From an uncultured Candidatus Saccharibacteria bacterium (GTDB taxonomy: Bacteria > Patescibacteriota > Doudnabacteria > UBA920): 64,000 nucleotides of DNA. The number at the start of each line of letters is the position of its first letter. Within the stretch, counting starts at the first letter, position 1. The notes beneath the pieces are model-generated. The model was not told the DNA's origin, made no database searches, and worked only from the letters and a program-made list of their open reading frames with translations. The stretch lies in contig CAZACP010000002.1 of assembly GCA_964483665.1 (NCBI GenBank), forward strand, positions 33,171 through 97,170. The letters are read 5' to 3'. The position numbers were made by a program, and so were the translations under genes. This document shows positions 1-64,000 of the stretch, piece after piece.

Positions 1-600
<600 letters not shown>

Positions 601-606
601 GAAAAT

Positions 607-1461
607 TTGATTAATTTTCCCAACAATCTTGTGAGCAATATAACTTTTATAATTTTTACCTACAATGAAGAAAAACGTTTGCCATATGTTCTAAAAAACT
701 TTTCTAGATATGGGCAAATTTGCTTAATGGATGACGGTAGTACTGACAGGACCAGAGAGATTGCAGAAAGTTCCGGAGCCCTATATTTTAGGCGACCCGT
801 AAGCAATAGTGTTAATGTGGAAACAGTAGAAAATTTTAAATTTATAAAAACTTTTTTAAAAACAGAATGGATCTACTGGGGTTATGCAGATAACATTGCG
901 CCAAAAAGCCTTTTAGAAAAACTTACCGAGGTTTCAAAAGAGGAAAAATATAAACAAGTTTTCATTCCACTTTATACCTACTTGTGGGGCAATACTAAAA
1001 ATTACACCCTTAAAGCTTACGCCCCGTTTTTTTTTCACAAAGATTATATTGATTTTCAAAAAAATCATATCCATGGAATCGGTAAATTTTTAGGTTCTAA
1101 ATCACAGATTTTAAGGTTGCCCAACAAACCAGAATTTGCTTTAAGACATTTTAGCACTTATAATATTGAAAAATTTGTCCGAAATCATTTTAGATATAGT
1201 GACAAAGAGGCGCAAGAAAAATTTTTTCGGGGGGAAAAATTCAGCATTCTTAAGTTGCTTAGGGCTTTAGTTGCCTATGCCTGGTATTTTACCAAAGATA
1301 ATTACAAAAACGGCAAATTAGGATTTTTAATTCTACTCAATTATCTGTCCTATAGAATAATGACTTATACCAGGTTGTACGAAATTGAAAATAATATAAC
1401 TATTGAAAACATAGAGAATAATTATTCAAAAAAGAAAGCAGAGCTATTAAAGGATTTTTAA
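607..1461 (+). CDS. Glycosyltransferase family 2
   Basis: N-terminal GT-A signature IIFTYNEEKRLPYVLKNF...DDGSTDRT (DxD region). Confidence 0.65.
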   Translation: MINFPNNLVSNITFIIFTYNEEKRLPYVLKNFSRYGQICLMDDGSTDRTREIAESSGALYFRRPVSNSVNVETVENFKFIKTFLKTEWIYWGYADNIAPKSLLEKLTEVSKEEKYKQVFIPLYTYLWGNTKNYTLKAYAPFFFHKDYIDFQKNHIHGIGKFLGSKSQILRLPNKPEFALRHFSTYNIEKFVRNHFRYSDKEAQEKFFRGEKFSILKLLRALVAYAWYFTKDNYKNGKLGFLILLNYLSYRIMTYTRLYEIENNITIENIENNYSKKKAELLKDF

Positions 1462-2390
1462 TGTTAAGTAAAGTAATTGAATTTGTAAGAAATAACACGC
1501 CCCTTTGGTTACACCGGGCATTAGGCCCAATTTTAGCCAAAATCTTTTACTTTTTTCGTATTTACATACTTGGGAATAACCATACGCCAACAGTTTTGTC
1601 AATTATGGAAACTCTCAAGTTAGTAGAAAGAAATGGTCTGTCCTTTGTTCGTTTTGGTGATGGAGAGATTACTTTAATTGAAGGTAAGGATTTATTATTT
1701 CAAAAAGCCGACCCTAATTTAATTTTAAGATTAAAAAAGGTTCTAAAAGCAGATTTACCAGGATTTCTAATTTGTCTGCCTGATTTATTTGGCAAGTTAG
1801 ATGCTTATGTGGCTGAGGCCCATAAATTCGCTTTGCACCACCAATTTCATTATAGACACCAATGGTTAGAGCTGCTTTCCTTAAAACAAATTTATGGGAA
1901 TACCTTTGTAACCAGGCCTTATTTGGGTTTTAAAGATGATGAACGAAAAAAAAATAGCGCAGCTTTCAAAAAACTTTTTTCATTTTGGTATGGAAGAGAT
2001 GTGATTTTAGTAGAAGGCCTTAAGAGTCGTTTGGGTGTTGGAAATGATATGTTTAAAGAAGTAAAATCATTAAGAAGAATTTTATGTCCACCGGAAAATG
2101 CTTTTGAAAAATACACTCAAATTTTTGAAGCAGTAAGAAAAAAAAGCAAAGATCATTTGATTCTCCTATCATTGGGTCCGGCGGCTAAAGTTTTGGCCTA
2201 CGATTTATTTCTGGAAGGTTTTCGGGTTTTTGATATTGGGCATATAGATATGGAATATGAGATGTATTTAAAAAATGAACCAAAACTTACAAAGGTAAAG
2301 TACAAATATTTTAACGAAATAAATGAAAGGAATCCTGAAGATTGTAAAGACCCTGAATATTTGAGTCAAATCACAGAAAAAATTTTATGA
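1461..2390 (+). CDS. Putative GT-D/DUF1792-type glycosyltransferase
   Basis: The FVRFGDGE motif near the N-terminus is characteristic of the DUF1792 (GT-D fold) family. Its start overlaps the stop of the preceding gene. Confidence 0.45.
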   Translation: MLSKVIEFVRNNTPLWLHRALGPILAKIFYFFRIYILGNNHTPTVLSIMETLKLVERNGLSFVRFGDGEITLIEGKDLLFQKADPNLILRLKKVLKADLPGFLICLPDLFGKLDAYVAEAHKFALHHQFHYRHQWLELLSLKQIYGNTFVTRPYLGFKDDERKKNSAAFKKLFSFWYGRDVILVEGLKSRLGVGNDMFKEVKSLRRILCPPENAFEKYTQIFEAVRKKSKDHLILLSLGPAAKVLAYDLFLEGFRVFDIGHIDMEYEMYLKNEPKLTKVKYKYFNEINERNPEDCKDPEYLSQITEKIL

Positions 2391-3451
2391 AAAAAATAAG
2401 ATTAAAAATTTGCGACAAAAATTTAGGACAAAAATTTTCTTACGGAACCTTTTTTTTAAACCTTCTGAAAAAATATTATGAAGTTGAGCTTACTGAAAAA
2501 CCAGATTTTGTAATTTACAATGAATCAACTTTTGAGTATTTAAAATACGGGCAAGATCCTGTGCGACTTTTGTTTATAGGGGAGAATGTTTCTCCTGATT
2601 TTAATTTATGCGATTATGCGATCGGATTTGACTATCTTACTTTTCAGGATAGGTTTTACCGGATGCCTTTGTATTTAATTGCACAATTTTATTCAGACGC
2701 TGAAATTGAGTTGGCGGGGGGGATGGATTTCACCTTCCAAAAGCCCTTTTTAAAAGAAGAATTGGCAAAAAAAACTGGATTTTGCAGCTTTGTTTATAGT
2801 AATTATTTGGCAGGTGGCCAACGTGAAGAGATATTTTATAAATTATCTGAGTATAAGAAAGTTGATGCAGGGGGTGGCTATTTGAATAATGTGGGTGGTA
2901 AAATAAAAAATAAATTAGCCTTTGAAATGCAGCATAAATTTTCAATTGCCTTTGAGAATTCTTCCCGAAGTGGTTATACTACAGAAAAATTAGTCAATGC
3001 TTTTTCTGCAAGAACAATTCCAATTTACTGGGGTAATCCGGATGTTGGCCTTGAGTTTAATGAAAAGCGTTTTATAAATTGTCATTCTTATAAGAACTTT
3101 GGGGAAGTGGTAGCTCGCGTTAAGGAAATAGATCAAAATGACGAACTGTATTTGAAAATAATCAACGAGCCCGTGGCTGCAAGCGGTATGGAATTTAAAG
3201 TCTTAGAAGCAGGTTTAGAAAAGTTTTTGTGTCATATTTTTGACCAGTCTCCAGAACAAGCAAAACGACGAACAATTAACGCAGCCAGGGCGACAAATTT
3301 AGAACGACAAGAAAAGTTGATTGCTAAATATATGGCAAGAAATTTACTTATCAGGAAGGCTCTCGCTTTTTTTTACAAACCTTTTAAAAAAGTGGTTTTT
3401 ATGGAAAATTTGAAACAAAGAATTTTTGCGAAAAATATTTATAAAAAATAG
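2387..3451 (+). CDS. GT10-family alpha-1,3/4-fucosyltransferase-like protein
   Basis: The motif FENSSRSGYTTEKLVNAF matches the FucT signature FxxFENSxxxxYxTEK. It sits downstream of fcl. Confidence 0.6.
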   Translation: MKKIRLKICDKNLGQKFSYGTFFLNLLKKYYEVELTEKPDFVIYNESTFEYLKYGQDPVRLLFIGENVSPDFNLCDYAIGFDYLTFQDRFYRMPLYLIAQFYSDAEIELAGGMDFTFQKPFLKEELAKKTGFCSFVYSNYLAGGQREEIFYKLSEYKKVDAGGGYLNNVGGKIKNKLAFEMQHKFSIAFENSSRSGYTTEKLVNAFSARTIPIYWGNPDVGLEFNEKRFINCHSYKNFGEVVARVKEIDQNDELYLKIINEPVAASGMEFKVLEAGLEKFLCHIFDQSPEQAKRRTINAARATNLERQEKLIAKYMARNLLIRKALAFFYKPFKKVVFMENLKQRIFAKNIYKK

Positions 3452-3528
3452 AGTATTATATTTATTTTACCTAAAAACTACATTCAATTAGTCTTAAGTC
3501 TAACAAATAAATTATTCAGAGAATTTAA

Positions 3529-4152
3529 ATGGTAAATAAAACACCTAAATATTTAATTGGCAGGGCATTGGTAAAAGTAATGTGTTTAAAGGGTTTTTCG
3601 TATTCTTCTTTAAATGAAGATAACATTCTAGATTGGCTTACTGGCTATAAAGAAAAGGGGGTTTATATAGATATTGGGGCTTATAATCCTGATCATATAA
3701 ACAACACAAAGCTCTTTTATCAAAGAGGTTGGAGGGGTATAAATATAGAGCCAAATGAAGAGGGTTTTAAGAAGTTTTTGGAAAAAAGACCAGAAGATGT
3801 GAATTTAAATTGTGCTGTTGGCCTAGGGGAAGCGGATTACTATTTTGCCGAAGGTGGTAGTGGTAATACTTTTGTTAAGAATACCGCGGAACAGAGAGGA
3901 ATAGACAAAAAAATTAAAGTTAAGCTTAAACCCCTGTCAGAAATTTTTAAAGAGAACAACCTAAGCGTTGTTGATTTCATTTCAATGGATGTTGAAAATT
4001 TTGAACATGAGGTTATAAAAAGTAATGATTGGTTTAAATACAAAGCAAAAGTTTTGTGTTTGGAGGGTTCTGGTTACCCGGAGTTAAAAAAGTACGGGTA
4101 TAAGTTAGTATTTTGGGACGGTGGTAACTCCTACTTTAAGCTTGATTTATAG
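3529..4152 (+). CDS. FkbM-family methyltransferase
   Basis: IDIGAYNPDHINNTKLFYQRGWRGINIEPN resembles the FkbM SAM-binding region. Confidence 0.5.
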   Translation: MVNKTPKYLIGRALVKVMCLKGFSYSSLNEDNILDWLTGYKEKGVYIDIGAYNPDHINNTKLFYQRGWRGINIEPNEEGFKKFLEKRPEDVNLNCAVGLGEADYYFAEGGSGNTFVKNTAEQRGIDKKIKVKLKPLSEIFKENNLSVVDFISMDVENFEHEVIKSNDWFKYKAKVLCLEGSGYPELKKYGYKLVFWDGGNSYFKLDL

Positions 4153-4196
4153 TATATAGGGAGTAGTTTGGTACCTATTGACACTTTTTGACACAT

Positions 4197-4234
4197 AAAA
4201 AAACCTTTGATATGCTTAAATCAAAGGTTTTTTA
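4197..4234 (+). terminator. Rho-independent terminator
   Basis: Perfect hairpin aaacctttga/tcaaaggttt followed by a T-run. Confidence 0.6.
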
Positions 4235-4432
4235 CTCTATACTAGGAAGTCCTGAGGACGGAAGTCAGGGTAAAAGAGTGCCCACAAGTAGTCACACCCT
4301 GGCTTGAGTCCGGGGTAAATAGTATCCCTGAGATGAAATAATTAGCGTTTAATTTGATTGTAGTTGGGTTACGATCACTTGCGATCGTCACCAACAGAAA
4401 ACTCGCCCTTTAGGCGGGGAGGAGGTCATTTT

Positions 4433-4675
4433 ATGGAAATAAATCCCCACGAAATTTATACAACCCAAGAAACTCAAAAATTGCTTAAAGTAAGCAATAG
4501 TACAATTAAACGCATGCTAAAAAATGGTTTATTAAGAGCCAATAAAATTGGCAAGCAGTATCGGATTTTAGGCCATGAAATTTTACGCTTGGTTTCCCCG
4601 GAGGTTGAAAGAAAAGCAGTACAAGCCTATCAGGGAATAAAAACCAAAGCTCGAGTTAAGTTAGAAAATTGGTAA
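4433..4675 (+). CDS. Small HTH DNA-binding protein (excisionase/MerR-like HTH family)
   Basis: RBS GGAGGAGG sits 6 nt upstream of the ATG. The sequence TTQETQKLLKVSNSTIKRMLKNGLL fits a helix-turn-helix. The ORF track's longer 4364 start includes a GC-rich structured leader. Confidence 0.5.
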   Translation: MEINPHEIYTTQETQKLLKVSNSTIKRMLKNGLLRANKIGKQYRILGHEILRLVSPEVERKAVQAYQGIKTKARVKLENW

Positions 4676-4679
4676 TTTT

Positions 4680-5867
4680 ATGATTTTATATTTTGATACT
4701 TATATTATAGACCGCAGTTTAAGCAAAAAAAATCCTTTTGCAGAAAAAGATAATATTCGGGGAAAATCACCTGTATACCGAATGCCAAAAAAGATTGAAA
4801 TTGCAAAATACACATTAGCCAGCTACGCTACTTACCCATGGTCGCACGTTTTGATTAGATATGAATTAGCGGAGGGTGATTATAATGAGTTAGATGATTT
4901 TATTTACTCCCTGTTTCCAAAAGCTCAAATACTTCATACCCGAAGTGATAGTCAAATTGATTATTTAGATTCAATAAAATTGCTAGATAATGTGACTGAT
5001 GACTGGGTATTTTATTCGCCCAATAACGACCATCCCCTGTTGATTAGCCAGCCATCAGATATTGCTTTTATAAACAGTTTAATAAAAAAAGGCGATGAGT
5101 ATTCTGAAAAAAATAATTTTGTTTCGATTGCATATTCTCATTGGACTGAGTATATAAATGGGGTCAATAAAAGATTTGGCTATTTTCCAAAGGGCACACA
5201 GAAAATTGAAGACACAAGAGATTGTTTAGTTTTCGACGTACCGAAAGGTGATTATAGTTCAATCCAAATAGTGAATAAAAAACTTTTTAAGGATTGGTTT
5301 ACTTTTATGGATTTAAGCGGTCGTTTAATAATGCGAGCCGAAGATCTAGCGGCTTTACGGGACAAAAAACAAATAGAAATTGTACCCAAGAAGGAGTTAT
5401 GTTCACATTTTGATGGTTATGAGCATATGCTGGGGTATTCAAAGGAAATTTTTACCGATTTAATACCGCCTTTGTTTATACCGTTTGGATTTTTTGAAAA
5501 AAAAATAAAAATTGCCTACGGATATGATACATATCGCCCGGGTTGGACAAATATTAATCCTCTGGCGAAAAATTACAGTTTTCGCGATTTAGTCCACGGT
5601 ACGGATTTGAAATTAAACATCGAAGATATTCCTCTTTTCTGGAAATCAAGAATTTTGACCATAGATGTTAATCCAAAATTCAACCACGAAAAAGCAAAAC
5701 AATCCAAAGATCTTAAAATGCAAATTCTACTCAATCCCTGGTCACTAAAAAGCCAGGGCTGGAGTTTGAAAACCGCCAAATTTCAGGTAAAGCAACTTTT
5801 GTATCCTTACCGTAATTTTTTTGAAGCACTTGGTTTAATTCAGTTGTTAAAAAAATCTGGTAATTAA
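4680..5867 (+). CDS. Hypothetical protein (395 aa) inside the glycan locus
   Basis: Long ORF tightly coupled to its neighbours. No family recognised. Confidence 0.45.
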   Translation: MILYFDTYIIDRSLSKKNPFAEKDNIRGKSPVYRMPKKIEIAKYTLASYATYPWSHVLIRYELAEGDYNELDDFIYSLFPKAQILHTRSDSQIDYLDSIKLLDNVTDDWVFYSPNNDHPLLISQPSDIAFINSLIKKGDEYSEKNNFVSIAYSHWTEYINGVNKRFGYFPKGTQKIEDTRDCLVFDVPKGDYSSIQIVNKKLFKDWFTFMDLSGRLIMRAEDLAALRDKKQIEIVPKKELCSHFDGYEHMLGYSKEIFTDLIPPLFIPFGFFEKKIKIAYGYDTYRPGWTNINPLAKNYSFRDLVHGTDLKLNIEDIPLFWKSRILTIDVNPKFNHEKAKQSKDLKMQILLNPWSLKSQGWSLKTAKFQVKQLLYPYRNFFEALGLIQLLKKSGN

Positions 5868-5869
5868 TT

Positions 5870-7513
5870 ATGAAAAAAAGTGTTAACCATAAACAAATAT
5901 TTGCCATCATTCCTGCGGCTGGCAAGCCGAGTAATTTAATTATCCAACACTCGACCTTACCTGACACAATGTTGCCTATTAACGGCAAGCCAGTAATAGG
6001 TTATATTTTGGAGGATTTGTTAAGTAGGGGGATAAAAAATGCGGTTATTGCTTTGCATCCTGCGGATTCTCATACCCAAAAGTATGTTGAGCAAAAGTTT
6101 ACAGATAAAATGGGAATTAAGTTTATAAGAACTAATCCCGACAGGGGAGTGGGAAATTCAATTTATCTTGCCAGTAAGTTAGTCGAAAAAAATAATAGAA
6201 TTTTATTGTATTTGGGAGATACAATTTATAAAGGAAAATTAAATTTTGGTAATGATTTTTTAGTGTTTTCCAACCGATATGAAAATCCTGAAAAATGGTG
6301 TTTTATTGAAAAACACCACAACAGAAATTTTCTTTTTATCAATAAACCCGCAGAATATAAGTTAGGAGGCAAGGTTTTGTGCGGTGTTTATTATTTTAAA
6401 GATTATAAGAATTTTATTTTAGCAACTAACCGGGCAGTAAACAAAAATAAAAAAGTTGAAATTAGCCATATTTTAGAAGCTTATCAAAAATTTCATAAAT
6501 TTGATTTAATAAGTGCTAATCGTTGGTATGATTGTGGAAATATTGAAAATTACTATCAAGCCAAAGTTGATTTTTTACGGACAAGAAGTTTTAATCGGCT
6601 TAGTTATAATCCGCAATTCGGAATTATCACAAAAACTGGGACAAATATTCAAAAAATTAACCAGGAAATAAACTGGTATTTAAATACTCCCGACCCGCTA
6701 AAAATATTCTCACCAAGGTTATTTGACTACAAAATTGGGAAAAAAATGTCTTATTACAGTATTGAATATTACGGGTATCCGACCTTAGCTGACATTCATA
6801 TGTTTGCGTACATTAACCAATCTGTTTGGCAGTCAATTATTAACCGCTTGCTCGAAATCACAGAGCTTTTTAAAGGTTATCCAAATCATTTACCTAGAAG
6901 TTATTTTTCCGATATGTACGAAAAAAAAGTAGTCTTGCGATTAAATGATTTACAAAAACATTTTTATTGGAAAAAGGTTTTAAATAGGTCGACAATAAGC
7001 ATAAATGGGGTTGAACACAAAAATATAAGCTATTTTTTAAACAAGTTTGAAGAAATGACCGGCTTATTGTATGAAAAAAAAGATATGAGTTTTATTCATG
7101 GTGACTTTTGTATGGGAAACATATTGTATGATGTAAATAGCAAACTGCTCAAATTTTTAGACCCTCGCGGTTATTTTGGTAAAATGTCAATTTACGGAGA
7201 TATTAAATATGATATAGCAAAATTACGTCACAGTTTTTGTAGTTTTTACGATTTTATTGTTGCTGATTTATTTAAAATCATAGAGCCAGCGGAAGGTCAA
7301 TATTTTTACAATGTATATATTGATGATTATCACAGATTAATTGCTAATAAATTTGACGAGGTGCTTATAAAAAAAGGTTATAATTTAAAATTAATAAAAT
7401 ATGTGGAAGCTTTATTGTTTCTTTCGATGGCTTCTTTGCATTCAAATAGCTTGAGCCGTCAAAAAGCTATGTATGTTACGGGAATTAGACTTTTAAATGA
7501 GACATTTAAATAA
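5870..7513 (+). CDS. Bifunctional sugar-1-phosphate nucleotidyltransferase / APH-family anomeric sugar kinase (MurU-AmgK- or LicC-LicA-like fusion)
   Basis: The N-terminus IIPAAGKPSNL...LPINGKPVIGYILEDL shows an NTP-transferase fold. The C-terminus IHGDFCMGNILYD...LDPRG is a phosphotransferase-family (APH/choline kinase) catalytic motif. Confidence 0.6.
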   Translation: MKKSVNHKQIFAIIPAAGKPSNLIIQHSTLPDTMLPINGKPVIGYILEDLLSRGIKNAVIALHPADSHTQKYVEQKFTDKMGIKFIRTNPDRGVGNSIYLASKLVEKNNRILLYLGDTIYKGKLNFGNDFLVFSNRYENPEKWCFIEKHHNRNFLFINKPAEYKLGGKVLCGVYYFKDYKNFILATNRAVNKNKKVEISHILEAYQKFHKFDLISANRWYDCGNIENYYQAKVDFLRTRSFNRLSYNPQFGIITKTGTNIQKINQEINWYLNTPDPLKIFSPRLFDYKIGKKMSYYSIEYYGYPTLADIHMFAYINQSVWQSIINRLLEITELFKGYPNHLPRSYFSDMYEKKVVLRLNDLQKHFYWKKVLNRSTISINGVEHKNISYFLNKFEEMTGLLYEKKDMSFIHGDFCMGNILYDVNSKLLKFLDPRGYFGKMSIYGDIKYDIAKLRHSFCSFYDFIVADLFKIIEPAEGQYFYNVYIDDYHRLIANKFDEVLIKKGYNLKLIKYVEALLFLSMASLHSNSLSRQKAMYVTGIRLLNETFK

Positions 7514-7517
7514 TTTT

Positions 7518-8588
7518 ATGAGAATAATGTTAGATTTAGATGGGGTGATTTGCGAAATCCGAAAAGAAGGCCAAGATTATGATCAGGTCAGGGTAAATGA
7601 GGGAGCAATTGAAAAAATTAAGGAGTTAAAAGCAGCAGGCCATTATATTATTTTGCAGACCGCAAGACATATGAAGACCTGTAAGGGAGATCAGGGTCAA
7701 GTCGTGGCAAAAATTGGCAAAAAAACTTTGGATTGGTTGGAAAGGAATACTATTTTATATGATGAAATTTATTTTGGAAAACCGCACGCGGAAGTATATA
7801 TAGACGATTTGGCGTACGAGTTTAGAGGATGGGACAATATTTTACCTGATAATTTTGATTCAAATAAAGTCAACATACTAATTCCGATGGCGGGCGCTGG
7901 CTTGCGTTTTAAGCAAAAAGGTTTTGTCGATCCGAAGCCATTAATAAAGACAAAAGGTAAAACATTGGTAGAGTGGGCAGTTAGGTCCTTCCATTTTTTA
8001 AACAAGATAAAAACTTACCGTCTAATTTTTATTGTTTTAGATGAACATGTTAAAAAATTTCGGATCGATAAGCAGCTAAAAGAATTATTTGGAAATGAAA
8101 CTGTTGTTATAACGCAATTTGGCTTGCTTTCGGGTCAGGCCAAATCAAGCTATTTGGCAAAAGAATACATTGATAACTTTAACAAATTATTTATATTTAA
8201 CTGTGATACTTATTCGGAAAGTGCGATTTGGGAATTGATTGAAAAAGAAGACCCGGACGGAATTTTAGAAGTTTTTGAATCAAGCGAGCCTCGGTATAGT
8301 TTTGTAAAGTTAGATGAATTTGGTTACGTTACTCAGACTGCTGAAAAAGTGACAATTTCAAATTTAGCTTCAACCGGTATGTATTATTTTAAAAGGGGTA
8401 CAGATTTTGTTCGAGCAGCCGAGGCTCTTTTTATGCGACAAGAAACCCAAAATAACGAGTTTTATATAATACCTTGTTATAACGAAATGTTAAAATCTGG
8501 TAAAAAAATCAGGGCTGTGAAAGCTCTAAAAAATTATATACTTGGAACCCCCGAGGAATTAAAGGCTTTCGAAAAAAATAAGGAATAA
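7518..8588 (+). CDS. HAD-superfamily hydrolase fused to a nucleotidyltransferase domain
   Basis: The N-terminus MLDLDGVICE is HAD motif I (DxDG). The C-terminus ILIPMAGAGLRFKQKGFVDPKPL is a GT-A-like NTP-transferase glycine loop. The first non-overlapping ATG was chosen (the track starts at 7497). Confidence 0.55.
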   Translation: MRIMLDLDGVICEIRKEGQDYDQVRVNEGAIEKIKELKAAGHYIILQTARHMKTCKGDQGQVVAKIGKKTLDWLERNTILYDEIYFGKPHAEVYIDDLAYEFRGWDNILPDNFDSNKVNILIPMAGAGLRFKQKGFVDPKPLIKTKGKTLVEWAVRSFHFLNKIKTYRLIFIVLDEHVKKFRIDKQLKELFGNETVVITQFGLLSGQAKSSYLAKEYIDNFNKLFIFNCDTYSESAIWELIEKEDPDGILEVFESSEPRYSFVKLDEFGYVTQTAEKVTISNLASTGMYYFKRGTDFVRAAEALFMRQETQNNEFYIIPCYNEMLKSGKKIRAVKALKNYILGTPEELKAFEKNKE

Positions 8589-8591
8589 TGA

Positions 8592-10151
8592 ATGGAAGAA
8601 ACTTCTTTTTCTTACAAAACCCTAAAGAATTCAAGCTATTTGTTTGCCGGCTTTTTGTTGCCGATGGTTTTTACTATATTCGTTACCAGAGCGTTAGCTC
8701 TCAAATTAGGGAGTGTTGATTTTGGAATTTATTTGTTAGTAAACGCAATAAGTTCATTTGTGGGGTTTGTTGATTTGGGTTTAAGCAGCGCCATAACCAA
8801 ATACGCTTCGGAATATTTAGCTAAGGGTGATATTAAAGCTTTACAAAACTTGTTGGGTTCAGCTAGAAGCTTATTTTTAGCCCTGGGGTTTTTGGGTGTT
8901 TTGGTTTTTGTAGTAATTGGTAAATGGTTCTTGCCTTTATTTCATGTCACGGCCGAAAGTCAGACACATATTTTGATTGTCTTTTTACTTGCTGGAGCGG
9001 CTTTTTTGTTAAATACTTTTGGCTTGGTTTACGGGTCAATTTTAACAGCTTTGCAAAGATTTGATATTTCTACCAAACTTTCTATGACTAGTTTGATAGT
9101 TACAAGTTTGGGCTCGATTTGGCTTTTACAGAATAGTTATCAATTAAAGGCTGTAATGGCCCTTAATGTTTGTGTGATTTTATTTACAATCGTTTTTACA
9201 ATGTATTATTCCAGAAAACTTTTGCCTGATTTGCGATTGAAATTTAGTTTCAACAGGACAGAAATGAAAAAAGCCTACAGTTTTGGTTTTCAGACTTTTA
9301 TTTCAAATTTAGCAGCAAGTTGTTTGCAATATTTGGATCGCTTAATAATCCCATTTTTTTTAGGACCGGCAGTTTTGCCTTTTTATAGTGTGCCGGGTAA
9401 TATTGCGATTAAAATTGTTGGAGTGACCAACAGCCTCTCGGGTATGTTTTTTCCCATGGCTAGCAGTTTGTCAGGTTCGGGAGAAATGGAAAAATTAAAA
9501 CAAATTTACTTAAGAGCTTTTCGAAATTTAAGTGTAGTAGCCGCAGGAACTACAATAGCCATAGTATTATTTGCGCAAAAAATATTAATGTTTTGGCTAG
9601 GTTCTGAGTATGCGGCAAATGGCAGTAAAATCCTGGTAATTTTGGCAATTACTTATTATTTTATTGGACTTTATATACCTTTGCAGAGTATTTTGTTAGG
9701 TTTAGGAAAAATGAAATTTTTAATTCGACAATCTATTTTAATGTCAGCTATAAATCTTACACTGCTGTTAATACTGGTTCCGAAAGCTGGTATTCTGGGA
9801 GCGGCTTGGGCATACCTAATTGCGGTTTTGCCAATGGCTTATGCTTTTTATTGGACCGAGCGTAATATTTTTGGTTTAAAAAATCAGTCATCATTTTACT
9901 TAAAACTCTATCTAAAAATATTTTTAGTAGCTTTTGTAGATGTGTTAATAATATATTTTTTGATAGAGCCCATAACTACCAGTCTATCGTTGTTAGTCAT
10001 CAGTGGGCCATTTTCGGTCGTGTTGTATTTTGTTTTGTATTTTGCTTTTGGTTTTGTAGAAACAGATGATATTTTACTATTTAAAAGTTTTTTTTATAAA
10101 ATTTTTAGAATTAAGAAACCATTATATGAATCAGGCGCCCCAGATAAATAA
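8592..10151 (+). CDS. wzx: Polysaccharide biosynthesis protein / oligosaccharide flippase (Wzx, MOP superfamily)
   Basis: About 14 predicted TM segments across 519 aa. It sits in a glycan locus. Confidence 0.7.
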   Translation: MEETSFSYKTLKNSSYLFAGFLLPMVFTIFVTRALALKLGSVDFGIYLLVNAISSFVGFVDLGLSSAITKYASEYLAKGDIKALQNLLGSARSLFLALGFLGVLVFVVIGKWFLPLFHVTAESQTHILIVFLLAGAAFLLNTFGLVYGSILTALQRFDISTKLSMTSLIVTSLGSIWLLQNSYQLKAVMALNVCVILFTIVFTMYYSRKLLPDLRLKFSFNRTEMKKAYSFGFQTFISNLAASCLQYLDRLIIPFFLGPAVLPFYSVPGNIAIKIVGVTNSLSGMFFPMASSLSGSGEMEKLKQIYLRAFRNLSVVAAGTTIAIVLFAQKILMFWLGSEYAANGSKILVILAITYYFIGLYIPLQSILLGLGKMKFLIRQSILMSAINLTLLLILVPKAGILGAAWAYLIAVLPMAYAFYWTERNIFGLKNQSSFYLKLYLKIFLVAFVDVLIIYFLIEPITTSLSLLVISGPFSVVLYFVLYFAFGFVETDDILLFKSFFYKIFRIKKPLYESGAPDK

Positions 10152-11040
10152 TAACTCAGTTTCACAACACAAGGCTATAATTACAGCAGCATCGGGTAAA
10201 TATTTTCCATCTTTAATAAATTTATTAGGATCAATAAAACAAAATTACCCCGATCATCCTAAAATATTTGTTTATGATTTGGGTATGCCAGCTATTTTTG
10301 TCTCCGAGCTTAAAAGCCTAAAGGACGTGGAAGTAATAGCCATGCCCATTTTTTGCAAGTTCTGGCGTAGTTGTTATACTTGGAAAACTTATATATTTAG
10401 CCACCCTTTGGCAGATTTAAATTTTTATCTGGATGCTGGCTGTCAAGTGTTAAGACCGCTGGACCGAATATTTGATACGCTTGAAAAAGAAGATTTTTTT
10501 GCCATAGGCCAAGGGGTTTTACTGGAAAAAATTGTACCAAAAGAATATAAAGCAATATTTGAAATTTCAAATGAATTCGATGACTGTGAAGTAATCCATG
10601 CCGGGGAATTTGGCTTCAAAAATAAAGGGAAAATTTCAAATATTTTGAACCAGACTTTTGACTGTGCTTTAAGCGGGTTAGCTTTGGGTTTTTCACCTAA
10701 AGATATTTGGAGAAATAAAGGTTATAATAAAAGTCAATTTGTTAGAAACTGTGAAATTTTTAGGCATGATTTAACATTATTAAATATTCTAATAAGGAAA
10801 CATTTCGGAAGGAATGTAAAAATTCATTCAGTAGAACAATTTGCTGGCGGCCGTAATGCTCATCAAGAACAATTTATATGGCATCTAAGGATGGACTTTA
10901 AAAATTTGAGCTATGTAAATTTAAGGTTTTTACATACAGATTTTAGCTGCGTGATTTTATTAAATCGTCTTGTAATAAGTTTGATGATTTTGATAAAGAA
11001 TTTTAAAACTTTTTTCAGAGAATTTAAAATTGGGCTTTGA
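10126..11040 (+). CDS. Hypothetical protein, possibly a GT-A-like nucleotide-sugar transferase
   Basis: Motifs KIFVYDLG and YLDAGCQVL are present. The internal ATG at 10126 was preferred over the track start 10066, which lies deep in the flippase gene. The call is weak. Confidence 0.35.
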   Translation: MNQAPQINNNSVSQHKAIITAASGKYFPSLINLLGSIKQNYPDHPKIFVYDLGMPAIFVSELKSLKDVEVIAMPIFCKFWRSCYTWKTYIFSHPLADLNFYLDAGCQVLRPLDRIFDTLEKEDFFAIGQGVLLEKIVPKEYKAIFEISNEFDDCEVIHAGEFGFKNKGKISNILNQTFDCALSGLALGFSPKDIWRNKGYNKSQFVRNCEIFRHDLTLLNILIRKHFGRNVKIHSVEQFAGGRNAHQEQFIWHLRMDFKNLSYVNLRFLHTDFSCVILLNRLVISLMILIKNFKTFFREFKIGL

Positions 11041-11096
11041 CCTTAAATCTTAATTATTGTATAGTTTTATTGTAGAAAAATAGTAATTTTATATAT

Positions 11097-11891
11097 ATGA
11101 AAGTAATAATACTCTGCGGCGGGGAAGGAACCCGTATGAAGGAAGAAACCGAGTTTAAGCCCAAACCTTTGGTGGAAGTGGGCGGTAAGCCCATTTTGTG
11201 GCATATTATGAAAATTTACGCCCATTATGGTTTTAATGAGTTTATTTTGGCTTTGGGCTATAAAGGCAATAGTATAAAAGAATATTTTATGAACTGGAGG
11301 ACTTTTGTCAATGATTTTACTTTAGATACCAGCGAACACTCGTTAAGTTTTCATAACAAAAATCATGAAAATTTTAAAATAACTTTTGTGGATACAGGAC
11401 AAAAAAGTTTGACCGGTGAACGTCTGAGGAGGCTTGAAAAATATATTCCCGATCAGGAATTTATGCTAACTTATGGCGATGGGGTTGCAGATATTGATCT
11501 TGTTAAGCTTTTGGATTTCCATAAACGGCAAAATACCATTGGAACTATTACTGGTGTTAGACCTTTGACGAAGCTTGGAATAGTCCATCAAGACAAACAG
11601 ACAAAAAAAGTAATAGGTTTTAGTCAAAATTTAGTCGGGGATTTCGTTGACAAAGAGAATTACCATGATTTTTTAATTAACGGGGGTTTTATGGTTTTCA
11701 AAAAAGATGTTTTTAAGGATTTAAAACCAAATAGCATGATTGAAGAGTTATTCATTCCTCTGGCTAAACGGGGTCAATTGTCTTTATTTGATCATCAAGG
11801 AAAGTGGAAAGCCATGGACACCTATAAGGAAGTTGAGGAGATGAACGAGTATTGGGAAAAAAATCCTTTTTGGAAAATTTGGGAAAAATAA
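11097..11891 (+). CDS. rfbF: Glucose-1-phosphate cytidylyltransferase
   Basis: MKVIILCGGEGTRMKEETEFKPKPLVEVGGKPILWHIMKIY is an RfbF/DdhA hallmark. Confidence 0.85.
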   Translation: MKVIILCGGEGTRMKEETEFKPKPLVEVGGKPILWHIMKIYAHYGFNEFILALGYKGNSIKEYFMNWRTFVNDFTLDTSEHSLSFHNKNHENFKITFVDTGQKSLTGERLRRLEKYIPDQEFMLTYGDGVADIDLVKLLDFHKRQNTIGTITGVRPLTKLGIVHQDKQTKKVIGFSQNLVGDFVDKENYHDFLINGGFMVFKKDVFKDLKPNSMIEELFIPLAKRGQLSLFDHQGKWKAMDTYKEVEEMNEYWEKNPFWKIWEK

Positions 11892-11893
11892 TT

Positions 11894-12859
11894 ATGGAAA
11901 TAGCATTACAAAATAAGGCTTGCTTGGTAACCGGCGGCACTGGACTTGTAGGTTCCCATGTGGTTGAGAGGCTTTTAGGTTTAAACGCCCAGGTTTTTGT
12001 TGTTGATTTGCAGGTATTATCCAAAAGCTATTTTGATTTAAAAAAATTTTCAGACAAATGCCCGGTATTCATTCAGGATGTAAGGGATGCTGTCAAAATT
12101 AAAGAAATTGTAGATCAAAACAGGATTGAATATATATTTCATTTGGCGGCCCAACCTATTGTAGGAGAGGCATTTTTGCACCCCATGCTGACTCTTGATA
12201 CCAATATTATGGGCACGGTTTCAGTTTTGGAGGCCGCTAAGGAAAATAAAAATATTAAGGCTGTGGTTGTGGCTTCCTCAGATAAAGCATACGGAAAACA
12301 TTCATATAATGTTACGGAAGACCAGCCTTTAAGCGGAGATCATCCATATGATGTTTCAAAGTCAGCGGCTGATTTAATTAGCATGGCTTATTTTCATACT
12401 TATAATCTACCGGTGACGGTTAGCCGATTCGGCAATATTTTTGGGCCGGGTGATTTAAATTTTAGCCGGATTGTTCCCGGGGTTATGGACAGTATTATAA
12501 ATAATAAAAATTTGGAGATACGTAGCGATGGTACTTTTGTACGGGATTATGTTTATGTAAAAGATGTGGCTGATGGTTATGTGGTTTTAGCCGAGCAGAT
12601 TGGCAAAACAGCCGGCCAGGCTTTTAATTTTTCCAGCGGTCATAATTTGTCTGTCCTAAAAATAATTGAAGACATCGAGAAGGTTATAGGAAAAAAGTTA
12701 AAATATAGAGTTGTGAATAGCCAGCAAAATGAAATACCCAGACAAAGTTTGAACTATGAGAAAGTCAGAAAAACACTGGACTGGAAGCCTAAATTCACTT
12801 TTGAACAAGGTATTAAAGAAACTTTTGAGTGGTATAAAAGTTTTTTTAAGCAGGCTTAA
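11894..12859 (+). CDS. rfbG: NAD-dependent NDP-sugar dehydratase (likely CDP-glucose 4,6-dehydratase)
   Basis: The Rossmann motif VTGGTGLVGSHV and the catalytic YDVSK are present. It sits immediately downstream of rfbF. Confidence 0.55.
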   Translation: MEIALQNKACLVTGGTGLVGSHVVERLLGLNAQVFVVDLQVLSKSYFDLKKFSDKCPVFIQDVRDAVKIKEIVDQNRIEYIFHLAAQPIVGEAFLHPMLTLDTNIMGTVSVLEAAKENKNIKAVVVASSDKAYGKHSYNVTEDQPLSGDHPYDVSKSAADLISMAYFHTYNLPVTVSRFGNIFGPGDLNFSRIVPGVMDSIINNKNLEIRSDGTFVRDYVYVKDVADGYVVLAEQIGKTAGQAFNFSSGHNLSVLKIIEDIEKVIGKKLKYRVVNSQQNEIPRQSLNYEKVRKTLDWKPKFTFEQGIKETFEWYKSFFKQA

Positions 12860-12907
12860 AGAAACTTTTATATTAAAAACTGAATTAGAATATTAATAAA
12901 ATATTTT

Positions 12908-14086
12908 ATGAAATATCGTCTAACTTCCGCTGCGAACAATTTGGAGGGCCAGCCTATGTTTAAAGTTCTTGCCAAGGTTAAGGATTTAGAGAGACTTGGA
13001 GAGGATATCGTTCATTTTGAAATAGGTGATCCCGATTTTAACACCCCTGAGAATATTACAAATGCGGCTATCGATTCCCTTAAGCGAGGAGAAACGCATT
13101 ACCAAAGTTCTTACGGAATGACTGAATTTAGAGAATTAGTCAGGGATATAACTTTAAAATCAAGAGGTTTTAAGCCTGATTTAGACCAAGTTTTAATTAC
13201 ACCATCAGCAAATATAATTATTTATTATGCGGTGGCTTGTTTGGTGGAGCCGGGTGATGAGGTTATTGTGCCAGACCCGGGTTTTCCTACTTATAACGCG
13301 GTTTTAAAGTTTTGTGGAGTTAAGGCTGTAGGAATTCCTCTTTTAGAAAAAAATCATTTTCGAATGAGTCCTCAAGATGTTGAAAAAGCTATAACCGAAA
13401 AAACCCGAATGATTATTATGAATTCTCCACAGAATCCCACAGGCTCGGTTATGACTCCTGATGAAATAAATAAAATGGCTGAAATTGCTGAAAAGTACGA
13501 GATTTACCTTTATACTGATGAAATATATTCTCGTATGATTTTTGAGCCTTCTGACAGTTTTTGTTCCCCGGCAAAAAGGGATGGTTGTAAAAAGAGAACG
13601 ATTTTAGCAAATGGATTTTCTAAAGCTTTTGCAATGACAGGCTGGCGTTTGGGGGTATGCATTGCACCATCTGATGTGATTGAGAAAATGGCTTTACTTC
13701 TTCAGACTACTTCTTCTTGCACTTCGCCGTTTATTCAAAGAGCCGGTATGGAAGCAATTTCAGGTAGTCAAAAAAGTGTTGAAGCTATGGTAGCAGAATA
13801 CAAAGCCAGAAGGGATTTGCTAGTAGCAGGACTTAATAATATCCCTGGAATTACTTGTTTAACTCCTGGCGGAGCATTTTATGTTGTACCCAATATTACT
13901 AAAACCGGCATGACCTCAGAAGAATTTGCAAAATTTGCTTTGGAAAAGGCAAAAGTTGCACTTTTGCCTTTAACAAACTTTGGACCAAGCGGAGAGGGCT
14001 ACGTACGTTTGTGTTATGCAACTTCCAGAGAACGCATTCTGGAAGGGTTAAAAAGATTAAGCGCCGCACTTGAGGCGAGAAAATAA
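12908..14086 (+). CDS. Class I/II PLP-dependent aminotransferase (AspAT-like)
   Basis: The NSPQNPTGSVMT motif and the Lys region ANGFSKAFAMTGWRLGV are present. Confidence 0.7.
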   Translation: MKYRLTSAANNLEGQPMFKVLAKVKDLERLGEDIVHFEIGDPDFNTPENITNAAIDSLKRGETHYQSSYGMTEFRELVRDITLKSRGFKPDLDQVLITPSANIIIYYAVACLVEPGDEVIVPDPGFPTYNAVLKFCGVKAVGIPLLEKNHFRMSPQDVEKAITEKTRMIIMNSPQNPTGSVMTPDEINKMAEIAEKYEIYLYTDEIYSRMIFEPSDSFCSPAKRDGCKKRTILANGFSKAFAMTGWRLGVCIAPSDVIEKMALLLQTTSSCTSPFIQRAGMEAISGSQKSVEAMVAEYKARRDLLVAGLNNIPGITCLTPGGAFYVVPNITKTGMTSEEFAKFALEKAKVALLPLTNFGPSGEGYVRLCYATSRERILEGLKRLSAALEARK

Positions 14087-14092
14087 TATATT

Positions 14093-15889
14093 ATGCGAGT
14101 CGCTGATTATATTACTAAGTTTATTGAAAATTTAGGAGTTCAGGATATTTTTACACTTACTGGTGGTGGCGCGATGTTTTTAAATGATGCTGCAGCGCAA
14201 AATCAGAAAATTAGGAGTATTTTTAATCACCATGAACAATCCAGTGCAATGGCCGCTTTTGCTTATAGTAAATACACCGGGAATTGGGGAGTCGCTTATG
14301 TAACGACTGGTTGCGGAGGAACTAATGCCGTAACCGGGCTGCTTGATGCCTGGCAAGATAATATTCCTGTAATGATAGTTTCAGGCCAAGTTAAAAGAGC
14401 GGATACAATTTGGGCAATGCAGCAGCCACTTAGGCAGTATGGTGTTCAGGAAGCGGATATTATCCCTATAGTTCAGTCTTTGTGTAAATATGCAGTAATG
14501 GTTACTGAACCTGAGAAAATTCTTTATCATTTACAAAAGGCAGTCTATTTAGCAACTCATGGAAGGCCCGGGCCTGTTTGGCTTGACGTACCTTCGGATG
14601 TTCAAGGTGCAGTTGTTGATGAAAATAATTTGGTCAAATTTGATCCAAAAGATTTGCAAGTTGATTACAAAAACCAGTGCTCTCAAAATGATCTAGCAGG
14701 TTTAGAAAGATTATTGGGGGCGGCTAAACGGCCTGTTATTATTGCCGGACACGGTATCAGGCTCGCGCATGCTATCTCAACTTTTAAAACGTTTATTGAA
14801 ACTTATAATATTCCTTTTGTCGGAACTTATTTGGCGACGGATTTTGTTCCGGGAGACCACCCTTTATTTATTGGCCGTACCGGCCTTAAGGGAGATAGGG
14901 CAGGTAATTTTGCCATGCAGAACTCTGACCTTATTTTAAGTATTGGTAGTCGTTTGGGTGTTACGGTTATTGGCTATAACCCCAAAGAATTCGCTCGGGC
15001 CGCTAAAATTGTAGTTGTTGATATAGACCCAAATGAACATAAGAAAAAAACAATTCATATTGACCAGTTTATAAATGCTGACGCCAAATGGTTTTTGGAA
15101 AATTTCAAACCGCAGGGACTTGGCGATTTTAAAGAATGGAGAGAAAAGTGCAAAAATTGGAAGGATAATTATCCGGTTTGTCTGCCGGAATACAGGCAAA
15201 TCAAAAAAGGAATAAACTTATATCATTTTGTCGATGAGTTATGTAAGGCTTTGCCGGAAGATGGTGTAATTGTAGCAGACGCTGGTTCGGCGATTTATGC
15301 ACCAGCCCAAGGTTTTAAAGCCAAAACCAACCAGAGACTAATTCTTTCGGGTGCTCAAGCGGAAATGGGTTTTACTTTGCCTGGTTGTATTGGTGTTTGT
15401 GCTGCTAAAAAAGACGGGGAAGTGGTTGGTATAACCGGCGACGGTTCTTTTCAAACTAATTTACAAGAACTACAACTTTTAGTCGAGTATAAATTCCCAA
15501 TTAAGCTTTTTGTATGGAACAATGACGGCTATTTGTCGATTCGGGCTACTCAAACCAAAATTTTTGAGGGCCGTTTATATGGCACAGACAAAAGTAACGG
15601 AGTGTCTTTGCCTGACACCAAAAAAATTACAGAAGCCTATGGCTTGCCTTACGTAAAAATCGAAGGCAGTGAAAATTTAAATGAAAAAATTTCCGCTGTA
15701 CTTAATATGAAAGGACCTGTGGTATGTGAAGTTATGTGCATACGGGATCAGGAAATTGTACCAACAGTTTCTTCAAAAAAGTTACCCGACGGTAGAATGG
15801 TTTCTAAACCTTTGGAAGATTTATACCCGTTCTTAGATAGGGAAGTCTTTAAAAATGAAATGATAGTTGAGCCTTTGTCGGAAGAATAA
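14093..15889 (+). CDS. Thiamine-diphosphate-dependent enzyme, acetolactate-synthase-large-subunit-like (YerE-like candidate)
   Basis: The N-terminal Pyr domain TGGGAMFLNDAAAQ and the C-terminal TPP motif GITGDGSFQTNLQEL...NNDGY are present. At 598 aa it has the full three-domain ALS architecture. Confidence 0.7.
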   Translation: MRVADYITKFIENLGVQDIFTLTGGGAMFLNDAAAQNQKIRSIFNHHEQSSAMAAFAYSKYTGNWGVAYVTTGCGGTNAVTGLLDAWQDNIPVMIVSGQVKRADTIWAMQQPLRQYGVQEADIIPIVQSLCKYAVMVTEPEKILYHLQKAVYLATHGRPGPVWLDVPSDVQGAVVDENNLVKFDPKDLQVDYKNQCSQNDLAGLERLLGAAKRPVIIAGHGIRLAHAISTFKTFIETYNIPFVGTYLATDFVPGDHPLFIGRTGLKGDRAGNFAMQNSDLILSIGSRLGVTVIGYNPKEFARAAKIVVVDIDPNEHKKKTIHIDQFINADAKWFLENFKPQGLGDFKEWREKCKNWKDNYPVCLPEYRQIKKGINLYHFVDELCKALPEDGVIVADAGSAIYAPAQGFKAKTNQRLILSGAQAEMGFTLPGCIGVCAAKKDGEVVGITGDGSFQTNLQELQLLVEYKFPIKLFVWNNDGYLSIRATQTKIFEGRLYGTDKSNGVSLPDTKKITEAYGLPYVKIEGSENLNEKISAVLNMKGPVVCEVMCIRDQEIVPTVSSKKLPDGRMVSKPLEDLYPFLDREVFKNEMIVEPLSEE

Positions 15890-15894
15890 TTTTT

Positions 15895-16791
15895 ATGAGC
15901 GCCCAAAAAAGCATTTTGTTAACCGGAGGTAGCGGTTTTATTGGTAAGCATATTGTTGAGCAGCTTTTTAGTATTTACAATATATTGGCCCCAAAACATT
16001 CCGAGCTTGATATTTTAAACGCTGGCGAAGTTAGACAGTATATAAAAGAACATTCCGTAAAATCAGTCATCCATGCTGCCAATATTGGCGGCACCAGAAA
16101 AAATCAAGACACGCCCGAAGTTTACGAAAAAAATTTACAAATGTTTAAAAATTTATCCGATCTAGAAAATGAGTTGGATAAGATTATTTTTTTTGGTAGC
16201 GGGGCGGAGTACGATAAATCAAAACCAATTACGCGCGTAAAAGAGTCGGACTTTGGGAAAAATATTCCTAAAGACCAATATGGCTTAAGCAAGTTTGAGT
16301 GTTCTAAAATTATTTCCACTATGCGCAATTGCATTAATTTGCGCTGTTTTGGAGTGTATGGAATTTATGAAGACTACGATCTAAGATTTATTTCTTATGC
16401 TATTTTGCGGGCCTTGCTTAATTTACCTATTATAATAAAACAAGATGTTTTGTTTGAATATGTATACGCAAAAGACTTGTGCCTGGTAGTTGAATATTTT
16501 TTAAAACATCACCCGAAAGAAAAATTTTATAATATTGGCACCAATCAGCCAATTTTGCTTAGTGAATTAGCAGAAATAGTAAAGAGTGTAAGCAATAGCC
16601 AGTCGCAAATTTTAGTTTTAAGTTCTGGTTTAGGTAAAGAATACACTTGTAATTCAGAAAAGCTGTTAGTCGAATTAAAGGACTTTAAGTTTACGCCCCT
16701 TAAAGTTGCTATAAAGGAAATGTTTGATTGGTACAAAGCTAACCTTGGTAGTCTAGATTTGAAAAATATTAAAGCAGAATATCCTCTTTAA
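15895..16791 (+). CDS. NAD(P)-dependent NDP-sugar reductase/epimerase (SDR)
   Basis: The motif ILLTGGSGFIGKHI is present. Confidence 0.6.
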   Translation: MSAQKSILLTGGSGFIGKHIVEQLFSIYNILAPKHSELDILNAGEVRQYIKEHSVKSVIHAANIGGTRKNQDTPEVYEKNLQMFKNLSDLENELDKIIFFGSGAEYDKSKPITRVKESDFGKNIPKDQYGLSKFECSKIISTMRNCINLRCFGVYGIYEDYDLRFISYAILRALLNLPIIIKQDVLFEYVYAKDLCLVVEYFLKHHPKEKFYNIGTNQPILLSELAEIVKSVSNSQSQILVLSSGLGKEYTCNSEKLLVELKDFKFTPLKVAIKEMFDWYKANLGSLDLKNIKAEYPL

Positions 16792-16794
16792 GTA

Positions 16795-17682
16795 ATGAAC
16801 AGTATTAAACCCACAATTTTACTTACCGGAGCAACGGGTTTTTTAGGTAGCCATTTGCTTAAAAAATTGGTGAGCTTAGATATATATAATTTAGTTGTAC
16901 TTAAGCGTTCTATTTCTAACACCTTTAGAATTTCGGAAGCCATAGAAAAAGTTCAAACTTACGACTTAGACAAAATTAGCCTTGAAACAGTTTTTGCGCA
17001 TCATAAAGTTGATTACATACTTCATTGCGCAACTGACTACGGCCGTAAGAACAGCCCTGTTCAGCTAATTATAGAAGCTAATTTACTTTTACCGCTTAAA
17101 CTCTTAGAATTAGGCAAACAAAACGGCATAAAGAGTTTTATAAACACCGATACGATTTTAGACAAAAGAATCAACGCATATTCTTTGTCTAAAAAACAAT
17201 TTAAAGAGTGGCTTAATTTGTCCAAAAATTCTTTGGCTTGTGTAAATATTGCACTCGAACATTTTTTTGGGCCCGGCGATGACAAAACCAAATTTTCTAG
17301 TTATATTATAGACTCCTTACTACGAGGAGTGGAATCTATTGACTTAACTAAAGGGGAACAGCAGAGAGATTTTATTTATATAGACGACTGCGTTGACGCT
17401 TTTTTAACTATTATTGATTATGTAAAAAATCTTACCAGTGGTTTTTATGAATTCGAAATTGGCACTAACCAACCAGTGACTATAAAAGATTTCGTGCTTT
17501 TAATAAAAGAACTTTCCGGCAACACAGCCACGGTTTTAAATTTTGGAGCTCTGCCCTATAGGGAAAATGAAGTTATGGAATGCCGTACCAATACCGAACC
17601 TATTTGTAAGCTTGGCTGGGCGCCAAAATTTTCTTTAAAGTTAGGACTATTAAAAACTATTGAAAGAGAGAAGGAGTTATGA
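16795..17682 (+). CDS. NAD(P)-dependent NDP-sugar reductase (SDR; CDP-abequose/paratose-synthase-like)
   Basis: The motif ILLTGATGFLGSHLLKKL is present and the protein is about 295 aa. Confidence 0.6.
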   Translation: MNSIKPTILLTGATGFLGSHLLKKLVSLDIYNLVVLKRSISNTFRISEAIEKVQTYDLDKISLETVFAHHKVDYILHCATDYGRKNSPVQLIIEANLLLPLKLLELGKQNGIKSFINTDTILDKRINAYSLSKKQFKEWLNLSKNSLACVNIALEHFFGPGDDKTKFSSYIIDSLLRGVESIDLTKGEQQRDFIYIDDCVDAFLTIIDYVKNLTSGFYEFEIGTNQPVTIKDFVLLIKELSGNTATVLNFGALPYRENEVMECRTNTEPICKLGWAPKFSLKLGLLKTIEREKEL

Positions 17683-18707
17683 AATATTTAATTACTGGAG
17701 GAGCTGGATTTTTAGGATCAAATTTAGCCGCCGAAGTTTTAAAAAGAAAAGAGAAATTAGTCATTTATGACAATCTCTCCCGCATGGGAAGTGAGAAGAA
17801 TTTAGAATGGCTTAAGACCCAAGGTGAGTTTGAATTTTTAAAAGAAACTACCGCAGATTTTAAATCTCTGACTGAAATTTTAAAAAATTTTCAGCCTGAC
17901 GTAATTTTCCATTTGGCCGGCCAGGTGGCAATGACAACATCTATTTTTGACCCACGTAAAGATTTTGAAACCAACGCGTTAGGCAGCTTTAATGTTTTAG
18001 ATGCAGTTAGGCTATACGCACCTAATGCTGCGGTTATTTATTCTTCCACCAACAAAGTCTACGGGGATTTAGAGTATTTGAATTATAAAGAAACCAATAC
18101 CCGTTACGAGCTGACCGATTTCCCGAAAGGACTGCCGGAGTCAGTTAGTTTGGACTTTGCTTCGCCTTACGGCTGCTCTAAAGGCAGCGCGGATCAGTAT
18201 ATGCACGATTTTTACAAAACTTTTAAAGTCAAAACCGTAGTATTTAGGCACTCTTCTATGTACGGGGGCCGCCAGTTTTCTACCTTTGACCAGGGCTGGC
18301 TGGGCTGGTTTTGTGAGCAGGCGGTGTTGTCTAAATTAGGAAAGCTTTCAAAACCCTTCACTATTTCCGGCAATGGTAAACAAGTTCGCGATGTTTTGCA
18401 TTCACAAGATATGGTAGCTTTATATTTTAAAGCAGCAGAAAATATAAGCAGTATTGCCGGAGAAGTTTTTAACATAGGCGGGGGACAAGAAAATAGCTTG
18501 TCTTTAATTGAACTTTTTTCTATTTTAGAAAAACAGCTAGAAGTTAAATTAAGTTTTACCCAATTGCCAACCAGGCAGAGTGACCAAAAAGTTTTTGTGG
18601 CTGACATTGCCAAAGCTAAACGGCTAATTGGCTGGGAGCCTAAAGTTTTGGCAAAAGAGGGTATACGGCAAATGTTGGAATGGGTTAAGAGCATAAACAA
18701 TGAATGA
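17679..18707 (+). CDS. NAD-dependent NDP-sugar epimerase (CDP-paratose/tyvelose 2-epimerase-like)
   Basis: The motifs LITGGAGFLGSNLA and SSTNKVYGDL are present. Confidence 0.6.
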   Translation: MKYLITGGAGFLGSNLAAEVLKRKEKLVIYDNLSRMGSEKNLEWLKTQGEFEFLKETTADFKSLTEILKNFQPDVIFHLAGQVAMTTSIFDPRKDFETNALGSFNVLDAVRLYAPNAAVIYSSTNKVYGDLEYLNYKETNTRYELTDFPKGLPESVSLDFASPYGCSKGSADQYMHDFYKTFKVKTVVFRHSSMYGGRQFSTFDQGWLGWFCEQAVLSKLGKLSKPFTISGNGKQVRDVLHSQDMVALYFKAAENISSIAGEVFNIGGGQENSLSLIELFSILEKQLEVKLSFTQLPTRQSDQKVFVADIAKAKRLIGWEPKVLAKEGIRQMLEWVKSINNE

Positions 18708-21700
18708 AGTTGAAATAAGCGTTGTTATACCAGCCTATTTAGAAGCCGAAAATTTGCGGCTGCTTTTACCGCGTCTTAAAAATATTTTAGCAAAACTATC
18801 TTCCAGTTCTGAAATAGTGGTAGCAGATACGCTAGAGCCAAAAGATGACACTCCTGTGGTATGCAAGGAGCAAGGAGTAGTGTATTTAAATAGGCAAGGC
18901 GGCAATACTTATGGCGATGCTGTAAGAACCGGTATAAAAAATGCCAAAGGTAAATATATTGTCTTTATGGATGCAGACGGTTCTCACGATCCGGAGTTTA
19001 TAGAAAAACTATATGCGGAAAGAACGGCACACGATGTGGTCATAGCCTCTCGCTATGTACAAGGCGGCAATACGGACAATACTTTTATATCAAAGCTTAT
19101 GAGCCTTACGGTTAACAAATTGTTTGCCCTTGGCCTTGGGCTGCCTTATAAAGACGTTTCCAATAGCTTTAAACTCTACAACGCCGAGCAATTAAAAAAT
19201 TTGCAACTCTACTGCAATAACTTTGACATAATAGAGGAAATTTTGTATAAGCTCAAAAAAAATAAGAAAAATTTGTTGGTAAAAGAAATCCCTTTTTATT
19301 TTAAAAAAAGGATTTATGGCGAAACCAAAAGAGAGTTGGTAAAGTTTATATTTTCTTACGCCCGCACAATGTTTCGCCTAAGATTTGGAAATTCTGGCAA
19401 CAAAATGACTAGAATACCCGAGCTTTATAGCAAATTAAAACAGAGTAGTTTTGTTCGGTTCTGCATAGTAGGAACTATAGGCGTTATTACTAACCTGGTG
19501 GTTTTTTATTTAACCAGGCATTACTTAGCCCTTAGTGTAAGCTTAGCTGCTGTTGCTGCTTTTTTGGTCGCAGTTACGCAAAACTACTATTTTAACCACA
19601 AATGGACATTTAGCTTTGACGAGCAATCAAAGCCCAATTTATTTAGTTTTATAAAGTATGCGGGTGTTAACTTGTTTAGTTTGGCTGTTAATTTGATAGT
19701 TACCAACTTAGTCCTGTTTTTTGCGGGCAAAGGCTTTTCTGAAAGCTTGGCCCAGGCTTTTGGCATATTAACCGGGTTTGTTTTAACTTACGTGGGTTCT
19801 TCGGTGTTTATTTTTGCCAAAAAAGACAACCTCTCTTTGCTGTTTAAAGAGCGCTTTGTTATGGCCAACAGGGTTGAATATTTGTTAAAGTTAAAAAATA
19901 ATTTGTTTTATTTTTTTAAAAATGAGTACAAAGTTTTTATAAGTTTTGCCATTTTGTTTTTAGGGCTTTTATATTTAGGGCAAGTAGTTTCGGTGATTGG
20001 CAATAAAACTATTTTACAACCAGTTACTATTGAGGCTTATAATCAAGCCGACCAAAACCCTGAGTCTTTAGAGCGCTTTATGCAGCTTGCGAGGGCTGGT
20101 AACTATACTTTCCTAAAACCCAATTTAGAATCCAAGCAGCCTTGGACAGTCGAAAATGTTTTTTTTAAAAAAGTCCTGGTTGGAATGAGTGAAAAAGACC
20201 TTAAAACTTTAAAAGTCATTTCGGTAAAAATAGGTAATTCTGATTTCGCATATACTCAAGATGAATTTCTAGATTCTTGGAACAGTGTTGACCTAAATCT
20301 TTTAAAAGGCAATTTGTCCGGAAAGGAAGATGTAGATTTTAAGTTGTTTGAATCTCCGGAAGCTTTAAGCCTGCCAAAGTCGCACATTCCTGTTTACAAA
20401 AGTTTTTTTGGCAGCATAATAAACTGGGGAGGGGACAGTACTTTGTTTTTAAAACCCCTGAAAAATGCTTTAGGGGCTTGGGTTTTGGTTTTGTTTTTGA
20501 CTATTTTTATAAGGGTTGTTTATTTAATCGTGCGAAATAGTAGTTTTTTAGAGAGCCATGAACAAGAAGAGTTAAGAAAATACATAGCTTTTAGTTTAAG
20601 TATATATACCAGTGTTTTTTGTTTGCTTTTGTTAAATATTTTTTTAAAGCTTTTTTACAAGCCCAATACCGCGGGTATTTTGTCGCAAGCAAAACTAGAC
20701 TACGTTAATTACTTTTTCAAATCTATAAGGCCAAAGCCGGTTGAAAGGCTTCAGTTTGTCCTAAGCACAGTTTTGTCGCCGTTTTTGGTTTATTTTTCTT
20801 ACTTATGGTTTGAAAAGAAAAATTTTTTTTCTAAAGCTTTGTACAAAGTCCTTTTCTTTTTTAACCTATTTTTGTTTGCCAGTGTTATTTATTTAGGTTT
20901 GGCTGTGAGCGGTTTCTTTTTTGTCAGAGATAGTTTTTTTGCAGGCTTTTACTTCCGCTATGTGTATGCTTTAATTTTATTTCCGCTGTGCTTTGTGTTT
21001 TTGTATTACAAAAATCCGCCTAAGAGCGTACTATTATTTTTAAAGCTTCTTGGGCTTTTGGCAGTTGTGACAGTATTTAGTTTGGGAATAGTTAATTTAT
21101 TTGACGGGTATTTGCCCTTAGATTTAGACCCGGTAATTTACCCGCAAATTCAAGTATTGTCCGGTAAAAATTTACTCGCGCCGGTTACCAGTTTTTATGG
21201 CCTTTACGCGTTTTTCCTACAGCCCATTTTTAAACTAATTGGCTTTTCGGTTTTAAAATTTTCTTTAGTAATGTCCAGCTTAATGCTATTAAGTTTTTGG
21301 TTTTTGAAAAAAATGTTAAGACGCGCAGTAGAGAACACCACCATTTATTTATTAGGTTTTCTTGCTATAGTTTTTTACACTGTGTTAGCTACAAGAACAA
21401 TGCCGGAATACTATTTTCAGTATTGGCCAATTCGTTTTATATTTCCAGCTTTAGGTTTTTACCTAATTACCTGGTATTTAAAAAATAAAAGTCAGTTAGC
21501 TTATTTTTTCGGAATTTTGCTTAGTGCAATTGGAGTTTTGTGGAATTTAGATGTTGGTCTTGTTTTGTTTATAGCTCTCATGGCAACTTTAATTTTAGAT
21601 GCTTGGTGTGGTAAACAAAACATAAAAGATTTTTTTAAAAAGACATTTTGGCATATAGTTTACGGAGCGCTCGGTTTAATTTTAGTAGTAGGCTTTTTTG

Positions 21701-22527
21701 CAGAAGTTACTCATTTACAAAGTGGTATGTGGCCAGACGTAGCTCTGCTTTTGCGCTATCAAAAGTTGTTTGTTTCAGGCTACCTAAATATTCCTATGGT
21801 TCCACCCCCACATACTTGGACTGTAGTTTTACTTGTTTATTTAATTGGCCTTATAAGTGTAGCTAAAGACTTAGTAAAAAAAGAAGTTACTTACCAAAGC
21901 AAAATTATTTTTTTTAGTGGTATTTTAGGCCTTGGTTTGTTTGCTTACTACGAAGGGCAGTCGAGCGACATAACTTTGTTCCGTACTTCTTACCCTGCGC
22001 TTATAATTGTTATTATGTTTGTTGACAAGCTTTGGACAGAGCTTAAAGCCAAGGGACAATTAATTTTTGGTAAATTTGTAATTCTTAGTTTTTTGTTATT
22101 TGTCCTTTTTTCCGTACCGTTTAGTTTAATAGCTAACTTAGGTAGTTACTACGTTTTTGCTAAAGACGCTGTAAAGAATATTCAGCTTAAAGACTCTAGC
22201 TATTTAAGGAATGTAAAGTTTATAAAACAAAATACTCAACCAAACGAACGAGTTTTTATATTGGCCAGTCCGCAGCAAGGGGTTTACTACACAGAAAGCA
22301 AAACTTTGCCGGTAGTAACTGTGGCTTCGGTCGCGGATATAGTTTTTCCCAAAGACTTGGATGTCCAATATAATTTTTTACAGACCAATAAGGCCACAAA
22401 AGTTTTTGCATTAATGCCTTTGGAAAACTATGATAAATTTGACCCGCGGCTTAAAAAAATTATTATGGAGCAATACAAACAAGTTTTAAAGTCCGAAGAT
22501 GGAATGGTATACTTTTTACCCAAATAA
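18700..22527 (+). CDS. 1275-aa fusion: GT2 polyprenyl-phosphate sugar synthase (GtrB/DPM1-like) + GtrA-like 4-TM domain + large polytopic GT-C-like domain with a C-terminal soluble domain
   Basis: Residues 1-230: VVIPAYLEAENL...DADGSHDP. Around residues 245-370: FVRFCIVGTIGVITNLVVFYL (GtrA family). Residues 380-1275 carry more than 20 hydrophobic segments. Confidence 0.7.
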   Translation: MNEVEISVVIPAYLEAENLRLLLPRLKNILAKLSSSSEIVVADTLEPKDDTPVVCKEQGVVYLNRQGGNTYGDAVRTGIKNAKGKYIVFMDADGSHDPEFIEKLYAERTAHDVVIASRYVQGGNTDNTFISKLMSLTVNKLFALGLGLPYKDVSNSFKLYNAEQLKNLQLYCNNFDIIEEILYKLKKNKKNLLVKEIPFYFKKRIYGETKRELVKFIFSYARTMFRLRFGNSGNKMTRIPELYSKLKQSSFVRFCIVGTIGVITNLVVFYLTRHYLALSVSLAAVAAFLVAVTQNYYFNHKWTFSFDEQSKPNLFSFIKYAGVNLFSLAVNLIVTNLVLFFAGKGFSESLAQAFGILTGFVLTYVGSSVFIFAKKDNLSLLFKERFVMANRVEYLLKLKNNLFYFFKNEYKVFISFAILFLGLLYLGQVVSVIGNKTILQPVTIEAYNQADQNPESLERFMQLARAGNYTFLKPNLESKQPWTVENVFFKKVLVGMSEKDLKTLKVISVKIGNSDFAYTQDEFLDSWNSVDLNLLKGNLSGKEDVDFKLFESPEALSLPKSHIPVYKSFFGSIINWGGDSTLFLKPLKNALGAWVLVLFLTIFIRVVYLIVRNSSFLESHEQEELRKYIAFSLSIYTSVFCLLLLNIFLKLFYKPNTAGILSQAKLDYVNYFFKSIRPKPVERLQFVLSTVLSPFLVYFSYLWFEKKNFFSKALYKVLFFFNLFLFASVIYLGLAVSGFFFVRDSFFAGFYFRYVYALILFPLCFVFLYYKNPPKSVLLFLKLLGLLAVVTVFSLGIVNLFDGYLPLDLDPVIYPQIQVLSGKNLLAPVTSFYGLYAFFLQPIFKLIGFSVLKFSLVMSSLMLLSFWFLKKMLRRAVENTTIYLLGFLAIVFYTVLATRTMPEYYFQYWPIRFIFPALGFYLITWYLKNKSQLAYFFGILLSAIGVLWNLDVGLVLFIALMATLILDAWCGKQNIKDFFKKTFWHIVYGALGLILVVGFFAEVTHLQSGMWPDVALLLRYQKLFVSGYLNIPMVPPPHTWTVVLLVYLIGLISVAKDLVKKEVTYQSKIIFFSGILGLGLFAYYEGQSSDITLFRTSYPALIIVIMFVDKLWTELKAKGQLIFGKFVILSFLLFVLFSVPFSLIANLGSYYVFAKDAVKNIQLKDSSYLRNVKFIKQNTQPNERVFILASPQQGVYYTESKTLPVVTVASVADIVFPKDLDVQYNFLQTNKATKVFALMPLENYDKFDPRLKKIIMEQYKQVLKSEDGMVYFLPK

Positions 22528-22554
22528 CCAAAATTATTAATTGTAATAAATAGT

Positions 22555-22707
22555 ATGCACTATATTTGTACCGGCGGATGTAAAGGAGTTTCCGAAACTC
22601 CCGGCACTTGCCAAGCTAAAGACTGCCCTTTGTATGGTCACGAGCTTCAGCCTTGCGACTGCACAGACGGAAAACATTACGGTAAGCAAGACGAAAAAGC
22701 CGAATAA
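22555..22707 (+). CDS. Small Cys-rich protein (50 aa, 6 Cys), hypothetical
   Basis: Translation is MHYICTGGCKGVSETPGTCQAKDCPLYGHELQPCDCTDGKHYGKQDEKAE. It lies between the giant GT gene and its own terminator, and was not in the ORF track because it is shorter than 60 aa. Confidence 0.35.
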   Translation: MHYICTGGCKGVSETPGTCQAKDCPLYGHELQPCDCTDGKHYGKQDEKAE

Positions 22708-22720
22708 GCAAAACTCACTA

Positions 22721-22750
22721 AAAGCAAGGCCAAAAACCCTTGCTTTTTTG
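22721..22750 (+). terminator. Rho-independent terminator
   Basis: Hairpin gcaagg/ccttgc followed by a T-run. Confidence 0.55.
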
Positions 22751-22855
22751 TATGTTTTATGATATATTATAACGTCGCCCCAATTGCCATAAAGGGCGAA
22801 TTTGATGCGGCACTCGCATCATAGGTTTGGCAAAAAAGACCCCAGGAGGTGGGGA

Positions 22856-23608
22856 ATGGATTGGAAAGATAGACTGAAAAAGGAAAAATGGGTGGAGGGA
22901 AGGCTTATTTATTTTCACCCTTCCTCTTACCGCCACCGAGTGGTGGTGGTATGCTATGAACTTGGTCGTCAGAAAGCCGAGTTCTCAAATGGCACTCTCA
23001 ACTACGGTGCGTATGTTGAACTGTGTCGCCCGGATGGTACCTGGATCCGGGAAGGAGTCAACGTCGTGCCGGTTTTACCGGACGGCCGTATCGTTATGGT
23101 TGTTGAACAACGCCCCGCTCAATTTGCTTATGGAGACTGTCCTTCTCAGATTGAGACAGAAGGGCACAAGGCAATGGATTTGGAGAAATTTGGCCCCTAC
23201 AGCTCCTTGGAGTTTCCGGGAGGTGGTGTGGACGCGGATCAAAATTTCCATGCCGCTTTTCTTGCCGAACTAATCGGAGAAACAGGACTCGAAGATCAGA
23301 CCGCAACACTGATCACGCGGGAACCGTATTTCTATCCGGCGGGTGCGGACGTCGCTCTTCGTTCTAAGCAAGCTGTAATTTACCTGACTGGGATGAAGTT
23401 TGAAGGTTATGTGAACGATGACGGCGGTCTGCATGTCTTGGCATTGAGTCCTTATGACATTCTCCGTAATATCCGCACCGGTGCTTTGGCTTCGTCGCAG
23501 ACCGTGCTCTTGCCGTGGTATTTCTACCAGGAGTTACAAAATTCAGATACATCGGCTCTCGAAAAGACCGGGTACATCTCTCGTAAGGAGGTGAAGATCA
23601 AAAAGTAG
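22856..23608 (+). CDS. NUDIX hydrolase, carried on a GC-rich islet
   Basis: A strong RBS AGGAGGTGGGGA precedes the ATG. A Nudix-box-like region EFPGGGVDADQNFHAAFLAELIGETGL is present. GC content jumps well above the surroundings. Confidence 0.6.
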   Translation: MDWKDRLKKEKWVEGRLIYFHPSSYRHRVVVVCYELGRQKAEFSNGTLNYGAYVELCRPDGTWIREGVNVVPVLPDGRIVMVVEQRPAQFAYGDCPSQIETEGHKAMDLEKFGPYSSLEFPGGGVDADQNFHAAFLAELIGETGLEDQTATLITREPYFYPAGADVALRSKQAVIYLTGMKFEGYVNDDGGLHVLALSPYDILRNIRTGALASSQTVLLPWYFYQELQNSDTSALEKTGYISRKEVKIKK

Positions 23609-23641
23609 GAAAGTATGAGGAGGAAAGGAGACAAGTAGCAT

Positions 23642-23708
23642 AAAGCGCTGGAAGTACGTTAGTTGTGCCCGAGTCGACGGCGGCACAAAGGACAGACTTT
23701 CAGCGCTT
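23642..23708 (+). terminator. Long GC-rich hairpin, probable terminator of the NUDIX gene
   Basis: Arms aagcgctggaagt / actttcagcgctt, with an inner gtgcc/ggcac stem around a gtcgac palindrome. Confidence 0.45.
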
Positions 23709-23859
23709 CTTTCAATGGTGGAAATAGCTCTTTCTTTTTTGTTTATTTTCTGGTAATCTAAACCACAGATACGCAAATTATCATAAATCACACAGATTTA
23801 AAAAATCAAACAAATATCTGCGTTATCTGCTTTTATCTGTGTATCTGTGGACTAAAAAT

Positions 23860-25140
23860 ATGAGTTCAAAATACCCCTCGCATCACGATATAAAAACCGG
23901 TTACATAAACTATTGCCAAATTTGTAATTCCCAAAAACTCCATACTATTTTAGACTTAGGCCACCAGCCTTTATGCGACACTTTGCTTACCCAAAAATCT
24001 TTAAACGAACCGGAAAAAACTTATCCTTTAAGGATGATCTGGTGTGAAAATTGCACAGGCGTGCAAATTGACTATTGTGTAGACGGCAGCGAAGTTTATC
24101 ACCCGGACTATCCATACAAAAGCGGGGTGACTAAAGAATTGGTAGAGTACCAAGTTAAAATTGGCCAGGGGCTTATAAAAAAGTTTAATTTAAAAGAAGG
24201 TGACTTGGTTATAGATGTAGGTTCCAACGACGGCACGCTTTTAAGCGGCTTTAAAGGCACAGGCATAAAAACTGTTGGCATAGAGCCTACCAACATAGCA
24301 AAACTTGCAAACCTTGCAGGCATAGAAACTGTTCAGGCATTTTTTAATATAGAAACTTCAGAAAAAGTTAAAGAAAAATACGGACAAGCCAACGTAATAG
24401 TTACAACCAATACTTTTGCTCATATGCAAGGATTGGGTGAATTTATAATGGGCGCTTACAATTTGCTTAAAGATGGCGGGGTGTTTGTTTCTGAAACCCA
24501 TTATTTACTAGACGCGCTCCAAGGCGGACAGTTCGATACTATTTACCACGAGCATTTAAGAACTTATTCTTTGCATAGCTTAATAGCGTTGTTCGACCAA
24601 TATGACTTTACCGTGGTAGATGTAGAAAGAGGGGAACGTTATGGTGGCAATATTCGTGTTTATGCAGCGAAAGGTAAGGGTAAAGAAGTTAGCCAAGCGG
24701 TTACTGACTTGCTTAAAAAAGAAAAAGAAGCGGGTTTGGACAAAATCGAAACTTACACTAAATTTGCCGACCGAGTAAAGAAAGCGCGACTTGAATTTGT
24801 AGACTTTTTAATAAAAGCAAAAAAAGAAGGTAAGAGCATTGTTGGGAACTCTTGTCCGGGCAGGTCGAGCACTTTACTTAACTACTACGGTATAGATACA
24901 GAACTTTTGCCTTACTTAGCCGAGCAGCCACAGTCCCTAAAACTTGGAATGTATTTACCGGGTAAGCATATACCAGTGGTAAACAACCAACGCTTAATAG
25001 ACGAACAACCAAATTATGTAGTTTTGCTGGCTTGGCACTATGCCAAACCTATAATGCAGCAGCTAAAAGCGCGAGGGCTTAAATCGGACTTTATAATTCC
25101 TTTACCTGAATTTACAATTGTAAAAAATTCCGAAGTATAA
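23860..25140 (+). CDS. NDP-hexose C-methyltransferase (TylCIII/Methyltransf_13-14 family)
   Basis: The N-terminal zinc-ribbon CQICNSQ...LGHQPLCDTL...YPLRMIWCENCTGVQI is present, followed by a class-I SAM MTase region. The track starts at a GTG (23839); the first ATG is 23860. Confidence 0.65.
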   Translation: MSSKYPSHHDIKTGYINYCQICNSQKLHTILDLGHQPLCDTLLTQKSLNEPEKTYPLRMIWCENCTGVQIDYCVDGSEVYHPDYPYKSGVTKELVEYQVKIGQGLIKKFNLKEGDLVIDVGSNDGTLLSGFKGTGIKTVGIEPTNIAKLANLAGIETVQAFFNIETSEKVKEKYGQANVIVTTNTFAHMQGLGEFIMGAYNLLKDGGVFVSETHYLLDALQGGQFDTIYHEHLRTYSLHSLIALFDQYDFTVVDVERGERYGGNIRVYAAKGKGKEVSQAVTDLLKKEKEAGLDKIETYTKFADRVKKARLEFVDFLIKAKKEGKSIVGNSCPGRSSTLLNYYGIDTELLPYLAEQPQSLKLGMYLPGKHIPVVNNQRLIDEQPNYVVLLAWHYAKPIMQQLKARGLKSDFIIPLPEFTIVKNSEV

Positions 25141-25144
25141 AATT

Positions 25145-26143
25145 ATGCTTAAAGTGGGGATTATAGGAACCGGGTTTGGTATGTATGGGCATTTGCCGGC
25201 TTTCGCAACTACAAATAATTGCCAAGTAGTTAGCATATGTGGAGAAAAAAGTGAACGTCTTTCAAAGTTTTGTAAGAAGTATAAAGTTGAAAAAGTTTAT
25301 AGTGACTGGAAAGAGATGCTAAAAGCTGAAAAGCTAGACGCTGTAAGTATAGCCGTGGTGCCCGACGCACAATATGAAATTGCAAAGTTTGCTATAAAAA
25401 AAGGTATAAATGTTTTTGCTGAAAAACCTTTGACCGCAAATCTTAAACAAGCAGAAGAACTTTACAGGCTTTCACAAAAAGCTAAGATTACGACCGCGGT
25501 AGATTTTATTTTTCCTCAAGTACCAGAATTTAAAAAAGTTAAAGAATTACTTGTAAAAAAAGAAATAGGGGAACTAGAATATATAAAAGCCGAATGGGAT
25601 TTTTTAAGCCACGATTTGGCTCGTAAGCTAAAATCGTGGAAAACAGACTCAAAAAAAGGCGGAGGTGCGCTAGCTTACTATTTCTCACATGTTTTGTACT
25701 ACTTAACTGACTTTTTAGGAGAAATAACTTTTAAAAAAGCTCAGCTAATTCATTCCCAAAAAAGTTTAAGCGGCGGTGAAGCGGGTGTGGATGTATTTTT
25801 TAAGGCTAAAAAGGCTACAGGTATAGCGCATCTAAACTGTTCGGCAGAAGGCTTAAATAGGCACAGTATAATTTTTACCGGGGGAAAGGGGGGTATTGTT
25901 TTAGAAAATAAACAAGATGTAGTACAAGGTTTTGAAATTACAGTCTACAGGAATTCAAAAGTAAAAAAAGTTAAAGCCGGCAAAAAATTTATTGCAAACG
26001 AAGACCAGCGGGTAGCTATAGTTAAAGAAAATGTTTCCAAGTTTGTGGAAGGCTGTTTAAAACATAAGCCAATTAAGCCTTCTTTCAAAGAAGGCTTAGA
26101 AGTTCAAAAGTTAATTAGTCATTTACGAAAAATATCAATATGA
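25145..26143 (+). CDS. Gfo/Idh/MocA-family NAD(P)-dependent oxidoreductase
   Basis: The motif MLKVGIIGTGFGMYGHLPAF is present. Confidence 0.65.
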   Translation: MLKVGIIGTGFGMYGHLPAFATTNNCQVVSICGEKSERLSKFCKKYKVEKVYSDWKEMLKAEKLDAVSIAVVPDAQYEIAKFAIKKGINVFAEKPLTANLKQAEELYRLSQKAKITTAVDFIFPQVPEFKKVKELLVKKEIGELEYIKAEWDFLSHDLARKLKSWKTDSKKGGGALAYYFSHVLYYLTDFLGEITFKKAQLIHSQKSLSGGEAGVDVFFKAKKATGIAHLNCSAEGLNRHSIIFTGGKGGIVLENKQDVVQGFEITVYRNSKVKKVKAGKKFIANEDQRVAIVKENVSKFVEGCLKHKPIKPSFKEGLEVQKLISHLRKISI

Positions 26144-27357
26144 AAAAAGAAAAATATTTAAGAGTTCCCTATGGTTTTTCCGTACACGGTAAAGAAGAAA
26201 TTGCCGCGGTGGTAAAAGTTTTAGAAGGCAATACCGCAATGGGCGACTACACCAAAGAGTTTGAGGAAAAAGTCGCTAAAATGTTTGGTAAAAAATATGG
26301 CATAATGGTCAACTCCGGCAGCAGCGCCAACTTGCTGGCTTTTGAACTTTTAAATTTGCCTAAAGGTAGTGAAGTTATTACACCGATTCTTACTTTTTCC
26401 ACCACTGTGGCGCCAATTGTTCAGAAAGGCTTGGTACCGGTGTTTTGTGATGTAAAAAAACATACTTTGCAAATTAATATTGACCAGTTGGAAAAGGCTA
26501 TTACCAAAAAAACCCGCGCGCTTATGATTCCGTCTTTAATGGGCAATATACCAGATTTGCCAAGACTACAAAAAATTGCCAGAAAACATAAAGTATTTTT
26601 AATAGAAGATTCTTGTGATACTTTGGGAGGCCAGATAAACGGTCAGCCCACCGGCAAATTTAGCGATATTTCCATAACCAGTTTTTATGGTAGTCATGTT
26701 ATTAACGGGGCTGGGGGTGGTGGAATGATTATGGTTAACAATCCAAAGTGGGCTGAGCGTTTAATGATTTTGCGCGGGTGGGGCAGGCGTTCAAGTTTGT
26801 TTGGGGAAAAACAAAATAGTGAACAATTGAAAAATCGGTTTCGCAGCAAGCTTTCAGGTGTGCCTTACGATGAGAAATTTGTTTTTAGCGAAATTGGCTA
26901 CAATTTTTTGCCTTTGGAAATTTCTTCCGCGTTTGCACTGGAGCAGTTAAAAAAATTTCCAAGTTTTAAAGCTGTTAGAAAAAATAACTGGGAAAATTTG
27001 AAAAAGTATTTCTTTTTAAATAATAAATATTTTAATTACGGCGAGACAACCCCCAAAACAGAAAGTATTTGGCTTGCCTTCCCTATATTTATAAAGCCCG
27101 AAGCGCCTTTTAGTCGCTTTGAGCTTGTTAAATTTTTAGAAGACCATAATATTCAAACCAGACCTGTATTTACCGGTAATATACTCAAACAGCCGGGTTT
27201 TAAAAACTTTAAATATAAAACTCCTTTTACTGACTATCCGAATGCTGAATATATAATGCGAAATGCGTTCGTTGTCGGTTCTCATCACGGTCTGGATCAA
27301 AAGCAGATTAACCACATAAAAAACAGCATTAGTGATTTCATTGCTAAGTATGAATAA
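26140..27357 (+). CDS. DegT/DnrJ/EryC1 fold-type-I enzyme of the PMP-dependent sugar 3-dehydrase type (E1/DdhC or ColD-like)
   Basis: The family motif normally reads SFHxxK. Here it reads ITSFYGSHVIN, with His where the Schiff-base Lys sits, as in E1 and ColD dehydrases. Confidence 0.65.
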   Translation: MKKEKYLRVPYGFSVHGKEEIAAVVKVLEGNTAMGDYTKEFEEKVAKMFGKKYGIMVNSGSSANLLAFELLNLPKGSEVITPILTFSTTVAPIVQKGLVPVFCDVKKHTLQINIDQLEKAITKKTRALMIPSLMGNIPDLPRLQKIARKHKVFLIEDSCDTLGGQINGQPTGKFSDISITSFYGSHVINGAGGGGMIMVNNPKWAERLMILRGWGRRSSLFGEKQNSEQLKNRFRSKLSGVPYDEKFVFSEIGYNFLPLEISSAFALEQLKKFPSFKAVRKNNWENLKKYFFLNNKYFNYGETTPKTESIWLAFPIFIKPEAPFSRFELVKFLEDHNIQTRPVFTGNILKQPGFKNFKYKTPFTDYPNAEYIMRNAFVVGSHHGLDQKQINHIKNSISDFIAKYE

Positions 27358-28264
27358 TCCGCTTTTGAGCATCGCCATACCCACTTTTAACCGTAAAGAT
27401 TGTCTTAAAGAATGCTTGGAGAGCATACTTTCCCAGTTTTCTGATCAGAATATTAGTAATTTGGTAGAAGTGGTTATTTCAGACAACGCAAGCACTGACG
27501 GCACAGAGCAGATTATTGAGGAATATAAAAAAAAATATCAACAGATTACTTACAAAAAAAACCCGGTTAATTTTGGGGTCGACAAAAATATTTTGCAAGT
27601 CGCGGCAATGTCCGCGGGAAAATATGTTTGGTTTTTAGGGGATGATGACGCGCTTTTTTCTGATGCCCTTTTGACCGTTTTAAATATTTTAAAAACTGAA
27701 AAAGCCGACTATTTAATTGTAAATTGCTGGGGATACGATAAAAGTTTAACAGATAAAGCCGTAAATAAACCCAATATTTTAATTTCCGAGAACCAATACT
27801 ACGCAAGCCTTAAAGACTATGTTGTTAAAGCTCCTCATAATAATAGCTTAGTCGGCATGTTCTGCGGCTTGTCCATGCAAATTTTTTTAAAAGTCCCCTG
27901 GGAAAGATTGGCCAATAAGGATCGATTTATAGGGACTAACGCAGTACATATGCATTCGCTTATGTTGGCAATGAAAAACAGAAAGTTTGGGCTGATTGCC
28001 AAGCCTTGTGTAAAAGTTAGGGCGGACAACATTCGTTGGGAGGTTTTTGAAGGTTTGGAGAATGCAAAAAAGAGGGCATTGCTTACTCAGCAAGCGTTAG
28101 TATGGATTTTGAATGAATATTCAATCAGATATTCTAAGCTTAGACTGAGAATTATTTATTTGAACGGGATTATTTTTGACGAATTGCGACTAGTATTAAG
28201 AAAATATATTTTGACTAATCAAAAATCGAGGGATATGCTAAAAAAAATTTTAGGCAAATTATAA
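27350..28264 (+). CDS. Glycosyltransferase family 2
   Basis: The motif LLSIAIPTFNRKDCL...VVISDNASTDGT is present. Confidence 0.65.
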   Translation: MNNPLLSIAIPTFNRKDCLKECLESILSQFSDQNISNLVEVVISDNASTDGTEQIIEEYKKKYQQITYKKNPVNFGVDKNILQVAAMSAGKYVWFLGDDDALFSDALLTVLNILKTEKADYLIVNCWGYDKSLTDKAVNKPNILISENQYYASLKDYVVKAPHNNSLVGMFCGLSMQIFLKVPWERLANKDRFIGTNAVHMHSLMLAMKNRKFGLIAKPCVKVRADNIRWEVFEGLENAKKRALLTQQALVWILNEYSIRYSKLRLRIIYLNGIIFDELRLVLRKYILTNQKSRDMLKKILGKL

Positions 28265-29163
28265 TGCTGTATCTATATTCTGAAAATTTTTTTTTGATGG
28301 GCAAACTCAAAAAAGGCCTAAAATATTTATTAGGTGTTAGGAGTAGAGGACCTGAGGCAGTTTTTAAGTCTTTGACAAAAGGTCTTACTGAAGCCGGGGT
28401 TGATTTTGAGGTAAATAAAACTATAAAAAATCAAATTGAGACGGCCTGCGTTATAAGTGGCGTAAAAACATTAAGCTGGGCAATAGAACAAAAACGGCTG
28501 GGCAAAATAAATCACATAGTCGCAGGTCCAAATTTGGTTATTTCACCAGACGACAGCGGGGGGATTTTAAAGGATTCCTTAATAGATGCAATTGTGGTAC
28601 CAAGCCAGTGGGTTTTAGAACATTACGCTAAAGTTGAGCCTAGTATACTCAGCAAAATTAAAATTTGGACGGCAGGGGTAGGAATGCCTATAAAAGCCGA
28701 GGTGTCAAAAGACCTGGATTTTTTGGTATATAATAAAATCGGCAGAGTCGGGTTATTTAAAAATATTTGTGAAAAACTAAACAAAAAAGGATTTTCTTAT
28801 AAGGTTTTAGAGTACGGCAAATTTACTCAAAACGAGTACTTTAACCTTTTAGACAAAGCTAAGTACGAGATCTATTTGTCAGCTTCTGAAAGCCAAGGAC
28901 TTGCTATGTTTGAAGCCTGGGCTAGGGGGGTACCAACTTTCATTTGGGAGAACGGGCAATTTTCTAAAGACGGAGTAAAAATTACGGGTAAAATTAGCGC
29001 TCCTTATTTAACCGACCAATGTGGATTAAGTTTCCTTTCTGAAAAAGAATTTGAATCAAAGTTACAGGAGTTTCTTGAAAAGTCTTATATGCCAAGGGAA
29101 TATATAGAAGAAAATTATACAGATAAAATTTCTGCTTTAAAATATTTTAAAATAATGAATTAA
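28264..29163 (+). CDS. GT-B (GT4-like) glycosyltransferase, short N-domain
   Basis: The C-terminal motif LSASESQGLAMFEAWARGVPT follows the E-x7-E pattern. Confidence 0.45.
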   Translation: MLYLYSENFFLMGKLKKGLKYLLGVRSRGPEAVFKSLTKGLTEAGVDFEVNKTIKNQIETACVISGVKTLSWAIEQKRLGKINHIVAGPNLVISPDDSGGILKDSLIDAIVVPSQWVLEHYAKVEPSILSKIKIWTAGVGMPIKAEVSKDLDFLVYNKIGRVGLFKNICEKLNKKGFSYKVLEYGKFTQNEYFNLLDKAKYEIYLSASESQGLAMFEAWARGVPTFIWENGQFSKDGVKITGKISAPYLTDQCGLSFLSEKEFESKLQEFLEKSYMPREYIEENYTDKISALKYFKIMN

Positions 29164-29319
29164 ATAAACATTATGAGAGAGTATGGTATAAATCCTGAAG
29201 AAGTGGAAAAAATAAAAAGCCATATCAAGCAATTGTGGTAATGCCGTATAGTTCTGGTGAGTATGTATGGGGCAGGAGGTCGAAAATAAGTCCTAACTTA
29301 TGAGTCAAAATTATCTGCG

Positions 29320-29682
29320 TTGGCCGCGTATCAAGCCTTTAAGGAAGGAAAAGCTGATAAAATAATTCTTACGGGAGAAAGCACTGTCGGGGCACCTGAA
29401 TATTCAACTACAGATTTTTTAAAAGAGTTTCTTGTTTCTAAGGGGGTGCCGGGTTCTTCGATTGAGGTATATAGCAATCTGCAAAACTCAGCGGAACAGT
29501 TGCAGAAGATTAAGGAGGTTCAAGGGCAAAATGATAAATTTTTAATTATATCTTTAGGCTTTCATACAAAAAGGGTCAAGGTGATATCAGATAGCGAAGA
29601 GATACAAGCTGAGCATCAAGTAGCTGAAGATTTACTTAAAAAACGCAATAAGAAATATGAAGGAATAATGCAATTGGAATAA
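29320..29682 (+). pseudogene. DUF218/YdcF-like domain fragment (TTG start, N-terminally truncated); probable gene remnant
   Basis: AAYQAFKEGKADKIILTGES resembles the central DUF218 motif. Only 120 aa remain. Upstream at 29174-29300 there are short out-of-frame ORFs. Confidence 0.3.
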
Positions 29683-29947
29683 ATCCAAGGGATTAAAATC
29701 AGCAAGAAAATTAGAGGCAATACTAACACCTCTAAGCAGATATGAACTAGCACGCAAATTCTTAAATTTAATAACGGCTCTAAAAGGTACTCGTAAGCCT
29801 TTAACTGCCGGAGAGTTTCCACGAAAGCCTAAAAAAGGTATAAACACATAACTCTTAAAAAAACTTTTTTGCGTAATATTCTAATTTATTGTAATGGCTT
29901 ACTTGCCTTAAAGTTAGTGCGGGCTAAGAAAAATCAGCAAAATATAA

Positions 29948-31144
29948 ATGCTTGACTACATCGTATCCCGATTACAAAGAACTACTAATTCAACAGTTTT
30001 TATTCCTCAGGTAGATGGACTGAGATTCATTGCTATTTTCAGCGTTGTATTGCTGCATATAAACGGTTTTATAACAAATAAAGCGCCTTTTATTTTTGAT
30101 AAAAGTCCTCAAAGTTACGGTTGGTTTTATTATGTGTTAAGCGCAGGTTTTGGGGGACATAAGGCAGTCCTCTTGTTTTTTGTTATAAGCGGATTTATTT
30201 TAAGCTTGCCATTTGCCAAGTATTATTGGCAAGAAGGCAAACCCGTAAATTTAAAATCATATTTTCTACGCAGGCTGACAAGGTTAGAGCCTCCATATAT
30301 AGTAAATATGGTCACGGTTACATTTTTGCTAATATGGTTTGGTAACCCTGATTTTTTTCTAACTAATCCTAGGAGTTTAGAGTCTTTATTACCTAATTTA
30401 GCCGCGTCTTTGGCTTATGTTCACAATCTTGTATTTCCTAAAGGTTTTTCGGTTAACGCCGTTGCTTGGTCTCTGGAAATTGAAGTGCAATTTTATATTT
30501 TAATGCCATTGTTCGTACAAGTGCTGAGACTAGAAAAAAAACTTAGGCGTTTTTTTATTTGTATAGCAATTGTTGTATTGGTTTTTTTACAGCACGCATA
30601 TCCGACTGATCGGATTAGCTTGTTTAATTTCATACAATATTTTTTTCTCGGATTTTTGTTGGCAGACTTGTATTTAAACAAGATAAGACTAAATATTGGA
30701 AGTCTAGTGAGTTTTTTTGCGGGAATGGGTGTTTTGTTGTCCGAAATGTCCATAGTTGATATTTATTCAAATATTTATTTTGAATTTGTTTTTATTATTT
30801 TTCTTTTTATTTTTTGTTTTTTGGTTTTAACCGATGCTTTTTGGATCAGGATTTTTAGCTTGAAGCCTTTAACAGTAATAGGGGGTATGTGTTACTCAAT
30901 TTATTTATGGCATGATATTGTAATTTCTGCTGTAGGGAGATATACTATATATTTAAATATTTCATACTCGTATCCGATAGCTTTCTTCTGGCATTCAGTA
31001 ATACTTCTTTTGTCAGTGTTGTTTTTTTCCGCCCTAATGTTTCTATTTATTGAAAAACCTTGCATGGATAGACTCTGGCCGCATAAATTTTTTGAGTGGG
31101 CTAAAAAATTACCGCAACTTGTTGCTAAGTTTTATTTTAACTAG
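29948..31144 (+). CDS. Acyltransferase family 3 (O-acyl/acetyltransferase, membrane)
   Basis: The opening FIPQVDGLRFIAIFSVVLLH is typical of the family, and the protein has about 10 TM segments. Confidence 0.7.
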   Translation: MLDYIVSRLQRTTNSTVFIPQVDGLRFIAIFSVVLLHINGFITNKAPFIFDKSPQSYGWFYYVLSAGFGGHKAVLLFFVISGFILSLPFAKYYWQEGKPVNLKSYFLRRLTRLEPPYIVNMVTVTFLLIWFGNPDFFLTNPRSLESLLPNLAASLAYVHNLVFPKGFSVNAVAWSLEIEVQFYILMPLFVQVLRLEKKLRRFFICIAIVVLVFLQHAYPTDRISLFNFIQYFFLGFLLADLYLNKIRLNIGSLVSFFAGMGVLLSEMSIVDIYSNIYFEFVFIIFLFIFCFLVLTDAFWIRIFSLKPLTVIGGMCYSIYLWHDIVISAVGRYTIYLNISYSYPIAFFWHSVILLLSVLFFSALMFLFIEKPCMDRLWPHKFFEWAKKLPQLVAKFYFN

Positions 31145-31180
31145 TAAGCTATAATCAAATATATAATTTAAATAAAATTT

Positions 31181-31915
31181 ATGAAAGCTTTTATTTTGGC
31201 CGCCGGACTTGGTACCCGGCTTAGACCCTTAACTGAAAAACAGCCTAAAGTTATGGTCGAAGTGGGTGGACAAAAAATTTTAGAACGCACCATAGACCAA
31301 CTGCGCGCGGCAGGGGTAGATGAATTTATAATAAATACCCACTATTTTCCGGAAATAGTTCCAAACTATTTTGGCGATGGACATAAGTGGGGTGTAAAAA
31401 TTGAATATTCTCATGAACGTGATATTTTGGGTACTGCCGGTGGATTAAAAAAAGTTGAAGAGAGGTTTAGGAGTGAAAAAGAATTTTTAGTAGTCTATGG
31501 AGATAATGTTTTTGATTTAGATTTTTCCCCGTTTATTCAGAAACCTTTGGCCGGCAGTTGTATGCTAATGCTATATGATAGGAGTAAAAGTCCTAACAGC
31601 GAGGCTGTCGCGGGTCTGGTAGAGTTAGATGAAAATGGCTTAGTCAAATCTTTTTACGAGGGAGTGGAAAAAACGGAATTAATTTATGGTAATGGCGGAG
31701 TGTATAAATGCAGTCCCCAAATTTTTGAATTTATTCCACCTGCTCAGTTTTTTGATTTTGGCCGGCAGGTTTTTCCGGAAATGCTTAAGAGTGATGTAAA
31801 AATTGAAACATATATTATTTCTCCAAACGAGGCTTTGTTTGGGATAGATAATTTGGACTGTCTGGAAAAGGCAAATCAGTATTTTAATTCCAGAATGCAT
31901 GGACTGAGGGGTTAA
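31181..31915 (+). CDS. Sugar-phosphate nucleotidyltransferase
   Basis: The motif MKAFILAAGLGTRLRPLTEKQPKVMV is present. Confidence 0.65.
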   Translation: MKAFILAAGLGTRLRPLTEKQPKVMVEVGGQKILERTIDQLRAAGVDEFIINTHYFPEIVPNYFGDGHKWGVKIEYSHERDILGTAGGLKKVEERFRSEKEFLVVYGDNVFDLDFSPFIQKPLAGSCMLMLYDRSKSPNSEAVAGLVELDENGLVKSFYEGVEKTELIYGNGGVYKCSPQIFEFIPPAQFFDFGRQVFPEMLKSDVKIETYIISPNEALFGIDNLDCLEKANQYFNSRMHGLRG

Positions 31916-31916
31916 T

Positions 31917-32657
31917 ATGCCTAAAATTTCCGTTAATATTTTAACCAAAAACCGGAAAGATCAATTGCAAAAAGCCATTGAGTCTGTTTTGAAGCAATCT
32001 TTTAAGGACTATGAAATAATTGTGGTAAATGACGGATCAACTGATAAAACAGAGGAAATAATATTGAGGTATAAGGATATTAAGGTATTGAGGCACGAAA
32101 CATCGGTTGGAATAACCCAAAGCAGGCAGGAAGCATTAGAAGCATCGCAAGGAGAATATATTGCAATTTTGGACGACGATGACGAATGGATTGATACCGA
32201 TAAGTTAAAAAAGCAGGTAGAGTTTTTAGACAAACACAATGACTATGTTTTGGTGGGAGGAGGAGTTAGAATATCAAATATCAATCCGCCAGCTGGCGGA
32301 CAAATATCAAAATTCAGACCTAAGACAGACAGCCAGATTCGGAACTGGATGCTTTTAAAAAATCCATTTTTTACTTCAACTGTAATGTTTAGAAAATCCG
32401 CTGCTTTTAAAGCTGGAGGTTTTAAAAAAGACCAAATAGATTTAGGAGAAGACTATGACCTTTGGCTCAGAATGGGACTCTTAGGCAAACTGCATAATTT
32501 TCAGGAAGTCTTTACCTTGTACCGCGAATCCAGCTATAATAAAGCTAAATTTAAGCTATTTTTAAAAAAGCAGCTTAAATTAATAACTGCTTTTAAAAGT
32601 AATTACCCCTTTTTTTGGTTAAGTAATATAATTTTAAGGCTTAGGTTAATGTTATGA
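31917..32657 (+). CDS. Glycosyltransferase family 2
   Basis: The motif ISVNILTKNRKDQL...IIVVNDGSTD is present. Confidence 0.65.
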   Translation: MPKISVNILTKNRKDQLQKAIESVLKQSFKDYEIIVVNDGSTDKTEEIILRYKDIKVLRHETSVGITQSRQEALEASQGEYIAILDDDDEWIDTDKLKKQVEFLDKHNDYVLVGGGVRISNINPPAGGQISKFRPKTDSQIRNWMLLKNPFFTSTVMFRKSAAFKAGGFKKDQIDLGEDYDLWLRMGLLGKLHNFQEVFTLYRESSYNKAKFKLFLKKQLKLITAFKSNYPFFWLSNIILRLRLML

Positions 32658-33958
32658 GAAAGTCCAGTTCGCTTTGGTTGTTAATTATTCCCGACGTAAT
32701 TCTGTTTTACGCGTCTTTGTATTTGGCAATTTTAATACGTTACCCCGATAGTTATAACAATATAAACTGGCAAGCTCATTTTACGCCTTTTAGTTTTTTG
32801 TTTGCTGTTTGGATTTTGGTATTTTTTATATACGGCTTGTTTGATATTTCTTCTTTGCGCCGGTATAGCGGCTTGGTTATAAAACTAACCGGAGCAACAC
32901 TAATAAATTTGTTGGCAGCGATTATTTATTTTTATTTTCAGCCCAATTTGATTTTAACCCCAAGGCGTTTTTTGCTTATAGACATAGCTGTAAGCTTTTT
33001 GTTAATTTCAGCCTGGCATTTGCTAGCCAAATATTTTTTAAAGAACCGCTTTTACGAAAATTTATATTTATTTTCTTTTGACACAGAATTAAACGACTTA
33101 GAAAGAGAAATCAAGCATCACAGCTATTTAGGCTATAAGGTCTTGGGGCACTTAAACCCCGGCCAACTTTCTTTGCAGTCAATTCATAATAACGCAAGCA
33201 TTGTTTTACCCGACAATTTGCATAGCCGCCCCGAAGTTTTGCAGCAGTTTTATACTTTGAGAAAAAACGGCGTTGCTTTTTACAATTACCGCTCGTTTTA
33301 TGAAAATCTTTTAAGGCGGGTTTATTTGGCGGAAATAAACGAGCTTTGGTTTTTAGAAAATATTAATTATAAAGAAAAACGTTTTTATAATTTTGTTAAG
33401 CGTTTTTTGGACATAATTTTCGGATTTTTGGGTACTTTGATTTTTTTAATTACATTTCCGTTAATCGCCCTGTTAATTATGCTCAGTTCAAAAGGCCCAA
33501 TTTTGTTTATTCAGCAAAGGGTGGGTAAAAACGGCAAAATATTTAAGGTTTATAAGTATAGGACAATGAAAACCGATACCGCGGCCAATACTTGGACTTC
33601 GGTAAACGACCCCAGAGTCACGTTTGTCGGTAAATTTTTGAGAAAAAGCCGCATAGATGAGTGGCCTCAATTTGTAAATTTGTTAATTGGCAATATGAGC
33701 CTGGTGGGTCCGCGTCCGGAACAGCCCAATATAGTTGAAGATTTGCGAAAAATTATACCTTTCTACGACGAAAGGCATTTGGTAAAGCCAGGCATAACCG
33801 GCTGGGCGCAAATTAACAACATTTACGCCGGCAGCGAGGAGGAGACCAAGCTTAAACTTCAGTTCGACTTATACTACGTAAAACATAAAAGCGTATTTTT
33901 TGACTTGGAAATTATATTAAAAACAATTTATTATATTTTCACCTGGCAGGGTAGGTAA
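32654..33958 (+). CDS. Polyprenyl-phosphate glycosyl-1-phosphate transferase (bacterial sugar transferase, WbaP/WcaJ type), initiating enzyme
   Basis: An N-terminal TM block is present. The C-terminal catalytic domain carries KFRTM-like YKYRTMK and the SLVGPRPE motif. Confidence 0.8.
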   Translation: MRKSSSLWLLIIPDVILFYASLYLAILIRYPDSYNNINWQAHFTPFSFLFAVWILVFFIYGLFDISSLRRYSGLVIKLTGATLINLLAAIIYFYFQPNLILTPRRFLLIDIAVSFLLISAWHLLAKYFLKNRFYENLYLFSFDTELNDLEREIKHHSYLGYKVLGHLNPGQLSLQSIHNNASIVLPDNLHSRPEVLQQFYTLRKNGVAFYNYRSFYENLLRRVYLAEINELWFLENINYKEKRFYNFVKRFLDIIFGFLGTLIFLITFPLIALLIMLSSKGPILFIQQRVGKNGKIFKVYKYRTMKTDTAANTWTSVNDPRVTFVGKFLRKSRIDEWPQFVNLLIGNMSLVGPRPEQPNIVEDLRKIIPFYDERHLVKPGITGWAQINNIYAGSEEETKLKLQFDLYYVKHKSVFFDLEIILKTIYYIFTWQGR

Positions 33959-34074
33959 TTTTTGTTGACATTGTTTTTGAAGATCGCACTTTGCGATTTT
34001 TTGTTTTTCTGTTATAATAAATAAGTCAATTTATCCACAAAGAAACAAAATTCCTAATATCAAGACGTTAAAAA

Positions 34075-35832
34075 ATGGATATCAAACAGCTTAATGCTGC
34101 TTTAAAAGAAAAGCGGATATTAAACGAGGAAAAAATAAAAGCCCTGGAAAAAGACAGGCTTTCTTCCAAGAACCCAAGCGCTTGGGAAGATTTTTTAGTG
34201 GAAAAAAAGCTTTTGTTAGAGGAAGATTTGCTAAAAATAAAGGCGGAAATACTTAGCGTGCCGGTGGTGGATTTAAAAAATACCCAAATTTCTCAAGATG
34301 TTTTAAATTTAGTGCCAGAGCCTATTGCTCACAGGCATAAAGTTATAAGTTTTGCTAAAACCAAAGAAGGACTTTCTTTGGCAATGGTAGACCCCGACGA
34401 CATTCAAACCAGGGATTTTATACAAAAAAAGACAGGCCTTAAAATTCAAACTTTTTTAATTGGCAAAACTAGCTTAGACTCCGGGCTTTCTAAGTATCAC
34501 TCAAGTTTGGAAAAAGAAATTAAGCATTTGTTTACCCCGGAAGGCAAGTCCTTAACCGAAGGCGCTAAAGCCGAAGGGGAGAGCGCGGACGACGGCCTTA
34601 AGAAAATGGCCGAAGAGATTCCCGTTATACGCGTGGTAGACACTTTGCTTGAATACGCTGTATTTGAAAAAGCTTCCGACATTCATATTGAGCCGCAGGA
34701 AAGCGCGGTCACGGTTAGGTACCGTATAGACGGCGTGCTGCACGACGTTATGACTTTGCCTAAGGTAATTCAGGCGGCTATTGTTGCCCGCGTGAAGGTT
34801 TTGTCTAACTTAAAAATAGACGAACACAGGCTGCCTCAGGACGGCAGGTTTAAAATTGAAAAAGAAGGCTATAAGTTCAGTTTGCGCGTTTCTACCATAC
34901 CTATTTTTGACGGGGAAAAAGTAGTTATACGTCTTTTGGACGAATCTGCCAAAGCTCAGAGCCTGGAAGATTTGGGTTTTGAAAAATCTGCTTACGAAGC
35001 TATTTCTAGGAATGTAAAAAAGCCCCACGGCATGCTTTTAATTACCGGACCTACGGGAAGCGGCAAATCTACCACGCTTTATACCTTGCTTTCAATGCTA
35101 AATACTAAGTCTGTAAATATTTCAACCATTGAAGACCCTGTCGAATATCGAATTTCCGGCACCAACCAAATGCAGGTAAACCCGAAAATCGGCTTAACTT
35201 TTGCCATGGGTTTGCGTTCGCTTTTAAGGCAAGATCCTAACATAATTATGATTGGTGAAATCCGCGACAAAGAAACCGCGGAAGAAGCGGTGCACGCGGC
35301 AATGACCGGCCACGTTGTGTTTTCCACGCTTCATACCAATACCGCTGCCGGAGCTTTGCCCAGGCTTTTAGATATTGGAGTCGAAGCTTACCTTATTGCC
35401 TCCACCGTAAATGCCGTACTTGCTCAGCGTTTGGTTAGAGTAGTCTGCAAAGACTGCAAGACCAAGTATGAGTTAGACGACGCCATGATAGACAGTCTTT
35501 CCAAAATTTTTCATTTAGACAAATTAATGCCCGTGCTTACCAGGGAAGGGGTTGTTCCGGCAAAAGCAAAAAGCATAAAAGACCTGACTTTTTATAAAGG
35601 CGCGGGCTGCGACAAATGCAATAACAGCGGCTATAAAGGCCGTATGGGCATACACGAAATTTTGGAGGTTACTCCAGAAGTGGCCGACTTAATTATGCAG
35701 CACAAGAGCGCGCAGGAAATACAGGACGAAGCCGAAAAGCACGGCATGGTTTTAATGTGGGAGGACGGTTTTATAAAAGCCTTAAAGGGCATAACCACAG
35801 TTGACGAAATACTTAGAGTGAGCAAGGAATAA
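34075..35832 (+). CDS. pilB: Type IV pilus assembly ATPase PilB (GspE family)
   Basis: The Walker A motif GPTGSGKSTT is present, along with the tetracysteine CKDC...CDKC and an N-terminal GspE-N domain. Confidence 0.85.
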   Translation: MDIKQLNAALKEKRILNEEKIKALEKDRLSSKNPSAWEDFLVEKKLLLEEDLLKIKAEILSVPVVDLKNTQISQDVLNLVPEPIAHRHKVISFAKTKEGLSLAMVDPDDIQTRDFIQKKTGLKIQTFLIGKTSLDSGLSKYHSSLEKEIKHLFTPEGKSLTEGAKAEGESADDGLKKMAEEIPVIRVVDTLLEYAVFEKASDIHIEPQESAVTVRYRIDGVLHDVMTLPKVIQAAIVARVKVLSNLKIDEHRLPQDGRFKIEKEGYKFSLRVSTIPIFDGEKVVIRLLDESAKAQSLEDLGFEKSAYEAISRNVKKPHGMLLITGPTGSGKSTTLYTLLSMLNTKSVNISTIEDPVEYRISGTNQMQVNPKIGLTFAMGLRSLLRQDPNIIMIGEIRDKETAEEAVHAAMTGHVVFSTLHTNTAAGALPRLLDIGVEAYLIASTVNAVLAQRLVRVVCKDCKTKYELDDAMIDSLSKIFHLDKLMPVLTREGVVPAKAKSIKDLTFYKGAGCDKCNNSGYKGRMGIHEILEVTPEVADLIMQHKSAQEIQDEAEKHGMVLMWEDGFIKALKGITTVDEILRVSKE

Positions 35833-35942
35833 ATAAAATGACAAAAACGACGAAAATGAGCAAAAATGACAAAAATAGACTGCAATCTGCAGCAATATTT
35901 TTGTCATTTTTTTAATTTTTGTTCATTTTTGTCATTTAACCT
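35833..35942. promoter_or_regulatory. Highly palindromic intergenic element between pilB and pilC
   Basis: aaatgacaaaaa ... ctgcaatctgcag ... tttttgtcattt. The near-perfect dyad symmetry spans about 90 nt. Confidence 0.5.
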
Positions 35943-37154
35943 ATGGAATTCTCCTACGAAGCCATTGCAAAAGACGGGCACAGGGAAACTGCTACCATAA
36001 CGGCGGCTGACTCTGCCGCAGCCGGACATATGCTAAAAGAGCAGGGGCTTATACCAGTGGAAATAAAAGAAAAAGGCGCGGGCAATAATATTCTCGATAC
36101 GTTAAGAAAGTTTTCTACTATTTCTTTGGCGGAAAAAATCGGCTTTGTTGAAAATTTGCATATTATGTATAAAGCCGGCATTGCCTTGCCAAGAGCTTTG
36201 CAGATTTTGGTCAAGCAAAGTAAAAATTTAAGGTTTAAATTGGTTTTAACCGACATTTATAACCAAGTTCAATCGGGTAAATATTTGTCTGAAGCCTTGG
36301 AATCTCATTCTGAAGTTTTTTCCAATATTTTTTTAAGCATGGTAAGAGTGGGGGAAATGTCCGGCAGTTTAGAAAAGAGTCTTGAATATTTAAGCATTCA
36401 GCTTAAAAGAGAAGCGGATCTTAAAAGCAAAACCAAAGGCGCAATGATATATCCTTCGGTTATAGTCGGCGCCATGCTAATAATCGGCGTATTAATGTCA
36501 ATTTTTGTTTTGCCAAAATTGACTTCTGTTTTTAAGGATTTTAGCACTGATCTGCCTTTTGCCACGGTTATGGTTATAAAATTTGCGGACTTTATGCAAG
36601 GTAATGCGGTTTTGGTTATTGGCATGATGGTAGCTATAGTTGTTGCCTTTGTGTATTTGCTTAAAACGTATGTGGGAAAAAAATATTTTGGGTTTTTAAT
36701 TCTTCATACTTTAGTCATTGGGGAAATAGTCAGAAAAGTCAATTTAGCCCGTTTTGCCCGCATATTAAGCTCGCTTTTAAAAAGCAGCGTGAATATGGTT
36801 CAGGCGCTGCAGGTTACCTCGGAATCTTTGGGAAATGTGGCTTACCGCGAAATTGTTGCTCAATCGGCTGAGACTGTAAAACTCGGGAAAAATTTAACCG
36901 AAAGCCTGAGCAAAGAGCCTAATTTATTTCCTATTTTGGTGGTGCAAATGCTGCAGGTGGGGGAGGAGAGCGGAACCATAGAAGAAATGCTAAACCAGTT
37001 GGCTGAACACTATGAAGACGAGGTGGATACCACTCTAAAAAACCTGTCTTCCATAATAGAACCTTTGCTGCTTTTGGTTATTGGCGGAGTGGTTGGGCTG
37101 CTTGCCATGGCATTAATTATGCCAATTTATAATATTGGTGCTAATATAAAGTAA
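35943..37154 (+). CDS. pilC: Type IV pilus inner-membrane platform protein PilC (GspF family)
   Basis: It has the two-repeat GspF architecture and 3 TM segments. Confidence 0.8.
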   Translation: MEFSYEAIAKDGHRETATITAADSAAAGHMLKEQGLIPVEIKEKGAGNNILDTLRKFSTISLAEKIGFVENLHIMYKAGIALPRALQILVKQSKNLRFKLVLTDIYNQVQSGKYLSEALESHSEVFSNIFLSMVRVGEMSGSLEKSLEYLSIQLKREADLKSKTKGAMIYPSVIVGAMLIIGVLMSIFVLPKLTSVFKDFSTDLPFATVMVIKFADFMQGNAVLVIGMMVAIVVAFVYLLKTYVGKKYFGFLILHTLVIGEIVRKVNLARFARILSSLLKSSVNMVQALQVTSESLGNVAYREIVAQSAETVKLGKNLTESLSKEPNLFPILVVQMLQVGEESGTIEEMLNQLAEHYEDEVDTTLKNLSSIIEPLLLLVIGGVVGLLAMALIMPIYNIGANIK

Positions 37155-37178
37155 TACTACAGAGCTGTTGTTTTTCCG

Positions 37179-37295
37179 CACTACAGATGCCTACAGAAAT
37201 AAATTTATACATAAACCAAGCAATATAATTTTAAGAAATAAATATTATTAACTTCTTTAACTTTTAAATAGTAATTCTGTAGGCATTTGTAGTTT
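37179..37295. repeat. Inverted-repeat pair CTACAGATGCCTACAGAA / TTCTGTAGGCATTTGTAG flanking a 76-bp AT-rich core (copy A)
   Basis: Seen directly. The arms lie at 37179-37198 and 37275-37295. Confidence 0.7.
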
Positions 37296-37318
37296 ATCTT
37301 ATTCGTAGCTCAGTAGTT

Positions 37319-38371
37319 ATGTTTAATTTTTCTAAAACTTTAAGTTCCATAGGCCTGGACATAAGCTCGGGCAGCATCAAGCTAATGCAGGTAAAAAAAG
37401 ACGGCAAAAATTTTGTTGTTAAAGCTTTTTCCCGCGCTTCTTTGCCTAAAGGCGCTGTAATTAACGACCTTGTGGCAGACCAAAAAACTTTTGGTTTTTT
37501 AATTAAGCAGGCTCTAGACAAGCCGCAGTTTGGCAGGTTTGATACCCAATATGTAACAGTTTCTTTACCCGAGGCTAAATCTTTTATTCGGGTAATACAA
37601 ATACCTAAAATGTCCGACCTGGAAAGCGAATCGGCTGTGCCTTACGAAGCGGAGAGCTTTATACCTATGCCTATTGACCAGGTCTATTTGGACTGGCAAA
37701 AGGTAGGCGAGACTTCGGAAAAAAACAACATATTAATTATTGCTAGCCCGAAAGAGTATGTTGAAAAATATTTGGAACTAATTGACTTAAGCGGTCTTAA
37801 GCCGACAGCGCTTGAGGCTGAATCGCAAAGTTTGTGCAGAAGCCTAATTGGTTGGAAGTCGGAGGAGACCTCGTTTATTGCCGATATAGACGCAAGTCGG
37901 AGCAATTTGGTTATGATAGAAGCGGGAAATTTGCAGTTTTCTTCTACTGTGCCTATAGCCGGGGGAGCCTTTACCGAGAGCTTGGCTCGGTCTTTGGGCG
38001 TTGCTTCGGCAAAAGCCGAAGAAATAAAAAAGAAAGTCGGGCTTTTAAACACCGCCGAGTACCCGAACATTAAAATTTCTTTAGCGCCGATTTTAAATAA
38101 TTTAACTGCCGAAATTAAAAATGTTTTAAAATTTCACTCGGAAAGGTCTGAAAAACCGGTTGAAAAAGTTATATTGGCCGGAGGCGGCGCAAAGTTAAAG
38201 GGGATGATAGATTTAATGCAGAATGATTTTGCTTCGGAAGGCAATATTAAAGTGGAACTTGGTAATCCGTGGAGGAATTTAAGCGAACTTAAATCCCCGC
38301 CAATTTTTGGCGAGGAGGCCTTAAGCTGGAGCACGGCGATTGGCCTTGCTATAAGAAATTATGAAGAGTAG
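37319..38371 (+). CDS. pilM: Type IV pilus assembly protein PilM (actin-like ATPase fold)
   Basis: The motif SIGLDISSGSIKLMQV is present and the protein is 350 aa. Confidence 0.7.
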   Translation: MFNFSKTLSSIGLDISSGSIKLMQVKKDGKNFVVKAFSRASLPKGAVINDLVADQKTFGFLIKQALDKPQFGRFDTQYVTVSLPEAKSFIRVIQIPKMSDLESESAVPYEAESFIPMPIDQVYLDWQKVGETSEKNNILIIASPKEYVEKYLELIDLSGLKPTALEAESQSLCRSLIGWKSEETSFIADIDASRSNLVMIEAGNLQFSSTVPIAGGAFTESLARSLGVASAKAEEIKKKVGLLNTAEYPNIKISLAPILNNLTAEIKNVLKFHSERSEKPVEKVILAGGGAKLKGMIDLMQNDFASEGNIKVELGNPWRNLSELKSPPIFGEEALSWSTAIGLAIRNYEE

Positions 38372-38396
38372 TCTACAGAATCATTAAGCATATTGC

Positions 38397-38514
38397 ACCA
38401 CAGATGCCTACAGAATCTAACTAATAAAATTTTCTTTATGTTAATATCTTTAGTAATAAAAATATTAAATTTATTCCATATAAAAATATAAAAAATCTGT
38501 AGGTATCTGTAGTG
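38397..38514. repeat. Inverted-repeat pair CCACAGATGCCTACAGAATC / AATCTGTAGGTATCTGTAG flanking a 75-bp AT-rich core (copy B)
   Basis: Seen directly. It has the same length class (118 bp) as copy A. Confidence 0.7.
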
Positions 38515-38541
38515 TTTTTAATCCGTAGTTTATGTAGTTTT

Positions 38542-39093
38542 ATGAAATTAATTAACCTGTTACCAAAAACCAGACAAGAGGAGCTGCGCTACGAGCGAGT
38601 TTTGCAGCGTTTTTTGAAAATCTTTTGGTTTTCATTGAGTAGCTTTATAGTTGTTATAGGCCTTCAGCTTGGGGCAAAAATTTATTTGCAGGGTCAAGCT
38701 GTGCGGGTTTCCGCTGAAATTCAGAATTTAAAAAATCAGGTTAGCAAGAGCGAAAACGAGCAGATAAAAAAGAAAATAACCGCTCTAAATAATTACATTG
38801 CGGATTATAAGAATCTATCCACTGTGCCTAAATGGTCCAAAGCACTGCTGGCTTTTTCTGCTTTGCCCCCTGAAGAAGTTGCTATTACTTCGCTCAATTT
38901 AGACGTAAAAACTAAGACAGTTAAAATACTTGGTTTTGCGCCGACCAGAGAAAAAGTTATAGAGTTTTATAACAGTATTAAAGCCGATGAGAAGGAATTT
39001 ACCGGGGTAGACTACCCGTTAGAGAACGTGGCTAAGCCCACGGACAACAATTTTCATTTTACTTTTTTTATTAAAGACGAGTTAATTCAATAG
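38542..39093 (+). CDS. pilN: PilN-like pilus assembly protein (single N-terminal TM)
   Basis: MKLINLLPK is a typical PilN start, followed by one TM segment and a coiled coil. The internal ATG was preferred over the track start 38512. Confidence 0.5.
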   Translation: MKLINLLPKTRQEELRYERVLQRFLKIFWFSLSSFIVVIGLQLGAKIYLQGQAVRVSAEIQNLKNQVSKSENEQIKKKITALNNYIADYKNLSTVPKWSKALLAFSALPPEEVAITSLNLDVKTKTVKILGFAPTREKVIEFYNSIKADEKEFTGVDYPLENVAKPTDNNFHFTFFIKDELIQ

Positions 39094-39095
39094 GC

Positions 39096-39165
39096 TACGA
39101 AAGTACTAAACATACGAAAATACTAAATCAAACTTTCGTACTTTAGTAAATTTTCGTACTTTAGC
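39096..39165. repeat. Clustered short repeats upstream of the pilO-like gene
   Basis: tacgaaa[g/a]tactaaa occurs twice at 39096-39127. tttcgtactttag occurs twice at 39134-39165. Both sets share a GTAC core. Confidence 0.6.
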
Positions 39166-39173
39166 AGCCATTT

Positions 39174-39728
39174 ATGAAGCCAATGTCAGCGAAAAATAAA
39201 ATAGTTATTGCCGTAGTTTTGTGGCTGGTGGTTTCGGCTGCCATGATTATGTATGGCTTTAATATATTTTCGGGCAGCAATCAGAAAATGCTTTTTCAAA
39301 TCCAGGAGTCTAAAAAAGAACTTGCTGCTTTGCAGGAAGAAAAAAACAGTTACACGCAGGCCCAAAAAGACCTGGAACAGATGCAAAAAAAAGACATTCA
39401 GCCCTCAGATTTTTTTAGTAAAGATATTACTTTGGTCGAAGAACTGAAAATTTTAGAAGATTTGCAGGAAAGCTTACAAATTAAACTCACGGTTTCGGGA
39501 GTTAGCGGCACTGCCGGAACTGCCCCAAAAGCAAAAACTCAAAGCGACATTGTGGTTGTGCCCTATGCAATTTCTGCTTCGGGTCCGTTTGAAAATATTT
39601 TAAAATTGGTTCAGACTTTGGAGAATTTGCCCTTTATAACCAACATCGGTTCTTTGGCAGTGAGCACGGGTGAAAAGGGAAGTGTAAATTTTTCCACCAG
39701 CGCAAATTTCTATTTAAGAAGAAACTAA
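39174..39728 (+). CDS. PilO-like pilus assembly protein (N-terminal TM, coiled coil)
   Basis: Topology and operon position support the call. There is no strong motif. Confidence 0.4.
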   Translation: MKPMSAKNKIVIAVVLWLVVSAAMIMYGFNIFSGSNQKMLFQIQESKKELAALQEEKNSYTQAQKDLEQMQKKDIQPSDFFSKDITLVEELKILEDLQESLQIKLTVSGVSGTAGTAPKAKTQSDIVVVPYAISASGPFENILKLVQTLENLPFITNIGSLAVSTGEKGSVNFSTSANFYLRRN

Positions 39729-39750
39729 AATAATTTACCAACTACGAATC

Positions 39751-39818
39751 TGTACTAATATACTAATTTGTCACAACTTAATTAAATTATTAGTTACGGG
39801 TATTAGTATATTAGTATC
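39751..39818. repeat. 16-bp inverted repeat tactaatatactaat flanking a 30-bp spacer
   Basis: Arms tgtactaatatactaattt (39751-39769) and gtattagtatattagtatc (39800-39818). Confidence 0.6.
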
Positions 39819-39838
39819 AATTAGTATTTAGTAAAGAT

Positions 39839-40135
39839 ATGTCTAATATTTCTATAGGTATAAAAAATTTTACGGCCAAAATATTGTCTATAAAAAATAA
39901 TTTTTCAATATTTTTTTACATTGGTTTGGCCATACTACTTTTTTTTGAATTTTTAGTTTTGCAAGATTTGCTGAAAGTTATTCTTGAATCCGCCAAGGAC
40001 CAGTTACCCAGCCATTCGGTGCAGAGAGTAAGAATTAATTTTGCCGATTACGATCAAAATTTAAAAAAAGTTGAAGACGCCCAGAATTTTGAGGCAGACA
40101 TAAGTCCGCCCCAAAACCCTTTTAAGAGCAAATAA
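39839..40135 (+). CDS. Small membrane protein, last gene of the pilus operon (hypothetical)
   Basis: 98 aa with one TM segment. Confidence 0.3.
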   Translation: MSNISIGIKNFTAKILSIKNNFSIFFYIGLAILLFFEFLVLQDLLKVILESAKDQLPSHSVQRVRINFADYDQNLKKVEDAQNFEADISPPQNPFKSK

Positions 40136-40158
40136 AGCTACAGAATGTACAGTTAAAT

Positions 40159-40210
40159 ACACTACAGATGCCTACAGAACAAGGAGTTTTGGGGGTCATT
40201 TGTAGTTTTT
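40159..40210. repeat. Third copy of the CTACAGATGCCTACAGAA motif with a degenerate partner TCATTTGTAGTTTTT
   Basis: acactacagatgcctacagaac lies at 40159-40180. The partial arm lies at 40197-40210. Confidence 0.55.
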
Positions 40211-40302
40211 AAATTGTGGACATTTGGCCATGTTTTCCAGTATAATATAATACAACCCTGAACCCGTAGCTCATTTGGATACCCGCTCGACCCTTACAAC
40301 TA

Positions 40303-40379
40303 GGCTCCGTAGCTCATTTGGATAGAGCGCCTGGCTTCGAACCAGGAGGTAGTAGGTTCAAATCCTACCGGAGTCACCA
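40303..40379 (+). tRNA. tRNA-Arg (anticodon UCG)
   Basis: Manual cloverleaf. Acceptor ggctccg/cggagtc (one G-U pair). D-arm gctc-atttggata-gagc. Anticodon stem cctgg/ccagg with loop cttcgaa. T-arm gtagg-ttcaaat-cctac. Discriminator A and an encoded CCA. Confidence 0.75.
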
Positions 40380-40403
40380 CGAATCATTTTTGCGAGTCAG
40401 GCG

Positions 40404-40500
40404 GGTGGGAAGCGCCTGGCTTCGAACCAGGAGGTAGTAGAGCCTGTCCTGAGCGAAGTCGAAGGATTCGAATTCTACCGGGTGCGCCATTGAAAAATAT
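40404..40500 (+). other. tRNA-derived fragment / pseudo-tRNA
   Basis: A 28-nt exact copy of the tRNA-Arg anticodon arm (40413-40440) sits in a context that does not fold as a cloverleaf. A second 18-nt copy of the D-arm lies at 40264-40281, just 5' of the tRNA. Confidence 0.5.
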
Positions 40501-40558
40501 AGCTAACTAATGTAAACTGTCATAGTGTCTAAAAATATGCTCCCTTAATAAGGGAACC

Positions 40559-40636
40559 CCAAAAATTAGGAGCGCACACAATCTACTTTTTCTAGCCTTA
40601 AAAAAGTAGATTGGGGAGCACGGATTTTTGGGGAGA
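40559..40636 (+). ncRNA. Candidate structured RNA element (nested hairpin), unclassified
   Basis: ccccaaaaat...aatctacttttt-ctagcctta-aaaaagtagatt...atttttgggg. Outer and inner perfect stems enclose GC-rich internal loops. Two more hairpins follow at 40655-40700. Confidence 0.3.
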
Positions 40637-40705
40637 GGAGCAATTGCGAAGGGTATGAGTTTTGGTCTAAAGACCAAAACGTAAGCCCGAAGCAAATTGC
40701 GACGT

Positions 40706-40781
40706 GGATCGGTAGCTCAGTTGGTAGAGCAGCGGACTCTTAATCCGCTTGTCGTGGGTTCGATCCCCACCCGATCCACCA
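40706..40781 (+). tRNA. tRNA-Lys (anticodon CUU)
   Basis: Acceptor ggatcgg/ccgatcc. D-arm gctc-agttggta-gagc. Anticodon stem gcgga/tccgc with loop ctcttaa. T-arm gtggg-ttcgatc-cccac. An A followed by CCA is encoded. Confidence 0.85.
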
Positions 40782-40815
40782 AAACAGCTTAAATTTGAGC
40801 TGTTTTTTAAATGGT
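40782..40815 (+). terminator. Rho-independent terminator after tRNA-Lys
   Basis: Hairpin aacagct/agctgtt followed by a T-run. Confidence 0.55.
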
Positions 40816-40832
40816 GGTACTATTAGCTGGCT

Positions 40833-41825
40833 ATGTTGTATTTATATTTAGGGGCGGATGATTTTACGAAAAAACAGAAAATTGACTCTTTGGTTAAAGA
40901 AAAAAGGGCGGAGTTAGTCGTGTTTGGAGAGGGCGATGAAACACCAAAAGTTCAGGATTTAATAGCAACAGATTTATTCTCAAAGCCAAAGGTTTTTGTT
41001 CTTAGTCTCCCTCCCCCTTTGGGGGAGGGTAAGGGAGAGGGTGTATTGATTATTGACAAATTAATATTATCTTCCAACCACATAGTTATTTCAACTATTT
41101 CTTTAGACAAGCGAAAAAAAGAAAACAAGGATATATTGCTAAACAAAAAAATAATAGTAAAGGAATTTATTTTGCCTCACGGCCAAGAGCTTGATAAATG
41201 GATTTTAGAAAGAGTCTTGTTGCTTGGCGGAAAAATGTCAAAAGACGCGGCAAACCAATTGGCCGTGCGGTTAGGCCGGGACGAAGCAAAAGAAACTAAA
41301 TTTGGCGGTAAAGTGGTAAGCACCGAAGAAGTTTTTAGCTTATGGCAAGCGGACAGTGAAATTAAGAAATTAATAGCTTATTCAGGCGGACGAGAAATAA
41401 CAAAAGAAGATGTAATAGAATTAGTTTCGGAAAATGGGGAGGTCGATGCTCTGCAAATAACTAACGCTCTTGCGGACAAGAACAAGGAACTCTCATTTTT
41501 GCTAATACAAAAGTTTTTAAAAGAACAAACGGCAAGCGACGAAAAAGGCAGCATAATTCAACTAAACGCGCTACTTTCTGAGCAGTTTAGGAACGTGGCA
41601 ATCACGCAGGATTTTGCAAATAGAAAAACAAATGAGGCGGAAATTTTGGAAAAAACCGGGTGGAAAAGCGGAAGGCTTTTTGTAATGAAGAAAATTTCCG
41701 ACAGATTCGACCAGGCTAAAGTAGTGGAAACTTTAAGCAAATTAGCCAGTTTAGACGAGGAAATTAAGACTTCCCAAATGCCGCCAAGAGTGCTGCTCGA
41801 GCTTATTTTGGGGCAATTGTTTTAG
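40833..41825 (+). CDS. holA: DNA polymerase III delta subunit-like protein
   Basis: The N-terminus LYLYLGADDF matches the delta-subunit opening pattern, and the length is about 330 aa. The gene contains an in-frame GC-rich palindromic insert at 41027-41063. Confidence 0.45.
   Translation: MLYLYLGADDFTKKQKIDSLVKEKRAELVVFGEGDETPKVQDLIATDLFSKPKVFVLSLPPPLGEGKGEGVLIIDKLILSSNHIVISTISLDKRKKENKDILLNKKIIVKEFILPHGQELDKWILERVLLLGGKMSKDAANQLAVRLGRDEAKETKFGGKVVSTEEVFSLWQADSEIKKLIAYSGGREITKEDVIELVSENGEVDALQITNALADKNKELSFLLIQKFLKEQTASDEKGSIIQLNALLSEQFRNVAITQDFANRKTNEAEILEKTGWKSGRLFVMKKISDRFDQAKVVETLSKLASLDEEIKTSQMPPRVLLELILGQLF
41027..41063. repeat. GC-rich palindromic element (copy 1) inside the holA-like CDS
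   Basis: ccctccccc-ttt-gggggaggg followed by taagggagagggtg. It encodes LPPPLGEGKGEG in-frame. Confidence 0.65.
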
Positions 41826-41931
41826 TTGTAACAGTTTAGAGATTATTGCGTTATATTATGTGGTATAATAAATATAAGTATTAATTGCCTAATAAATCGC
41901 AAATTAGCGAAAGGGCAGGAGACAAAAATAA

Positions 41932-42984
41932 ATGAATAACAAGATGCTTAAAATTGCAGCGAGCGCTGCAATTTCCGCCGGACTTATTTTTCCGGCATTT
42001 TCAGCATTAGCTGTTACATCCCAAGAATTACAAGGAAAAATATTGGGCATTCAGACTTCAATGAAAGAACAGTCTGAATCGTACAAAAAAGAAATGGAAC
42101 AGAAGCGCGAAGAGCTTAAAGATTTAATGGAAGCCAAGGCTGAATCTTATAAGAAGGAAATGGAAAGCAAGCGAGAAGAGTTAAAGAAGTTGTCGGAAGA
42201 AAAAAAAGAAGCTTTGAAAAAAGAAGCCGAAAGCAAGAGAGAAGAGCTGAAGAAGAAAGCGGAAGAACAGAAAGAGGCTTTAAAAATTTGTAAGCAGCAG
42301 AATAAAGATGTAAATGAAGATTATTCTGAAGCTGCCAAAGTTGCCAGGGAAGTTCGCTCGGAAGCGTTAAAAAAAGCCAGGGAGACCAGGCAGACTGAGT
42401 TAAAAACTGCTTTAGAAACAAGAAAAGCGGCTCGCGCCCAGGTAATTGGCACTAGTACCACCACTAACAGTACCTTAAAAGCCACAAGAAACGCTGCTAT
42501 TGAAACTGCTAAGAATACCAGAAAAACTGAAATTGAAGCCGCTAAAACCGTACTTAATAATGTATTAAATGCAAGTTCAACCCCGGAAAGCATTGCCGCT
42601 GCTAAGGTTGCTTACGAAGCTGCGGTTAAAGCTGCGAACCAAAAGTACGAAGCTGCGGTAAAAGCGGCTAATGAAGCCTATAAAGCAGCTGCAGGCACAA
42701 GCGCAGATTCTTATAAAGAAGCAATGAAAGATGCTAACGAAGCATATGCGGAGGCGGTTAAAGCGGCTAATGAAAAATATAATGCTGCGGTAAAAGCGGC
42801 TAATGAAGCCTATAAAGCAGCTACAAAAACAGCCGGCGAAACTAGAAAGTCAAATATAAAAAATTGCACAACCTCGGGAAATTCAACTTCTACACCTCCC
42901 TCTACAACCCCGACACCTACGCCGACTCCTTCGCCCACAGTCACTCCAACTCCAACCCCTACAGCCACCCCGACCCCCACCTAA
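41932..42984 (+). CDS. Secreted repetitive protein (signal peptide, coiled-coil repeats, AAVKAANEAYKAA repeats, C-terminal Pro/Thr-rich tail)
   Basis: The signal peptide MNNKMLKIAASAAISAGLIFPAFSALA is present. Tandem repeats at the DNA level span 42060-42300 and 42600-42830. The C-terminal tail reads TPTPTPTPSPTVTPTPTPTATPTPT. Confidence 0.6.
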   Translation: MNNKMLKIAASAAISAGLIFPAFSALAVTSQELQGKILGIQTSMKEQSESYKKEMEQKREELKDLMEAKAESYKKEMESKREELKKLSEEKKEALKKEAESKREELKKKAEEQKEALKICKQQNKDVNEDYSEAAKVAREVRSEALKKARETRQTELKTALETRKAARAQVIGTSTTTNSTLKATRNAAIETAKNTRKTEIEAAKTVLNNVLNASSTPESIAAAKVAYEAAVKAANQKYEAAVKAANEAYKAAAGTSADSYKEAMKDANEAYAEAVKAANEKYNAAVKAANEAYKAATKTAGETRKSNIKNCTTSGNSTSTPPSTTPTPTPTPSPTVTPTPTPTATPTPT

Positions 42985-43327
42985 GCTAGCTTTAAAAACT
43001 CCCTTGCTATCTGCCCGCCAAAGTTATTCCAAAATACCTAATAGGACAAATAACACAGATAAAATACGTCTAGAGAGTATTTAATCTGTGGGATCAAGTG
43101 GTATTAGTGAATTTATGGTTAAAAACCTTGGCAGGCAGTTTACCCAGCACCTTTCTTTGTGAACTTAAACTTCCCAGGAATTAAATCTCAATAATTATTT
43201 TGGAATAATAGTTTAGGAGATTTTGAAAGGTGCTGGGTTTAGCAGGGGAGTTTTTGTTTGTTTTTTATTTAAATCCCAGCCAGCATTAGGGGGGATTTTT
43301 TGGTATAATTATTCCAAGGAGGGCCTA

Positions 43328-43825
43328 ATGAGGCTGCTAGCTCTTTTCTTGTTCGCTTTTCTTGCCTACGGGCAAGACGTTTTGGTGGAAAACTTGACGT
43401 TCCCGCCCCTTGCGCGGCAGGCCCGGATCGGGAGTGAAGTGATAATATTGGTTGGACGAGAGGGCGTTGAGGTTTTGTCAGGGCACTGGCTGTTTGTGCC
43501 AACTGCTATTTCCAACCTGGCCGTTTTAGCGGCGCTTGGGGCCATTCCTGATAGTGTTTTGGTTGCTCAGTATTACTTCATTATCGAACACCCGGAAACA
43601 CTTATGACTACGGAATATGTTGACCGTAATTTTTTTAGTCGCATATTTTTAAAGTTGTTCCGGCGCCCTACGGGCAAAATAATTCAATATAAAAATTGTA
43701 TTAACCCAACTGAACAGCAAAAGAAAAACACATTCTCAGTCATAAAAGGCGTGTTGAGGGTTACTGTCCAACATCAAGCTCAATGCTTGGTGACAGAACC
43801 CTCTCGGCTGCTCGCCGAAAAATGA
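43328..43825 (+). CDS. Hypothetical secreted protein on a GC-rich islet
   Basis: The RBS AAGGAGG and an ATG at 43328 give the signal-like N-terminus MRLLALFLFAFLAYG. GC content is elevated over 43250-43880. Confidence 0.4.
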   Translation: MRLLALFLFAFLAYGQDVLVENLTFPPLARQARIGSEVIILVGREGVEVLSGHWLFVPTAISNLAVLAALGAIPDSVLVAQYYFIIEHPETLMTTEYVDRNFFSRIFLKLFRRPTGKIIQYKNCINPTEQQKKNTFSVIKGVLRVTVQHQAQCLVTEPSRLLAEK

Positions 43826-43848
43826 GTTTGACTGCGGCAGGAGACAAC

Positions 43849-43881
43849 TTGGCCAGGGCGACCGCCTTGGCCAGTTTTTTT
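43849..43881 (+). terminator. Rho-independent terminator
   Basis: ggccagggcg-acc-gccttggccag followed by a T-run. Confidence 0.5.
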
Positions 43882-43929
43882 ATTTTGGATTTTAATGTAA
43901 AATATATAAAGTTATTAATCTGAATTTTA

Positions 43930-44808
43930 ATGAATTGGATTCTATTTTCAATTTTAGCGGCGTTCGTTTGGGCTTTGGGGAATGTCTTAGACAAATACAT
44001 ATTTAACAAATGGATTAAAGAGCCTAACGTAGCGCTTCTGTTTTTCGGATTCTTTGGGCTAATATCGAGCTTGATAGTTTTTTGGTATAGCGGATTTACT
44101 TATTTAAACTTCCATCAATTAACAACAGTAGGTTTAGTAGGGTTCGTATATGTTGTGGCCTGCAAGCTCTATTATACAGCGTTAAAGAGCGGCGAGGTGT
44201 CTGTTGTTGTGCCGTTAATTTATTTGGATCCTCTATTTACAGCAATGTTTGCTGGAATTTTTATAAACGAATTATTCCCAGCCTATAAATATATTGGCGT
44301 ATGTCTTATAGTTTTCGGTGCCATGTTAATTTCATTCAAAGATGCTGGTAGCCTTAAGTTGAATAAAGCAGTTGGGCTGGCTGTACTCTCGGCAATTTTT
44401 TTCGGTGCATATAATGTAATTCTAAAAAGTTTACTCAGTGAGATGAACTTTTGGAAGGTATTCGCATATGTCCGTTTTTCAACGTTCGTGTTTTTAATAC
44501 CTTTATATTTTGTTTACTTTAAACAGATGGTTATGATTTTAAAACAACCTAAAGCATTTAGTGTGGTGGGGGTTAGTAACGTGTTTAGTTTTACCGGAAT
44601 ATTGTTTTATACTCTTGCTACATCTTTAACTTTTATAACATTCACTTCCACACTTACGGCATTACAGCCTTTTTTTGTTTTAATGATTACTTTGTTTTTA
44701 AGCATTTTTGCGCCAAAAATATTTAAGGAAGAAACCAGTCGTCGCCATTTTGTGCAAAAGGTCGCGGCTGTGGTTTTGATGTTTGTTGGAATATATTTAA
44801 CAAGTTAA
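43930..44808 (+). CDS. EamA/DMT-family transporter
   Basis: It has 10 TM segments and the EamA-like N-terminus ILFSILAAFVWALGNVLDK. Confidence 0.65.
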   Translation: MNWILFSILAAFVWALGNVLDKYIFNKWIKEPNVALLFFGFFGLISSLIVFWYSGFTYLNFHQLTTVGLVGFVYVVACKLYYTALKSGEVSVVVPLIYLDPLFTAMFAGIFINELFPAYKYIGVCLIVFGAMLISFKDAGSLKLNKAVGLAVLSAIFFGAYNVILKSLLSEMNFWKVFAYVRFSTFVFLIPLYFVYFKQMVMILKQPKAFSVVGVSNVFSFTGILFYTLATSLTFITFTSTLTALQPFFVLMITLFLSIFAPKIFKEETSRRHFVQKVAAVVLMFVGIYLTS

Positions 44809-44813
44809 AAACT

Positions 44814-45200
44814 ATGATGGTTAAAAATTTAGGTAAAATAGAAATAGTTACAGCTATCTTAATATTGCTTTTAGTTATGTGGAATGCTAAGTTAGCCGCC
44901 TTTTTAGCTGTTGTTGCTTTATTAATTTTTGGGTTTTTAAGATATAAAAATAGCCGGGCGGATGATTTAGAAGGCAATGTTTTAAACCCGCAGGCTATAA
45001 AACAGAGGCGCGAGAATTTAGACAAAATTATGCAGCTTGCGGCTATACACCCGCGTTTGACCAATAACATAGTTGAGCAAAACCTAAAAGTTTCCGACGC
45101 TACCGCAACCAGGTATTTAACCTATCTTGCTAACTTAGGAAACTTAGTCCGTATAAACGACAGGGGTAGGGAAGTGTACTACCAATTACCCAAAAAATAA
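44814..45200 (+). CDS. Hypothetical membrane-anchored protein with a C-terminal winged-helix-like domain
   Basis: One TM pair is followed by LTNNIVEQNLKVSDATATRYLTYLANLGNLVRIND. Confidence 0.4.
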   Translation: MMVKNLGKIEIVTAILILLLVMWNAKLAAFLAVVALLIFGFLRYKNSRADDLEGNVLNPQAIKQRRENLDKIMQLAAIHPRLTNNIVEQNLKVSDATATRYLTYLANLGNLVRINDRGREVYYQLPKK

Positions 45201-45339
45201 GGCTTTTTAAAGGCTCACTCGGAGTGAGCCTTTAAAGTCGATTGCCTTTTACTTTAGTGTACTAGTACGGTGATACACAAAAAAAGAGACAGCGCCAAGG
45301 AATTGCTTCCAAGGCGCTTTTGGGGGTTGGTGGACGAGC

Positions 45340-45630
45340 TTACGCGGCCCTTGCCGTTGCGTCCAGGCAACAGGCAAATGTGCTAAAGGGGACGCACATT
45401 CCTTCCACTTTGGAAGAGAGCCCTAGGACAGGGCTCCATCTACTAAAATAGACTTGGGTTGCTGTTTTCGACCACTCTCGTCTATTTAGGCAATTGGCCA
45501 ACTCTTCCATTCTGTGTACGTGTGGCGTTCCCTCGTCGTCCTGTGGGATGAACTCCGTTCTTGTCTGGTTTAGGAAGTGCCCTTCGGGCCCTTCCACAAT
45601 ATAGCCTTCAACGTGTGTGGGGCGCGACAT
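45340..45630 (-). CDS. Hypothetical protein on a GC-rich islet (may alternatively be a structured RNA)
   Basis: A GGAG RBS lies 7 nt upstream of the ATG at 45630. However, the GC-rich context makes long spurious ORFs likely, and extensive hairpins are present. Confidence 0.25.
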   Translation of the reverse strand: MSRPTHVEGYIVEGPEGHFLNQTRTEFIPQDDEGTPHVHRMEELANCLNRREWSKTATQVYFSRWSPVLGLSSKVEGMCVPFSTFACCLDATARAA

Positions 45631-45828
45631 AGTTTCTCCTGTGTGTTGTACTTATAGGCATTTTAACAGGTTATTTAACTAGATGGTAGATTATTAGATA
45701 ATAGAATTATCCACAACCCAGTACCTTGCATAAAAAGGTAGCGAGTGCTATACTTCAGTTAGCGAATAGAGAATAGTGCCTAGAGACAAGAAAAGCACAA
45801 AGAAAATTTATTATTCAAACACAATTTT

Positions 45829-46185
45829 ATGGAAAAGGAACAAGACATAGAAAATAGCAAAGCGCAAATGCGCAAGGGGATTTTAGAGTTTTGTATATTA
45901 CTCATTATTTCCAAAGAAGAGGTTTACCCTTCCGATATTTTAAAGGAGCTTAAAGAATTTGACTTAATTGTGGTGGAAGGTACGCTGTATCCGCTTTTAA
46001 GTAGGCTTAAGGACTATGGGCTTCTTGAATATCGGTGGGAAGAAAGCAAATCAGGTCCCCCTAGAAAATACTACAAGCTTACTTTGGAGGGTAAGAAAGT
46101 TTTGAGCCAAATGGAAAAGAACTGGGCGGAACTTAGTAAAAGTATTCAAGCATTAATAAAAAAACACGGAGGGAATGAGAAGTAA
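45829..46185 (+). CDS. PadR-family transcriptional regulator
   Basis: ILEFCILLIISKEEVYPSDILKEL...EGTLYPLLSRLKDYGLLEYRWEE...PRKYYKLT matches the family. Confidence 0.8.
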   Translation: MEKEQDIENSKAQMRKGILEFCILLIISKEEVYPSDILKELKEFDLIVVEGTLYPLLSRLKDYGLLEYRWEESKSGPPRKYYKLTLEGKKVLSQMEKNWAELSKSIQALIKKHGGNEK

Positions 46186-46301
46186 GAATGGGATAAAATA
46201 AATTTACCATTCCGAAAGCAGTGAGGAATCCCTTTTATAAGTTTTAAGGGATCCTTCGCTCCGCTCTGGATGGTAACATAACATCAATTAATTAAAATAA
46301 T

Positions 46302-48152
46302 ATGAACAAAACAATATCAATTAACTTAGGCGGCAGAAACTTTTTTATAGAAGAAGATGCCTATAAAAAACTGGACGAATATTTAAAAGCCATAAAATTG
46401 CGTTTTGCAGAATACGCGGGAAGCGAGGAAATTGTGGCAGATATGGAAAGCAGAATCGGTGAAAAGTTTACAGACAAGTACGAGGGCAAGACACAGGCGG
46501 TTATAACTTTGGGCGATGTAGACAGCCTGATTTTAGAACTTGGCAGCGTGGACGACATTGCGGGCGACGACCCTTCGACAAGCTCAGGACCTAGCGGGGT
46601 CGAGAGAAGGAATAATAACTATAATAACGACAAAACATCATTCGCGCCTAAACGGCTTATGCGTAATGGGGAAGACAAAATTATTGCCGGCGTTGCTTCG
46701 GGGTTAGCCGCGTATTTTGACGTAGACCCGATTATTTTTAGGGCTCTATTTGTAATTTTGCTGTTTGCCTGGGGAACTATGATCCCTATTTATTTGGTTT
46801 TATGGCTTATAATGCCTGAGGCTAAAACTCTCACTGAAAAAATGCAAATGCGCGGCCAGGCGCTAAATTTAGACAACATAGGCGAAACCATAAAAGAGAG
46901 GGCAGAGGAATTTAAGGCTCACATTAACGGGGTAAAAAACAAAGAAGAGTGGAAAGAATGGGGCAAGAAGGCAAAAGCGGATGTAAAAGCCGTGGGGGAA
47001 GACATAAAACAAAGCGCGCAAAGTATGGGACGGGAAGCGGGCGAAGTTAGTAAAAAAAAAGCCCAAGGGCTAGCTAATTTTTTGCGCCAAATTTTTCAGG
47101 GTTTAGGAAGGCTAATTGCCTTTGTATTTATACTGCTTCGCAGAGTAGTCAGCTTTGCGTTAATTGCGGCGTTTGGTCTTGCCATAGCCGGCCTGACTCT
47201 GGCTTTTGTTACCGCAGTTTTTAATGTAACTTCGCCTTACGTATTTTTGCCCATTGCCGGCATAGCACATACGGCGCCGTTCTATGTTTTGCTTATAGCC
47301 GCGTATGTTTTGGCTTTTGTGCCCATTTTGCTTTTACTGCTTTTGGCAGTCAGCCTGTTTAACCTTAAGTCCGCGTTTAAGCCGGCTTTGGGCTTTAGCT
47401 TGTTTGGGGTTTGGGTCATAGCTTTGGCAATAGGCGGAGCGGTAGGTGCCCGCTATGCGCCTGCCTATGTGGAGCAAATAAAAAACAGCCCCGAGCTTAA
47501 AACTACAACTAAAAGTTTTAATGTTAGCGAATTTGAAAATTTAGATTTGGGAAGTTCGGTAGAGTACAGGCTTACGCAGGGGAGTGAATATAAAATTGAG
47601 GCAGAAGGCTGGAACATAGACCTAGAAAGGCTAAGCGCCAACGTTTCAAACAAAACATTGGTGGTGGAAAAAACAAATAAAAACTTTTGCATATTTTGCC
47701 TAAGCGGCAGGCCAAAAGTTACCATAACCGCGCCCGGCTTTGTTAATATTCGAGCGACCAACTCTTCTACCGTCAACTCCGAAGCTATTGTGGCCACCTC
47801 TACAACACTAAGCCTTGCCAACTCTTCCCGCGCGAACATTAATTTTACTGTTAGCGAGCTAATTTTAAATTTAAGCAATTCCAGTTCCGCGAATTTGTCC
47901 GGCAGCGCAAATTTAATGACCGCTAAGTTAAGCAACTCTTCGCGCCTTTATGGAGAAGATTTAAATATAAAAAACGCGGGTATTACCGCGTCTAACTCTT
48001 CGGTTGCCAATGTAAACGTGAGCGAAAAGTTATACTACAATACTTCTAACTCCAGCCGGATTTATTACACCGGCAGTCCGCAAATAATTACTGAACAAGA
48101 AGAAAGTTTCAAATTGCCGAAAATTCCCGAAACTCCAATAATAATAAATTAA
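46302..48152 (+). CDS. PspC-domain membrane protein with a C-terminal DUF4097/DUF2807 beta-helix (putative adhesin-like) region
   Basis: The PspC domain reads EDKIIAGVASGLAAYFDVDPIIFRALFVILLFAWGTMIPIYLVLWLIMP. The C-terminal repeats read NSSRANINF...NSSSANLSGSANLM...NSSVANVNVS. Confidence 0.7.
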   Translation: MNKTISINLGGRNFFIEEDAYKKLDEYLKAIKLRFAEYAGSEEIVADMESRIGEKFTDKYEGKTQAVITLGDVDSLILELGSVDDIAGDDPSTSSGPSGVERRNNNYNNDKTSFAPKRLMRNGEDKIIAGVASGLAAYFDVDPIIFRALFVILLFAWGTMIPIYLVLWLIMPEAKTLTEKMQMRGQALNLDNIGETIKERAEEFKAHINGVKNKEEWKEWGKKAKADVKAVGEDIKQSAQSMGREAGEVSKKKAQGLANFLRQIFQGLGRLIAFVFILLRRVVSFALIAAFGLAIAGLTLAFVTAVFNVTSPYVFLPIAGIAHTAPFYVLLIAAYVLAFVPILLLLLLAVSLFNLKSAFKPALGFSLFGVWVIALAIGGAVGARYAPAYVEQIKNSPELKTTTKSFNVSEFENLDLGSSVEYRLTQGSEYKIEAEGWNIDLERLSANVSNKTLVVEKTNKNFCIFCLSGRPKVTITAPGFVNIRATNSSTVNSEAIVATSTTLSLANSSRANINFTVSELILNLSNSSSANLSGSANLMTAKLSNSSRLYGEDLNIKNAGITASNSSVANVNVSEKLYYNTSNSSRIYYTGSPQIITEQEESFKLPKIPETPIIIN

Positions 48153-48165
48153 AATGAATACAGCG
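48039..48165. repeat. Direct repeat copy 1 (3' end of the PspC-domain gene plus its terminator hairpin)
   Basis: About 90% identical to 48705-48829. Confidence 0.75.
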
Positions 48166-48209
48166 TGCTCGTAACTGGTACGAGCGCGCTGTAGAAAGCG
48201 TTTTGGGAG

Positions 48210-48599
48210 TCATGCTCCCTTTGCCACCAAAATGTCAATGAACTCACCAATCGTGGCTGTAGGCTCCATGTCTGGCAAGAAAACCATGTTGCGGTTGGAC
48301 GTCCACAAAATCTTCGCAAGCAGAATATTATATTCAAGCTGATTGGTGATATACCGCTGCAGAGGTTGTGCATCGGCAATTTCTTCGATGCTGACTTTGC
48401 ATGTCGAAGATATAAATCTGTATATCGCCTTTGCAATCCGGAATTCCGGCTTCTCATCACACAGCTGCTGTTCGGCAATCTGCCAGTTTGCTAGCTGGTC
48501 CGGATTTGTAGACTCGAGCCAAACCTGCATTGCCCGCATGCGGATTATTTCCACCCGCTGTTTTTCCCTTGGAAGGCTTTCGAATTCAATTGTCATCTG
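48210..48599 (-). CDS. Hypothetical protein (about 130 aa) on a GC-rich insert
   Basis: ATG at 48599 (MTIEFESLPREKQ...). It is the lower-coordinate part of the track ORF 48210..49148. No family recognised. Confidence 0.35.
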   Translation of the reverse strand, partial: QMTIEFESLPREKQRVEIIRMRAMQVWLESTNPDQLANWQIAEQQLCDEKPEFRIAKAIYRFISSTCKVSIEEIADAQPLQRYITNQLEYNILLAKILWTSNRNMVFLPDMEPTATIGEFIDILVAKGA

Positions 48600-48704
48600 C
48601 TCCTCCAGTTTGTTGGCCAAGCACAGGCCTTGTGCGCCGCGGGTTCTGCCGTGGCTCAGTTTGGTAAGTAAGTTATTGTAGTAAAAACGTCTAAAAAAAT
48701 CAAT

Positions 48705-48829
48705 AATACTTCCAACTCCAGCCGGGTTTACTACACCGGTAGCCCGGAAATAATTACAGAAGAAGAAAGTTTCAAATTGCCGGAAATTCCCGAAACGCCA
48801 ATAATAATAAATTAAAATGAATACAGCGC
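48705..48829. repeat. Direct repeat copy 2 (orphan duplicate of the gene 3' end; encodes ...SNSSRVYYTGSPEIITEEESFKLPEIPETPIIIN*)
   Basis: Aligned by eye to copy 1. It carries a 3-nt in-frame deletion and about 10 substitutions, and is followed by its own GC-rich hairpin. Confidence 0.75.
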
Positions 48830-48876
48830 GCTGCCTTGGGGGCGGCGCGCTGTTATGGCGAGTCGTCGAGCGGTGC

Positions 48877-49215
48877 TTAGGCTGCCTTGTACCAGATGAA
48901 GACACTTGACAGCTGGAGGCGCTGAACTGGTTCTTCGGGGACAGCTTTGTCATTCCCGGATCCGTCGCCGGGGTCAAATGTCGCAGGTATGATGAACGCG
49001 ACCTCTTCAACCCATGCCCGTTTACGCAGGATGGCTCGTGCGATGCTTTTCGAACTGTGCACGTAACAGGCCGCCAGTTCCGGCCTGTCGATCCATCGGG
49101 GTCTGCGAAGCTCGCCCTTTTTGTTCCAGCGGCTTCCGCTGAGAGCAATTACTTCGCCGTTGTCGCGTATTTTCAGTACAATGATGTAGCCACGAACCGG
49201 TTTGGCTGTTGGCAT
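48877..49215 (-). CDS. Hypothetical protein (112 aa) on a GC-rich insert
   Basis: ATG at 49215 (MPTAKPVRGYIIVLKIRDNGEVIALSG...). No family recognised. Confidence 0.3.
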   Translation of the reverse strand: MPTAKPVRGYIIVLKIRDNGEVIALSGSRWNKKGELRRPRWIDRPELAACYVHSSKSIARAILRKRAWVEEVAFIIPATFDPGDGSGNDKAVPEEPVQRLQLSSVFIWYKAA

Positions 49216-49368
49216 ATGTCTTCCTTTTCTTTGTATTCTGCCGTATTTGGTTGTTCACCAAGCAGGCAGTTAGAAAATTTTATCAAATATAAGCAGAAAA
49301 AGCAATGCGTTAGTGTTTAGATTCCGGATAAATTTTGTTGCTAAAAATTTTCCGGAATGACACAAACA

Positions 49369-49402
49369 AAAATCCCCTTGAGGATTATTCTCAAGGGGAT
49401 TT
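49369..49402 (-). terminator. Rho-independent terminator of typA
   Basis: Perfect hairpin aatccccttgag/ctcaaggggatt with a T-run on the minus strand. Confidence 0.6.
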
Positions 49403-49442
49403 AATATATGTTTTGTTCTCGACAAGCTCGAACAATATTGCT

Positions 49443-51278
49443 TTACCTCTTAGCTCTTTTTCGTTCGGTTGCGGAAAGGATTTTTTTGCGGATGCGAATA
49501 GAAAGGGGAGTTACTTCCAAAAGTTCGTCGGGCCCTATATATTCCATAGCAAAGTCTAAGGTGATTGGCCTAGGCGGGGTTAGAATTATGGCATCATCTG
49601 CACCGCTTGAGCGCATATTGGTTAACTTTTTGGTCTTGGTAACGTTAAGCTCTAAGTCAGTGTCAACCGCGTTTTGACCAACTACCATACCTTCGTAAAC
49701 TTCTACGGCCGGGCCTATAAACATAGTACCGCGTTCTTGAGCGTTGTTAAGGCCGTAAGCGTTAGAAACGCCCGCCTCGCTGGCTATAAGCGAGCCGTGG
49801 TCAGAAACATGTTCGTCAATGTCGTGCGCGGGTTTATAGCTATCAAACAAATTGTTTACAACCGCAGTACCGCGGGTTCTGGTTAACAGTAAATTTTTTA
49901 AACCAATTAAACCACGGGTTGGTATTAAATATTCCGCGTGAAGTTCGCCGCCCGGAGTGGTGTCCATATGCTGAAGTTCTCCGCCACGTTTGCCCATTTC
50001 TTCTATTACCACGCCCTGGTATTCGCTAGGTATGTCTATAGTACAAATTTCGTAAGGCTCATGTTTTACGCCATCAACCTGGTGGTAAATAACCTGAGGC
50101 TGCGAAACCTGCAGTTCAAAACCTTCTCTGCGCATTGTTTCAATTAAAATGCCTAAGTGCAGTTCGCCGCGGCCTGAAACCAAAAAGCTCTCGGCGCCTT
50201 CTTCCGAAGGGTCAACTTTTAAAGCCACGTTGGTTTCCAGTTCCTTGTAAAGCCGTTCGCGCAAATTTCTGGAAGTGACAAATTTTCCTTCCCGGCCGGC
50301 AAAAGGGGAAGTGTTAACGCCAAAAGTCATTTTTATGGTCGGCGGTTCTATTTCCACAGGCGGCAAGGCAACCGGATTTTGAGGGTCGGTTAAAACGTCG
50401 CCAATATGAATGTCGTCAAAACCGGCTATGGCAACAATGTCGCCGGCTTCCGCTGTTTCTACGTCTATTTGCTTTAAGCCCTGGTACATAGAAAGCGCGG
50501 TCACTCTGCCGGTTTCTTTTTCTCCGCTTTGTTTGGCGTGTAAAACATTTTCCGCTTTTTTAACTTTGCCGGAAACAATTTTGCCTATGCCCATTTTGCC
50601 TTTGTAATTGTCGGACATTAAGGCAAAAACCTGCATAGCAAAATTTTGGCCGTCAAAGACCGTGGGAGCCGGAATGTGTTTGACTATGGCTTCAAAAAGC
50701 GCGGTTAAGTCCGGCGGGGTGGATTCGTCGCTGACTTTTAAAAGCAGTTCTTCGGCGGATTCGCTGGCAAGCCCCCTTATGCCGGAAGCGTAAATAATAG
50801 GGAAGTCGAGCTGCAAATGTGTGGCGTTTAACTTTACAAACAAGTCAAAAGTTTTGTTTAAAGCTTCGTCTATGTTGGCGCCGGGTTTGTCTACCTTGTT
50901 TATAACCACAATCGCTCGGTGGCCTAAAGCCAAAGCTTTTTTTAGCACAAACTTGGTTTGAGGCATAGGGCCTTCTTTGGCGTCTACCAAAAGCAAAACG
51001 CCGTCCGCCATTTTTAGGGTGCGTTCTACTTCTCCGCCAAAATCCGCGTGACCGGGAGTGTCTACTATATTTATTTTGGTGTCCCCATACATCATAGAAG
51101 CGTTTTTAGCTTTTATGGTTATGCCGCGCTCTCTTTCTAAATCCATACTGTCCATAACTAAATCGGCCTGTTCGTCTTTTACAGTGTGAGTGGCTTTAAG
51201 CATTGCGTCTACCAGCGTAGTTTTTCCATGGTCGACGTGAGCTATAATGGCTATGTTTCTTAAGTTGTCTCTGGTCAT
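49443..51278 (-). CDS. typA: Translational GTPase TypA/BipA
   Basis: [18 protein letters not shown] (G1), [14 protein letters not shown] and NKVDKPGA are present. The protein is about 610 aa. Confidence 0.9.
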
Positions 51279-51466
51279 ATTTATACTGATTAACACTGAT
51301 TTTTACGGAAGGACACGGATTTAGTACAATCGTTGTAACTTTATTTCCGTGTAAATCTGTTTTTATTAATCTGTGTAGGTGTGTTTTTATTAATTCAACC
51401 TGCTAATAATACCAAAAATTTCATAAAAAGTCAATTATCTGATATAATATATTTATAATCAGTCGT

Positions 51467-52492
51467 ATGAAAACTTTAAAACAAAACCGTCAACTTATAG
51501 GTTTTTTTCTGTTACTTAGCATAACTTCTATAGTGGTTTTAATGATGCTTTTTCCGCTTTGGCAGATTTTGGCTTTGGCAGGAATTTTCGCGGTTATTTT
51601 TCACCCTTTATACGAAAGAATAAATAGGGGAATGGCTAGCCCAAATCTGGCTTCGGTTTTAACAATACTAATAATTATTTTAGTGGCGATTTTGCCTTTG
51701 TGGTTTATAGGCCAATTGCTGTTTAACGAAATTGTAGACGTTTATAACAAGTTTCGCTTTGGCGAGTTGGTGTTTAATCAGGCCGATTTTATAGCCCGCT
51801 TGCCCCAGCAAGTACAAAATATTTTGCAAAGTTTAAATAACGATATTAACGCCATAGTTTCCCGCTTTACCGGCAGTGCTTTTAACTTAGTCTCGGGCCT
51901 GCTTTCTAATTTGGCCAGTTTTTTCCTGTCTTTATTTTTACTTATCTTTATTCTATTTTTCTTTTTAAGAGACGGAAAAAAATTAAAGGATTTGGTTAAA
52001 GAGCTTTCGCCTTTGTCTGAAGCGTACGACTCGGTGTTAATGACTAAACTGGAAACCGCGGTCGGCGGAGTGCTTAAGGGTTCGTTTTTAATCGCCTTAA
52101 TTCAGGGAACGGTTGCGAGCGTGGGGTTTGTTATTTTTGGCGTACCTCAGCCCGTTTTATGGGGCGCTTTTACCGTGCTTACGGCTTTGGTGCCCACGGT
52201 CGGAACTTCTATTTCTTTAATTCCGGCTATTTTGTATTTGTTTTTTACCGGGCATACTGGAGCCGGCATAGGCATGGCCATTTGGGGAGCGGTGGCAGTA
52301 GGCGCCATAGACAACATAGTCGGTCCAAGGCTGGTGGGAGAGAAAATAAATTTACACCCGTTGTTGGTTTTGCTTTCAGTCTTAGGCGGCATCCAGCTGT
52401 TTGGTTTTTTGGGTTTTTTATTTGGCCCCATACTTATGTCGGTGTTTGTTGCGCTTTTAGACATTTATAGAAAGAATTTAAAAGCGCCTTAG
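51467..52492 (+). CDS. AI-2E family transporter (PerM/UPF0118)
   Basis: It has 8 TM segments and a typical length and hydrophobicity pattern. Confidence 0.65.
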   Translation: MKTLKQNRQLIGFFLLLSITSIVVLMMLFPLWQILALAGIFAVIFHPLYERINRGMASPNLASVLTILIIILVAILPLWFIGQLLFNEIVDVYNKFRFGELVFNQADFIARLPQQVQNILQSLNNDINAIVSRFTGSAFNLVSGLLSNLASFFLSLFLLIFILFFFLRDGKKLKDLVKELSPLSEAYDSVLMTKLETAVGGVLKGSFLIALIQGTVASVGFVIFGVPQPVLWGAFTVLTALVPTVGTSISLIPAILYLFFTGHTGAGIGMAIWGAVAVGAIDNIVGPRLVGEKINLHPLLVLLSVLGGIQLFGFLGFLFGPILMSVFVALLDIYRKNLKAP

Positions 52493-52505
52493 TCGAAATA
52501 TATTT

Positions 52506-52534
52506 TAAAAAGGCTTTTGTTAAAAGCCTTTTTT
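52506..52534 (+). terminator. Rho-independent terminator
   Basis: aaaaggctttt-gtt-aaaagcctttt followed by a T-run. Confidence 0.55.
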
Positions 52535-52563
52535 TATTTTTTGTGTTATTATAGTTATAAGTT

Positions 52564-54027
52564 ATGAAGAAATTTAGTTCCTTAAACTTGCCCGAAAATT
52601 TGCCTCCCACCATACTGACTATTTTTGGGGCTACCGGAGACCTTTCTGCCGACTATTTGTTGCCGGCGCTTTTGCGTATGGACAAGCAAAAACTTTTGCC
52701 CAAAACGTTTAAGCTGGTGTGCGTGGGCAGAAGGGAGCTGACTAATAAGACTTTTTTAGATTTTATAGTTAAAAAATCAGGCGTTGTAAAAAAACTTTCG
52801 CCTTCGGCAAAAAAAAGTTTTTTAAAGCACCTGGTCTACTTTCAGGGTGACTTTGAAAATCCGGAAAGCTTTAAAGCCCTTTCGGCAATTTTGGCAGACC
52901 AAGAAAAACCAAAGCACGCCTGCTATAACCGGCTTTTTTATTTTGCTACCAAACCCCAGCAATTTGCCGATTTGGCCCATATACTTAAGTCGCAGGGCCT
53001 GCTTATGGCTTGTGCTATACACAAGCGCCAGTCAAGAGTTTTGGTAGAAAAGCCGTTTGGTTTTAACTTAAAGTCTGCCCAGGCTTTAAACCAGCTGCTT
53101 TTGAAATATTTTAAGGAAGAACAAATTTACAGAATTGACCATTACGCGGGCAAGGAAACCGTACAGAATTTAATGGTTGTCAGGTTTGCTAACAGCCTTT
53201 TTGAGCCGTTGTGGAATAACCGGTTTATTGACCATGTGGAAATTTCTGTTTTGGAGAAAGACGGAATTCGCGGACGGGCGGAATACTATGACCAAACCGG
53301 CGCGGTAAAAGATTTTTTGCAAAATCACATTCTGCAAATGCTTGCCTTAATTGCCATGGACGAGCCTTACAATATGACGGCCGATTTAATCCGGGACCAG
53401 AAACTTTCGGTTTTAAAAGCCCTTGAGCCCTTTGAAAGTGCGAAAATGTCTGCCCGGGTGGTAAAAGGGCAGTATAAAGGTTATGCCAAAGACATAAAAG
53501 GTTCGAGCGAGACAGAAACCTATTTTGCCTTAAAGACTTATGTGAACCTGCCAAGGTGGGCAGGCGTGCCGTTTTATTTGCGCACCGGCAAAAGGCTTTC
53601 CAAAAAACTTACCCAAATTTCCATACATTTTAGAGAGCCTATTCGCTGTTTGTTTGAGGGCTGCGCGGAAAATGTTTTAACTTTTACCATTCAGCCTAAC
53701 GAGTCAGTGCATTTGCAAATTAACAACAAAATTCCGGGCTTTGGCGTTAAGCTGCACCAGGGCGATTTAGAGTTTGGCTACAAGCAGGCGTTTAAGGGAG
53801 AAATTCCTTCGGCTTACGAGCGCTTGCTTTTGGATTTTATGGAAGGCGATCAGCGTTTGTTTATTCGCAGTGACGAAATAGAGGCAGCTTGGAAATACGT
53901 GGACAGCATTTGCGAGAGCCCAAGTTTTAAAAAATTGCCTTTGTACGTTTATAAACCCGGCAGCAACGGGCCAAAAGAAGCGGAGAAGTTTATAGAGAAA
54001 GACGCGAAAACTTGGAGGACCAAGTAA
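52564..54027 (+). CDS. zwf: Glucose-6-phosphate 1-dehydrogenase
   Basis: The NADP site LTIFGATGDLSADYLLPAL and the signature RIDHYAGKETVQNL are present. Confidence 0.9.
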   Translation: MKKFSSLNLPENLPPTILTIFGATGDLSADYLLPALLRMDKQKLLPKTFKLVCVGRRELTNKTFLDFIVKKSGVVKKLSPSAKKSFLKHLVYFQGDFENPESFKALSAILADQEKPKHACYNRLFYFATKPQQFADLAHILKSQGLLMACAIHKRQSRVLVEKPFGFNLKSAQALNQLLLKYFKEEQIYRIDHYAGKETVQNLMVVRFANSLFEPLWNNRFIDHVEISVLEKDGIRGRAEYYDQTGAVKDFLQNHILQMLALIAMDEPYNMTADLIRDQKLSVLKALEPFESAKMSARVVKGQYKGYAKDIKGSSETETYFALKTYVNLPRWAGVPFYLRTGKRLSKKLTQISIHFREPIRCLFEGCAENVLTFTIQPNESVHLQINNKIPGFGVKLHQGDLEFGYKQAFKGEIPSAYERLLLDFMEGDQRLFIRSDEIEAAWKYVDSICESPSFKKLPLYVYKPGSNGPKEAEKFIEKDAKTWRTK

Positions 54028-54057
54028 ATATAAGATATAGGATGTAAGATATAAGAT

Positions 54058-54822
54058 ATGAAGAACAAAAACACATCGTGGGGTGGGGTTGCTAAGTGGT
54101 ATGAAAAAACGGTTTCAGATGACAGCAGTTATCAGAACACTGTTATTAAGCCGAATCTACTTAGGATACTAAACATTAGCAAGGGAGAAAATATACTTGA
54201 TGTTGCCTGCGGCAGCGGGTTTTTTGCGCGAGAGTTTTCTAAAGTAGGCGCTAAAGTTACGGGTTTGGATATTGGAGCGGAATTAGTTAAAATTGCCAAA
54301 CAGCAAGACCCTAAAGGCACATATTTAGTGGGCAATGCCGAGAAAATGAATAACATAGAAACTGGAAAATTTGATGTCGCGACTATTGTCCTTGCCTTGC
54401 AAAACATAAAAAATTTTCAAAATGCGCTTAGCGAAATAGCCCGGGTTTTAAAGCCGAACGGCAGATGCTTAGTAGTTTTAAACCACCCGGCTTTCCGCAT
54501 ACCGGGTAAAACCTCGTGGGAGTTTGATGAACAATCTAATATACAATATCGTCGAGTCGATGCGTATTTAAGCGAAGGCAGTAAGGCGATGGATATGCAC
54601 CCGGGCCGGAAAAAATCACAATTAACTTATTCTTTTCACCGCCCTTTGCAGGTTTATTTTAAAGCTTTTGCAAAACATAATCTTGCGGTAAAAAACTTGG
54701 AAGAGTGGATTTCGCCCAAACAAAGCGACAAAGGCTCGCGTAAATTAGCGGAAGACAAAGCACGCAAAGAGTTTCCATTGTTTATGTGTTTGGAGCTAAA
54801 AAAAACCGATGAACACCGATAA
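54058..54822 (+). CDS. Class I SAM-dependent methyltransferase
   Basis: Motif I ILDVACGSGFFAREF is present. Confidence 0.6.
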   Translation: MKNKNTSWGGVAKWYEKTVSDDSSYQNTVIKPNLLRILNISKGENILDVACGSGFFAREFSKVGAKVTGLDIGAELVKIAKQQDPKGTYLVGNAEKMNNIETGKFDVATIVLALQNIKNFQNALSEIARVLKPNGRCLVVLNHPAFRIPGKTSWEFDEQSNIQYRRVDAYLSEGSKAMDMHPGRKKSQLTYSFHRPLQVYFKAFAKHNLAVKNLEEWISPKQSDKGSRKLAEDKARKEFPLFMCLELKKTDEHR

Positions 54823-54909
54823 AGAAACAGATAATCACGGACTTATGGAATAAAGGTCGTAATTTTGGTCTGTGCTAATCCGTAAATATCCGCGTTAGTC
54901 TGTATATAA

Positions 54910-55152
54910 ATGAATATTGAGCAAGAAATTTTAGAAATTAAGGAGCGTAACGAAAAAGTGGAAAACGATAAAGCTTGGGAAATAAGCTTTGCGCGGAGAT
55001 TTTTTATTTCCGTCGTAACTTATATATTCGCTTTTTGGTGGCTGTTTATAATACAAGAGCCCAAAGCGTGGCTTAAAAGCTTTGTGCCGGTTATTGGGTA
55101 TGTTGTATCTACGCTTTCATTGCCAATAGTAAGAAAAATTTGGACAAAATAA
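54910..55152 (+). CDS. Small 2-TM membrane protein (hypothetical)
   Basis: ORF with two hydrophobic segments. Confidence 0.35.
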   Translation: MNIEQEILEIKERNEKVENDKAWEISFARRFFISVVTYIFAFWWLFIIQEPKAWLKSFVPVIGYVVSTLSLPIVRKIWTK

Positions 55153-55189
55153 ATATTCCAACATTCTGCAGAATGTTGGAATATTTTAA

Positions 55190-56560
55190 TTAGCGGTATC
55201 TTTTTGGGGAACGGTGGTTGCCGAATTTACCGGGGCGGGGAGGTTTTTGAATAAAGTAGCCTTTGCCACTTTCGCCGCGTTCCTGGCTTTTTGTAAAATC
55301 ATCGTGCTGATGATTTTTTTGTTGTCCGTGCTTATTGTTAAAATTCTTAAAAGGATGGCGGGGAGAACGGTGAAAATTATTTCTGCCCCTGGGTCTTTGA
55401 AAATTGTCTTCTCTTATAGGAGCGTCAAAAGCTCTGGTGGGGGGCAGGTCAGGCAAAGCTGCCAGCGGCAACTGCTTTTTTATAAGCCTTTCTATTGTTC
55501 TTACGTCAAACTTTTGGTCAGGCGTGGCAAAAGAAATGGCGTGGCCTTTGTGGCTGGCTCTGCCGGTTCGGCCAATTCTGTGCACGTAGTCTTCGGCGTT
55601 TTCCGGCAAATCAAAATTTATAACCAGTTCTATGCCGGTTACGTCTATGCCTCTGGCTGCAATGTCGGTAGCTACTAAAACGCGATATTTGCCGATTTTA
55701 AAACCTTGCAAAGCTTCCAGGCGCTGGTTAAGCGAGCGGTTAGAATGGATCTCGGCCGAATTATGGCCCATTTTTCTGACAGTAGCGGCAATTTTTTTTG
55801 CGCCAAATTTAGTTCGGCTAAAGACCAAAACGCTGCCTCTATATTCCTTAAGTATATTTTCTAAAAGCGCAAGCTTGTTTTGCTTTTGCACTACGTAAAG
55901 TTCCTGGGTTACGTTTTCCGTGGCTGTGCCGGCCGGCGCTACTTCCACTCTTACGGGAAGCTGCATATAGGTTTTGGCAATGTCTACAATTTCGTGCGGC
56001 ATGGTTGCGGAAAAGAGCATAGTTTGGCGAACCTTTGGCACTGTGGCAAGGATTTTTTTAATCTGCGGAGCAAAACCCATATCTAACATTCTGTCGGCTT
56101 CGTCTAAAACCAACACTTTTACGGCATCTAGCCGTATGGTTTTTTGTTCAAGATGGTCTATTAAACGGCCCGGGGTGGCAATTATTATGTGCGGGTTATT
56201 TTTAAGCATCCTTACCTGTTTGCCTATGTTTTCGCCGCCAATTAAAATAGCGGTTTTAAGGCCTAAAAAGCGGCCGACTTTGTTTAAAGATTCATCTACT
56301 TGAACGGCCAGTTCGCGAGTTGGCAACAGTACCAAGCCTTTGCCGCCGCTTTGAGCCAGGCGCTGGATCATCGGCAAACCAAAAGCCAGAGTTTTGCCTG
56401 TGCCGGTTTGAGCAATACCCATAATGTCTTTGCCTTCCAGAGCGGTCGGTATAGACTGCGCCTGAATGGGCGTGGGAGTGGTAAATTTAAGCTTGTCTAA
56501 AATCTCCAATAGTTTTGGAGCAATATTTAGTCCGTCAAAGCTGGTGGGAATTTGTGGTGT
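55190..56560 (-). CDS. DEAD-box ATP-dependent RNA helicase with an RG-rich C-terminal tail
   Basis: The Q-motif TPIQAQSIP, the Walker A motif AQTGTGKT, DEAD and SAT are present. The ATG at 56560 was preferred over the track start. Confidence 0.85.
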   Translation of the reverse strand, partial: TPQIPTSFDGLNIAPKLLEILDKLKFTTPTPIQAQSIPTALEGKDIMGIAQTGTGKTLAFGLPMIQRLAQSGGKGLVLLPTRELAVQVDESLNKVGRFLGLKTAILIGGENIGKQVRMLKNNPHIIIATPGRLIDHLEQKTIRLDAVKVLVLDEADRMLDMGFAPQIKKILATVPKVRQTMLFSATMPHEIVDIAKTYMQLPVRVEVAPAGTATENVTQELYVVQKQNKLALLENILKEYRGSVLVFSRTKFGAKKIAATVRKMGHNSAEIHSNRSLNQRLEALQGFKIGKYRVLVATDIAARGIDVTGIELVINFDLPENAEDYVHRIGRTGRASHKGHAISFATPDQKFDVRTIERLIKKQLPLAALPDLPPTRAFDAPIREDNFQRPRGRNNFHRSPRHPFKNFNNKHGQQKNHQHDDFTKSQERGESGKGYFIQKPPRPGKFGNHRSPKRYR

Positions 56561-56681
56561 CATAATAAGCATTATAAAACCCCGAAAATCGGGGGCGTGG
56601 ACAATAAGCCACTTGTTTATATAATTATAGCACAACTGCATATTTTTGTCAAATATATAGTTATAATGCTATAGTTATGTC

Positions 56682-56873
56682 ATGAATTCTCAACATCGCG
56701 ATGATATAAAAATAGGGGCCGAAGTGGAGATTGTTTTAAAACAAGACCAAGGGAGCGGAGCGCTTACCCGCGGGTTTGTGGAAGAAATTTTAACCAACTC
56801 GGGCTTTCATCCGCACGGCATAAAGGTAAGGCTACAGGACGGGCAAGTGGGCAGGGTTAAAAATATTCTATGA
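56682..56873 (+). CDS. YwbE-family small protein
   Basis: GAEVEIVLKQDQGSGALTRGFVEEILTNSGFHPHGIKVRLQDGQVGRV matches the YwbE consensus. Confidence 0.5.
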   Translation: MNSQHRDDIKIGAEVEIVLKQDQGSGALTRGFVEEILTNSGFHPHGIKVRLQDGQVGRVKNIL

Positions 56874-57181
56874 CTTTTAAAGAAGCCGTTATTTTGCTTG
56901 TAAAAAAAATTCCCAAAGGCAAAGTTGCAAGTTACGGGCGAATTGCGGCAATGGCAGGGCAGCCAAGAGCGGCCAGGCAGGTTGGGCAGATATTAAAGAT
57001 AATTGATATTGCAAATTTGGAAGTTCCCTGGTGGAGAGTTGTAAATAGCAAGGGCGTTATATCAATTAAGGGAAATTTAACAGCGACAAAGGAGCTGCAA
57101 AGGGATTTTTTGAAACGTGATGGCGTAAAAATAAGTAGAGATTTTAAAATAAGTATGGAAAAATACAATTGGAAAAAATAA
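56870..57181 (+). CDS. Alkyltransferase-like protein (MGMT DNA-binding domain lacking the acceptor Cys)
   Basis: PWWRV sits in place of the PCHRV active-site motif. The upstream HTH KVASYGRIAAMAGQPRAARQVG is present. Confidence 0.6.
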   Translation: MTFKEAVILLVKKIPKGKVASYGRIAAMAGQPRAARQVGQILKIIDIANLEVPWWRVVNSKGVISIKGNLTATKELQRDFLKRDGVKISRDFKISMEKYNWKK

Positions 57182-57663
57182 AACAAAAAGGGTTTACTCT
57201 TATTGAGCTGGTTATTACTATTGGAATTATAGGACTGCTTTCCTCGGTTCTTGTTGTCGCTACTTTAAATGCCAGAGTAAAAGCCAGAGACGTAAAAAGA
57301 AAAAGTTCTTTGGCGCAAATGGGCAGACTTTTGTTTTCTTCCAGTTGTTATGCGCCAAACAGCGGTGCTGGGGATTACGATTTAGCAGATTTGGTTCCTG
57401 AACTTACCGTTAAATACCCACAGCTCGCGCAATATAGCTCTATGCTGCCTAAAGACCCAAAAACCGGTACTGAAAACAAAACAAATTACGGTTATGTGTA
57501 TACATCCGACGGGCATTGCGCGCTTTATACGAATTTTGAAAATGAAAAAGAAACTGTAAATTTAAGCGTTACAACAGTAACGCCCACAGCCGGCCAGGGC
57601 GTCTTTAAGGCCACAACTGAAGGCCCAAACGGCAGTAATATTTATTTCCAAATTGGTAAATGA
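57169..57663 (+). CDS. Type IV pilin / pseudopilin (prepilin N-terminal methylation domain)
   Basis: KQKG|FTLIELVITIGIIGLLSS is a class III signal peptide. Confidence 0.7.
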   Translation: MEKIKQKGFTLIELVITIGIIGLLSSVLVVATLNARVKARDVKRKSSLAQMGRLLFSSSCYAPNSGAGDYDLADLVPELTVKYPQLAQYSSMLPKDPKTGTENKTNYGYVYTSDGHCALYTNFENEKETVNLSVTTVTPTAGQGVFKATTEGPNGSNIYFQIGK

Positions 57664-58205
57664 ACAACCAAGTTCTAACTTATAAATTAAAACGCAGCAA
57701 AAAAGCCAGGCTTATGAGGATTTCGGTTTCTTGCGATGCCGGCGTGGTGGTAACCGTACCCTGGGGAATGGAAGAAAGCCGGTTTGAAAAATTTATAAGA
57801 GAAAAAACAAATTGGATTTTACAAAAGCTTAAGTATGTTAGCCGGTTTCAAAATTTACCGAGAATAAAAACATCGGCTGTAGAATATCGTAAACTAAAAT
57901 TACAAGCACTAAATTTAGCTAAAGAAAAACTTAAATACTGGAACCAATTTTATAATTTTAGTTACAATAGGGTAAGCGTTAAAAACCAAAAAACCCGTTG
58001 GGGCAGCTGCAGCAGAAAAGGGAATTTAAATTTTAATTATAAAATTGTCCATTTGCCCGAGGACCAGCTGGACTATTTAATAGTCCACGAGCTATGTCAT
58101 TTAAAAGAAATGAATCACAGCCGTGGGTTTTGGGAATTGGTCGGCCGAACTATTCCTAAGTTTAAAATTTTAAGAAAAGAATTAAGAAATATTATTTTAA
58201 AATGA
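57660..58205 (+). CDS. YgjP-like (DUF45) zinc metallohydrolase
   Basis: The motif RWGSCS...YLIVHELCHLKEMNHSRGFW (HExxH) is present. Confidence 0.7.
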   Translation: MNNQVLTYKLKRSKKARLMRISVSCDAGVVVTVPWGMEESRFEKFIREKTNWILQKLKYVSRFQNLPRIKTSAVEYRKLKLQALNLAKEKLKYWNQFYNFSYNRVSVKNQKTRWGSCSRKGNLNFNYKIVHLPEDQLDYLIVHELCHLKEMNHSRGFWELVGRTIPKFKILRKELRNIILK

Positions 58206-58813
58206 AAGAGACTACAAAACACAAAATATTTTTAGGCCTGGCTACGTTAGTTTTTATTTGGTCGGCAATTGGGCCAAAAGACTATTTAACCTGGTCTATG
58301 GAAGTAGCGCCCGCGGTAATAGGTTTTTTTATTTTATATTTTACTTATGACCGCTTTAGGTTAAGTACGCTTTTGTACGGGTGTATTGCGCTTCACGCCA
58401 TAATTTTAATGGTGGGCGGGCATTATACTTACGCCGAGGTACCTTTATTTAATTGGTTTAAAGACATTGGGCTTTTTGCGCGCAACAACTACGACAAAGT
58501 TGGACATTTGGCCCAAGGTTTTTTCCCAAGCCTGGTGGCCAGGGAAATTTTTATTAGAACCTCGCCTTTAAAGCCGGGCAAGTGGCTTAACTTTGTAATT
58601 ATTTGCGTGGTGCTTGCCATAAGCGCTTTGTATGAACTTATTGAATGGGCGGGCGCGCTAATAATGGGTGATGCGGCTACCGACTTTTTAGGCACGCAAG
58701 GCTATGTTTGGGATACGCAGTCAGATATGTGGTACGCGTTAATTGGTGGAATTTTAGCTTTACTTTTGTTTAGCAAAATTCATGACAGGGCAATGAAAAA
58801 GTTAAATAAATAA
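58202..58813 (+). CDS. Polytopic membrane protein (possibly DUF2238/YjdF-like)
   Basis: It has 5-6 TM segments. The family guess is weak. Confidence 0.4.
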   Translation: MKETTKHKIFLGLATLVFIWSAIGPKDYLTWSMEVAPAVIGFFILYFTYDRFRLSTLLYGCIALHAIILMVGGHYTYAEVPLFNWFKDIGLFARNNYDKVGHLAQGFFPSLVAREIFIRTSPLKPGKWLNFVIICVVLAISALYELIEWAGALIMGDAATDFLGTQGYVWDTQSDMWYALIGGILALLLFSKIHDRAMKKLNK

Positions 58814-58816
58814 ATT

Positions 58817-59368
58817 ATGAATAATCAAAATTCAAATAATAATATAGCCGTGTTCGGTAACGGGTGTTTCTGGTGCACGGAGGCAATATTTCAAAAGCTA
58901 AAGGGAGTAATTAGCGTAAAGCCGGGCTACAGCGGAGTCACCAAACCAAACCCCAGCTACGAGGAAGTTTGTAACGGCAATACCGGGCATGCGGAAGTTA
59001 TAAAAATCGAGTATGACCCGACGCAAATAGAATACAAAGTTTTGCTGGAAGTGTTTTTTTTCACTCACGATCCGACCACTTTAAACAGGCAGGGGAATGA
59101 CGTGGGGGAACAATACCGAAGCGTGATTTTTTACGCCAGCGATGATCAGAAAACCGAAGCAGAAAAATTTATTGGCCAGCTAACCTCGGAGAGTGTATAT
59201 TCATCGCCAATCGTTACCGAACTTAAGCCTTTAGATAAATTTTTTGAAGCCGAAGACTACCACCGTAACTATTACGAAAGAAACAAAGACAAGCCTTACT
59301 GCCAGGTAATAATTAACCCAAAGCTGCAAAAATTTAAACAGCATTATTCAAAATTAATGAAGGAGTAA
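58817..59368 (+). CDS. msrA: Peptide methionine sulfoxide reductase MsrA
   Basis: The active-site motif AVFGNGCFWCTEA is present. Confidence 0.9.
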   Translation: MNNQNSNNNIAVFGNGCFWCTEAIFQKLKGVISVKPGYSGVTKPNPSYEEVCNGNTGHAEVIKIEYDPTQIEYKVLLEVFFFTHDPTTLNRQGNDVGEQYRSVIFYASDDQKTEAEKFIGQLTSESVYSSPIVTELKPLDKFFEAEDYHRNYYERNKDKPYCQVIINPKLQKFKQHYSKLMKE

Positions 59369-59371
59369 ACA

Positions 59372-59815
59372 ATGACTTTGGATATTTTAGGATTATTTTT
59401 ATTGCTTTCCGGGTTTATTGTGGGTCTTGGCGCGGTTACGGTTATAGACATTCACGGGTTTTTGGGAAGAAAGTCAGGCTACTGGACTGAAGCCACTACG
59501 CGCGCGCATAAAGTTACCAAGCCATTGATTTGGCTAGGTATGTTTTTAGCAATACTTGGTGGTCTAATATTTTTCCGCCAGGACTATTGCGGCACCCCAA
59601 GTATTTTAGGCGCGGTTGCTATAGTGCTTATTTTAAACGGCATTTTTTTGAGTTTTTCTGTCAGCCCGTTTTTATTAAAGCGGGAAAAAGAGGGCAGGCA
59701 GGCCGAACTCTTACCCAAAGAATGGCAGAATAGAATTATAGTAAGTTTAATAGTTTCAGACCTCGGCTGGTGGGGAAGCTTGCTATTGTTAGTTATTTAT
59801 TTGCTAAGAGCGTGA
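59372..59815 (+). CDS. Hypothetical 4-TM membrane protein
   Basis: ORF translationally coupled to msrA. Confidence 0.4.
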   Translation: MTLDILGLFLLLSGFIVGLGAVTVIDIHGFLGRKSGYWTEATTRAHKVTKPLIWLGMFLAILGGLIFFRQDYCGTPSILGAVAIVLILNGIFLSFSVSPFLLKREKEGRQAELLPKEWQNRIIVSLIVSDLGWWGSLLLLVIYLLRA

Positions 59816-59849
59816 TATAATTTACTATATAAATATTTATAATAAAACG

Positions 59850-60803
59850 ATGCAAATAGCGGTGTTTGGACTGGGAAAAATGGGCATGCAAATTGCCAAA
59901 AGGCTGTCCGATAATGGTTTTTCGGTTTTAGCCTGGAACAGGTCAGAGGGACCAAGGCAGGAGTTTGAAAAGTTTTTATTAGAGAAAAGAGAAGAGAGGA
60001 AAGAGAAAAGGGGTGTGTTTTCAAGTATTGACGATTTAGCCAATGCGTTTAAACACGAGCCAAGAATTTTTTGGTTAATGCTGCCTTCCGAAACCGTGGA
60101 AGATTTTATATTTAACAAAGAACTTTTGGGCGGGGTTTTAAAGAAGGGCGATATAGTTATAGACGGCGGCAACAGTCATTATAAAAAAAGCATTGAGCGC
60201 GCGCAAAAACTAAAAGAAATGGACGTGCATTTTTTTGACGTAGGCGTAAGCGGAGGGGTTTGGGGCTATAAAAACGGTTTTGCGCTTATGGCGGGCGGAT
60301 CAATACAAAATTATAAACATATTGAACCTATACTTAAAGCATTATCATCCGGCGAAAATTACGGACTGGTGGGCCCTAGCGGCGCCGGACATTTTGTAAA
60401 AATGGTTCATAACGGCATAGAGTACGGCATGATGGAAGCTATAGGCGAGGGTTACGGGATTATGAAGGAAAGTAAAATGGATTTAGACTTACTTCAAGTT
60501 ACTAAAATTTACCAGGAAGGCACGGTTATACGAAGCTGGCTTATAGATTTAACCCGCAATATTTTTGAACAGGAAGATTTGGAAAAAACCAAAGGCGAAA
60601 TAAATATGCTGGGCGAGGGGGAGTGGACAGTAGAAACCGCCAAGGAACTTGGCGTTGACGCGAGAGTAATAGAAGATTCGGTAAATGTGCGTAAGGAATC
60701 TAAAGACCCTAAAAATCAAAAAAAGTTTTCCAACAAAATTGTCGCACTTTTAAGAAAGCAGTTCGGGGGACACAAGGTCAATGACAAAATTGACCATAAT
60801 TGA
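59850..60803 (+). CDS. gnd: 6-phosphogluconate dehydrogenase, short (decarboxylating, YqeC/GndA-like) form
   Basis: The motifs MQIAVFGLGKMGMQIAKRL and MVHNGIEYGMMEAIGEGY are present. Confidence 0.8.
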   Translation: MQIAVFGLGKMGMQIAKRLSDNGFSVLAWNRSEGPRQEFEKFLLEKREERKEKRGVFSSIDDLANAFKHEPRIFWLMLPSETVEDFIFNKELLGGVLKKGDIVIDGGNSHYKKSIERAQKLKEMDVHFFDVGVSGGVWGYKNGFALMAGGSIQNYKHIEPILKALSSGENYGLVGPSGAGHFVKMVHNGIEYGMMEAIGEGYGIMKESKMDLDLLQVTKIYQEGTVIRSWLIDLTRNIFEQEDLEKTKGEINMLGEGEWTVETAKELGVDARVIEDSVNVRKESKDPKNQKKFSNKIVALLRKQFGGHKVNDKIDHN

Positions 60804-60809
60804 TCAGAA

Positions 60810-61469
60810 TTGAGCAAAATTTATAATACAGAAGAAGAAAAAATTTTCAAAAAACTGAATTCGTCTAAGAAAATTCAGGATTTTTTGAATTCACTTACCA
60901 TCAACTTTGAAAAAAAGGGGGAGACGGTTTATTCACCAAGGATGGTTATAAAACATAAAAAAGCGCATTGTATGGAAGGCGCTATGTTTGCGGCCGCGGC
61001 TTTGGAATATCATGGTCAAAAGCCGTGGGTAATGGATTTGCGTTCTATAGATAGCGATTATGACCACGTGGTTGCGGTGTTTCAGCAGTTTGGCTGCTAT
61101 GGGGCAATTTCTAAAACTAACCACGCAGTGCTTAGATATCGCGAACCAATTTATAAAACTATACGCGAACTGGCCTTGTCGTATTTTCATGAATATTTTA
61201 CAGACAGCGGCAAAAAAACTTTAAGGGAATACTCAAGAATTTTTGATTTAAGCTGGTTTGATAAGCACCCTCACCCCCAACCCCTCTCCCAGAGGGAGAG
61301 GGGAGAAAAATATAGTTGGAGAACGAGTGAAGAAAATTTATTTGAAATACCGGAAAAGTTAGATAAAATAAAGCACTACTCAATACTATCATCAGCACAG
61401 GTTAAAAACCTTCGCAAGGCAGATGCAATAGAAATAAAAGCCGGGAAGTTGGTGGAATTTAAAAGTTAG
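60810..61469 (+). CDS. Hypothetical protein carrying an in-frame GC-rich palindromic insert
   Basis: ORF. The insert at 61266-61305 encodes HPHPQPLSQRERGEK. Confidence 0.45.
   Translation: MSKIYNTEEEKIFKKLNSSKKIQDFLNSLTINFEKKGETVYSPRMVIKHKKAHCMEGAMFAAAALEYHGQKPWVMDLRSIDSDYDHVVAVFQQFGCYGAISKTNHAVLRYREPIYKTIRELALSYFHEYFTDSGKKTLREYSRIFDLSWFDKHPHPQPLSQRERGEKYSWRTSEENLFEIPEKLDKIKHYSILSSAQVKNLRKADAIEIKAGKLVEFKS
61266..61305. repeat. GC-rich palindromic element (copy 2, opposite orientation to copy 1)
   Basis: cccctctccc-aga-gggagagggg preceded by caccctcacccccaa. Its reverse complement parallels copy 1. Confidence 0.65.
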
Positions 61470-61521
61470 TTTTAGTCTGTTTTTTGTGCTATAATCAGGA
61501 AAAGTATTTAGCTTTAATTTT

Positions 61522-62718
61522 ATGAGAAAATTTAAGGAAATTTTAAGAACAGGGGTTATTTTGGGCGGCATGGTAGCTGCCGAAGATGCAATGGGTCAAG
61601 AAGTTTTTGAAGAAAGCAAGCAATCCCAAGTTAATTCTGAAAGTATAAGAGATAGCTCAACCAAGATAGGAATAGAAAAAATTAATCCCTCTAGCTTAGA
61701 TGACTTTAAAATAAAATTAAAACGCCTGTCTGAACAGAAAAATAAAGGCCAGTATTCAGAAAGTTTTTTTTTAAGTGAGGCAGTTGCTCGTTTTGATGAG
61801 TATAGTAAATTTCCAGGGGCGGATGATTTTTTGGTAGAATGCGGTGAAAAATATTTGAAAGATTTACCCAATTATTTTTTTTCGAACTTAGAGAATGTTT
61901 CCAGCGCTTTGCCAGTCAAATTTGAAAGTTTGATTATAAGAGCTGCCAAAGAATACCCTTTACAAGCTTTGCATGATGATAATATTTTAAAAAATTTTGA
62001 AAAAATTTATCCACAAATTATTTTGGCGACTTTGAATAAAGAATTATTGTCTCAAAATAAAACAGAAGAATTAATAGGCGCATATTTAAATATTTTAAAA
62101 GCAAAAACAACTCATCCCGCTTCCGAAATATTGAAGGATATATTAAACGAAAAACTTAAAAATAAAGCAAGAGAAAACCCTCAAGAAATTTTTCAGTTAG
62201 CGATGGGGAATCTTGAAGAGTGGTCAACAAATATTTTTCCTGAAAAAAATGAAAGAGAAGAATTTCTATATATTTTTTTAAGTGGACTAATAGGAAAAGG
62301 GAATACCGAAGAGATTTTTTCAGACTTTGAGTTGTTTGCGAAATATGAAATGTGCCGGTCGCTGCTTTTTGTTTTGATAGAAAAAACACCTGAACGTGTT
62401 TTACAGGTAGCGGAAGGCGAGTTAGGAGGCGTAAGTGTGTCGGGAGCCAGCTCATTAAGCTTGCCAGATAATGTTAGAGACTTTTATTTTTTTCTTATTT
62501 CAGAATCATTGCTTAAAGCAAAAGTAGGAGAGGGGCAAGAAGATTATGACCCAAGCCCAAATAATTGGGGGGTAATAAAATTTTTGTACCCCCAGGCCTA
62601 TGAAAACTTACAAAGTAAATTTGGTAATAAAAAAGAATTGAGGGAAATTTTTGGTAAGGATGCAAAGTTAGAACTAAACACTGAACTAAAAGACTTTCTC
62701 TCACAAAAAGGTAAATAA
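61522..62718 (+). CDS. Hypothetical protein (398 aa)
   Basis: ORF with a hydrophobic N-terminus. Confidence 0.45.
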   Translation: MRKFKEILRTGVILGGMVAAEDAMGQEVFEESKQSQVNSESIRDSSTKIGIEKINPSSLDDFKIKLKRLSEQKNKGQYSESFFLSEAVARFDEYSKFPGADDFLVECGEKYLKDLPNYFFSNLENVSSALPVKFESLIIRAAKEYPLQALHDDNILKNFEKIYPQIILATLNKELLSQNKTEELIGAYLNILKAKTTHPASEILKDILNEKLKNKARENPQEIFQLAMGNLEEWSTNIFPEKNEREEFLYIFLSGLIGKGNTEEIFSDFELFAKYEMCRSLLFVLIEKTPERVLQVAEGELGGVSVSGASSLSLPDNVRDFYFFLISESLLKAKVGEGQEDYDPSPNNWGVIKFLYPQAYENLQSKFGNKKELREIFGKDAKLELNTELKDFLSQKGK

Positions 62719-62735
62719 AATTAAATCAGAATTTA

Positions 62736-62759
62736 AAAGCAGCCGTTAAGGGCTGCTTT
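62736..62759. terminator. Bidirectional terminator hairpin between convergent genes
   Basis: aaagcagcc-gtta-agggctgcttt with T-runs on both sides. Confidence 0.5.
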
Positions 62760-63924
62760 TTTGTGAGAGGATTTTTTTATAATAGTCCATGTACTTTGGA
62801 ACTATTTTTGAGCTGCAGAATTTTTCATTTGCGGCTTTTTTGGCATTTTCACCCATTTGTTTTCTTAAATCGCTATTCGCTATAAGCAGTTTTAAATTTT
62901 TAACAAAGCCTTTTACGTCGCCAACTTTGCAGAGCAGGCCGGTTTTGTTGTGCACTATTACCTCGGGCGTACCTCCGCTGTTTGTGGCCAAAACAGGACT
63001 GCCGTAACTCATAGCTTCTAAAGCGCCCATACCAAAACTTTCCGTTTCAGAAGTAAAAATTCCAATGTCGGCTGCGTTTAAATAGTTTTCTATGTCTTTA
63101 ACTTTTTCCTTAACTATTATTTTATTTTGTATTCCGAGTTTTTTAACAAGTGGTTTGTAGGGAGAAAAATCTGCGCCAGACAAAATAAGTAGTTTAAATT
63201 TTGGCTCGTTTTTGATCTGTGCCACTATTTTTAGCAGATCTGGAATTCTTTTTACCGGGCGAAGATTTGAAAGATGGATGACTAGAATATCGCTGTCCTT
63301 AATTTTTAATCCTTTGCGCATTGCGGCGCGCGACTTAGTGGGAGTTGGGGGAGAATAGAAGTTATATATAACTTCTATAGGTTTGTCGGTTTTTAATACT
63401 TTTATTGTTTCTTCTTTTAAACTTTGGGAAACCGTTGTCACACCATGGCTGCGTTCAATAGAATATTTTATGGCTTCAAAGAGGTTTGGGTCTTTAGCTA
63501 GCAGGGTAATGTCGGTTCCGTGAAGAGTGGTGACTATTTTTGGCAGCGGAATATTGTTGCTGCGCATAATTCGCCTGGCCAGTAATGCTGCGGCCGCGTG
63601 CGGGAAAGCATAATGAACATGTAAAATATCTAACTCAAATTTTTTTTGCACTTTTTCTATTTCCACAGCCAAAGGTAGGGTATAGTCCGGGTACTTGAAC
63701 AAGCTGTATTCGTTTATATGGACTTTGTGAAAAAAAATATTTTTATGTTTTCCCATTAATCTAAAAGGCGGTTCATAGGAAATAAAATGAACCTCGTGGC
63801 CTAATTTAGAAAGTTCAAGGCCCAAATTAGTGGCAACAATTCCGCTGCCGCCGACAGAAGGGTAGCAGACAATACCAATCTTTAGATTTAAGATTGAAGA
63901 TTTAGGATTTAAGATTTTATTCAT
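62746..63924 (-). CDS. GT4 glycosyltransferase, BshA-like (N-acetylglucosaminyl-malate synthase-like)
   Basis: The N-terminus LKIGIVCYPSVGGSGIVATNLGLELSKLGHEVHFIS closely follows the BshA opening. The C-terminal EX7E region ETESFGMGALEAMSYGSPVLAT is present. Confidence 0.7.
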   Translation of the reverse strand: MNKILNPKSSILNLKIGIVCYPSVGGSGIVATNLGLELSKLGHEVHFISYEPPFRLMGKHKNIFFHKVHINEYSLFKYPDYTLPLAVEIEKVQKKFELDILHVHYAFPHAAAALLARRIMRSNNIPLPKIVTTLHGTDITLLAKDPNLFEAIKYSIERSHGVTTVSQSLKEETIKVLKTDKPIEVIYNFYSPPTPTKSRAAMRKGLKIKDSDILVIHLSNLRPVKRIPDLLKIVAQIKNEPKFKLLILSGADFSPYKPLVKKLGIQNKIIVKEKVKDIENYLNAADIGIFTSETESFGMGALEAMSYGSPVLATNSGGTPEVIVHNKTGLLCKVGDVKGFVKNLKLLIANSDLRKQMGENAKKAANEKFCSSKIVPKYMDYYKKILSQKSSP

Positions 63925-64000
63925 TTAAATTAGTAATTGCGCGAAGATAGGTTTAAGTCACTCAACGTGTCTATTCTAACCGGATCATTAATCCAAAGGC

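Follow-up and report, generated by a model that had tools for sequence, protein, structure and literature searches.

Several described pathways build a nucleotide-linked unit with a kinase, a phosphatase and a nucleotidyltransferase. In the synthesis of GDP-D-glycero-α-D-manno-heptose (GmhA, HddA, GmhB, HddC), an anomeric kinase acts on a sugar phosphate and is followed by a cap-less HAD phosphatase and a PF00483-type nucleotidyltransferase; HddA, GmhB and HddC (named in PMC7685785) provide a mechanistic precedent for the cassette presented below. In acarbose biosynthesis, AcbU, AcbJ and AcbR lead from valienol-7-P through 1,7-PP and 1-P to GDP-valienol (PMC9200736), a demonstrated instance of the order kinase, HAD, nucleotidyltransferase replacing a mutase, with the phosphatase acting before nucleotidylation. 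MupP/AmgK/MurU and NahK likewise involve an APH-fold anomeric sugar kinase, together with a PF00483 nucleotidyltransferase and a HAD phosphatase, and LicA/LicC combine a nucleotidyltransferase fold with a kinase of the APH/choline-kinase fold, sometimes as a LicCA fusion. The nucleotidyltransferase fold may also be kept without catalytic residues: this is the case in GMPPA/GMPPB, GalF/GalU and eIF2Bγ/ε, where the degenerate protein partners a catalytic paralog for regulation.

We know of no established route by which bacteria activate fructofuranose or other ketofuranoses for capsules and LPS. For UDP-, GDP- and CDP-fructose and for fructose-2-phosphate, our literature search brought up only metabolomics lists and a Nudix substrate table, and no article on how bacteria make these nucleotide-linked forms of fructose; queries on the capsule biosynthesis phosphatase, on a kinase/phosphatase/nucleotidyltransferase set in Patescibacteria, on PDB 9IQW and 4EVW, and on WavE and fructose in V. 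cholerae brought up nothing useful. [quoted passage not shown] As the O78 and O20/O137 clusters carry the cassette in question, this counts against the fructose reading given below.

We analysed this cassette in a stretch of 64,000 nucleotides (the window). It is widespread, comprises three enzymes and, judging from its sequence, most likely builds a nucleotide-activated sugar. Our reading, to which we give about an even chance as a whole, is that its two genes form a self-contained module supplying such a sugar to the surrounding Wzx-dependent glycan locus, the sugar being most likely D-fructofuranose. The cassette offers a concrete, testable candidate for ketofuranose activation.

Gene layout and domain architecture

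Gene 1 (5870-7513, plus strand, 547 aa, stop codon 7511-7513) encodes a nucleotidyltransferase-fold domain fused to an APH-fold kinase, and gene 2 (7497-8588, plus strand, 363 aa) a cap-less HAD phosphatase fused to a sugar-1-phosphate nucleotidyltransferase. An earlier reading made from the sequence only had described these two tandem fused enzymes, and both the reading frames and the four domain calls were confirmed. The true start of gene 2 is probably the ATG at 7518 (MRIMLDLDG), which matches the start in all homologs and would place the gene 4 nt past the gene 1 stop codon, with no overlap. The genes belong to a tight block of four: a 395-aa ORF (4680-5867, plus strand) ends just ahead of gene 1, and wzx begins at 8592, 3 nt downstream of gene 2. 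The 395-aa protein has a GT-A glycosyltransferase fold and is a candidate transferase for the cassette product; its family is without a Pfam or NCBIfam model. The wzx product (8592-10151, plus strand) is a Wzx/MOP-family flippase (Polysacc_synt E 8.6e-17, Polysacc_synt_3 E 1.6e-15), a homolog of which, 39% identical, also follows the cassette in another locus (L014). Further downstream lies a 324-aa protein (10066-11040, plus strand; 304 aa from 10126 in the JGI version) with a weak, below-cutoff resemblance to DUF1647 (PF07801 E 1.8e-4). Its homologs (46-51% identity) are found about 2 kb downstream of the cassette in three loci (L012, L015 and L022), and it is, tentatively, a possible further transferase of the same module. 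A promoter and terminator scan of 4100-11200 detected nothing above shuffled controls.

Misassembly, which the sequence-only reading had named as a way in which it could fail, is ruled out by the recurrence of the arrangement in independent assemblies: an identical copy of gene 2 is present in five JGI contigs with unchanged neighbours, and gene 1 occurs at 99% identity in a separate Logan assembly.

The C-terminal region of gene 1 (6575-7513, plus strand; aa 236-547, about 310 aa) gives a faint APH signal (NCBIfam APH(3') E 4e-4, Pfam APH E 0.015), but all 16 gene 1 homologs tested match the APH model, with a best E of 5e-8. A sequence-profile search of the PDB with this domain alone yielded marginal matches (best E 0.011), so that structure prediction was needed; the predicted fold is nearest to that of small-molecule kinases, some of which (MTR kinase, maltokinase and NahK) act on the anomeric position, and we propose an anomeric kinase here too. 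The catalytic residues K255, E266, H410-G-D412, N417 and D431 are invariant in 33 homologs. The domain thus combines the bilobal fold, β3 Lys, αC Glu, HxDxxxxN loop and Mg-binding Asp of an active APH/eukaryotic-like kinase, and a degenerate pseudokinase, the other possible failure of the first interpretation, can be discarded. The assignment to the APH rather than the GHMP type also held, since the fold is APH and Pfam and NCBIfam searches gave no GHMP match. Outside the ATP site, the basic residues R239, K353, R357, K451, H454 and H524 are among those invariant in both the window clade and the E. coli clade discussed below, a conservation that would fit an anionic substrate.

The HAD domain (7497-7850, plus strand; aa 1-118) matches TIGR01689 (E 2.6e-17) and PDB 1xpj (E 4e-11) over residues 9-107. 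Motifs I-IV of the superfamily (DxD, S/T, K, DD) are all present as D13, D15, T55, K95 and D103-D104, and are invariant or nearly so in 23 homologs. TIGR01689 describes the EcbF/BcbF capsule biosynthesis phosphatase: at 62.9 bits, the HAD of the window stays below the cutoff of 162 and is a relative, not a member by the NCBI criterion, while the HAD of E. coli K4 reaches 193.4 bits.

The remainder of gene 2 (NT2; 7851-8588, plus strand) is a canonical sugar-1-phosphate nucleotidyltransferase, with matches to PDB 4evw (residues 127-358, E 1.4e-26) and PF00483 (E 1.3e-5) and the canonical PMAGxGxRF...PKPL motif. Its R137 and K147 (PMAGAGLRF...DPKPL) are nearly invariant, as in catalytic PF00483 members. 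NT2 is, however, without the usual second metal-binding Asp before GTPEEL, which counts against our reading.

The N-terminal domain of gene 1 (NT1; 5870-6574, plus strand; aa 1-235) is also recognized by Pfam NTP_transferase (PF00483, residues 13-234, E 1.7e-12), but, in contrast to the kinase, the HAD and NT2, it has not kept its catalytic residues. Both phmmer alignment with RmlA and hhalign alignment with NT2 place N22 at the catalytic Arg column (GxGTR-type) and D32 at the catalytic Lys column (PK(P)), and neither column holds a K or R in the 33 homologs or in 20 NT1-bearing sequences, E. coli clade included. Two aspartates, D117 (GDT) and D221 (WxDxG), are still present. The description of the locus as containing two nucleotidyltransferases was therefore overstated: only NT2 looks catalytic. 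NT1 is probably a non-catalytic domain with a regulatory, scaffolding or ligand-binding role. Its matches include 7d72, GalF and eIF2B. By analogy with GMPPA or GalF, its function is most likely to sense a ligand or to mediate heteromerisation, and it may dock onto NT2. What distinguishes it from GMPPA, GalF and eIF2Bγ/ε is its fusion to a kinase.

Conservation of the cassette and its counterpart in E. coli K4

A scan of genome contigs found relatives of gene 1 in 509 genomes or stretches, from CPR, DPANN, Bacteroidota, Chloroflexota and others, and the family amounts to 1,836 cluster representatives at E <= 1e-30. Locus counts were made on the best 80 of the 509. The kinase carries NT1 in all 80, and NT2 adjoins the kinase gene in 72: the kinase is followed by a fused HAD-NT2 in 10 loci, by separate HAD (about 120 aa) and NT2 genes in 50 and by NT2 alone in 12. 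The HAD-NT2 fusion occurs mainly in CPR, with separate genes elsewhere. A HAD accompanies the kinase in about 64 of the 80; for the 12 loci with no HAD nearby, the phosphatase may not be obligatory or may be encoded elsewhere. Rosetta-stone fusions link the same partners in other orders, as NT1-kinase-NT2 (P0499 and P0542) and NT2-NT1-kinase (P0481). Conservation of the fusion in relatives, one of the checks proposed at the outset, is therefore borne out, as is that of the gene pairing. All loci examined are O-antigen, capsule or glycan loci. Neither the window clade nor the E. coli clade shows an extra conserved enzyme (isomerase or epimerase) beside the cassette, and no conserved SIS isomerase was found near it. 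The GT-A-fold 395-aa partner co-occurs with the cassette in CPR/DPANN. An HMM of its family showed no similarity to WavE, KfoB, KfoD, KfoG or other cassette-linked proteins, so that the transferases of different lineages appear unrelated. In Legionella, a 321-aa kinase without NT1 adjoins a Tn3 transposase and may be truncated; it was not counted towards NT1 dispensability.

Distant full-length homologs form the same triad in the E. coli O78 and O20/O137 O-antigen clusters and in three kps capsule loci. In one of the latter (L098), HMMs of the window family detect the kinase (E 5.6e-60, HMM positions 3-307) and NT1 (E 4e-17) in a 522-aa protein, as well as the HAD (E 3e-24) and NT2 (E 1e-43). 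This locus is identified as that of K4 by a 686-aa GT2, which scores 1449 bits against PDB 2z86, the K4 chondroitin polymerase. No 'KfoE' label appears among the listed cluster members of the K4 proteins, and kfoE was assigned by gene order: with A as the epimerase, C as the 2z86 polymerase and F as the dehydrogenase, D and E have to lie among the four ORFs that separate C from F, and whichever two they are, E is a cassette gene. kfoE must then be one of the three K4 cassette genes. Deletion of kfoE leads to non-fructosylated chondroitin (PMC7925653, PMC8858990, PMC10609508, PMC3673904). In the literature, KfoE is called a fructosyltransferase, not a kinase, and the evidence cited in these papers is the deletion phenotype. 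These K4 genes are the only relatives with an experimental handle, and the fructosylation to which they point was absent from the sequence-only reading.

The K4 triad and the window are homologous over the full length of all four domains, share the same kind of neighbourhood and both have a degenerate NT1; the window thus has both the NT-like and APH-like fusion of the K4 protein and the adjacent small HAD and 4evw-like nucleotidyltransferase. The kinases have the family motifs HGDxCxSN, IDPRG and YDxAKLxHS in common. The triads differ in that E. coli has a gene each for HAD and NT2, which the window combines in one, in gene order (HAD-kinase-NT2, that is HAD orf, kfoE, NT orf in K4, versus kinase-HAD/NT2) and in the transferases that keep them company. 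Gene 1 is 22-29% identical to the E. coli-clade proteins and 24% to the K4 522-aa protein. Fructose is a constituent of the LPS core of V. cholerae. The E. coli NT2 proteins share 45-55% identity with the V. cholerae protein 4evw, and the E. coli HAD proteins share 51-63% with 1xpj, from the same species. The window NT2 and HAD are about 32-34% identical to the V. cholerae proteins (4evw: 32% to gene 2, 49% to K4 NT2). The window proteins thus fall in a different clade from those of E. coli and V. cholerae, and their substrate could differ.

A candidate pathway and its alternatives

Following the precedents above, the APH-fold kinase of gene 1 would phosphorylate the anomeric hydroxyl of an already phosphorylated sugar, the cap-less HAD would take the distal phosphate off the resulting sugar bisphosphate, and NT2 would join the remaining glycosyl phosphate (sugar-1(2)-phosphate) to an NTP. 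The 395-aa GT-A-fold protein would transfer the sugar and Wzx flip the unit. With fructose, the sequence would be Fru-6-P, Fru-2,6-P2, Fru-2-P and NDP-Fruf. In this scheme we infer in what order the reactions occur, that a bisphosphate is formed on the way, what NT1 does, and which sugar and nucleotide are involved. That kinase, HAD and nucleotidyltransferase together make an NDP-sugar is probable, and we hold it with good confidence; the general idea of a route through these three activities to a nucleotide-linked building block for the adjacent flippase and transferases was already present in the first interpretation and is supported. That the kinase acts before the phosphatase is favoured by a narrow margin. 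D-fructofuranose is the most likely sugar, as the K4 triad contains kfoE, whose deletion abolishes capsule fructosylation; for the window itself, we put fructose a little below an even chance. To our knowledge, fructose-2,6-bisphosphate is not an established bacterial metabolite, which counts against this route.

A bolder proposal, which we advance tentatively and which is more likely to fail than to hold, is that the cassette constitutes the missing route to NDP-D-fructofuranose, that this route passes through fructose-2,6-bisphosphate made by bacteria, and that it serves organisms as far apart as E. coli K4/K52/K11, V. cholerae, CPR bacteria and DPANN archaea. 'KfoE' would then be a kinase wrongly taken for a fructosyltransferase, the degenerate NT would sense the product or act as a scaffold, and the glycans encoded by clusters with the cassette (E. 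coli O78, O20/O137, many uncultured lineages) would carry acid-labile fructose missed by standard acid-hydrolysis workflows. If so, kfoE, which is routinely deleted in industrial chondroitin strains, would be re-assigned, acid-labile sugars would be expected to have been overlooked on O and K antigens of clinical importance, among them O78 and those of the K52-like and K11-like loci, and genome-reduced CPR and DPANN organisms would turn out to maintain a pathway devoted to the donor of a surface sugar. The cassette would also add a case of kinase and phosphatase in place of a mutase, built around an APH-fold kinase that bears a dead nucleotidyltransferase domain.

The divergence between clades leaves room for a different sugar in the window's environmental clade, with the same kinase/HAD/NT chemistry and with fructose confined to the gamma-proteobacterial clade. 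Examples would be xylulose, as another ketofuranose, ribose, as a pentofuranose, and a hexose or heptose anomer not available through a mutase. We judge a different sugar unlikely, though it is the most serious of the alternatives. Despite an overall identity of about 24%, 31 of the 44 residues invariant in the window clade, including probable substrate-pocket ones, are also invariant in six E. coli/Citrobacter sequences, which would be unusual after a change of substrate. The variety of transferases is expected anyway for one donor used on different acceptors, and the lack of an accompanying isomerase or epimerase in either clade also speaks against it.

Alternatively, the phosphatase might act first, following the logic of MupP/AmgK/MurU: the HAD would free a sugar from its 6-phosphate, the kinase would phosphorylate the anomeric position and NT2 would form the NDP-sugar, with no bisphosphate. 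In Pseudomonas, MurNAc recycling uses these three classes of enzyme in just this order (PMC5371407); AcbU also takes free valienol, at about 20% of the rate (PMC9200736). The known APH-fold anomeric kinases MTR kinase, NahK and maltokinase use non-phosphorylated sugars, and the 12 loci with no nearby HAD would be easier to explain if the free sugar were obtainable otherwise. Nevertheless, cap-less HADs such as GmhB act on bisphosphates, and the CPR fusion joins the HAD to NT2 and not to the kinase, which suggests that these two act consecutively. Moreover, the kinase has many conserved basic residues outside its ATP site, and a free cytoplasmic sugar would invite futile cycling. We therefore consider this order improbable and retain that in which the kinase precedes the phosphatase.

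The relationship between the NT and GT-A folds, together with the name given to KfoE in the literature, raises the possibility that NT1 is itself a glycosyltransferase and KfoE-type proteins bifunctional kinase/fructosyltransferases. This seems quite improbable: NT1 is highly conserved among organisms whose acceptors must differ (for example chondroitin, CPR glycans and a mannan-type unit in O78), every lineage has dedicated candidate transferases alongside the cassette, a HAD-like N-terminus stands in place of NT1 in one protein (P0465), and a block in donor synthesis would produce the same KfoE deletion phenotype.

Relation to described activation systems

Although the first interpretation was right on the domains, the APH type of the kinase, the general route and the conserved pairing, the pathways it proposed, a LicA/LicC-like phosphocholine, phosphoethanolamine or aminoethyl-phosphate head group or an AmgK/MurU recycling of amino sugars, have a very small probability: NT2, the catalytic domain, belongs to the sugar-phosphate type represented by 4evw, the conserved HAD is not something that choline activation or a pure AmgK/MurU step would require in fusion with a nucleotidyltransferase, and the K4 phenotype is a loss of fructose in a family always found in O-antigen, capsule or glycan loci. 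Scores far below cutoffs, genomic context and the degenerate NT1 concur in rejecting both. Choline_kinase (PF01633) is matched by only 2 of 16 homologs, with E values of at least 0.034, the NT of the Lic systems is catalytic and these systems require no phosphatase; the MurU model gives 16 bits against an equivalog cutoff of 250. Fkp is set apart by its GHMP kinase domain, which the cassette lacks in favour of the APH fold. With AcbU/AcbJ/AcbR the likeness is one of logic; that system has a cyclitol substrate, belongs to an actinomycete secondary-metabolite cluster and has no pseudo-NT domain. HddA/GmhB/HddC share the same logic, but the kinase HddA is of the GHMP type, the HddC model gives 32 bits where its cutoff is 300 and no GmhA/SIS isomerase is linked to the cassette. 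The heptose pathway is thus rejected, on the fold of the kinase and on the coexistence of the two systems: in a Woesearchaeota locus (L008), a complete GmhA/HddA/GmhB/HddC set lies beside the cassette.

Organization and domain content of the cassette

Two tandem fused genes are confirmed on the plus strand of the window: gene 1, an ORF of 547 aa at 5870-7513 with its stop codon at 7511-7513, and gene 2, an ORF of 363 aa at 7497-8588, the span first assigned to it. Since all 22 of the 22 aligned gene 2 homologs start with MRI.IDLDG, the real start of gene 2 is probably the ATG at 7518, 4 nt after the gene 1 stop. The block is tightly packed, with a 395-aa ORF ending 2 nt before gene 1 and the wzx flippase starting 3 nt past the end of gene 2. 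Misassembly of the two genes is excluded by independent copies of the same arrangement: five JGI contigs carry an identical gene 2 with unchanged neighbours, and a Logan assembly holds a 99%-identical gene 1.

Residues 13-234 of gene 1 (the NT1 domain) match Pfam NTP_transferase (E 1.7e-12) as well as RmlA and GalU structures in the PDB, and precede an APH-fold kinase. In gene 2, a cap-less HAD domain of ~110 residues hits TIGR01689 at E 2.6e-17 but under the family cutoff, matches PDB 1xpj (E 4e-11), and has all four HAD motifs invariant among homologs. The C-terminal nucleotidyltransferase (NT2) presents the canonical GxGxRF...PKP loop and matches 4evw, a Vibrio cholerae structural-genomics protein (E 1.4e-26).

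The sequence-only reading counted two active nucleotidyltransferases, which proves wrong: NT1 has N22 where the catalytic Arg of GxGTR belongs and D32 at the catalytic Lys of PK(P), a placement on which phmmer against RmlA and a profile-profile comparison of the gene 1 and gene 2 families agree. Neither Lys nor Arg occurs at these two columns in 33 homologs, nor in 20 NT1-bearing sequences that include the E. coli relatives. Residues on the fold's sugar-phosphate and metal side persist (D117 in GDT, D221 in WxDxG). Judged by these residues, NT2 looks to be the only catalytic nucleotidyltransferase, and NT1 would be a non-catalytic module of the same fold. It resembles GMPPA, GalF and eIF2Bγ/ε, which are found among its matches, and by analogy may serve in product sensing or in docking onto NT2.

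Conservation and fusion architectures

Homolog searches returned hundreds of full-length relatives for each gene, with contigs of equal length recurring between the two sets, and a neighbourhood look-up found the pair kept together in Kaiserbacteria; two MAGs, one from Methanosarcinales and the other from Acidobacteriota, encode the two domains of gene 2 separately, as a 120-aa HAD gene and a nucleotidyltransferase gene of ~240 aa. With each GTDB species represented by a single genome, scanning identified 509 stretches encoding a gene 1 relative, in CPR, DPANN and other archaea, Bacteroidota, Chloroflexota, Melainabacteria, Acidobacteriota, Gemmatimonadota and Proteobacteria. An exhaustive profile search with a threshold of E <= 1e-30 gave 1,836 cluster representatives; most measure 520-590 aa, with a kinase that begins near residue 230.

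The best 80 of the 509 loci were scored with our own domain HMMs. HAD and NT2 adjoin the kinase gene as separate genes in 50 of these loci and as a fusion in 10 (CPR plus one Micrarchaeia), while NT2 only is found in 12, HAD only in four and neither in three; the kinase ORF is not intact in the last one. Conservation of the fusion and pairing in relatives is confirmed; wherever the kinase ORF is intact (79 loci), the kinase bears NT1. Rosetta-stone fusions combine the domains as NT1-kinase-NT2 (homologs P0499 and P0542) or NT2-NT1-kinase (P0481). Across the loci examined, the triad has no conserved companion among isomerases, synthases or dehydrogenases, so a common metabolite is expected as the substrate.

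Some homologs depart from this scheme. P0465 has another HAD-like N-terminus (DFDQT motif) in place of NT1, P0469 a TIR-like C-terminal extension beyond the kinase, and P0518 a RibB-like N-terminus that may be a gene-call fusion. P0083, P0091 and a protein of locus L007 (9001-10617) show Trp at positions where all other sequences conserve Gly, e.g. DPRWYFW, and the L007 gene does not yield the query on translation. This pattern fits UGA=Gly recoding, as in Gracilibacteria/Absconditabacteria, if these genes were translated under the wrong genetic code.

Relatives in capsule and O-antigen loci

A tblastn search of plasmids revealed full-length gene 1 relatives, ~22-27% identical, in cultured bacteria: one inside an O-antigen-like locus of a Citrobacter plasmid, another inside a kps capsule locus of an E. 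coli ST131 plasmid. A Legionella plasmid matches in the kinase domain only (35% identity, 54% coverage), with HAD, NT2 and two WavE genes next in line. In this L. sainthelensi locus (L091, 8052-12207), the 321-aa kinase without NT1 lies directly behind a Tn3 transposase; either it lacks the domain naturally or the transposon has truncated it.

Searched with the E. coli cassette DNA, 124 of 5,426 complete E. coli genomes contain relatives. The triad lies in the O20/O137 O-antigen cluster (L094, 8854-11566), in the O78 O-antigen cluster beside a WavE gene (L096, 8001-10728), in one kps locus of 40 genomes, and in the kps locus of strain SCU-115 (L098). This last locus is, by sequence match, that of K4: against structure 2z86, the K4 chondroitin polymerase, its 686-aa GT2 scores 1449 bits. 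Its gene order (epimerase, 535 aa, polymerase, 477 aa, 126-aa HAD, 522 aa, 243 aa, UDP-glucose dehydrogenase, GT2) fits kfoA-G with two small orfs added. Between kfoC and kfoF lie four ORFs, two of which have to be kfoD and kfoE, in that order; kfoE is therefore necessarily one of the cassette genes, most plausibly that of the 522-aa protein. HMMs built solely from the window's relatives match this protein in NT1 (E 4e-17) and along the entire kinase domain (E 5.6e-60), and its neighbours as HAD (E 3e-24) and nucleotidyltransferase (E 1e-43).

Deletion of kfoE leads to non-fructosylated chondroitin, hence the name 'fructosyltransferase' (PMC7925653, PMC8858990, PMC10609508, PMC3673904). For a kinase-fold protein between a phosphatase and a nucleotidyltransferase, donor synthesis is the simpler account, and blocking it would lead to the same phenotype. 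The one named relative appears mis-assigned. Candidates for the actual fructosyltransferase in Enterobacteriaceae are DUF7796-like proteins beside the cassette in K4 (KfoD; L098, 10415-11848), the K52-like locus (L097, 10659-13148), the plasmid-borne kps locus (L093, 6915-8603) and Citrobacter (L092, 14827-16434), a set whose members are weakly related (BLAST E 1e-4 to 1e-70).

Further leads may point to fructose. V. cholerae 4evw is 45-55% identical to the E. coli nucleotidyltransferases and 1xpj is 51-63% identical to the E. coli HADs; fructose is present in the V. cholerae LPS core. The plasmid kps locus of E. coli ST131, possibly of type K11, which is reported on plasmids, carries a Stealth hexose-1-phosphate transferase; K11 is a fructose-containing glucose-phosphate polymer. 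The kps locus of 40 genomes may be of type K52, a fructose-containing, O-acylated galactose-phosphate polymer; it includes a gene related to galactosyltransferases along with genes for a TagF-like protein and for an acyltransferase. One strain that carries it is O15:H18 ST69, K52 being the dominant CC69 type (PMC13171598). Among the E. coli O-antigen sugars reviewed, none matches the cassette of O78 or O20/O137, and the review notes a mismatch between the O20 structure and its galF-gnd cluster (PMC7685785); an acid-labile residue may have been overlooked in these antigens.

RefSeq/PGAP labels the cassette nucleotidyltransferase 'glycosyltransferase family 2 protein' in K4 (L098, 13835-14566), O20 (L094, 10811-11566) and the K52-like locus (L097, 13186-13932). 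This looks like systematic mis-annotation, since the three proteins are 49-55% identical to the NDP-sugar pyrophosphorylase 4evw.

Proposed pathway and genomic context

One clade unites the E. coli, Citrobacter and Vibrio sequences (35-44% identical inside), and the window belongs to an environmental clade (30-58%). Of 44 invariant residues in the window's clade, six E. coli/Citrobacter sequences likewise keep 31 unchanged, despite an inter-clade identity of 22-29%; at the level of sequence, this is good evidence that the two clades share the reaction and moderate evidence that they share the substrate. Shared invariants outside the ATP site include R239-x-F-N, K353, R357, Y447-D-x-A-K-x-x-H-S, Y460, H524 and Q531; several are basic, as would be expected for an anionic sugar-phosphate substrate.

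Substrate and reaction order are, like the role of NT1, what we infer. By analogy with HddA/GmhB/HddC and AcbU/AcbJ/AcbR, the kinase would put an anomeric phosphate on a sugar phosphate, the HAD would then strip the distal phosphate, and NT2 would then form the NDP-sugar; for fructose, this would give Fru-6-P -> Fru-2,6-P2 -> Fru-2-P -> NDP-Fruf. The demonstrated GDP-heptose pathway (HddA/GmhB/HddC) has the same step logic, and in V7P -> V1,7PP -> V1P -> GDP-valienol (AcbU/AcbJ/AcbR) dephosphorylation was shown to occur before nucleotidylation (PMC9200736). Another order, of phosphatase, kinase and nucleotidyltransferase as in MupP/AmgK/MurU, is less probable; the HAD-NT2 fusion of CPR fits HAD and NT2 acting consecutively. 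That the cassette is the heptose pathway itself is rejected: the kinase is not GHMP, HddC models score far under cutoff, and a Woesearchaeota locus has a full GmhA/HddA/GmhB/HddC set beside the cassette. The sequence-only proposal of an activation route for the flippase and transferases is retained in its broad lines, and its phosphocholine or aminoethyl-phosphate head group and amino-sugar recycling are abandoned. The pathway logic is already known; for the enzyme families and the probable product, the literature searched yielded no description.

The cassette block is enclosed in a ~34-kb glycan locus with a GT10 fucosyltransferase, an FkbM methyltransferase, CDP-glucose pathway genes, a TPP enzyme, aminotransferases, several GT2s, an acyltransferase and a Bac_transf initiating transferase; type IV pilus genes lie downstream. 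The genome is low-GC, with coding on one strand, and CPR-like, its nearest named homologs being in Kaiserbacteria, Magasanikbacteria and Paceibacteria. GC is 31-35% over 1-12000, cassette included, against 41-46% at 46000-56000, and the first 12 kb may hold horizontally acquired glycan genes.

The 395-aa protein (4680-5867) matches neither Pfam nor NCBIfam and is modelled with confidence as a GT-A fold. Its family, which numbers about 250 proteins adjoining the cassette in CPR/DPANN, probably represents a new family of glycosyltransferases. A small HTH_17 (excisionase/MerR-type) gene directly 5' of the four-gene block (4364-4675; JGI call of 80 aa from 4434) could be a local regulator or a mobile-element junction remnant. 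What looks like a second sugar pathway, to a branched-chain or aminated CDP-sugar, spans 11097-17682 and 23839-27357: glucose-1-P cytidylyltransferase, CDP-glucose 4,6-dehydratase-like SDR, class I/II (aspartate-type) aminotransferase, a 598-aa TPP-dependent enzyme and three more SDRs, then further on a C-methyltransferase, a GFO/IDH/MocA oxidoreductase and a DegT aminotransferase. A 1275-aa protein at 18700-22527 joins an N-terminal GT2 and a GtrA-like transmembrane domain to ~900 more residues without a family match.

Follow-up and report, generated by a model that had tools for sequence, protein, structure and literature searches.

Evidence for a thiamine-dependent sugar-branching pathway combined with an iron-sulfur-free 3-deoxygenating enzyme in one surface-glycan locus

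We find that a thiamine-dependent sugar-branching pathway of known type is, as judged by sequence and gene context, combined in one locus with an unusual iron-sulfur-free 3-deoxygenating enzyme. This surface-glycan locus, which includes the region under study and comes from an uncultured bacterium that is probably a member of the Patescibacteria, spans approximately 4.7–34 kb of the window (the whole stretch of DNA analysed, 64 kb), and every gene listed in the initial annotation was recovered on the plus strand at its original position (Table 1). Gene identities, the His/Cys status of the E1-like enzyme, synteny and co-occurrence were read directly; on these we base a model of the chemical steps. 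A single RfbF and a single 4,6-dehydratase would provide CDP-4-keto-6-deoxy-D-glucose as a precursor feeding three modules, and we consider it probable that branched, paratose/tyvelose and C-methyl sugars are made independently from it. Several separate sugars off one common precursor are more likely than one doubly modified sugar.

Table 1. Features of the locus, with the evidence for each assignment
Feature	Position	Strand	Evidence
Glucose-1-phosphate cytidylyltransferase, RfbF type	11097..11891	+	TIGR02623, 1TZF, synteny
NDP-hexose 4,6-dehydratase, SDR	11894..12859	+	PF16363, PF01370
Class-I aminotransferase AT1, AspAT/ArAT type	12908..14086	+	PF00155 232 bits
YerE/JanthE-like ThDP-dependent C-C branching enzyme	14093..15889	+	three TPP domains; JanthE; synteny
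Extended SDR (SDR298)	15895..16791	+	PF01370
SDR295, CDP-paratose-synthase-like 4-ketoreductase (tentative)	16795..17682	+	PF01370; homologue names
CDP-tyvelose (CDP-paratose) 2-epimerase	17679..18707	+	9RL0, 1ORR
1275 aa fusion: GtrB-like GT2, GtrA, long multi-pass membrane region	18700..22527	+	PF00535, PF04138 in residues 1-372
Weak NUDIX-like ORF, gene status uncertain	22802..23608	+	PF00293 E = 7e-4, under cut-off
NDP-hexose 3-C-methyltransferase, TylC3/MtmC/TcaB9 type	23839..25140	+	PF08421, PF13489, PF08484
Gfo/Idh/MocA oxidoreductase	25145..26143	+	PF01408, PF22725, PF02894
PMP-dependent NDP-4-keto-6-deoxyhexose 3-dehydratase, E1-like, His for Lys, without [2Fe-2S] site	26140..27357	+	PF01041, alignment
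GT2 glycosyltransferase	27332..28264	+	PF00535 104 bits
Conserved protein, function not assigned	28264..29163	+	no Pfam family; 40-51% identical orthologues in L091-L093
Polyprenyl-phosphate glycosylphosphotransferase (priming enzyme)	32654..33958	+	TIGR03025 326 bits, above cut-off

The earlier proposal that the route begins with a CDP-hexose is supported by the RfbF-type gene and the adjacent 4,6-dehydratase. Like the dehydratase and the E1-like protein, the RfbF-type protein falls below its NCBIfam equivalog cut-off (268 bits against TIGR02623, cut-off 300); its best solved relative is the Salmonella glucose-1-phosphate cytidylyltransferase 1TZF (216 bits), with other nucleotidyltransferases far behind, and orthologues 66–76% identical occupy the same position in L091–L093. 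The true start of the dehydratase is the ATG at 11894, immediately past the RfbF stop codon. Its sequence, which matched the dTDP-glucose dehydratase 6BI4 at 164 bits versus 129 bits for the CDP-glucose dehydratase 1WVG, is apparently that of a short RmlB-like type and not of a canonical RfbG orthologue. CDP-glucose would nevertheless be its substrate: RfbF and the dehydratase are joined in one 617 aa protein in L093, and, because the dehydratase is nearer to dTDP-glucose dehydratases, the assignment of a CDP carrier leans mainly on RfbF and on this fusion.

The likeness of the TPP enzyme to YerE was borne out by solved relatives, among which JanthE (8RPH) scored 411 bits, PpYerE 243 bits and plant AHAS approximately 228 bits. 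The alignment with JanthE runs over the full length, C-terminal PLEDL tail included, and the HEQ catalytic Glu and GDG...NN motif are present. JanthE is a YerE-like enzyme that accepts ketones (PMC12188165, PMC12247030). Synteny with RfbF, dehydratase and E1 genes is conserved. In 80 comparison loci from many phyla, retrieved via the TPP enzyme and with neighbours counted within 10 kb, RfbF occurred in 43, an RfbG-like dehydratase in 53, an E1-like gene in 50 and an SDR298-type gene in 26, counts that place the association of TPP, RfbF, dehydratase and E1-like genes beyond chance. SDR298 orthologues (34–47% identity) adjoin the TPP gene in those 26 loci and lie directly downstream of it in L091–L093; we infer that SDR298 is a YerF-like reductase for the acyl-branch carbonyl. 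The predicted sequence is that CDP-4-keto-3,6-dideoxyglucose serves as ketone acceptor, that the TPP enzyme, after decarboxylating a 2-oxo acid, attaches the acyl group to C-4, and that SDR298 would then reduce the branch carbonyl in the manner of YerF.

The most likely role of the aminotransferase AT1 is to convert an amino acid into the 2-oxo-acid donor that the TPP enzyme would use. It matched 1DJU and 1GD9 at approximately 282 bits and retains both the Schiff-base Lys and the Arg of GYVRLCYAT, whose roles (alpha-carboxylate binding in the case of Arg) we take to be those of the AspAT family. AT1 adjoins the TPP gene in 8 of the 80 loci, directly upstream in seven and downstream in L018, and is also directly upstream in L092 and L093. 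Its presence beside Fe-S-containing E1 genes (L010–L012, L017, L018) shows that it is not tied to Fe-S-free chemistry. Across the 80 loci it never occurs together with NeuB, HpcH aldolase, DHQS or FabG accessory modules, and in L091 its slot is filled by DmpF, DmpG and HpcH aldolase genes, a set that matches the erwiniose donor module (PMC9306805).

Two other roles for these enzymes were weighed. The source-database names are "acetolactate synthase large subunit" for the TPP enzyme and "aspartate/methionine/tyrosine aminotransferase" for AT1, and the acetolactate synthase equivalog TIGR00118 is the top NCBIfam model for the TPP enzyme. There is nonetheless next to no chance that the two are ordinary amino-acid genes (an acetolactate synthase and an aspartate/branched-chain aminotransferase) that lie in a glycan locus by accident: TIGR00118 reached 354 bits against a cut-off of 538, JanthE is preferred to AHAS, the 64 kb window contains no ilvN, ilvC or ilvD, and the linkage to nucleotide-sugar genes is kept across 80 genomes of many phyla. 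An acetolactate synthase identity was rejected on score, structural preference and context. It is also unlikely that AT1, rather than supplying a donor, aminates the acyl-branch carbonyl after the ThDP step to give a 1-aminoalkyl-branched sugar, even though AT1 always stands immediately beside the TPP gene. AT1 is a typical AspAT/ArAT enzyme that keeps the alpha-carboxylate-binding Arg, whereas an alpha-keto acid group is lacking in the branched nucleotide sugar; transaminases that act on sugars usually belong to the DegT type, and AT1 is class-I. In every AT1-type locus whose downstream neighbour was examined (window, L008, L011, L017, L092, L093), an SDR298/SDR312-type reductase already explains the branch carbonyl, and the aldolase-type donor modules that replace AT1, with which it is mutually exclusive, argue against amination as well. 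Acetyl branches from YerE-type enzymes can undergo further modification by reductases, transaminases or oxygenases (PMC9306805), and the transaminases in this list are a point in favour of amination. Donor supply is the role that we prefer for AT1.

The second distinctive feature is the E1-like enzyme, which scored 266 bits against PF01041, 347 bits against the RfbH model NF011936 (cut-off 423) and, among solved structures, 233 bits against E1 (3BCX) and 204 bits against ColD. Alignment confirmed the His noted earlier at the Schiff-base position, where it coincides with E1 His220 and ColD His188. The same alignment, examined for the E1 [2Fe-2S] motif, revealed that three of the four cysteines (Cys251, Cys253 and Cys261) are missing, with two Cys in the whole protein; the His and the three losses are common to all 120 closest homologues. 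Some Fe-S-free relatives are fusion proteins, with a 4,6-dehydratase, 3,5-epimerase or RmlD-type reductase as the partner, and none of the 10 fusions scanned contains a flavin or Fe-S reductase domain. As originally annotated, no E3-like gene (ferredoxin plus FNR) was found anywhere in the 64 kb window. This absence does not serve as a sign of reductase independence, since E3 is missing from all 80 related loci, even though the Fe-S cysteines are retained in nearly all E1 genes of these loci. The suggestion of a ColD-like, reductase-independent 3-deoxygenation is plausible and is strengthened by the missing cysteines. The enzyme would remove the 3-OH via a PMP ketimine and yield CDP-4-keto-3,6-dideoxyglucose; because it has neither an electron-accepting cluster nor an E3 partner, product release most likely occurs through hydrolysis, with L-glutamate used to recharge PMP, as in ColD.

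The separation of the E1-like gene from RfbF and the dehydratase, also pointed out in the initial annotation, is true of the window, and reflects a 9.3 kb insertion between the branching genes and the E1-like gene relative to L091–L093. There RfbF is followed by the dehydratase, the donor module, the TPP enzyme, the reductase, the E1-like gene and GT2, with the E1-like gene within two genes of the TPP enzyme and its reductase. L092 and L093 carry AT1 as the donor gene and have one gene between the SDR and the E1-like gene; L091 has the same frame with aldolase genes substituting for AT1. In L008 the E1-like gene lies approximately 0.75 kb from the dehydratase gene. The position of GT2 downstream of the E1-like gene is ancestral (orthologues of 42–45% identity directly follow that gene in L091 and L093), and the conserved protein after GT2 belongs to the locus. 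The priming enzyme, with orthologues of 55–63% identity in the same place in L091–L093, followed by a pilB-like ATPase gene, closes it.

Of the three SDRs listed in the initial annotation, the 2-epimerase was confirmed (518 bits against 9RL0, 439 bits against 1ORR; JGI name CDP-paratose 2-epimerase), and the two genes at 16795–18707 seem to encode a paratose synthase/tyvelose epimerase pair, which makes a third, conventional branch. SDR295, whose homologues at 57–62% identity carry the automated JGI name CDP-paratose synthetase, is tentatively the 4-ketoreductase. The pair would convert the 3,6-dideoxy-4-keto intermediate, or a close analogue, to CDP-paratose and CDP-tyvelose. Orthologues of both are paired in L035, after RfbF and a dehydratase and with no E1 gene in the 21.8 kb examined, so the pair may use 6-deoxy rather than 3,6-dideoxy sugars. 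The fusion protein that follows, with approximately 18 hydrophobic segments, probably transfers a special sugar through a polyprenyl-phosphate carrier; a GtrB-like GT2 is present in 30 of the 80 related loci. Downstream lie a terminator-like hairpin (22720–22747) and the NUDIX-like ORF, which has no match to the EvaA-type 2,3-dehydratase family; in L093 the equivalent slot holds a 167 aa gene that is likewise weakly NUDIX-like.

The C-methyltransferase (MtmC 4RV9, 252 bits; 5T64, 211 bits; 3NDI, 189 bits) is followed by a Gfo oxidoreductase to which solved structures match weakly. L093 also has a Gfo-family gene, unrelated to that of the window. In loci with close C-methyltransferase orthologues (at least 63% identity; up to 8 kb inspected), a Gfo orthologue (40–50% identity) directly follows the C-methyltransferase in all six with enough downstream sequence (L094, L095, L097, L099, L103, L108). 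Two of the six also carry RfbF and a dehydratase, a third has only a dehydratase-like SDR, and none has a TPP or E1-like gene in the up to 8 kb inspected. This conserved pair is therefore best regarded as a separate module, in which the shared CDP-4-keto-6-deoxyglucose would be converted to a 6-deoxy-3-C-methylhexose, with Gfo presumed to reduce the 4-keto group of the methylated intermediate. The Gfo and E1-like genes share 4 bp and appear to be co-transcribed with the C-methyltransferase downstream of the hairpin, so a functional trio is possible.

These arrangements bear on two further alternatives. The initial annotation had predicted a doubly modified branched sugar, with the C-methyltransferase, Gfo, E1-like and ThDP enzymes acting together to give a 3,6-dideoxyhexose that bears a two-carbon branch as well as a C-methyl group. 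In its favour are the one co-directional locus with a single RfbF/dehydratase pair, the overlap and apparent co-transcription, and a distant C-methyltransferase-like gene (20–25% identity) that adjoins the TPP gene in L010, L038 and L077. We consider this product quite improbable. The methyltransferase-Gfo pair recurs in six of six loci without TPP or E1-like genes; conversely, no C-methyltransferase or Gfo orthologue was detected in L092, L093 and L008, which have the TPP and E1-like pathway, and in L091 the C-methyltransferase forms a sub-block of its own together with two SDRs and a cupin isomerase. Moreover, MtmC, KijD1 and TcaB9, the characterised relatives, methylate C-3 of a 4-keto sugar in which the C-3 substituent is retained. 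Somewhat unlikely is that the E1-like enzyme is not ColD-like and either draws on an external reductant (a general ferredoxin/flavodoxin system or another oxidoreductase, encoded outside the window, or Gfo) or has drifted to 3,4-ketoisomerisation or transamination. An external reductant would fit the kinship of its clade with reductase-dependent E1 rather than ColD, the translational coupling of Gfo to the E1-like gene, and the precedent of SpnQ, which runs on general cellular reductases (PMC8987622); the lack of E3 holds for the 64 kb window, and a reductase may be encoded in the rest of the genome. However, E1 and SpnQ employ a one-electron relay (PMC8987622), for which a protein with two Cys and without C251, C253 and C261 offers no site, the Fe-S-free clade has no conserved Gfo neighbour, and an E3-type reductase is absent from 10 of 10 fusions scanned. 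The His in place of Lys speaks against ordinary transamination (PMC8987622). Hydrolytic, ColD-like release is the mechanism that we favour.

In four other Patescibacterial loci a Fe-S-free E1-like gene adjoins a 4,6-dehydratase and an RfbF-type gene; three of these continue with a 3,5-epimerase and a reductase, which resembles the ascarylose set but without E3. The enzyme shares its His with ColD, yet in a neighbour-joining tree of 62 sequences the Fe-S-free sequences form a separate, monophyletic clade (bootstrap 100) that is sister to canonical Fe-S E1 with support of only 83%, against 6 for a grouping with ColD.

The genes from the RfbF-type cytidylyltransferase to the DegT-fold protein (11097-27357) form a co-directional run within a larger glycan locus, which extends from about 4.7 kb to a priming glycosylphosphotransferase gene, with type IV pilus genes beyond. 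Every gene named in the initial annotation was confirmed by Pfam, NCBIfam and PDB comparisons, and close homologues bear Patescibacteria names. Three relatives of the locus (L091, L092 and L093) share its genomic position, 5' of a priming transferase and a pilB-like ATPase gene, and have a compact order. This order is RfbF, dehydratase, the class-I aminotransferase AT1, TPP (ThDP) enzyme, SDR, a pyruvate-kinase-barrel protein, E1-like gene and GT2 in L092; RfbF-dehydratase fusion, AT1, TPP enzyme, SDR, NUDIX protein, E1-like gene and GT2 in L093; and RfbF, dehydratase, DmpF, DmpG, HpcH aldolase, TPP enzyme, SDR, E1-like gene and GT2 in L091. The window shares this frame, with a 9.3 kb insert (16795-26143) between the reductase and the E1-like gene that holds SDR295, the 2-epimerase, the GT2-GtrA fusion, a weak NUDIX-like ORF, the C-methyltransferase and the Gfo oxidoreductase. 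The absence of an E1 gene next to RfbF and the dehydratase, noted initially, is therefore only apparent: the insert separates the E1-like gene from its partners.

Features of the glycan locus in the window
Feature	Position	Evidence or description
GT-D fold glycosyltransferase and GT10 alpha-1,3-fucosyltransferase-like gene	1461-3451	locus start
395 aa protein of no assigned function, then two nucleotidyltransferase-domain proteins	4680-8588	unusual lengths of 547 and 363 aa; upstream of a Wzx-like flippase; kept in the closest contigs, L001-L006
RfbF-type cytidylyltransferase	11097-11891	1TZF 216 bits; TIGR02623 268 bits, under the cut-off of 300
4,6-dehydratase	11894-12859	true start 11894; RmlB-like, not canonical RfbG
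AT1, class-I aminotransferase	12908-14086	Pfam, NCBIfam, PDB comparisons
TPP enzyme, three domains	14093-15889	Pfam, NCBIfam, PDB comparisons
SDR298, short SDR	15895-16791	Pfam, NCBIfam, PDB comparisons
SDR295, short SDR	16795-17682	Pfam, NCBIfam, PDB comparisons
SDR342, CDP-tyvelose 2-epimerase (strong similarity)	17679-18707	9RL0 518 bits, 1ORR 439 bits; residues 1-339
GT2-GtrA-membrane fusion	18700-22527	1275 aa; GtrB-like GT2, GtrA flippase-like domain, some 14 more membrane spans; Pfam matches end by residue 372
Hairpin	22720-22747	10 bp stem, then T-run; 3' of the GT2-GtrA gene; terminator-like by consensus match alone
NUDIX-like ORF	22802-23608	sub-threshold NUDIX match; no match to the EvaA-type hexose 2,3-dehydratase family
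3-C-methyltransferase	23839-25140	PF08421 73 bits, PF13489 59 bits, PF08484 155 bits; MtmC 252 bits
Gfo/Idh/MocA oxidoreductase (Gfo)	25145-26143	Pfam, NCBIfam, PDB comparisons
DegT-fold (E1-like) protein	26140-27357	Pfam, NCBIfam, PDB comparisons
299 aa protein	28264-29163	no Pfam family, no membrane span; sole family match, very weak, to archaeal glycosylation protein Agl16; 40-51% identity in syntenic L091-L093
Priming glycosylphosphotransferase	32654-33958	

Several features of these loci are recorded here as side observations. In L093 the RfbF and 4,6-dehydratase domains are fused in one 617 aa protein (3727-5580). A 333 aa protein with the pyruvate-kinase barrel domain lies between the branch reductase and the E1-like gene of L092 (8719-9720), where L093 has its NUDIX-like gene and the window its 9.3 kb insert; its role is perhaps pyruvate supply. 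A single chain, the GT2-GtrA fusion of the window, may make the polyprenyl-phosphate sugar, flip it and carry out the final transfer.

The DegT-fold protein carries His at the Schiff-base position (motif SFYGSHVINGAGGGG), as predicted, in alignments with Yersinia E1 (3BCX), its H220K mutant (3BB8) and ColD (2GMS). This His lines up with H220 in 3BCX and the Lys engineered into 3BB8, so that the protein is not an ordinary aminotransferase. The recommended check for the E1 2Fe-2S motif (C-X57-C-X-C-X7-C; C193, C251, C253, C261) revealed that three of its four cysteines are absent: the protein has two Cys in total, and it keeps the equivalent of C193 alone, with Cys251, Cys253 and Cys261 missing. 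All 120 of the closest database homologues (at least 67% identity) likewise keep the His and lack these three cysteines, which argues against decay. The protein scored 346.9 bits against the RfbH equivalog NF011936, below the cut-off of 423. In a neighbour-joining tree of the family with 100 bootstraps, the cluster-free clade and the canonical cluster-bearing E1 clade were each monophyletic (100/100 for both) and were sisters in 83/100 replicates, while the cluster-free clade grouped with ColD in 6/100. The protein is thus placed outside the ColD clade, and its neighbours are RfbF-type cytidylyltransferases rather than GDP-mannose (Gmd) genes; as judged from its residues, it would share with ColD a His-type active site without an Fe-S cluster.

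We found that this trait extends well beyond the nearest relatives. His-type DegT proteins number 1004 representatives at E <= 1e-30. Among the best 150 cluster representatives at 50% identity, His was present in all, the three cysteines were all absent in 89 and all kept in 53. The 89 cluster-free representatives were closest to the window protein (51), E1 (24) or ColD (14). Pfam was applied to ten cluster-free representatives of more than 600 aa (among P0270-P0316): eight are fusions, with a 4,6-dehydratase-like SDR, a 3,5-epimerase, or some other SDR domain, RmlD-like or not; one has an intein (P0281) and one gave no second-domain match. No flavin or ferredoxin reductase domain occurs in any of the ten. 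The 120 homologues and the 89 representatives, some fused to deoxysugar enzymes, rule out both decay of the gene and a peculiarity of Patescibacteria. Of the 150 representatives (P0269-P0418), the 24 cluster-free ones nearer to Yersinia E1 than to either the window protein or ColD were a separate observation; repeated loss, or gain, of the Fe-S site in the family is a possibility. A 2022 review lists three characterised 3-dehydratases, namely E1 (cluster, E3), SpnQ (cluster, general reductases) and ColD (no cluster, glutamate) (PMC8987622). Since ColD alone of these works without a cluster, a ColD-like mechanism would be the most economical for the window protein.

In four other Patescibacterial loci the E1-like gene adjoins a 4,6-dehydratase gene and an RfbF-type gene 40-45% identical to that of the window, and three of the four continue with a 3,5-epimerase and a reductase, giving an ascarylose-like set without E3. 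Carriers of the clade include near-complete Patescibacterial genomes, such as the 587 kb contig of L087. A search of the available literature for cluster-free 3-dehydratases acting on CDP-sugars, and for Patescibacterial dideoxyhexoses, found none of either. As a side observation, the Patescibacterial locus L089 (5323-9857) places a cluster-free E1-like gene beside RfbF, dehydratase, SDR and a split transketolase (an N-terminal part, and a pyrimidine-binding plus C-terminal part), which suggests transketolase-type two-carbon branching as an alternative to a YerE-type enzyme; a GT10 gene also adjoins the E1-like gene there.

The TPP enzyme contains the domains PF02776, PF00205 and PF02775, and both its catalytic Glu (in HHEQ) and its ThDP motif GDG...NN (GDGSFQ...WNND) are in place. 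Its closeness was compared for the characterised ketone-accepting enzymes JanthE and PpYerE against AHAS: JanthE is the best solved relative (411 bits, end-to-end including the C-terminal tail), and the margin of PpYerE (243 bits) over plant AHAS (about 228 bits) is small. Against the acetolactate synthase equivalog TIGR00118 the enzyme reached 354 bits (cut-off 538); the window has no ilv genes, nor do these recur near the TPP gene in 80 related loci. These results uphold the initial assignment of the enzyme as YerE-like and not an acetolactate synthase. By analogy, its putative reaction would move the acyl anion of a 2-oxo acid onto the ketone at C-4 of a nucleotide sugar. A scan of one genome per species identified at least 579 relatives in many phyla. 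Cultivable carriers include Methylophilaceae LSUCC0401 (L017), a named and fully sequenced strain whose locus has RfbF, RfbG, E1, AT1 and TPP genes, as well as Campylobacter concisus Lasto28.99 (L046) and Paenibacillus sp. CGMCC 1.60098 (L033). Within 10 kb of the TPP gene in the 80 fetched loci, we counted a 4,6-dehydratase in 53, an E1-like gene in 50, RfbF in 43 and an SDR298-type reductase in 26. The genes for making CDP-4-keto-3,6-dideoxyhexose accompany the TPP gene also in the window and L091-L093. Nearly all E1-like genes of the 80 loci encode the His and the full cysteine motif, and among them the cysteines are missing only in the window and in the Patescibacterial locus L008.

To which substrates AT1 is directed is indicated by its relatives and active site. 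It resembles aminotransferases of Pyrococcus for aromatic amino acids and aspartate (about 282 bits). Both its Schiff-base Lys and the Arg that we take to be the alpha-carboxylate binder of the AspAT family are conserved, which suggests that it acts on free amino or 2-oxo acids. AT1 adjoins the TPP gene in 8/80 loci (directly upstream in seven, downstream in L018), and it immediately precedes that gene in L092 and L093 as well. Elsewhere the accessory genes differ and include NeuB-like synthases and HpcH/HpaI aldolases with DHQS-like and FabG-like genes; in some NeuB-like loci, a gene assigned from sequence alone as HAD-family phosphatase-like is directly upstream of the TPP gene. None of the eight AT1 loci has a NeuB, HpcH, DHQS, FabG or L091-type set and 44 of the other 72 do, a difference of weak statistical weight, the eight loci being mutually related. 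Because AT1 and the TPP gene come with a reductase in the AT1-type loci that were looked at (the window, L008, L011, L017, L092 and L093), donor supply is favoured over branch amination as the role of AT1. Separately, the Patescibacterial relative L091 (4507-8943) encodes, immediately 5' of its TPP enzyme, an acetaldehyde dehydrogenase and two aldolases, one DmpG-like and one of the HpcH/HpaI type, a set that resembles the Pectobacterium erwiniose donor module, here in a candidate-phyla bacterium.

The initial annotation had taken the lack of an E3, the ferredoxin and FNR reductase partner of E1, as a sign of reductase-independent deoxygenation. We confirmed that the 64 kb window contains none, as judged by Pfam or NCBIfam searches of all ORFs of at least 150 aa and by a search for the plant-type ferredoxin motif. 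However, this absence is not distinctive, as no E3-like ORF was detected in any of the 80 related loci, where the ferredoxin motif search gave spurious antisense ORFs only. A missing E3 is therefore the rule for this cluster type, and since most of the 80 loci have a cluster-bearing E1, its absence nearby says little. The proposal that Gfo is a surrogate reductase for the E1-like enzyme is unsupported, because Gfo is missing from other loci of the clade. We also considered a 2,3,6-trideoxy route of the forosamine or rhodinose type, with a NUDIX-fold 2,3-dehydratase, a Gfo-type 3-ketoreductase and an SpnQ-like 3-dehydrase. It was rejected given the weakness of the NUDIX-like ORF, the lack of a strong match for Gfo among solved sugar ketoreductases and the fact that the conserved partner of Gfo is the C-methyltransferase.

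This partnership also bears on the doubly modified sugar that had been predicted from the presence of a branching enzyme and a C-methyltransferase in one locus. Gfo overlaps the start of the E1-like gene by 4 bp, which favours that prediction, and the consensus-matched hairpin 3' of the GT2-GtrA gene suggests two transcription units, in which case the E1-like gene would be co-transcribed with the C-methyltransferase and Gfo genes. Comparison across loci gave the prediction no support. Six loci have a close C-methyltransferase orthologue (at least 63% identity) and enough downstream sequence (L094, L095, L097, L099, L103 and L108); each of them has a Gfo orthologue (40-50% identity) directly 3' of that gene, and none of the six has a TPP or E1-like gene, indicating that the C-methyltransferase-Gfo pair is a self-contained module. 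RfbF and dehydratase genes are also present in L094 and L097, and a dehydratase-like SDR in L103. No orthologue of either protein was detected in L092 or L008, and L093 has an unrelated Gfo-family gene only. Most simply, the pair would convert CDP-4-keto-6-deoxyglucose to a 6-deoxy-3-C-methylhexose. SDR295 and SDR342 may form a conventional paratose/tyvelose module, the assignment of SDR295 being based on gene pairing and on the automated-pipeline name of its homologues, CDP-paratose synthetase. The two are also paired in L035, where no E1 occurs within 21.8 kb, and related epimerases interconvert CDP-glucose and CDP-mannose (PMC7851689).

The observation of a non-canonical CDP-sugar locus was thus confirmed, and its interpretation was borne out in part. 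The locus appears to combine a YerE-type branched-sugar pathway with a cluster-free E1 relative and an aminotransferase-type donor module, and the paratose/tyvelose and C-methyl-sugar modules would share the precursor of the branched pathway. We consider its most interesting element to be the large group of uncharacterised, cluster-free His-type 3-dehydratases linked to RfbF-type genes. A bolder joint reading, which we regard as unlikely in its entirety, is that these form a clade of cofactor-poor, E3-independent CDP-hexose 3-dehydratases, that the window enzyme shares a closed amino-group cycle with AT1, and that the product is a new branched sugar. In such a cycle, the 3-dehydratase would spend glutamate to recharge PMP and free ammonium, and AT1 would regenerate glutamate while converting an amino acid to the 2-oxo-acid donor for the ThDP enzyme; at a cost of one amino acid per sugar, the cycle would then supply the reducing equivalents for removal of the 3-OH as well as the carbons of the branch. 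This would yield, for display on the Patescibacterial cell surface, a new 3,6-dideoxyhexose whose 4-C-acyl or hydroxyalkyl side chain derives from an amino acid.

The textbook model for a radical mechanism with PMP, [2Fe-2S] and E3 is the removal of the C-3 hydroxyl from CDP-hexoses. A cluster-free enzyme that acts on CDP-sugars with glutamate alone would show that ColD-type chemistry extends beyond GDP-sugars, and it would be of practical use in the synthesis of CDP-3,6-dideoxyhexoses. An AT1-linked YerE-type version would furthermore carry the published "unifying scheme" of acyl-branched sugars beyond aldolase-made donors to those derived from amino acids. Small-genome Patescibacteria appear to invest in elaborate surface sugars, and to our knowledge no Patescibacterial glycan structures have been described. 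Current understanding is not overturned: pathways of this type are established, and catalogues of YerE-like clusters exist. Reconstitution of the E1/E3 pair is difficult; one group obtained no activity and no enzymatic CDP-tyvelose (PMC7851689).

Among known systems, the yersiniose A pathway of Y. pseudotuberculosis (DdhA-D, YerE, YerF) resembles the pathway proposed for the window in its CDP-glucose route, its 4-keto-3,6-dideoxy intermediate, and its ThDP-dependent acyl transfer at C-4 followed by branch reduction by an adjacent reductase (PMC9306805, PMC12247030). In contrast, the E1 equivalent of the window lacks the [2Fe-2S] cysteines, no E3 (DdhD) was found in the 64 kb, the dehydratase is RmlB-like, and a class-I aminotransferase precedes a ThDP enzyme of the JanthE-type subgroup (PpYerE 243, AHAS 228 bits). 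JanthE itself (Janthinobacterium sp. HH01, PDB 8RPH), which matches the window enzyme over its full length including the PLEDL tail, has a CDG ThDP motif where the window enzyme has the canonical GDG. It is described as YerE-like (PMC12188165, PMC12247030) and as accepting ketones and C3-C6 2-oxo acids (PMC12188165), although it assigns no donor here since its physiological substrates are not established. The erwiniose cluster of Pectobacterium atrosepticum (ErwE, ErwF, ErwI, ErwJ) also has a donor-making module beside the ThDP enzyme, an aldolase and acetaldehyde-dehydrogenase pair, and L091 carries such a module in the slot of AT1 (PMC9306805). The window has an aminotransferase instead of an aldolase, so that its donor would be an amino-acid-derived 2-oxo acid and not 4-hydroxy-2-oxopentanoate.

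The C-methyltransferase shares the three-domain architecture of TylC3, MtmC, KijD1 and TcaB9 (185-252 bit matches), but differs in its CDP-sugar context and its conserved Gfo/Idh/MocA partner; the solved 3-C-methyltransferases belong to dTDP-linked antibiotic deoxysugar pathways with SDR 4-ketoreductases. Salmonella CDP-paratose synthase and CDP-tyvelose 2-epimerase (RfbS-RfbE) have probable counterparts in the short SDR and the very close 2-epimerase homologue of the window, presumably in the same gene order (rfbS-rfbE, SDR295-SDR342). The E1 enzymes (AscC/DdhC/RfbH; CDP-6-deoxy-L-threo-D-glycero-4-hexulose 3-dehydrase) are a sister clade with the same DegT fold, His for Lys and CDP-sugar context. 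Unlike them, the window protein misses three of four cluster cysteines, scores 347 against the cut-off of 423, is about 35% identical, and has the glycine-rich motif SHVINGAGGGG where E1 has AHHITMGEGG. ColD (GDP-4-keto-6-deoxy-D-mannose 3-dehydratase) is a His-type enzyme with no Fe-S cluster and no reductase partner, traits of which the window protein shares the His and probably the lack of a cluster, but it belongs to a separate clade (6% bootstrap) and to a GDP-mannose context, whereas the neighbours in the window are RfbF-type cytidylyltransferases. By this analogy, ColD, which works by enamine hydrolysis and regenerates PMP from glutamate (PMC8987622), is likely the mechanistic model for the window protein.

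Follow-up and report, generated by a model that had tools for sequence, protein, structure and literature searches.

Can a single polypeptide carry a complete extracytoplasmic glycosylation system? The question is raised by the window, a 64,000-nucleotide stretch of DNA from a member of the Patescibacteria (CPR), in which an uninterrupted frame runs from an ATG at 18700 to a stop codon at 22525-22527 and encodes a protein of 1275 amino acids (estimated mass, ~143 kDa); this ORF (18700..22527) and all features described below lie on the + strand. Just two rival ORFs, of 63 and 72 aa, lie within these limits. Three-component systems, consisting of a GT2 enzyme, a small flippase and a GT-C enzyme, are among the main sources of diversity in surface glycans and serotypes, and their GT-C members are hard to spot by sequence. 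According to the Gtr logic, the GT2 enzyme makes a polyprenyl-P-sugar, the small membrane protein GtrA handles or flips it, and the polytopic GT-C enzyme adds the sugar outside (PMC11127046). The first-pass annotation had proposed that all three are fused here in one ORF, in the order B-A-C, the third part being a polytopic stretch of ~900 aa with a C-terminal soluble domain, and Pfam, hydropathy and an AlphaFold model agree with this arrangement. Hydropathy and the model place four TM helices in the GtrA part, followed by a K/R-rich linker, a TM helix, a beta-rich loop of ~150 aa, a second TM helix, a 13-helix core and a final 130-aa alpha/beta domain. I put at about 70% the probability that this is a genuine fusion, with a complete three-component extracytoplasmic glycosylation system made as a single membrane protein. 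It is best read as a fused system of the Gtr/Arn type, which would put a CDP-pathway deoxyhexose in place outside the membrane.

The cytoplasmic GT2 catalytic domain (aa 1-235, 18700..19404) resembles, in its sequence, the GT-A-fold polyprenyl-phosphate glycosyl synthases of the DPMS/GtrB/ArnC type. It passes the gathering score of Pfam Glycos_transf_2 (PF00535) at aa 7-162 (E 4.8e-22, 79 bits against a cut-off of 23.3), and its best NCBIfam matches (AglJ, ArnC, dolichyl-P hexose transferase and PpgS) are all far under their equivalog cut-offs. D91-A-D93 (18970..18978) is the DxD metal/nucleotide-sugar motif and matches the DAD of the type-III DPMS of Pyrococcus furiosus (PfDPMS, 5MLZ) in the alignment. 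The next domain (aa 253-372, 19456..19815), for which carrier-lipid handling or flipping is proposed, covers the whole profile of Pfam GtrA_DPMS_TM (PF04138; positions 1-117 of 117, E 2.8e-19, 69.9 bits against a cut-off of 26.1), and hydropathy gives four hydrophobic helices in aa 251-372. A K/R-rich cytoplasmic linker follows (aa 373-409, 19816..19926), and the 39-residue loop that includes it (aa 373-411) has nine K/R, in keeping with the positive-inside rule.

The top PDB matches of the N-terminal part are PfDPMS, GtrB sll0501 and ArnC, the first of these (E 3.5e-28) being far ahead of the solved GtrB (E 2.3e-8). One HMMER alignment joins residues 4-365 of the query to residues 23-365 of the 374-residue 5MLZ chain, with the GtrA part aligned to the TM domain of PfDPMS. 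Since the ~380 N-terminal aa align end to end with this protein, in which a GT2 domain is likewise joined to a GtrA-like four-helix TM domain, the GT2+GtrA pair is an already known architecture and not a new fusion. The earlier identification of a DPM1/GtrB-like GT2 and a GtrA-family 4-TM domain thus stands on two Pfam matches over their gathering scores and on this full-length alignment. However, the PfDPMS chain stops after the TM domain, while the window protein continues with ~900 aa of GT-C, and GT2 and GtrA are separate genes in close relatives of the window protein. A polar pocket (N248, N277 and R341) with the gating F338 is said to define type-III DPMS, and a 2026 paper holds that the PfDPMS TM domain could flip the product (PMC12992685). 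The full set of these residues is absent from the window protein: by HMMER sequence alignment only, two of the four (N277 and F338) have conserved equivalents, while R341 is replaced by Thr and N248 by a Thr next to an Asn. Even in the founding members of the GtrA family, translocation of a polyprenyl-P-sugar is described as a proposal rather than a demonstrated activity (PMC11127046, PMC12992685).

Which sugar would such a synthase receive? The gene directly upstream (17679..18707) encodes a CDP-tyvelose 2-epimerase-like SDR, and its end at 18707 gives the 8-nt overlap with the fusion ORF (ATGAATGA) that had been noted at first pass. Its PDB matches are 9RL0 (TaTyvE, E 1.2e-154) and 1ORR (E 9.8e-131), and it is the probable source of the nucleotide-sugar donor. 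Before it lies a sugar-nucleotide cassette (11097..17682) for which NCBIfam gives a glucose-1-P cytidylyltransferase-like protein, a CDP-glucose 4,6-dehydratase-like protein, a class I/II aminotransferase, a YerE-like ThDP enzyme and two SDRs. The best PDB match of the ThDP enzyme (14093-15889) is JanthE (8RPH, 5e-122, against 5e-71 for acetolactate synthases), which has been called YerE-like (PMC12188165). Scores for the RfbF-like protein (TIGR02623, 268 bits, cut-off 300), the RfbG-like protein (TIGR02622, 211 bits, cut-off 278) and an RfbH-like protein of the same locus (26140..27357; PRK15407 RfbH, E 1.5e-103, 347 bits, cut-off 423) are all under the equivalog cut-offs, and with this qualification the locus jointly encodes RfbF-, RfbG-, RfbH-, TyvE- and YerE-like enzymes. 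In the 3,6-dideoxyhexose pathway, RfbH acts as the 3-dehydrase (E1); an E3 reductase was not identified.

It is possible, though on the unlikely side, that the GT2+GtrA part is instead an ordinary DPMS/Ppm-type synthase that supplies a polyprenyl-P-hexose (mannose or glucose) to several pathways, in which case the CDP-dideoxyhexose genes would feed cytoplasmic glycosyltransferases of the locus and the fusion would say nothing about them. Among solved structures, the N-terminal part is closest to a DPMS that uses GDP-mannose, and the product of the upstream gene is closest to TaTyvE, which turns CDP-glucose into CDP-mannose. Several ordinary GT2, GT-D and GT10 genes of the locus could take CDP-sugars. 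I know of no precedent for the use of a CDP-sugar by a DPMS-like GT2. Against an ordinary synthase stand the overlap of the TyvE-like gene with the fusion ORF and the company that relatives of its C-terminal part (the C family) keep. The order SDR295 - TyvE-like - GT2 is conserved beside the C gene in nine CPR loci, a TyvE-like gene and a GT2 gene lie near it in three non-CPR loci, and 26 of 80 C-family loci have a YerE-like or other ThDP gene no more than 8 kb away (a raw count without background control).

The C-terminal part is the one that sequence profiles do not name. Between aa 380 and 1275 there was no Pfam or NCBIfam match even at E <= 1 (PMT_2, YfhO, STT3, DUF2723 and the like included), and a profile search of all PDB sequences returned one irrelevant match and no known GT-C chain. 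C-family members from cultured organisms have no Pfam match at E <= 0.01 and are labelled 'hypothetical protein' in RefSeq, and UniProt has automatically named two members 'RgtA/B/C/D-like domain-containing'. In the AlphaFold model, the C domain has the polytopic helical fold common to the PglB, ArnT, PMT, ALG and Aft enzymes, and its best matches include Pmt4, ALG3, ALG12, ArnT and PimE, which use Dol-P-Man or Und-P-sugars. The GT-C-like assignment of the first-pass annotation is therefore upheld by structure only; at the sequence level, GT-C domain hits were absent, an outcome that the annotation had itself listed as refuting.

According to the model, the C domain starts with a CPR-specific N-terminal extension (19927..20532), in which an extracytoplasmic beta-rich domain (aa 435-583) lies between two TM helices (aa 410-434 and 584-611). 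The GT-C fold core with its 13 TM helices (aa 618-1145, 20551..22134) comes next, and its N-in orientation would be preserved by the four GtrA helices plus the two CPR-specific ones. After core TM1 comes EL1, the first loop of the core on the extracytoplasmic side (aa 653-683, 20656..20748), where the model shows a pair of short helices (277-287 and 290-293 in C-part numbering) and where the family signature P-[EK]-P-x-E is found. Of 149 aligned family members, 147 keep E682, a candidate catalytic or ligand residue. Position 679 is E in 122 sequences and K in 24 (K in the window protein). The residue just after core TM1 is D, N or E in 79 of 98 ungapped sequences (D in most relatives, N in the window protein). 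A second motif, YFQYWPIR (aa 905-912, 21412..21435), lies on the outer face according to the helix count; P910 is found in 151 of 152 family sequences and R912 in all 152, which makes the latter a candidate phosphate ligand. In the third, LWNLD (aa 947-951, 21538..21552), W948 and N949 are invariant and residue 951 is always D or E. All conserved motifs of the C domain are predicted by helix count to fall on a single face, and the loops opposite contain 21% K/R against 8%, so that the active site would face the outside of the membrane. The alpha/beta domain at the C-terminus (aa 1146-1275, 22135..22524), seen in the AlphaFold secondary structure and conserved family-wide, is also outside by topology count and is probably an acceptor-side domain.

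How far does this family reach, and does it keep its partners when it is not fused? The C family comprises ~2000 clusters at 50% identity in bacteria and archaea, with members in CPR bacteria, Legionella, Burkholderiales, Paenibacillus, Bacteroidales, Planctomycetota and methanogen-related archaea. The split versions that the first-pass annotation suggested looking for do exist. GT2, GtrA and C are three adjacent genes in the B-A-C order at three loci (L007, L008 and L010), a syntenic locus (L004) has a GT2 gene followed by a GtrA-C fusion, one protein (P0005) is a GT2-C fusion, and a GT2 gene lies immediately upstream of the C gene at four further loci (L006, L017, L021 and L047). By raw count without background control, a related GT2 gene or a GtrA gene lies within 8 kb of the C gene, often adjacent, in 34 of 80 loci from several phyla; neither is nearby in the other 46. 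C-family genes also often adjoin CDP-3,6-dideoxyhexose or YerE-like genes. A limited literature search found no description of natural GT2-GtrA-GT-C fusions or of the C family in CPR.

The fusion together with its split relatives provides a direct genomic argument that a DPMS-like synthase has its GT-C partner in this unannotated family, and it suggests what these widespread but uncharacterised membrane glycosyltransferases do. An improbable alternative is that the GT-C-fold domain leaves the polyprenyl-monophosphate sugar of the GT2 domain unused and is either an oligosaccharyltransferase or ligase for polyprenyl-diphosphate glycans (compare PglB, AglB and STT3) or a non-catalytic scaffold like PIG-U. 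The fusion and the tight linkage with GtrA and a DPMS-like GT2, conserved in its order across phyla, argue for a monophosphate-linked single-sugar donor, users of such donors are among the best matches of the domain, and the invariant E682, R912, W948, N949 and D/E951 favour an active site. More tentatively, and with real doubt, the C domain may represent a new, broad GT-C family dedicated to transferring CDP-pathway 3,6-dideoxy or branched-chain hexoses (tyvelose-, paratose- or yersiniose-like) from a polyprenyl-phosphate carrier to surface glycans outside the membrane. To my knowledge, these hexoses are added by cytoplasmic transferases, and a route from a CDP-sugar via a polyprenyl-P-sugar to a GT-C enzyme has not been described for them.

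Is the fusion itself real? The same 1275-aa protein, with no differences, is encoded on contigs of three other samples (ENA ERZ3756521, ENA ERZ27283013 and Logan SRR6837569) with three different naming styles (NODE_, k141_ and Logan), which makes a private frameshift error in the window, the doubt raised at first pass, very unlikely. That an assembly or sequencing artefact has merged two or three truly separate genes through a frameshift or a lost stop codon is highly improbable: in relatives the genes are indeed separate and keep this order, lying a few nt apart or overlapping by a few nt, so that one indel could merge them, but the product is unchanged in those three samples, a mosaic allele comes from a fourth (ERZ27282915), both junctions are in frame, and GtrA-C fusions are found again in P0002, P0003, P0004 and P0011 at 44-53% identity. 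At the first junction, FGNSGNKMT (19384..19410), M236 is the counterpart of the codon at which the separate GtrA-C gene starts in the syntenic split relative. There, the GT2 gene ends in ...LKLRFSK* and the next gene begins 7 nt on in a different frame, whereas the window has in-frame read-through with a gained 6-residue linker, which is not a simple loss of a stop codon.

The mosaic allele (L085, protein P0001) is the sole diverged one, and it is 100% identical to the window ORF over nt 1-2850, with 65-81% identity beyond. It is thus not an independent witness of the fusion, both junctions being inside the identical part, and is informative on selection in the 3′ third only. This third (21550..22524, from TM10 onward with the C-terminal domain) is swapped between strains by recombination, and dN/dS in its divergent part is 0.055-0.10.

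The preferred reading, a fused Gtr/Arn-type system, would work in three steps. The cytoplasmic GT2 domain would use D91/D93 to move a sugar from a nucleotide sugar onto polyprenyl phosphate, the donor being most likely a CDP-hexose or CDP-3,6-dideoxyhexose from the genes just upstream, of which the last encodes the CDP-tyvelose 2-epimerase homologue. The GtrA/DPMS four-helix domain would anchor the synthase and may help the polyprenyl-P-sugar to reach the outer leaflet, as proposed for GtrA, GtcA and PfDPMS. The GT-C domain, with its conserved motifs on the outer face, would then pass the sugar to an extracytoplasmic acceptor, probably a glycan made by the surrounding locus.

The phage GtrA/GtrB/GtrC systems that glucosylate the O-antigens of Shigella and Salmonella follow the same three-step logic, and the Pfam family of GtrA is matched in the window protein. 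On the other hand, the phage systems consist of three proteins rather than one polypeptide and use UDP-glucose, while the window donor is probably CDP-sugar-derived, the window GT2 is closer to the archaeal DPMS than to GtrB, and the window GT-C, in a CPR host, is part of a sequence family that is unrelated and has no name. A prophage-borne gtr cassette was also considered and rejected, as the gene is surrounded by genes for sugar nucleotides, glycosyltransferases and pili and no phage genes were seen. The window protein would work like a Gtr system without being a member of the phage Gtr families. Compared with the ArnC / ArnE-ArnF / ArnT system for aminoarabinose on lipid A, the C domain does not resemble ArnT in sequence, the flippase part is of the GtrA family and not SMR-like as ArnE/F, and the donor would be a CDP-hexose and not UDP-Ara4N.

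The recently defined ORF12-15 pentofuranose system of Citrobacter youngae, on which the GT136 family was founded, is also three-component, with a previously unclassified GT-C and an unusual sugar. Its GT-C was recognised by an AlphaFold model and gene context, acts after polymerisation and has an extra carbohydrate-binding domain (PMC11127046), which is comparable to the C-terminal Laminin_G_3 domain of some C-family members. It differs in using a phosphoribosyltransferase and a MATE flippase as separate proteins, where the window has a GT2 and a GtrA domain fused.

Other natural GT2-GtrA-polytopic fusions exist: a protein of 837 aa from a high-GC organism (P0008), for one, has the same order of GT2 (E 1.4e-33), GtrA_DPMS_TM (E 1.2e-20) and a polytopic C-terminal part, with 29% identity to the window protein in the N-terminal 29% only. 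Its C-terminal part is of another family, PMT_2-like (GT39/GT83-type) at a sub-threshold E of 3e-4 (21.5 bits against a cut-off of 26.1); it has no match in PDB sequences, and the sub-threshold PMT_2 score alone supports its GT-C nature. Since the same order occurs with a different C-terminal family, the triple architecture probably arose more than once.

As a single-polypeptide target, the window protein offers access, within one sample, to the coupling of donor synthesis, carrier handling and extracytoplasmic transfer, and to the question of whether GtrA-type domains flip lipid-linked sugars. It also shows genome-reduced CPR bacteria investing in elaborate surface glycosylation. If the CDP-pathway reading is true, the triple fusion would be a Rosetta stone for assigning the C family, which occurs in archaea and in pathogen-containing genera (Legionella, Achromobacter and Paraburkholderia). 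The link to CDP-dideoxyhexose and YerE-like genes gives a specific prediction for culturable species: Legionella maceachernii has a C-family member, and yersiniose A has been reported in the LPS of this species. Finally, the Cys-rich mini-ORF that had been pointed out directly 3′ of the fusion gene (22555..22707, 50 aa with 6 Cys) has no Pfam or NCBIfam match, is conserved in a related genome and is called as a gene on two other contigs (L002 and L003).

The ORF at 18700-22527 (forward strand) is open throughout, from the ATG at 18700 to the stop codon at 22525-22527, and encodes a product of 1275 aa; the only alternative ORFs inside it are two small ones of 63 and 72 aa. The upstream gene extends to position 18707 and so shares 8 nt with this ORF (ATGAATGA). 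The first-pass annotation was correct in its coordinates and in its description of a single 1275-aa ORF with an 8-nt overlap and a Cys-rich mini-ORF after it. It had named a sequencing frameshift that merges adjacent genes as a possible source of such a fusion. However, the same 1275-aa product (100% match) was found on contigs of three other samples, ENA ERZ3756521 (NODE_), ENA ERZ27283013 (k141_), and Logan SRR6837569, which represent three different contig-naming styles. At the GT2/GtrA junction, the window is read through in frame via a short linker (FGNSGNK-M236), whereas in L004, which is a syntenic locus from a related MAG, a stop codon ends the GT2 gene after LKLRFSK and the following gene begins 7 nt later in another frame. 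A fourth sample (ERZ27282915) has an equal-length allele with 94% identity, but this allele is no independent witness for the junctions, its first 2850 nt being 100% identical. All in all, an artefact is very unlikely.

The N-terminal 380 residues contain the Glycos_transf_2 domain (aa 7-162; Pfam E 4.8e-22) and the GtrA_DPMS_TM domain (aa 253-372; Pfam E 2.8e-19). Their top match among PDB sequences is the Pyrococcus furiosus dolichyl-phosphate mannose synthase (PfDPMS; 5MLZ, E 3.5e-28), followed by GtrB sll0501 and ArnC at about 1e-8. Query residues 4-365 align with residues 23-365 of the 374-residue 5MLZ chain, and the DAD motif is kept (D91, D93). Thus, the "GtrB-GtrA" part has the known type-III DPMS architecture, in which the catalytic domain is carried on a GtrA-like four-helix domain. 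On the basis of crystal states, it has been argued that this TM domain might flip the product, and the defining pocket residues are missing in ordinary GtrA proteins (PMC12992685). In the HMMER alignment, only two of these four residues are retained in the window protein. Its close relatives have one gene for the GT2 (234-243 aa) and another for the GtrA part. Thus, the window protein is intermediate between the DPMS and the GtrB/GtrA descriptions.

The C-terminal 895 residues (the C part) have no match in Pfam, NCBIfam, or PDB sequences, and the C part belongs to none of the named GT-C sequence families. An AlphaFold model was made from a 15-sequence alignment (mean pLDDT 80.2, pTM 0.81). In structural comparison, it scored 17.1 with both Pmt4 and ALG3, 16.6 with ALG12, 16.4 with Pmt2, 16.1 with ArnT (394 residues aligned), 15.8 with AglB, 15.3 with PIG-M, 14.4 with PIG-U and AftA, 13.8 with AftB and PimE, 12.0 with PglB, 9.5 with DPY19, and 8.2 with AftD. 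Separately, Foldseek matched ALG12, PglB, STT3, ArnT, DPY19, and AftA, each with a probability of 1.00. Judged by its model, the C part is a GT-C fold; the GT-C identity first proposed from the sequence is borne out by structure but not by sequence matching to Pfam, NCBIfam, or PDB.

According to the model helices, the C part starts with a cytoplasmic K/R-rich linker. Next, two TM helices (aa 410-434 and aa 584-611) flank a beta-rich domain (about 150 aa, aa 435-583), and these are followed by the 13-helix core (aa 618-1145) and an alpha/beta domain of 130 aa (aa 1146-1275). By helix count from the cytoplasmic end of GtrA, the beta domain, all the conserved motifs, and the C-terminal domain are predicted to lie outside; the K/R content is 21% in the loops predicted inside versus 8% in those outside. 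Since the GtrA part has four helices and the CPR-specific extension two, both even numbers, the core would keep the orientation of core-only relatives. Conservation was scored in 152 sequences of the family. The signature is P-[EK]-P-x-E in EL1 (E682 in 147/149), and the other invariant or nearly invariant elements are Y833-G834, Y-x-Q-Y-x-P-x-R (R912 in 152/152), W948-N949-x-[DE]951, G1027, H1038-x-W1040, and Y-Y-[QE]-G-[RQ]-S. E682, D951, and R912 are candidate catalytic or phosphate-binding residues.

How widespread is this C family? An exhaustive search of 1.84 billion cluster representatives with the family profile gave 2658 proteins at E <= 1e-3, of which 2006 reach E <= 1e-10. The majority are 650-700 aa in length and cover only profile positions ~230-892, corresponding to the core. 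A scan of species-representative genomes gave 129 relatives. Full-length versions occur in Patescibacteria (Saccharibacteria, Magasanikbacteria, Paceibacterota, Doudnabacteria, and others), and core-only versions occur in Legionella, Achromobacter, Paraburkholderia, Caballeronia, Paenibacillus, Fontibacillus, Bacteroidales, Planctomycetota, Elusimicrobia, Methanocella, and Methanoperedens. In RefSeq, these proteins are labelled "hypothetical protein", and two members have the automatic UniProt name "RgtA/B/C/D-like domain-containing". The homologues are stand-alone proteins (850-910 aa), GtrA-C fusions (~1040 aa; P0002, P0003, P0004, and P0011), one GT2-C fusion (P0005, 945 aa), and the triple fusion, represented only by the window protein and its 94%-identical allele P0001. 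Triple fusions in this order probably occur elsewhere too: another protein, P0008 (837 aa), joins GT2 and GtrA to a polytopic part whose PMT_2 match is below threshold. A literature search found no paper on GT2-GtrA-GT-C fusions or on this C family.

The ORFs of 80 C-family loci were searched with the GT2 and GtrA parts of the window protein, and an iterated GtrA profile was added. Split versions do exist in related genomes: L007, L008, and L010 have adjacent GT2, GtrA, and C genes in the same order as the window, while L004 has a GT2 gene followed by a GtrA-C fusion gene. GT2 lies immediately 5′ of C in L006, L017, L021, and L047, and a close GT2 (E ~1e-65 to 1e-70) lies near the core-only C gene in Myxococcales, Rariglobus, and Legionella MAGs. 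The iterated profile detected a GtrA gene in 21/80 loci, often adjoining C (Paenibacillus, Fontibacillus, Bacteroidales, Methanocella, and Methanoperedens). A GT2 or GtrA gene is present in 34/80 loci, these counts having no matched background and the enrichment being judged informally. By the Rosetta-stone and conserved-operon arguments, this suggests that members of the C family act as GT-C partners to a polyprenyl-phosphate-sugar synthase. In rumen Bacteroidales MAGs (L066 7286-11502, L068 7773-11997, L057, and L058), the C gene is followed by a GtrA gene, with a ThDP enzyme upstream; in L066 and L068 the GtrA gene is followed in turn by a divergent GT2, so that the arrangement (C-A-B) runs opposite to that in CPR.

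It is likely, with a probability of about 0.7, that the mechanism belongs to the class in which the GT2 product passes via GtrA to a GT-C enzyme for transfer outside the membrane. The synthesis of the polyprenyl-phosphate sugar, its flipping, and the transfer would then be coupled in one chain. By function, the closest systems are the three-component systems of the Gtr, Arn, CsbB-GtcA-YfhO, and GT136 types (PMC11127046), whereas the fusion protein falls outside the phage Gtr families. The fusion is mainly valuable for what it shows about a large orphan GT-C family, and may also serve as a single-chain model of the three coupled steps.

The overlapping upstream gene (17679-18707) encodes a strong homologue of CDP-tyvelose 2-epimerase (TaTyvE 9RL0, E 1.2e-154; Salmonella 1ORR, E 9.8e-131). 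TaTyvE interconverts CDP-glucose and CDP-mannose (PMC13098431). Further upstream are genes for a glucose-1-phosphate cytidylyltransferase-like protein, a CDP-glucose 4,6-dehydratase-like protein, a class I/II aminotransferase, a ThDP enzyme, and two further SDRs. The nearest solved relative of the ThDP enzyme is the YerE-like JanthE (8RPH, 5e-122, versus 5e-71 for acetolactate synthases). Downstream of the fusion ORF are genes for a C-methyltransferase, a GFO-type oxidoreductase, and an RfbH-like protein; RfbH is the E1 3-dehydrase of the 3,6-dideoxyhexose pathway. The block of SDR295 (an SDR gene), the TyvE-like gene, and GT2 is kept beside the C gene in nine CPR loci, and the TyvE-like gene and GT2 are kept near it in three non-CPR loci. 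In 26/80 loci, a ThDP-enzyme homologue is encoded no more than 8 kb from the C gene (with at least 300 bits in 17 of them), and RfbH-like genes are found in 17/80. Because of the overlapping TyvE-like gene, the neighboring cassette, and these conserved blocks, a CDP-pathway hexose is tentatively proposed as the donor, either a sugar like tyvelose, paratose, or mannose or a branched one resembling yersiniose, with fairly low confidence in the sugar class. I know of no precedent for the use of a CDP-sugar by a DPMS-like GT2. Yersiniose A was reportedly described by Sonesson and Jantzen (1992, cited in PMC7867332) as an LPS component of both Legionella micdadei and L. maceachernii; L. maceachernii ATCC 35300 (L071) and a Tatlockia MAG (L055) encode C-family members.

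Between them, the regions 11097-18707 and 23839-27357 of this CPR genome encode a nearly full enzyme set for a CDP-3,6-dideoxyhexose or a branched sugar (the RfbF-, RfbG-, RfbH-, TyvE-, and YerE-like proteins and the C-methyltransferase); an E3 reductase of the RfbI/AscD type was not recognized among the scanned ORFs of the window. At 12908-15889, the aminotransferase gene (aspartate-type) lies immediately 5′ of the YerE-like gene, and this pair also occurs in L004, L008, and L021. One idea is that the aminotransferase might supply the 2-oxo acid donor for carboligation.

The TypA protein encoded in the window shares 86% identity with proteins annotated as Candidatus Doudnabacteria and 79% with one annotated as Patescibacteria group. 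The fusion locus is syntenic with that of a CPR MAG. Both results place the window in a CPR bacterium. The fusion ORF lies in a surface-glycan locus, after which come type IV pilus genes. The glycan locus encodes a Wzx-like flippase, an initiating phosphoglycosyl transferase, GT2, GT-D, and GT10 transferases, and an acyltransferase. The simplest guess for the acceptor is the glycan built by this locus; a lectin-like Laminin_G_3 domain at the C-terminus of some C-family members is consistent with a carbohydrate acceptor. Pilins are a conceivable alternative. Genes for a PilB-like ATPase (T2SSE), a PilC-like protein (T2SSF), and PilM lie directly 3′ of the glycan locus (34075-38371). The GT-D fold glycosyltransferase (PF08759, E 4.5e-77) and GT10 alpha-1,3-fucosyltransferase-like genes at 1461-3451 are unexpected for a genome-reduced bacterium.

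The window allele and the ERZ27282915 allele (L085) share 99.9% identity over the 3 kb upstream of the gene and are the same over gene nt 1-2850. The identity falls abruptly to 65-81% in the last ~975 nt (window 21550-22524, L085 5851-6825), which encode TM10 onward and the C-terminal domain. The dN/dS in this 3′ third is 0.055-0.10, indicating purifying selection on the divergent part. It looks like a variable module swapped between strains by recombination, probably the acceptor side, and recalls the serotype-specific diversity of GtrC.

The mini-ORF (22555-22707) encodes 50 aa with six Cys residues (MHYICTGGCKGVS..PGTCQ..CPL.GH.L.PCDC.DGKHYGK), and its product has no match in Pfam or NCBIfam. 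It is kept in the related MAG (L004 6602-6754), but at another position of the syntenic sugar locus, where two SDR genes flank it. One possibility is that the product is a small protein that binds metal and is linked to the sugar pathway.
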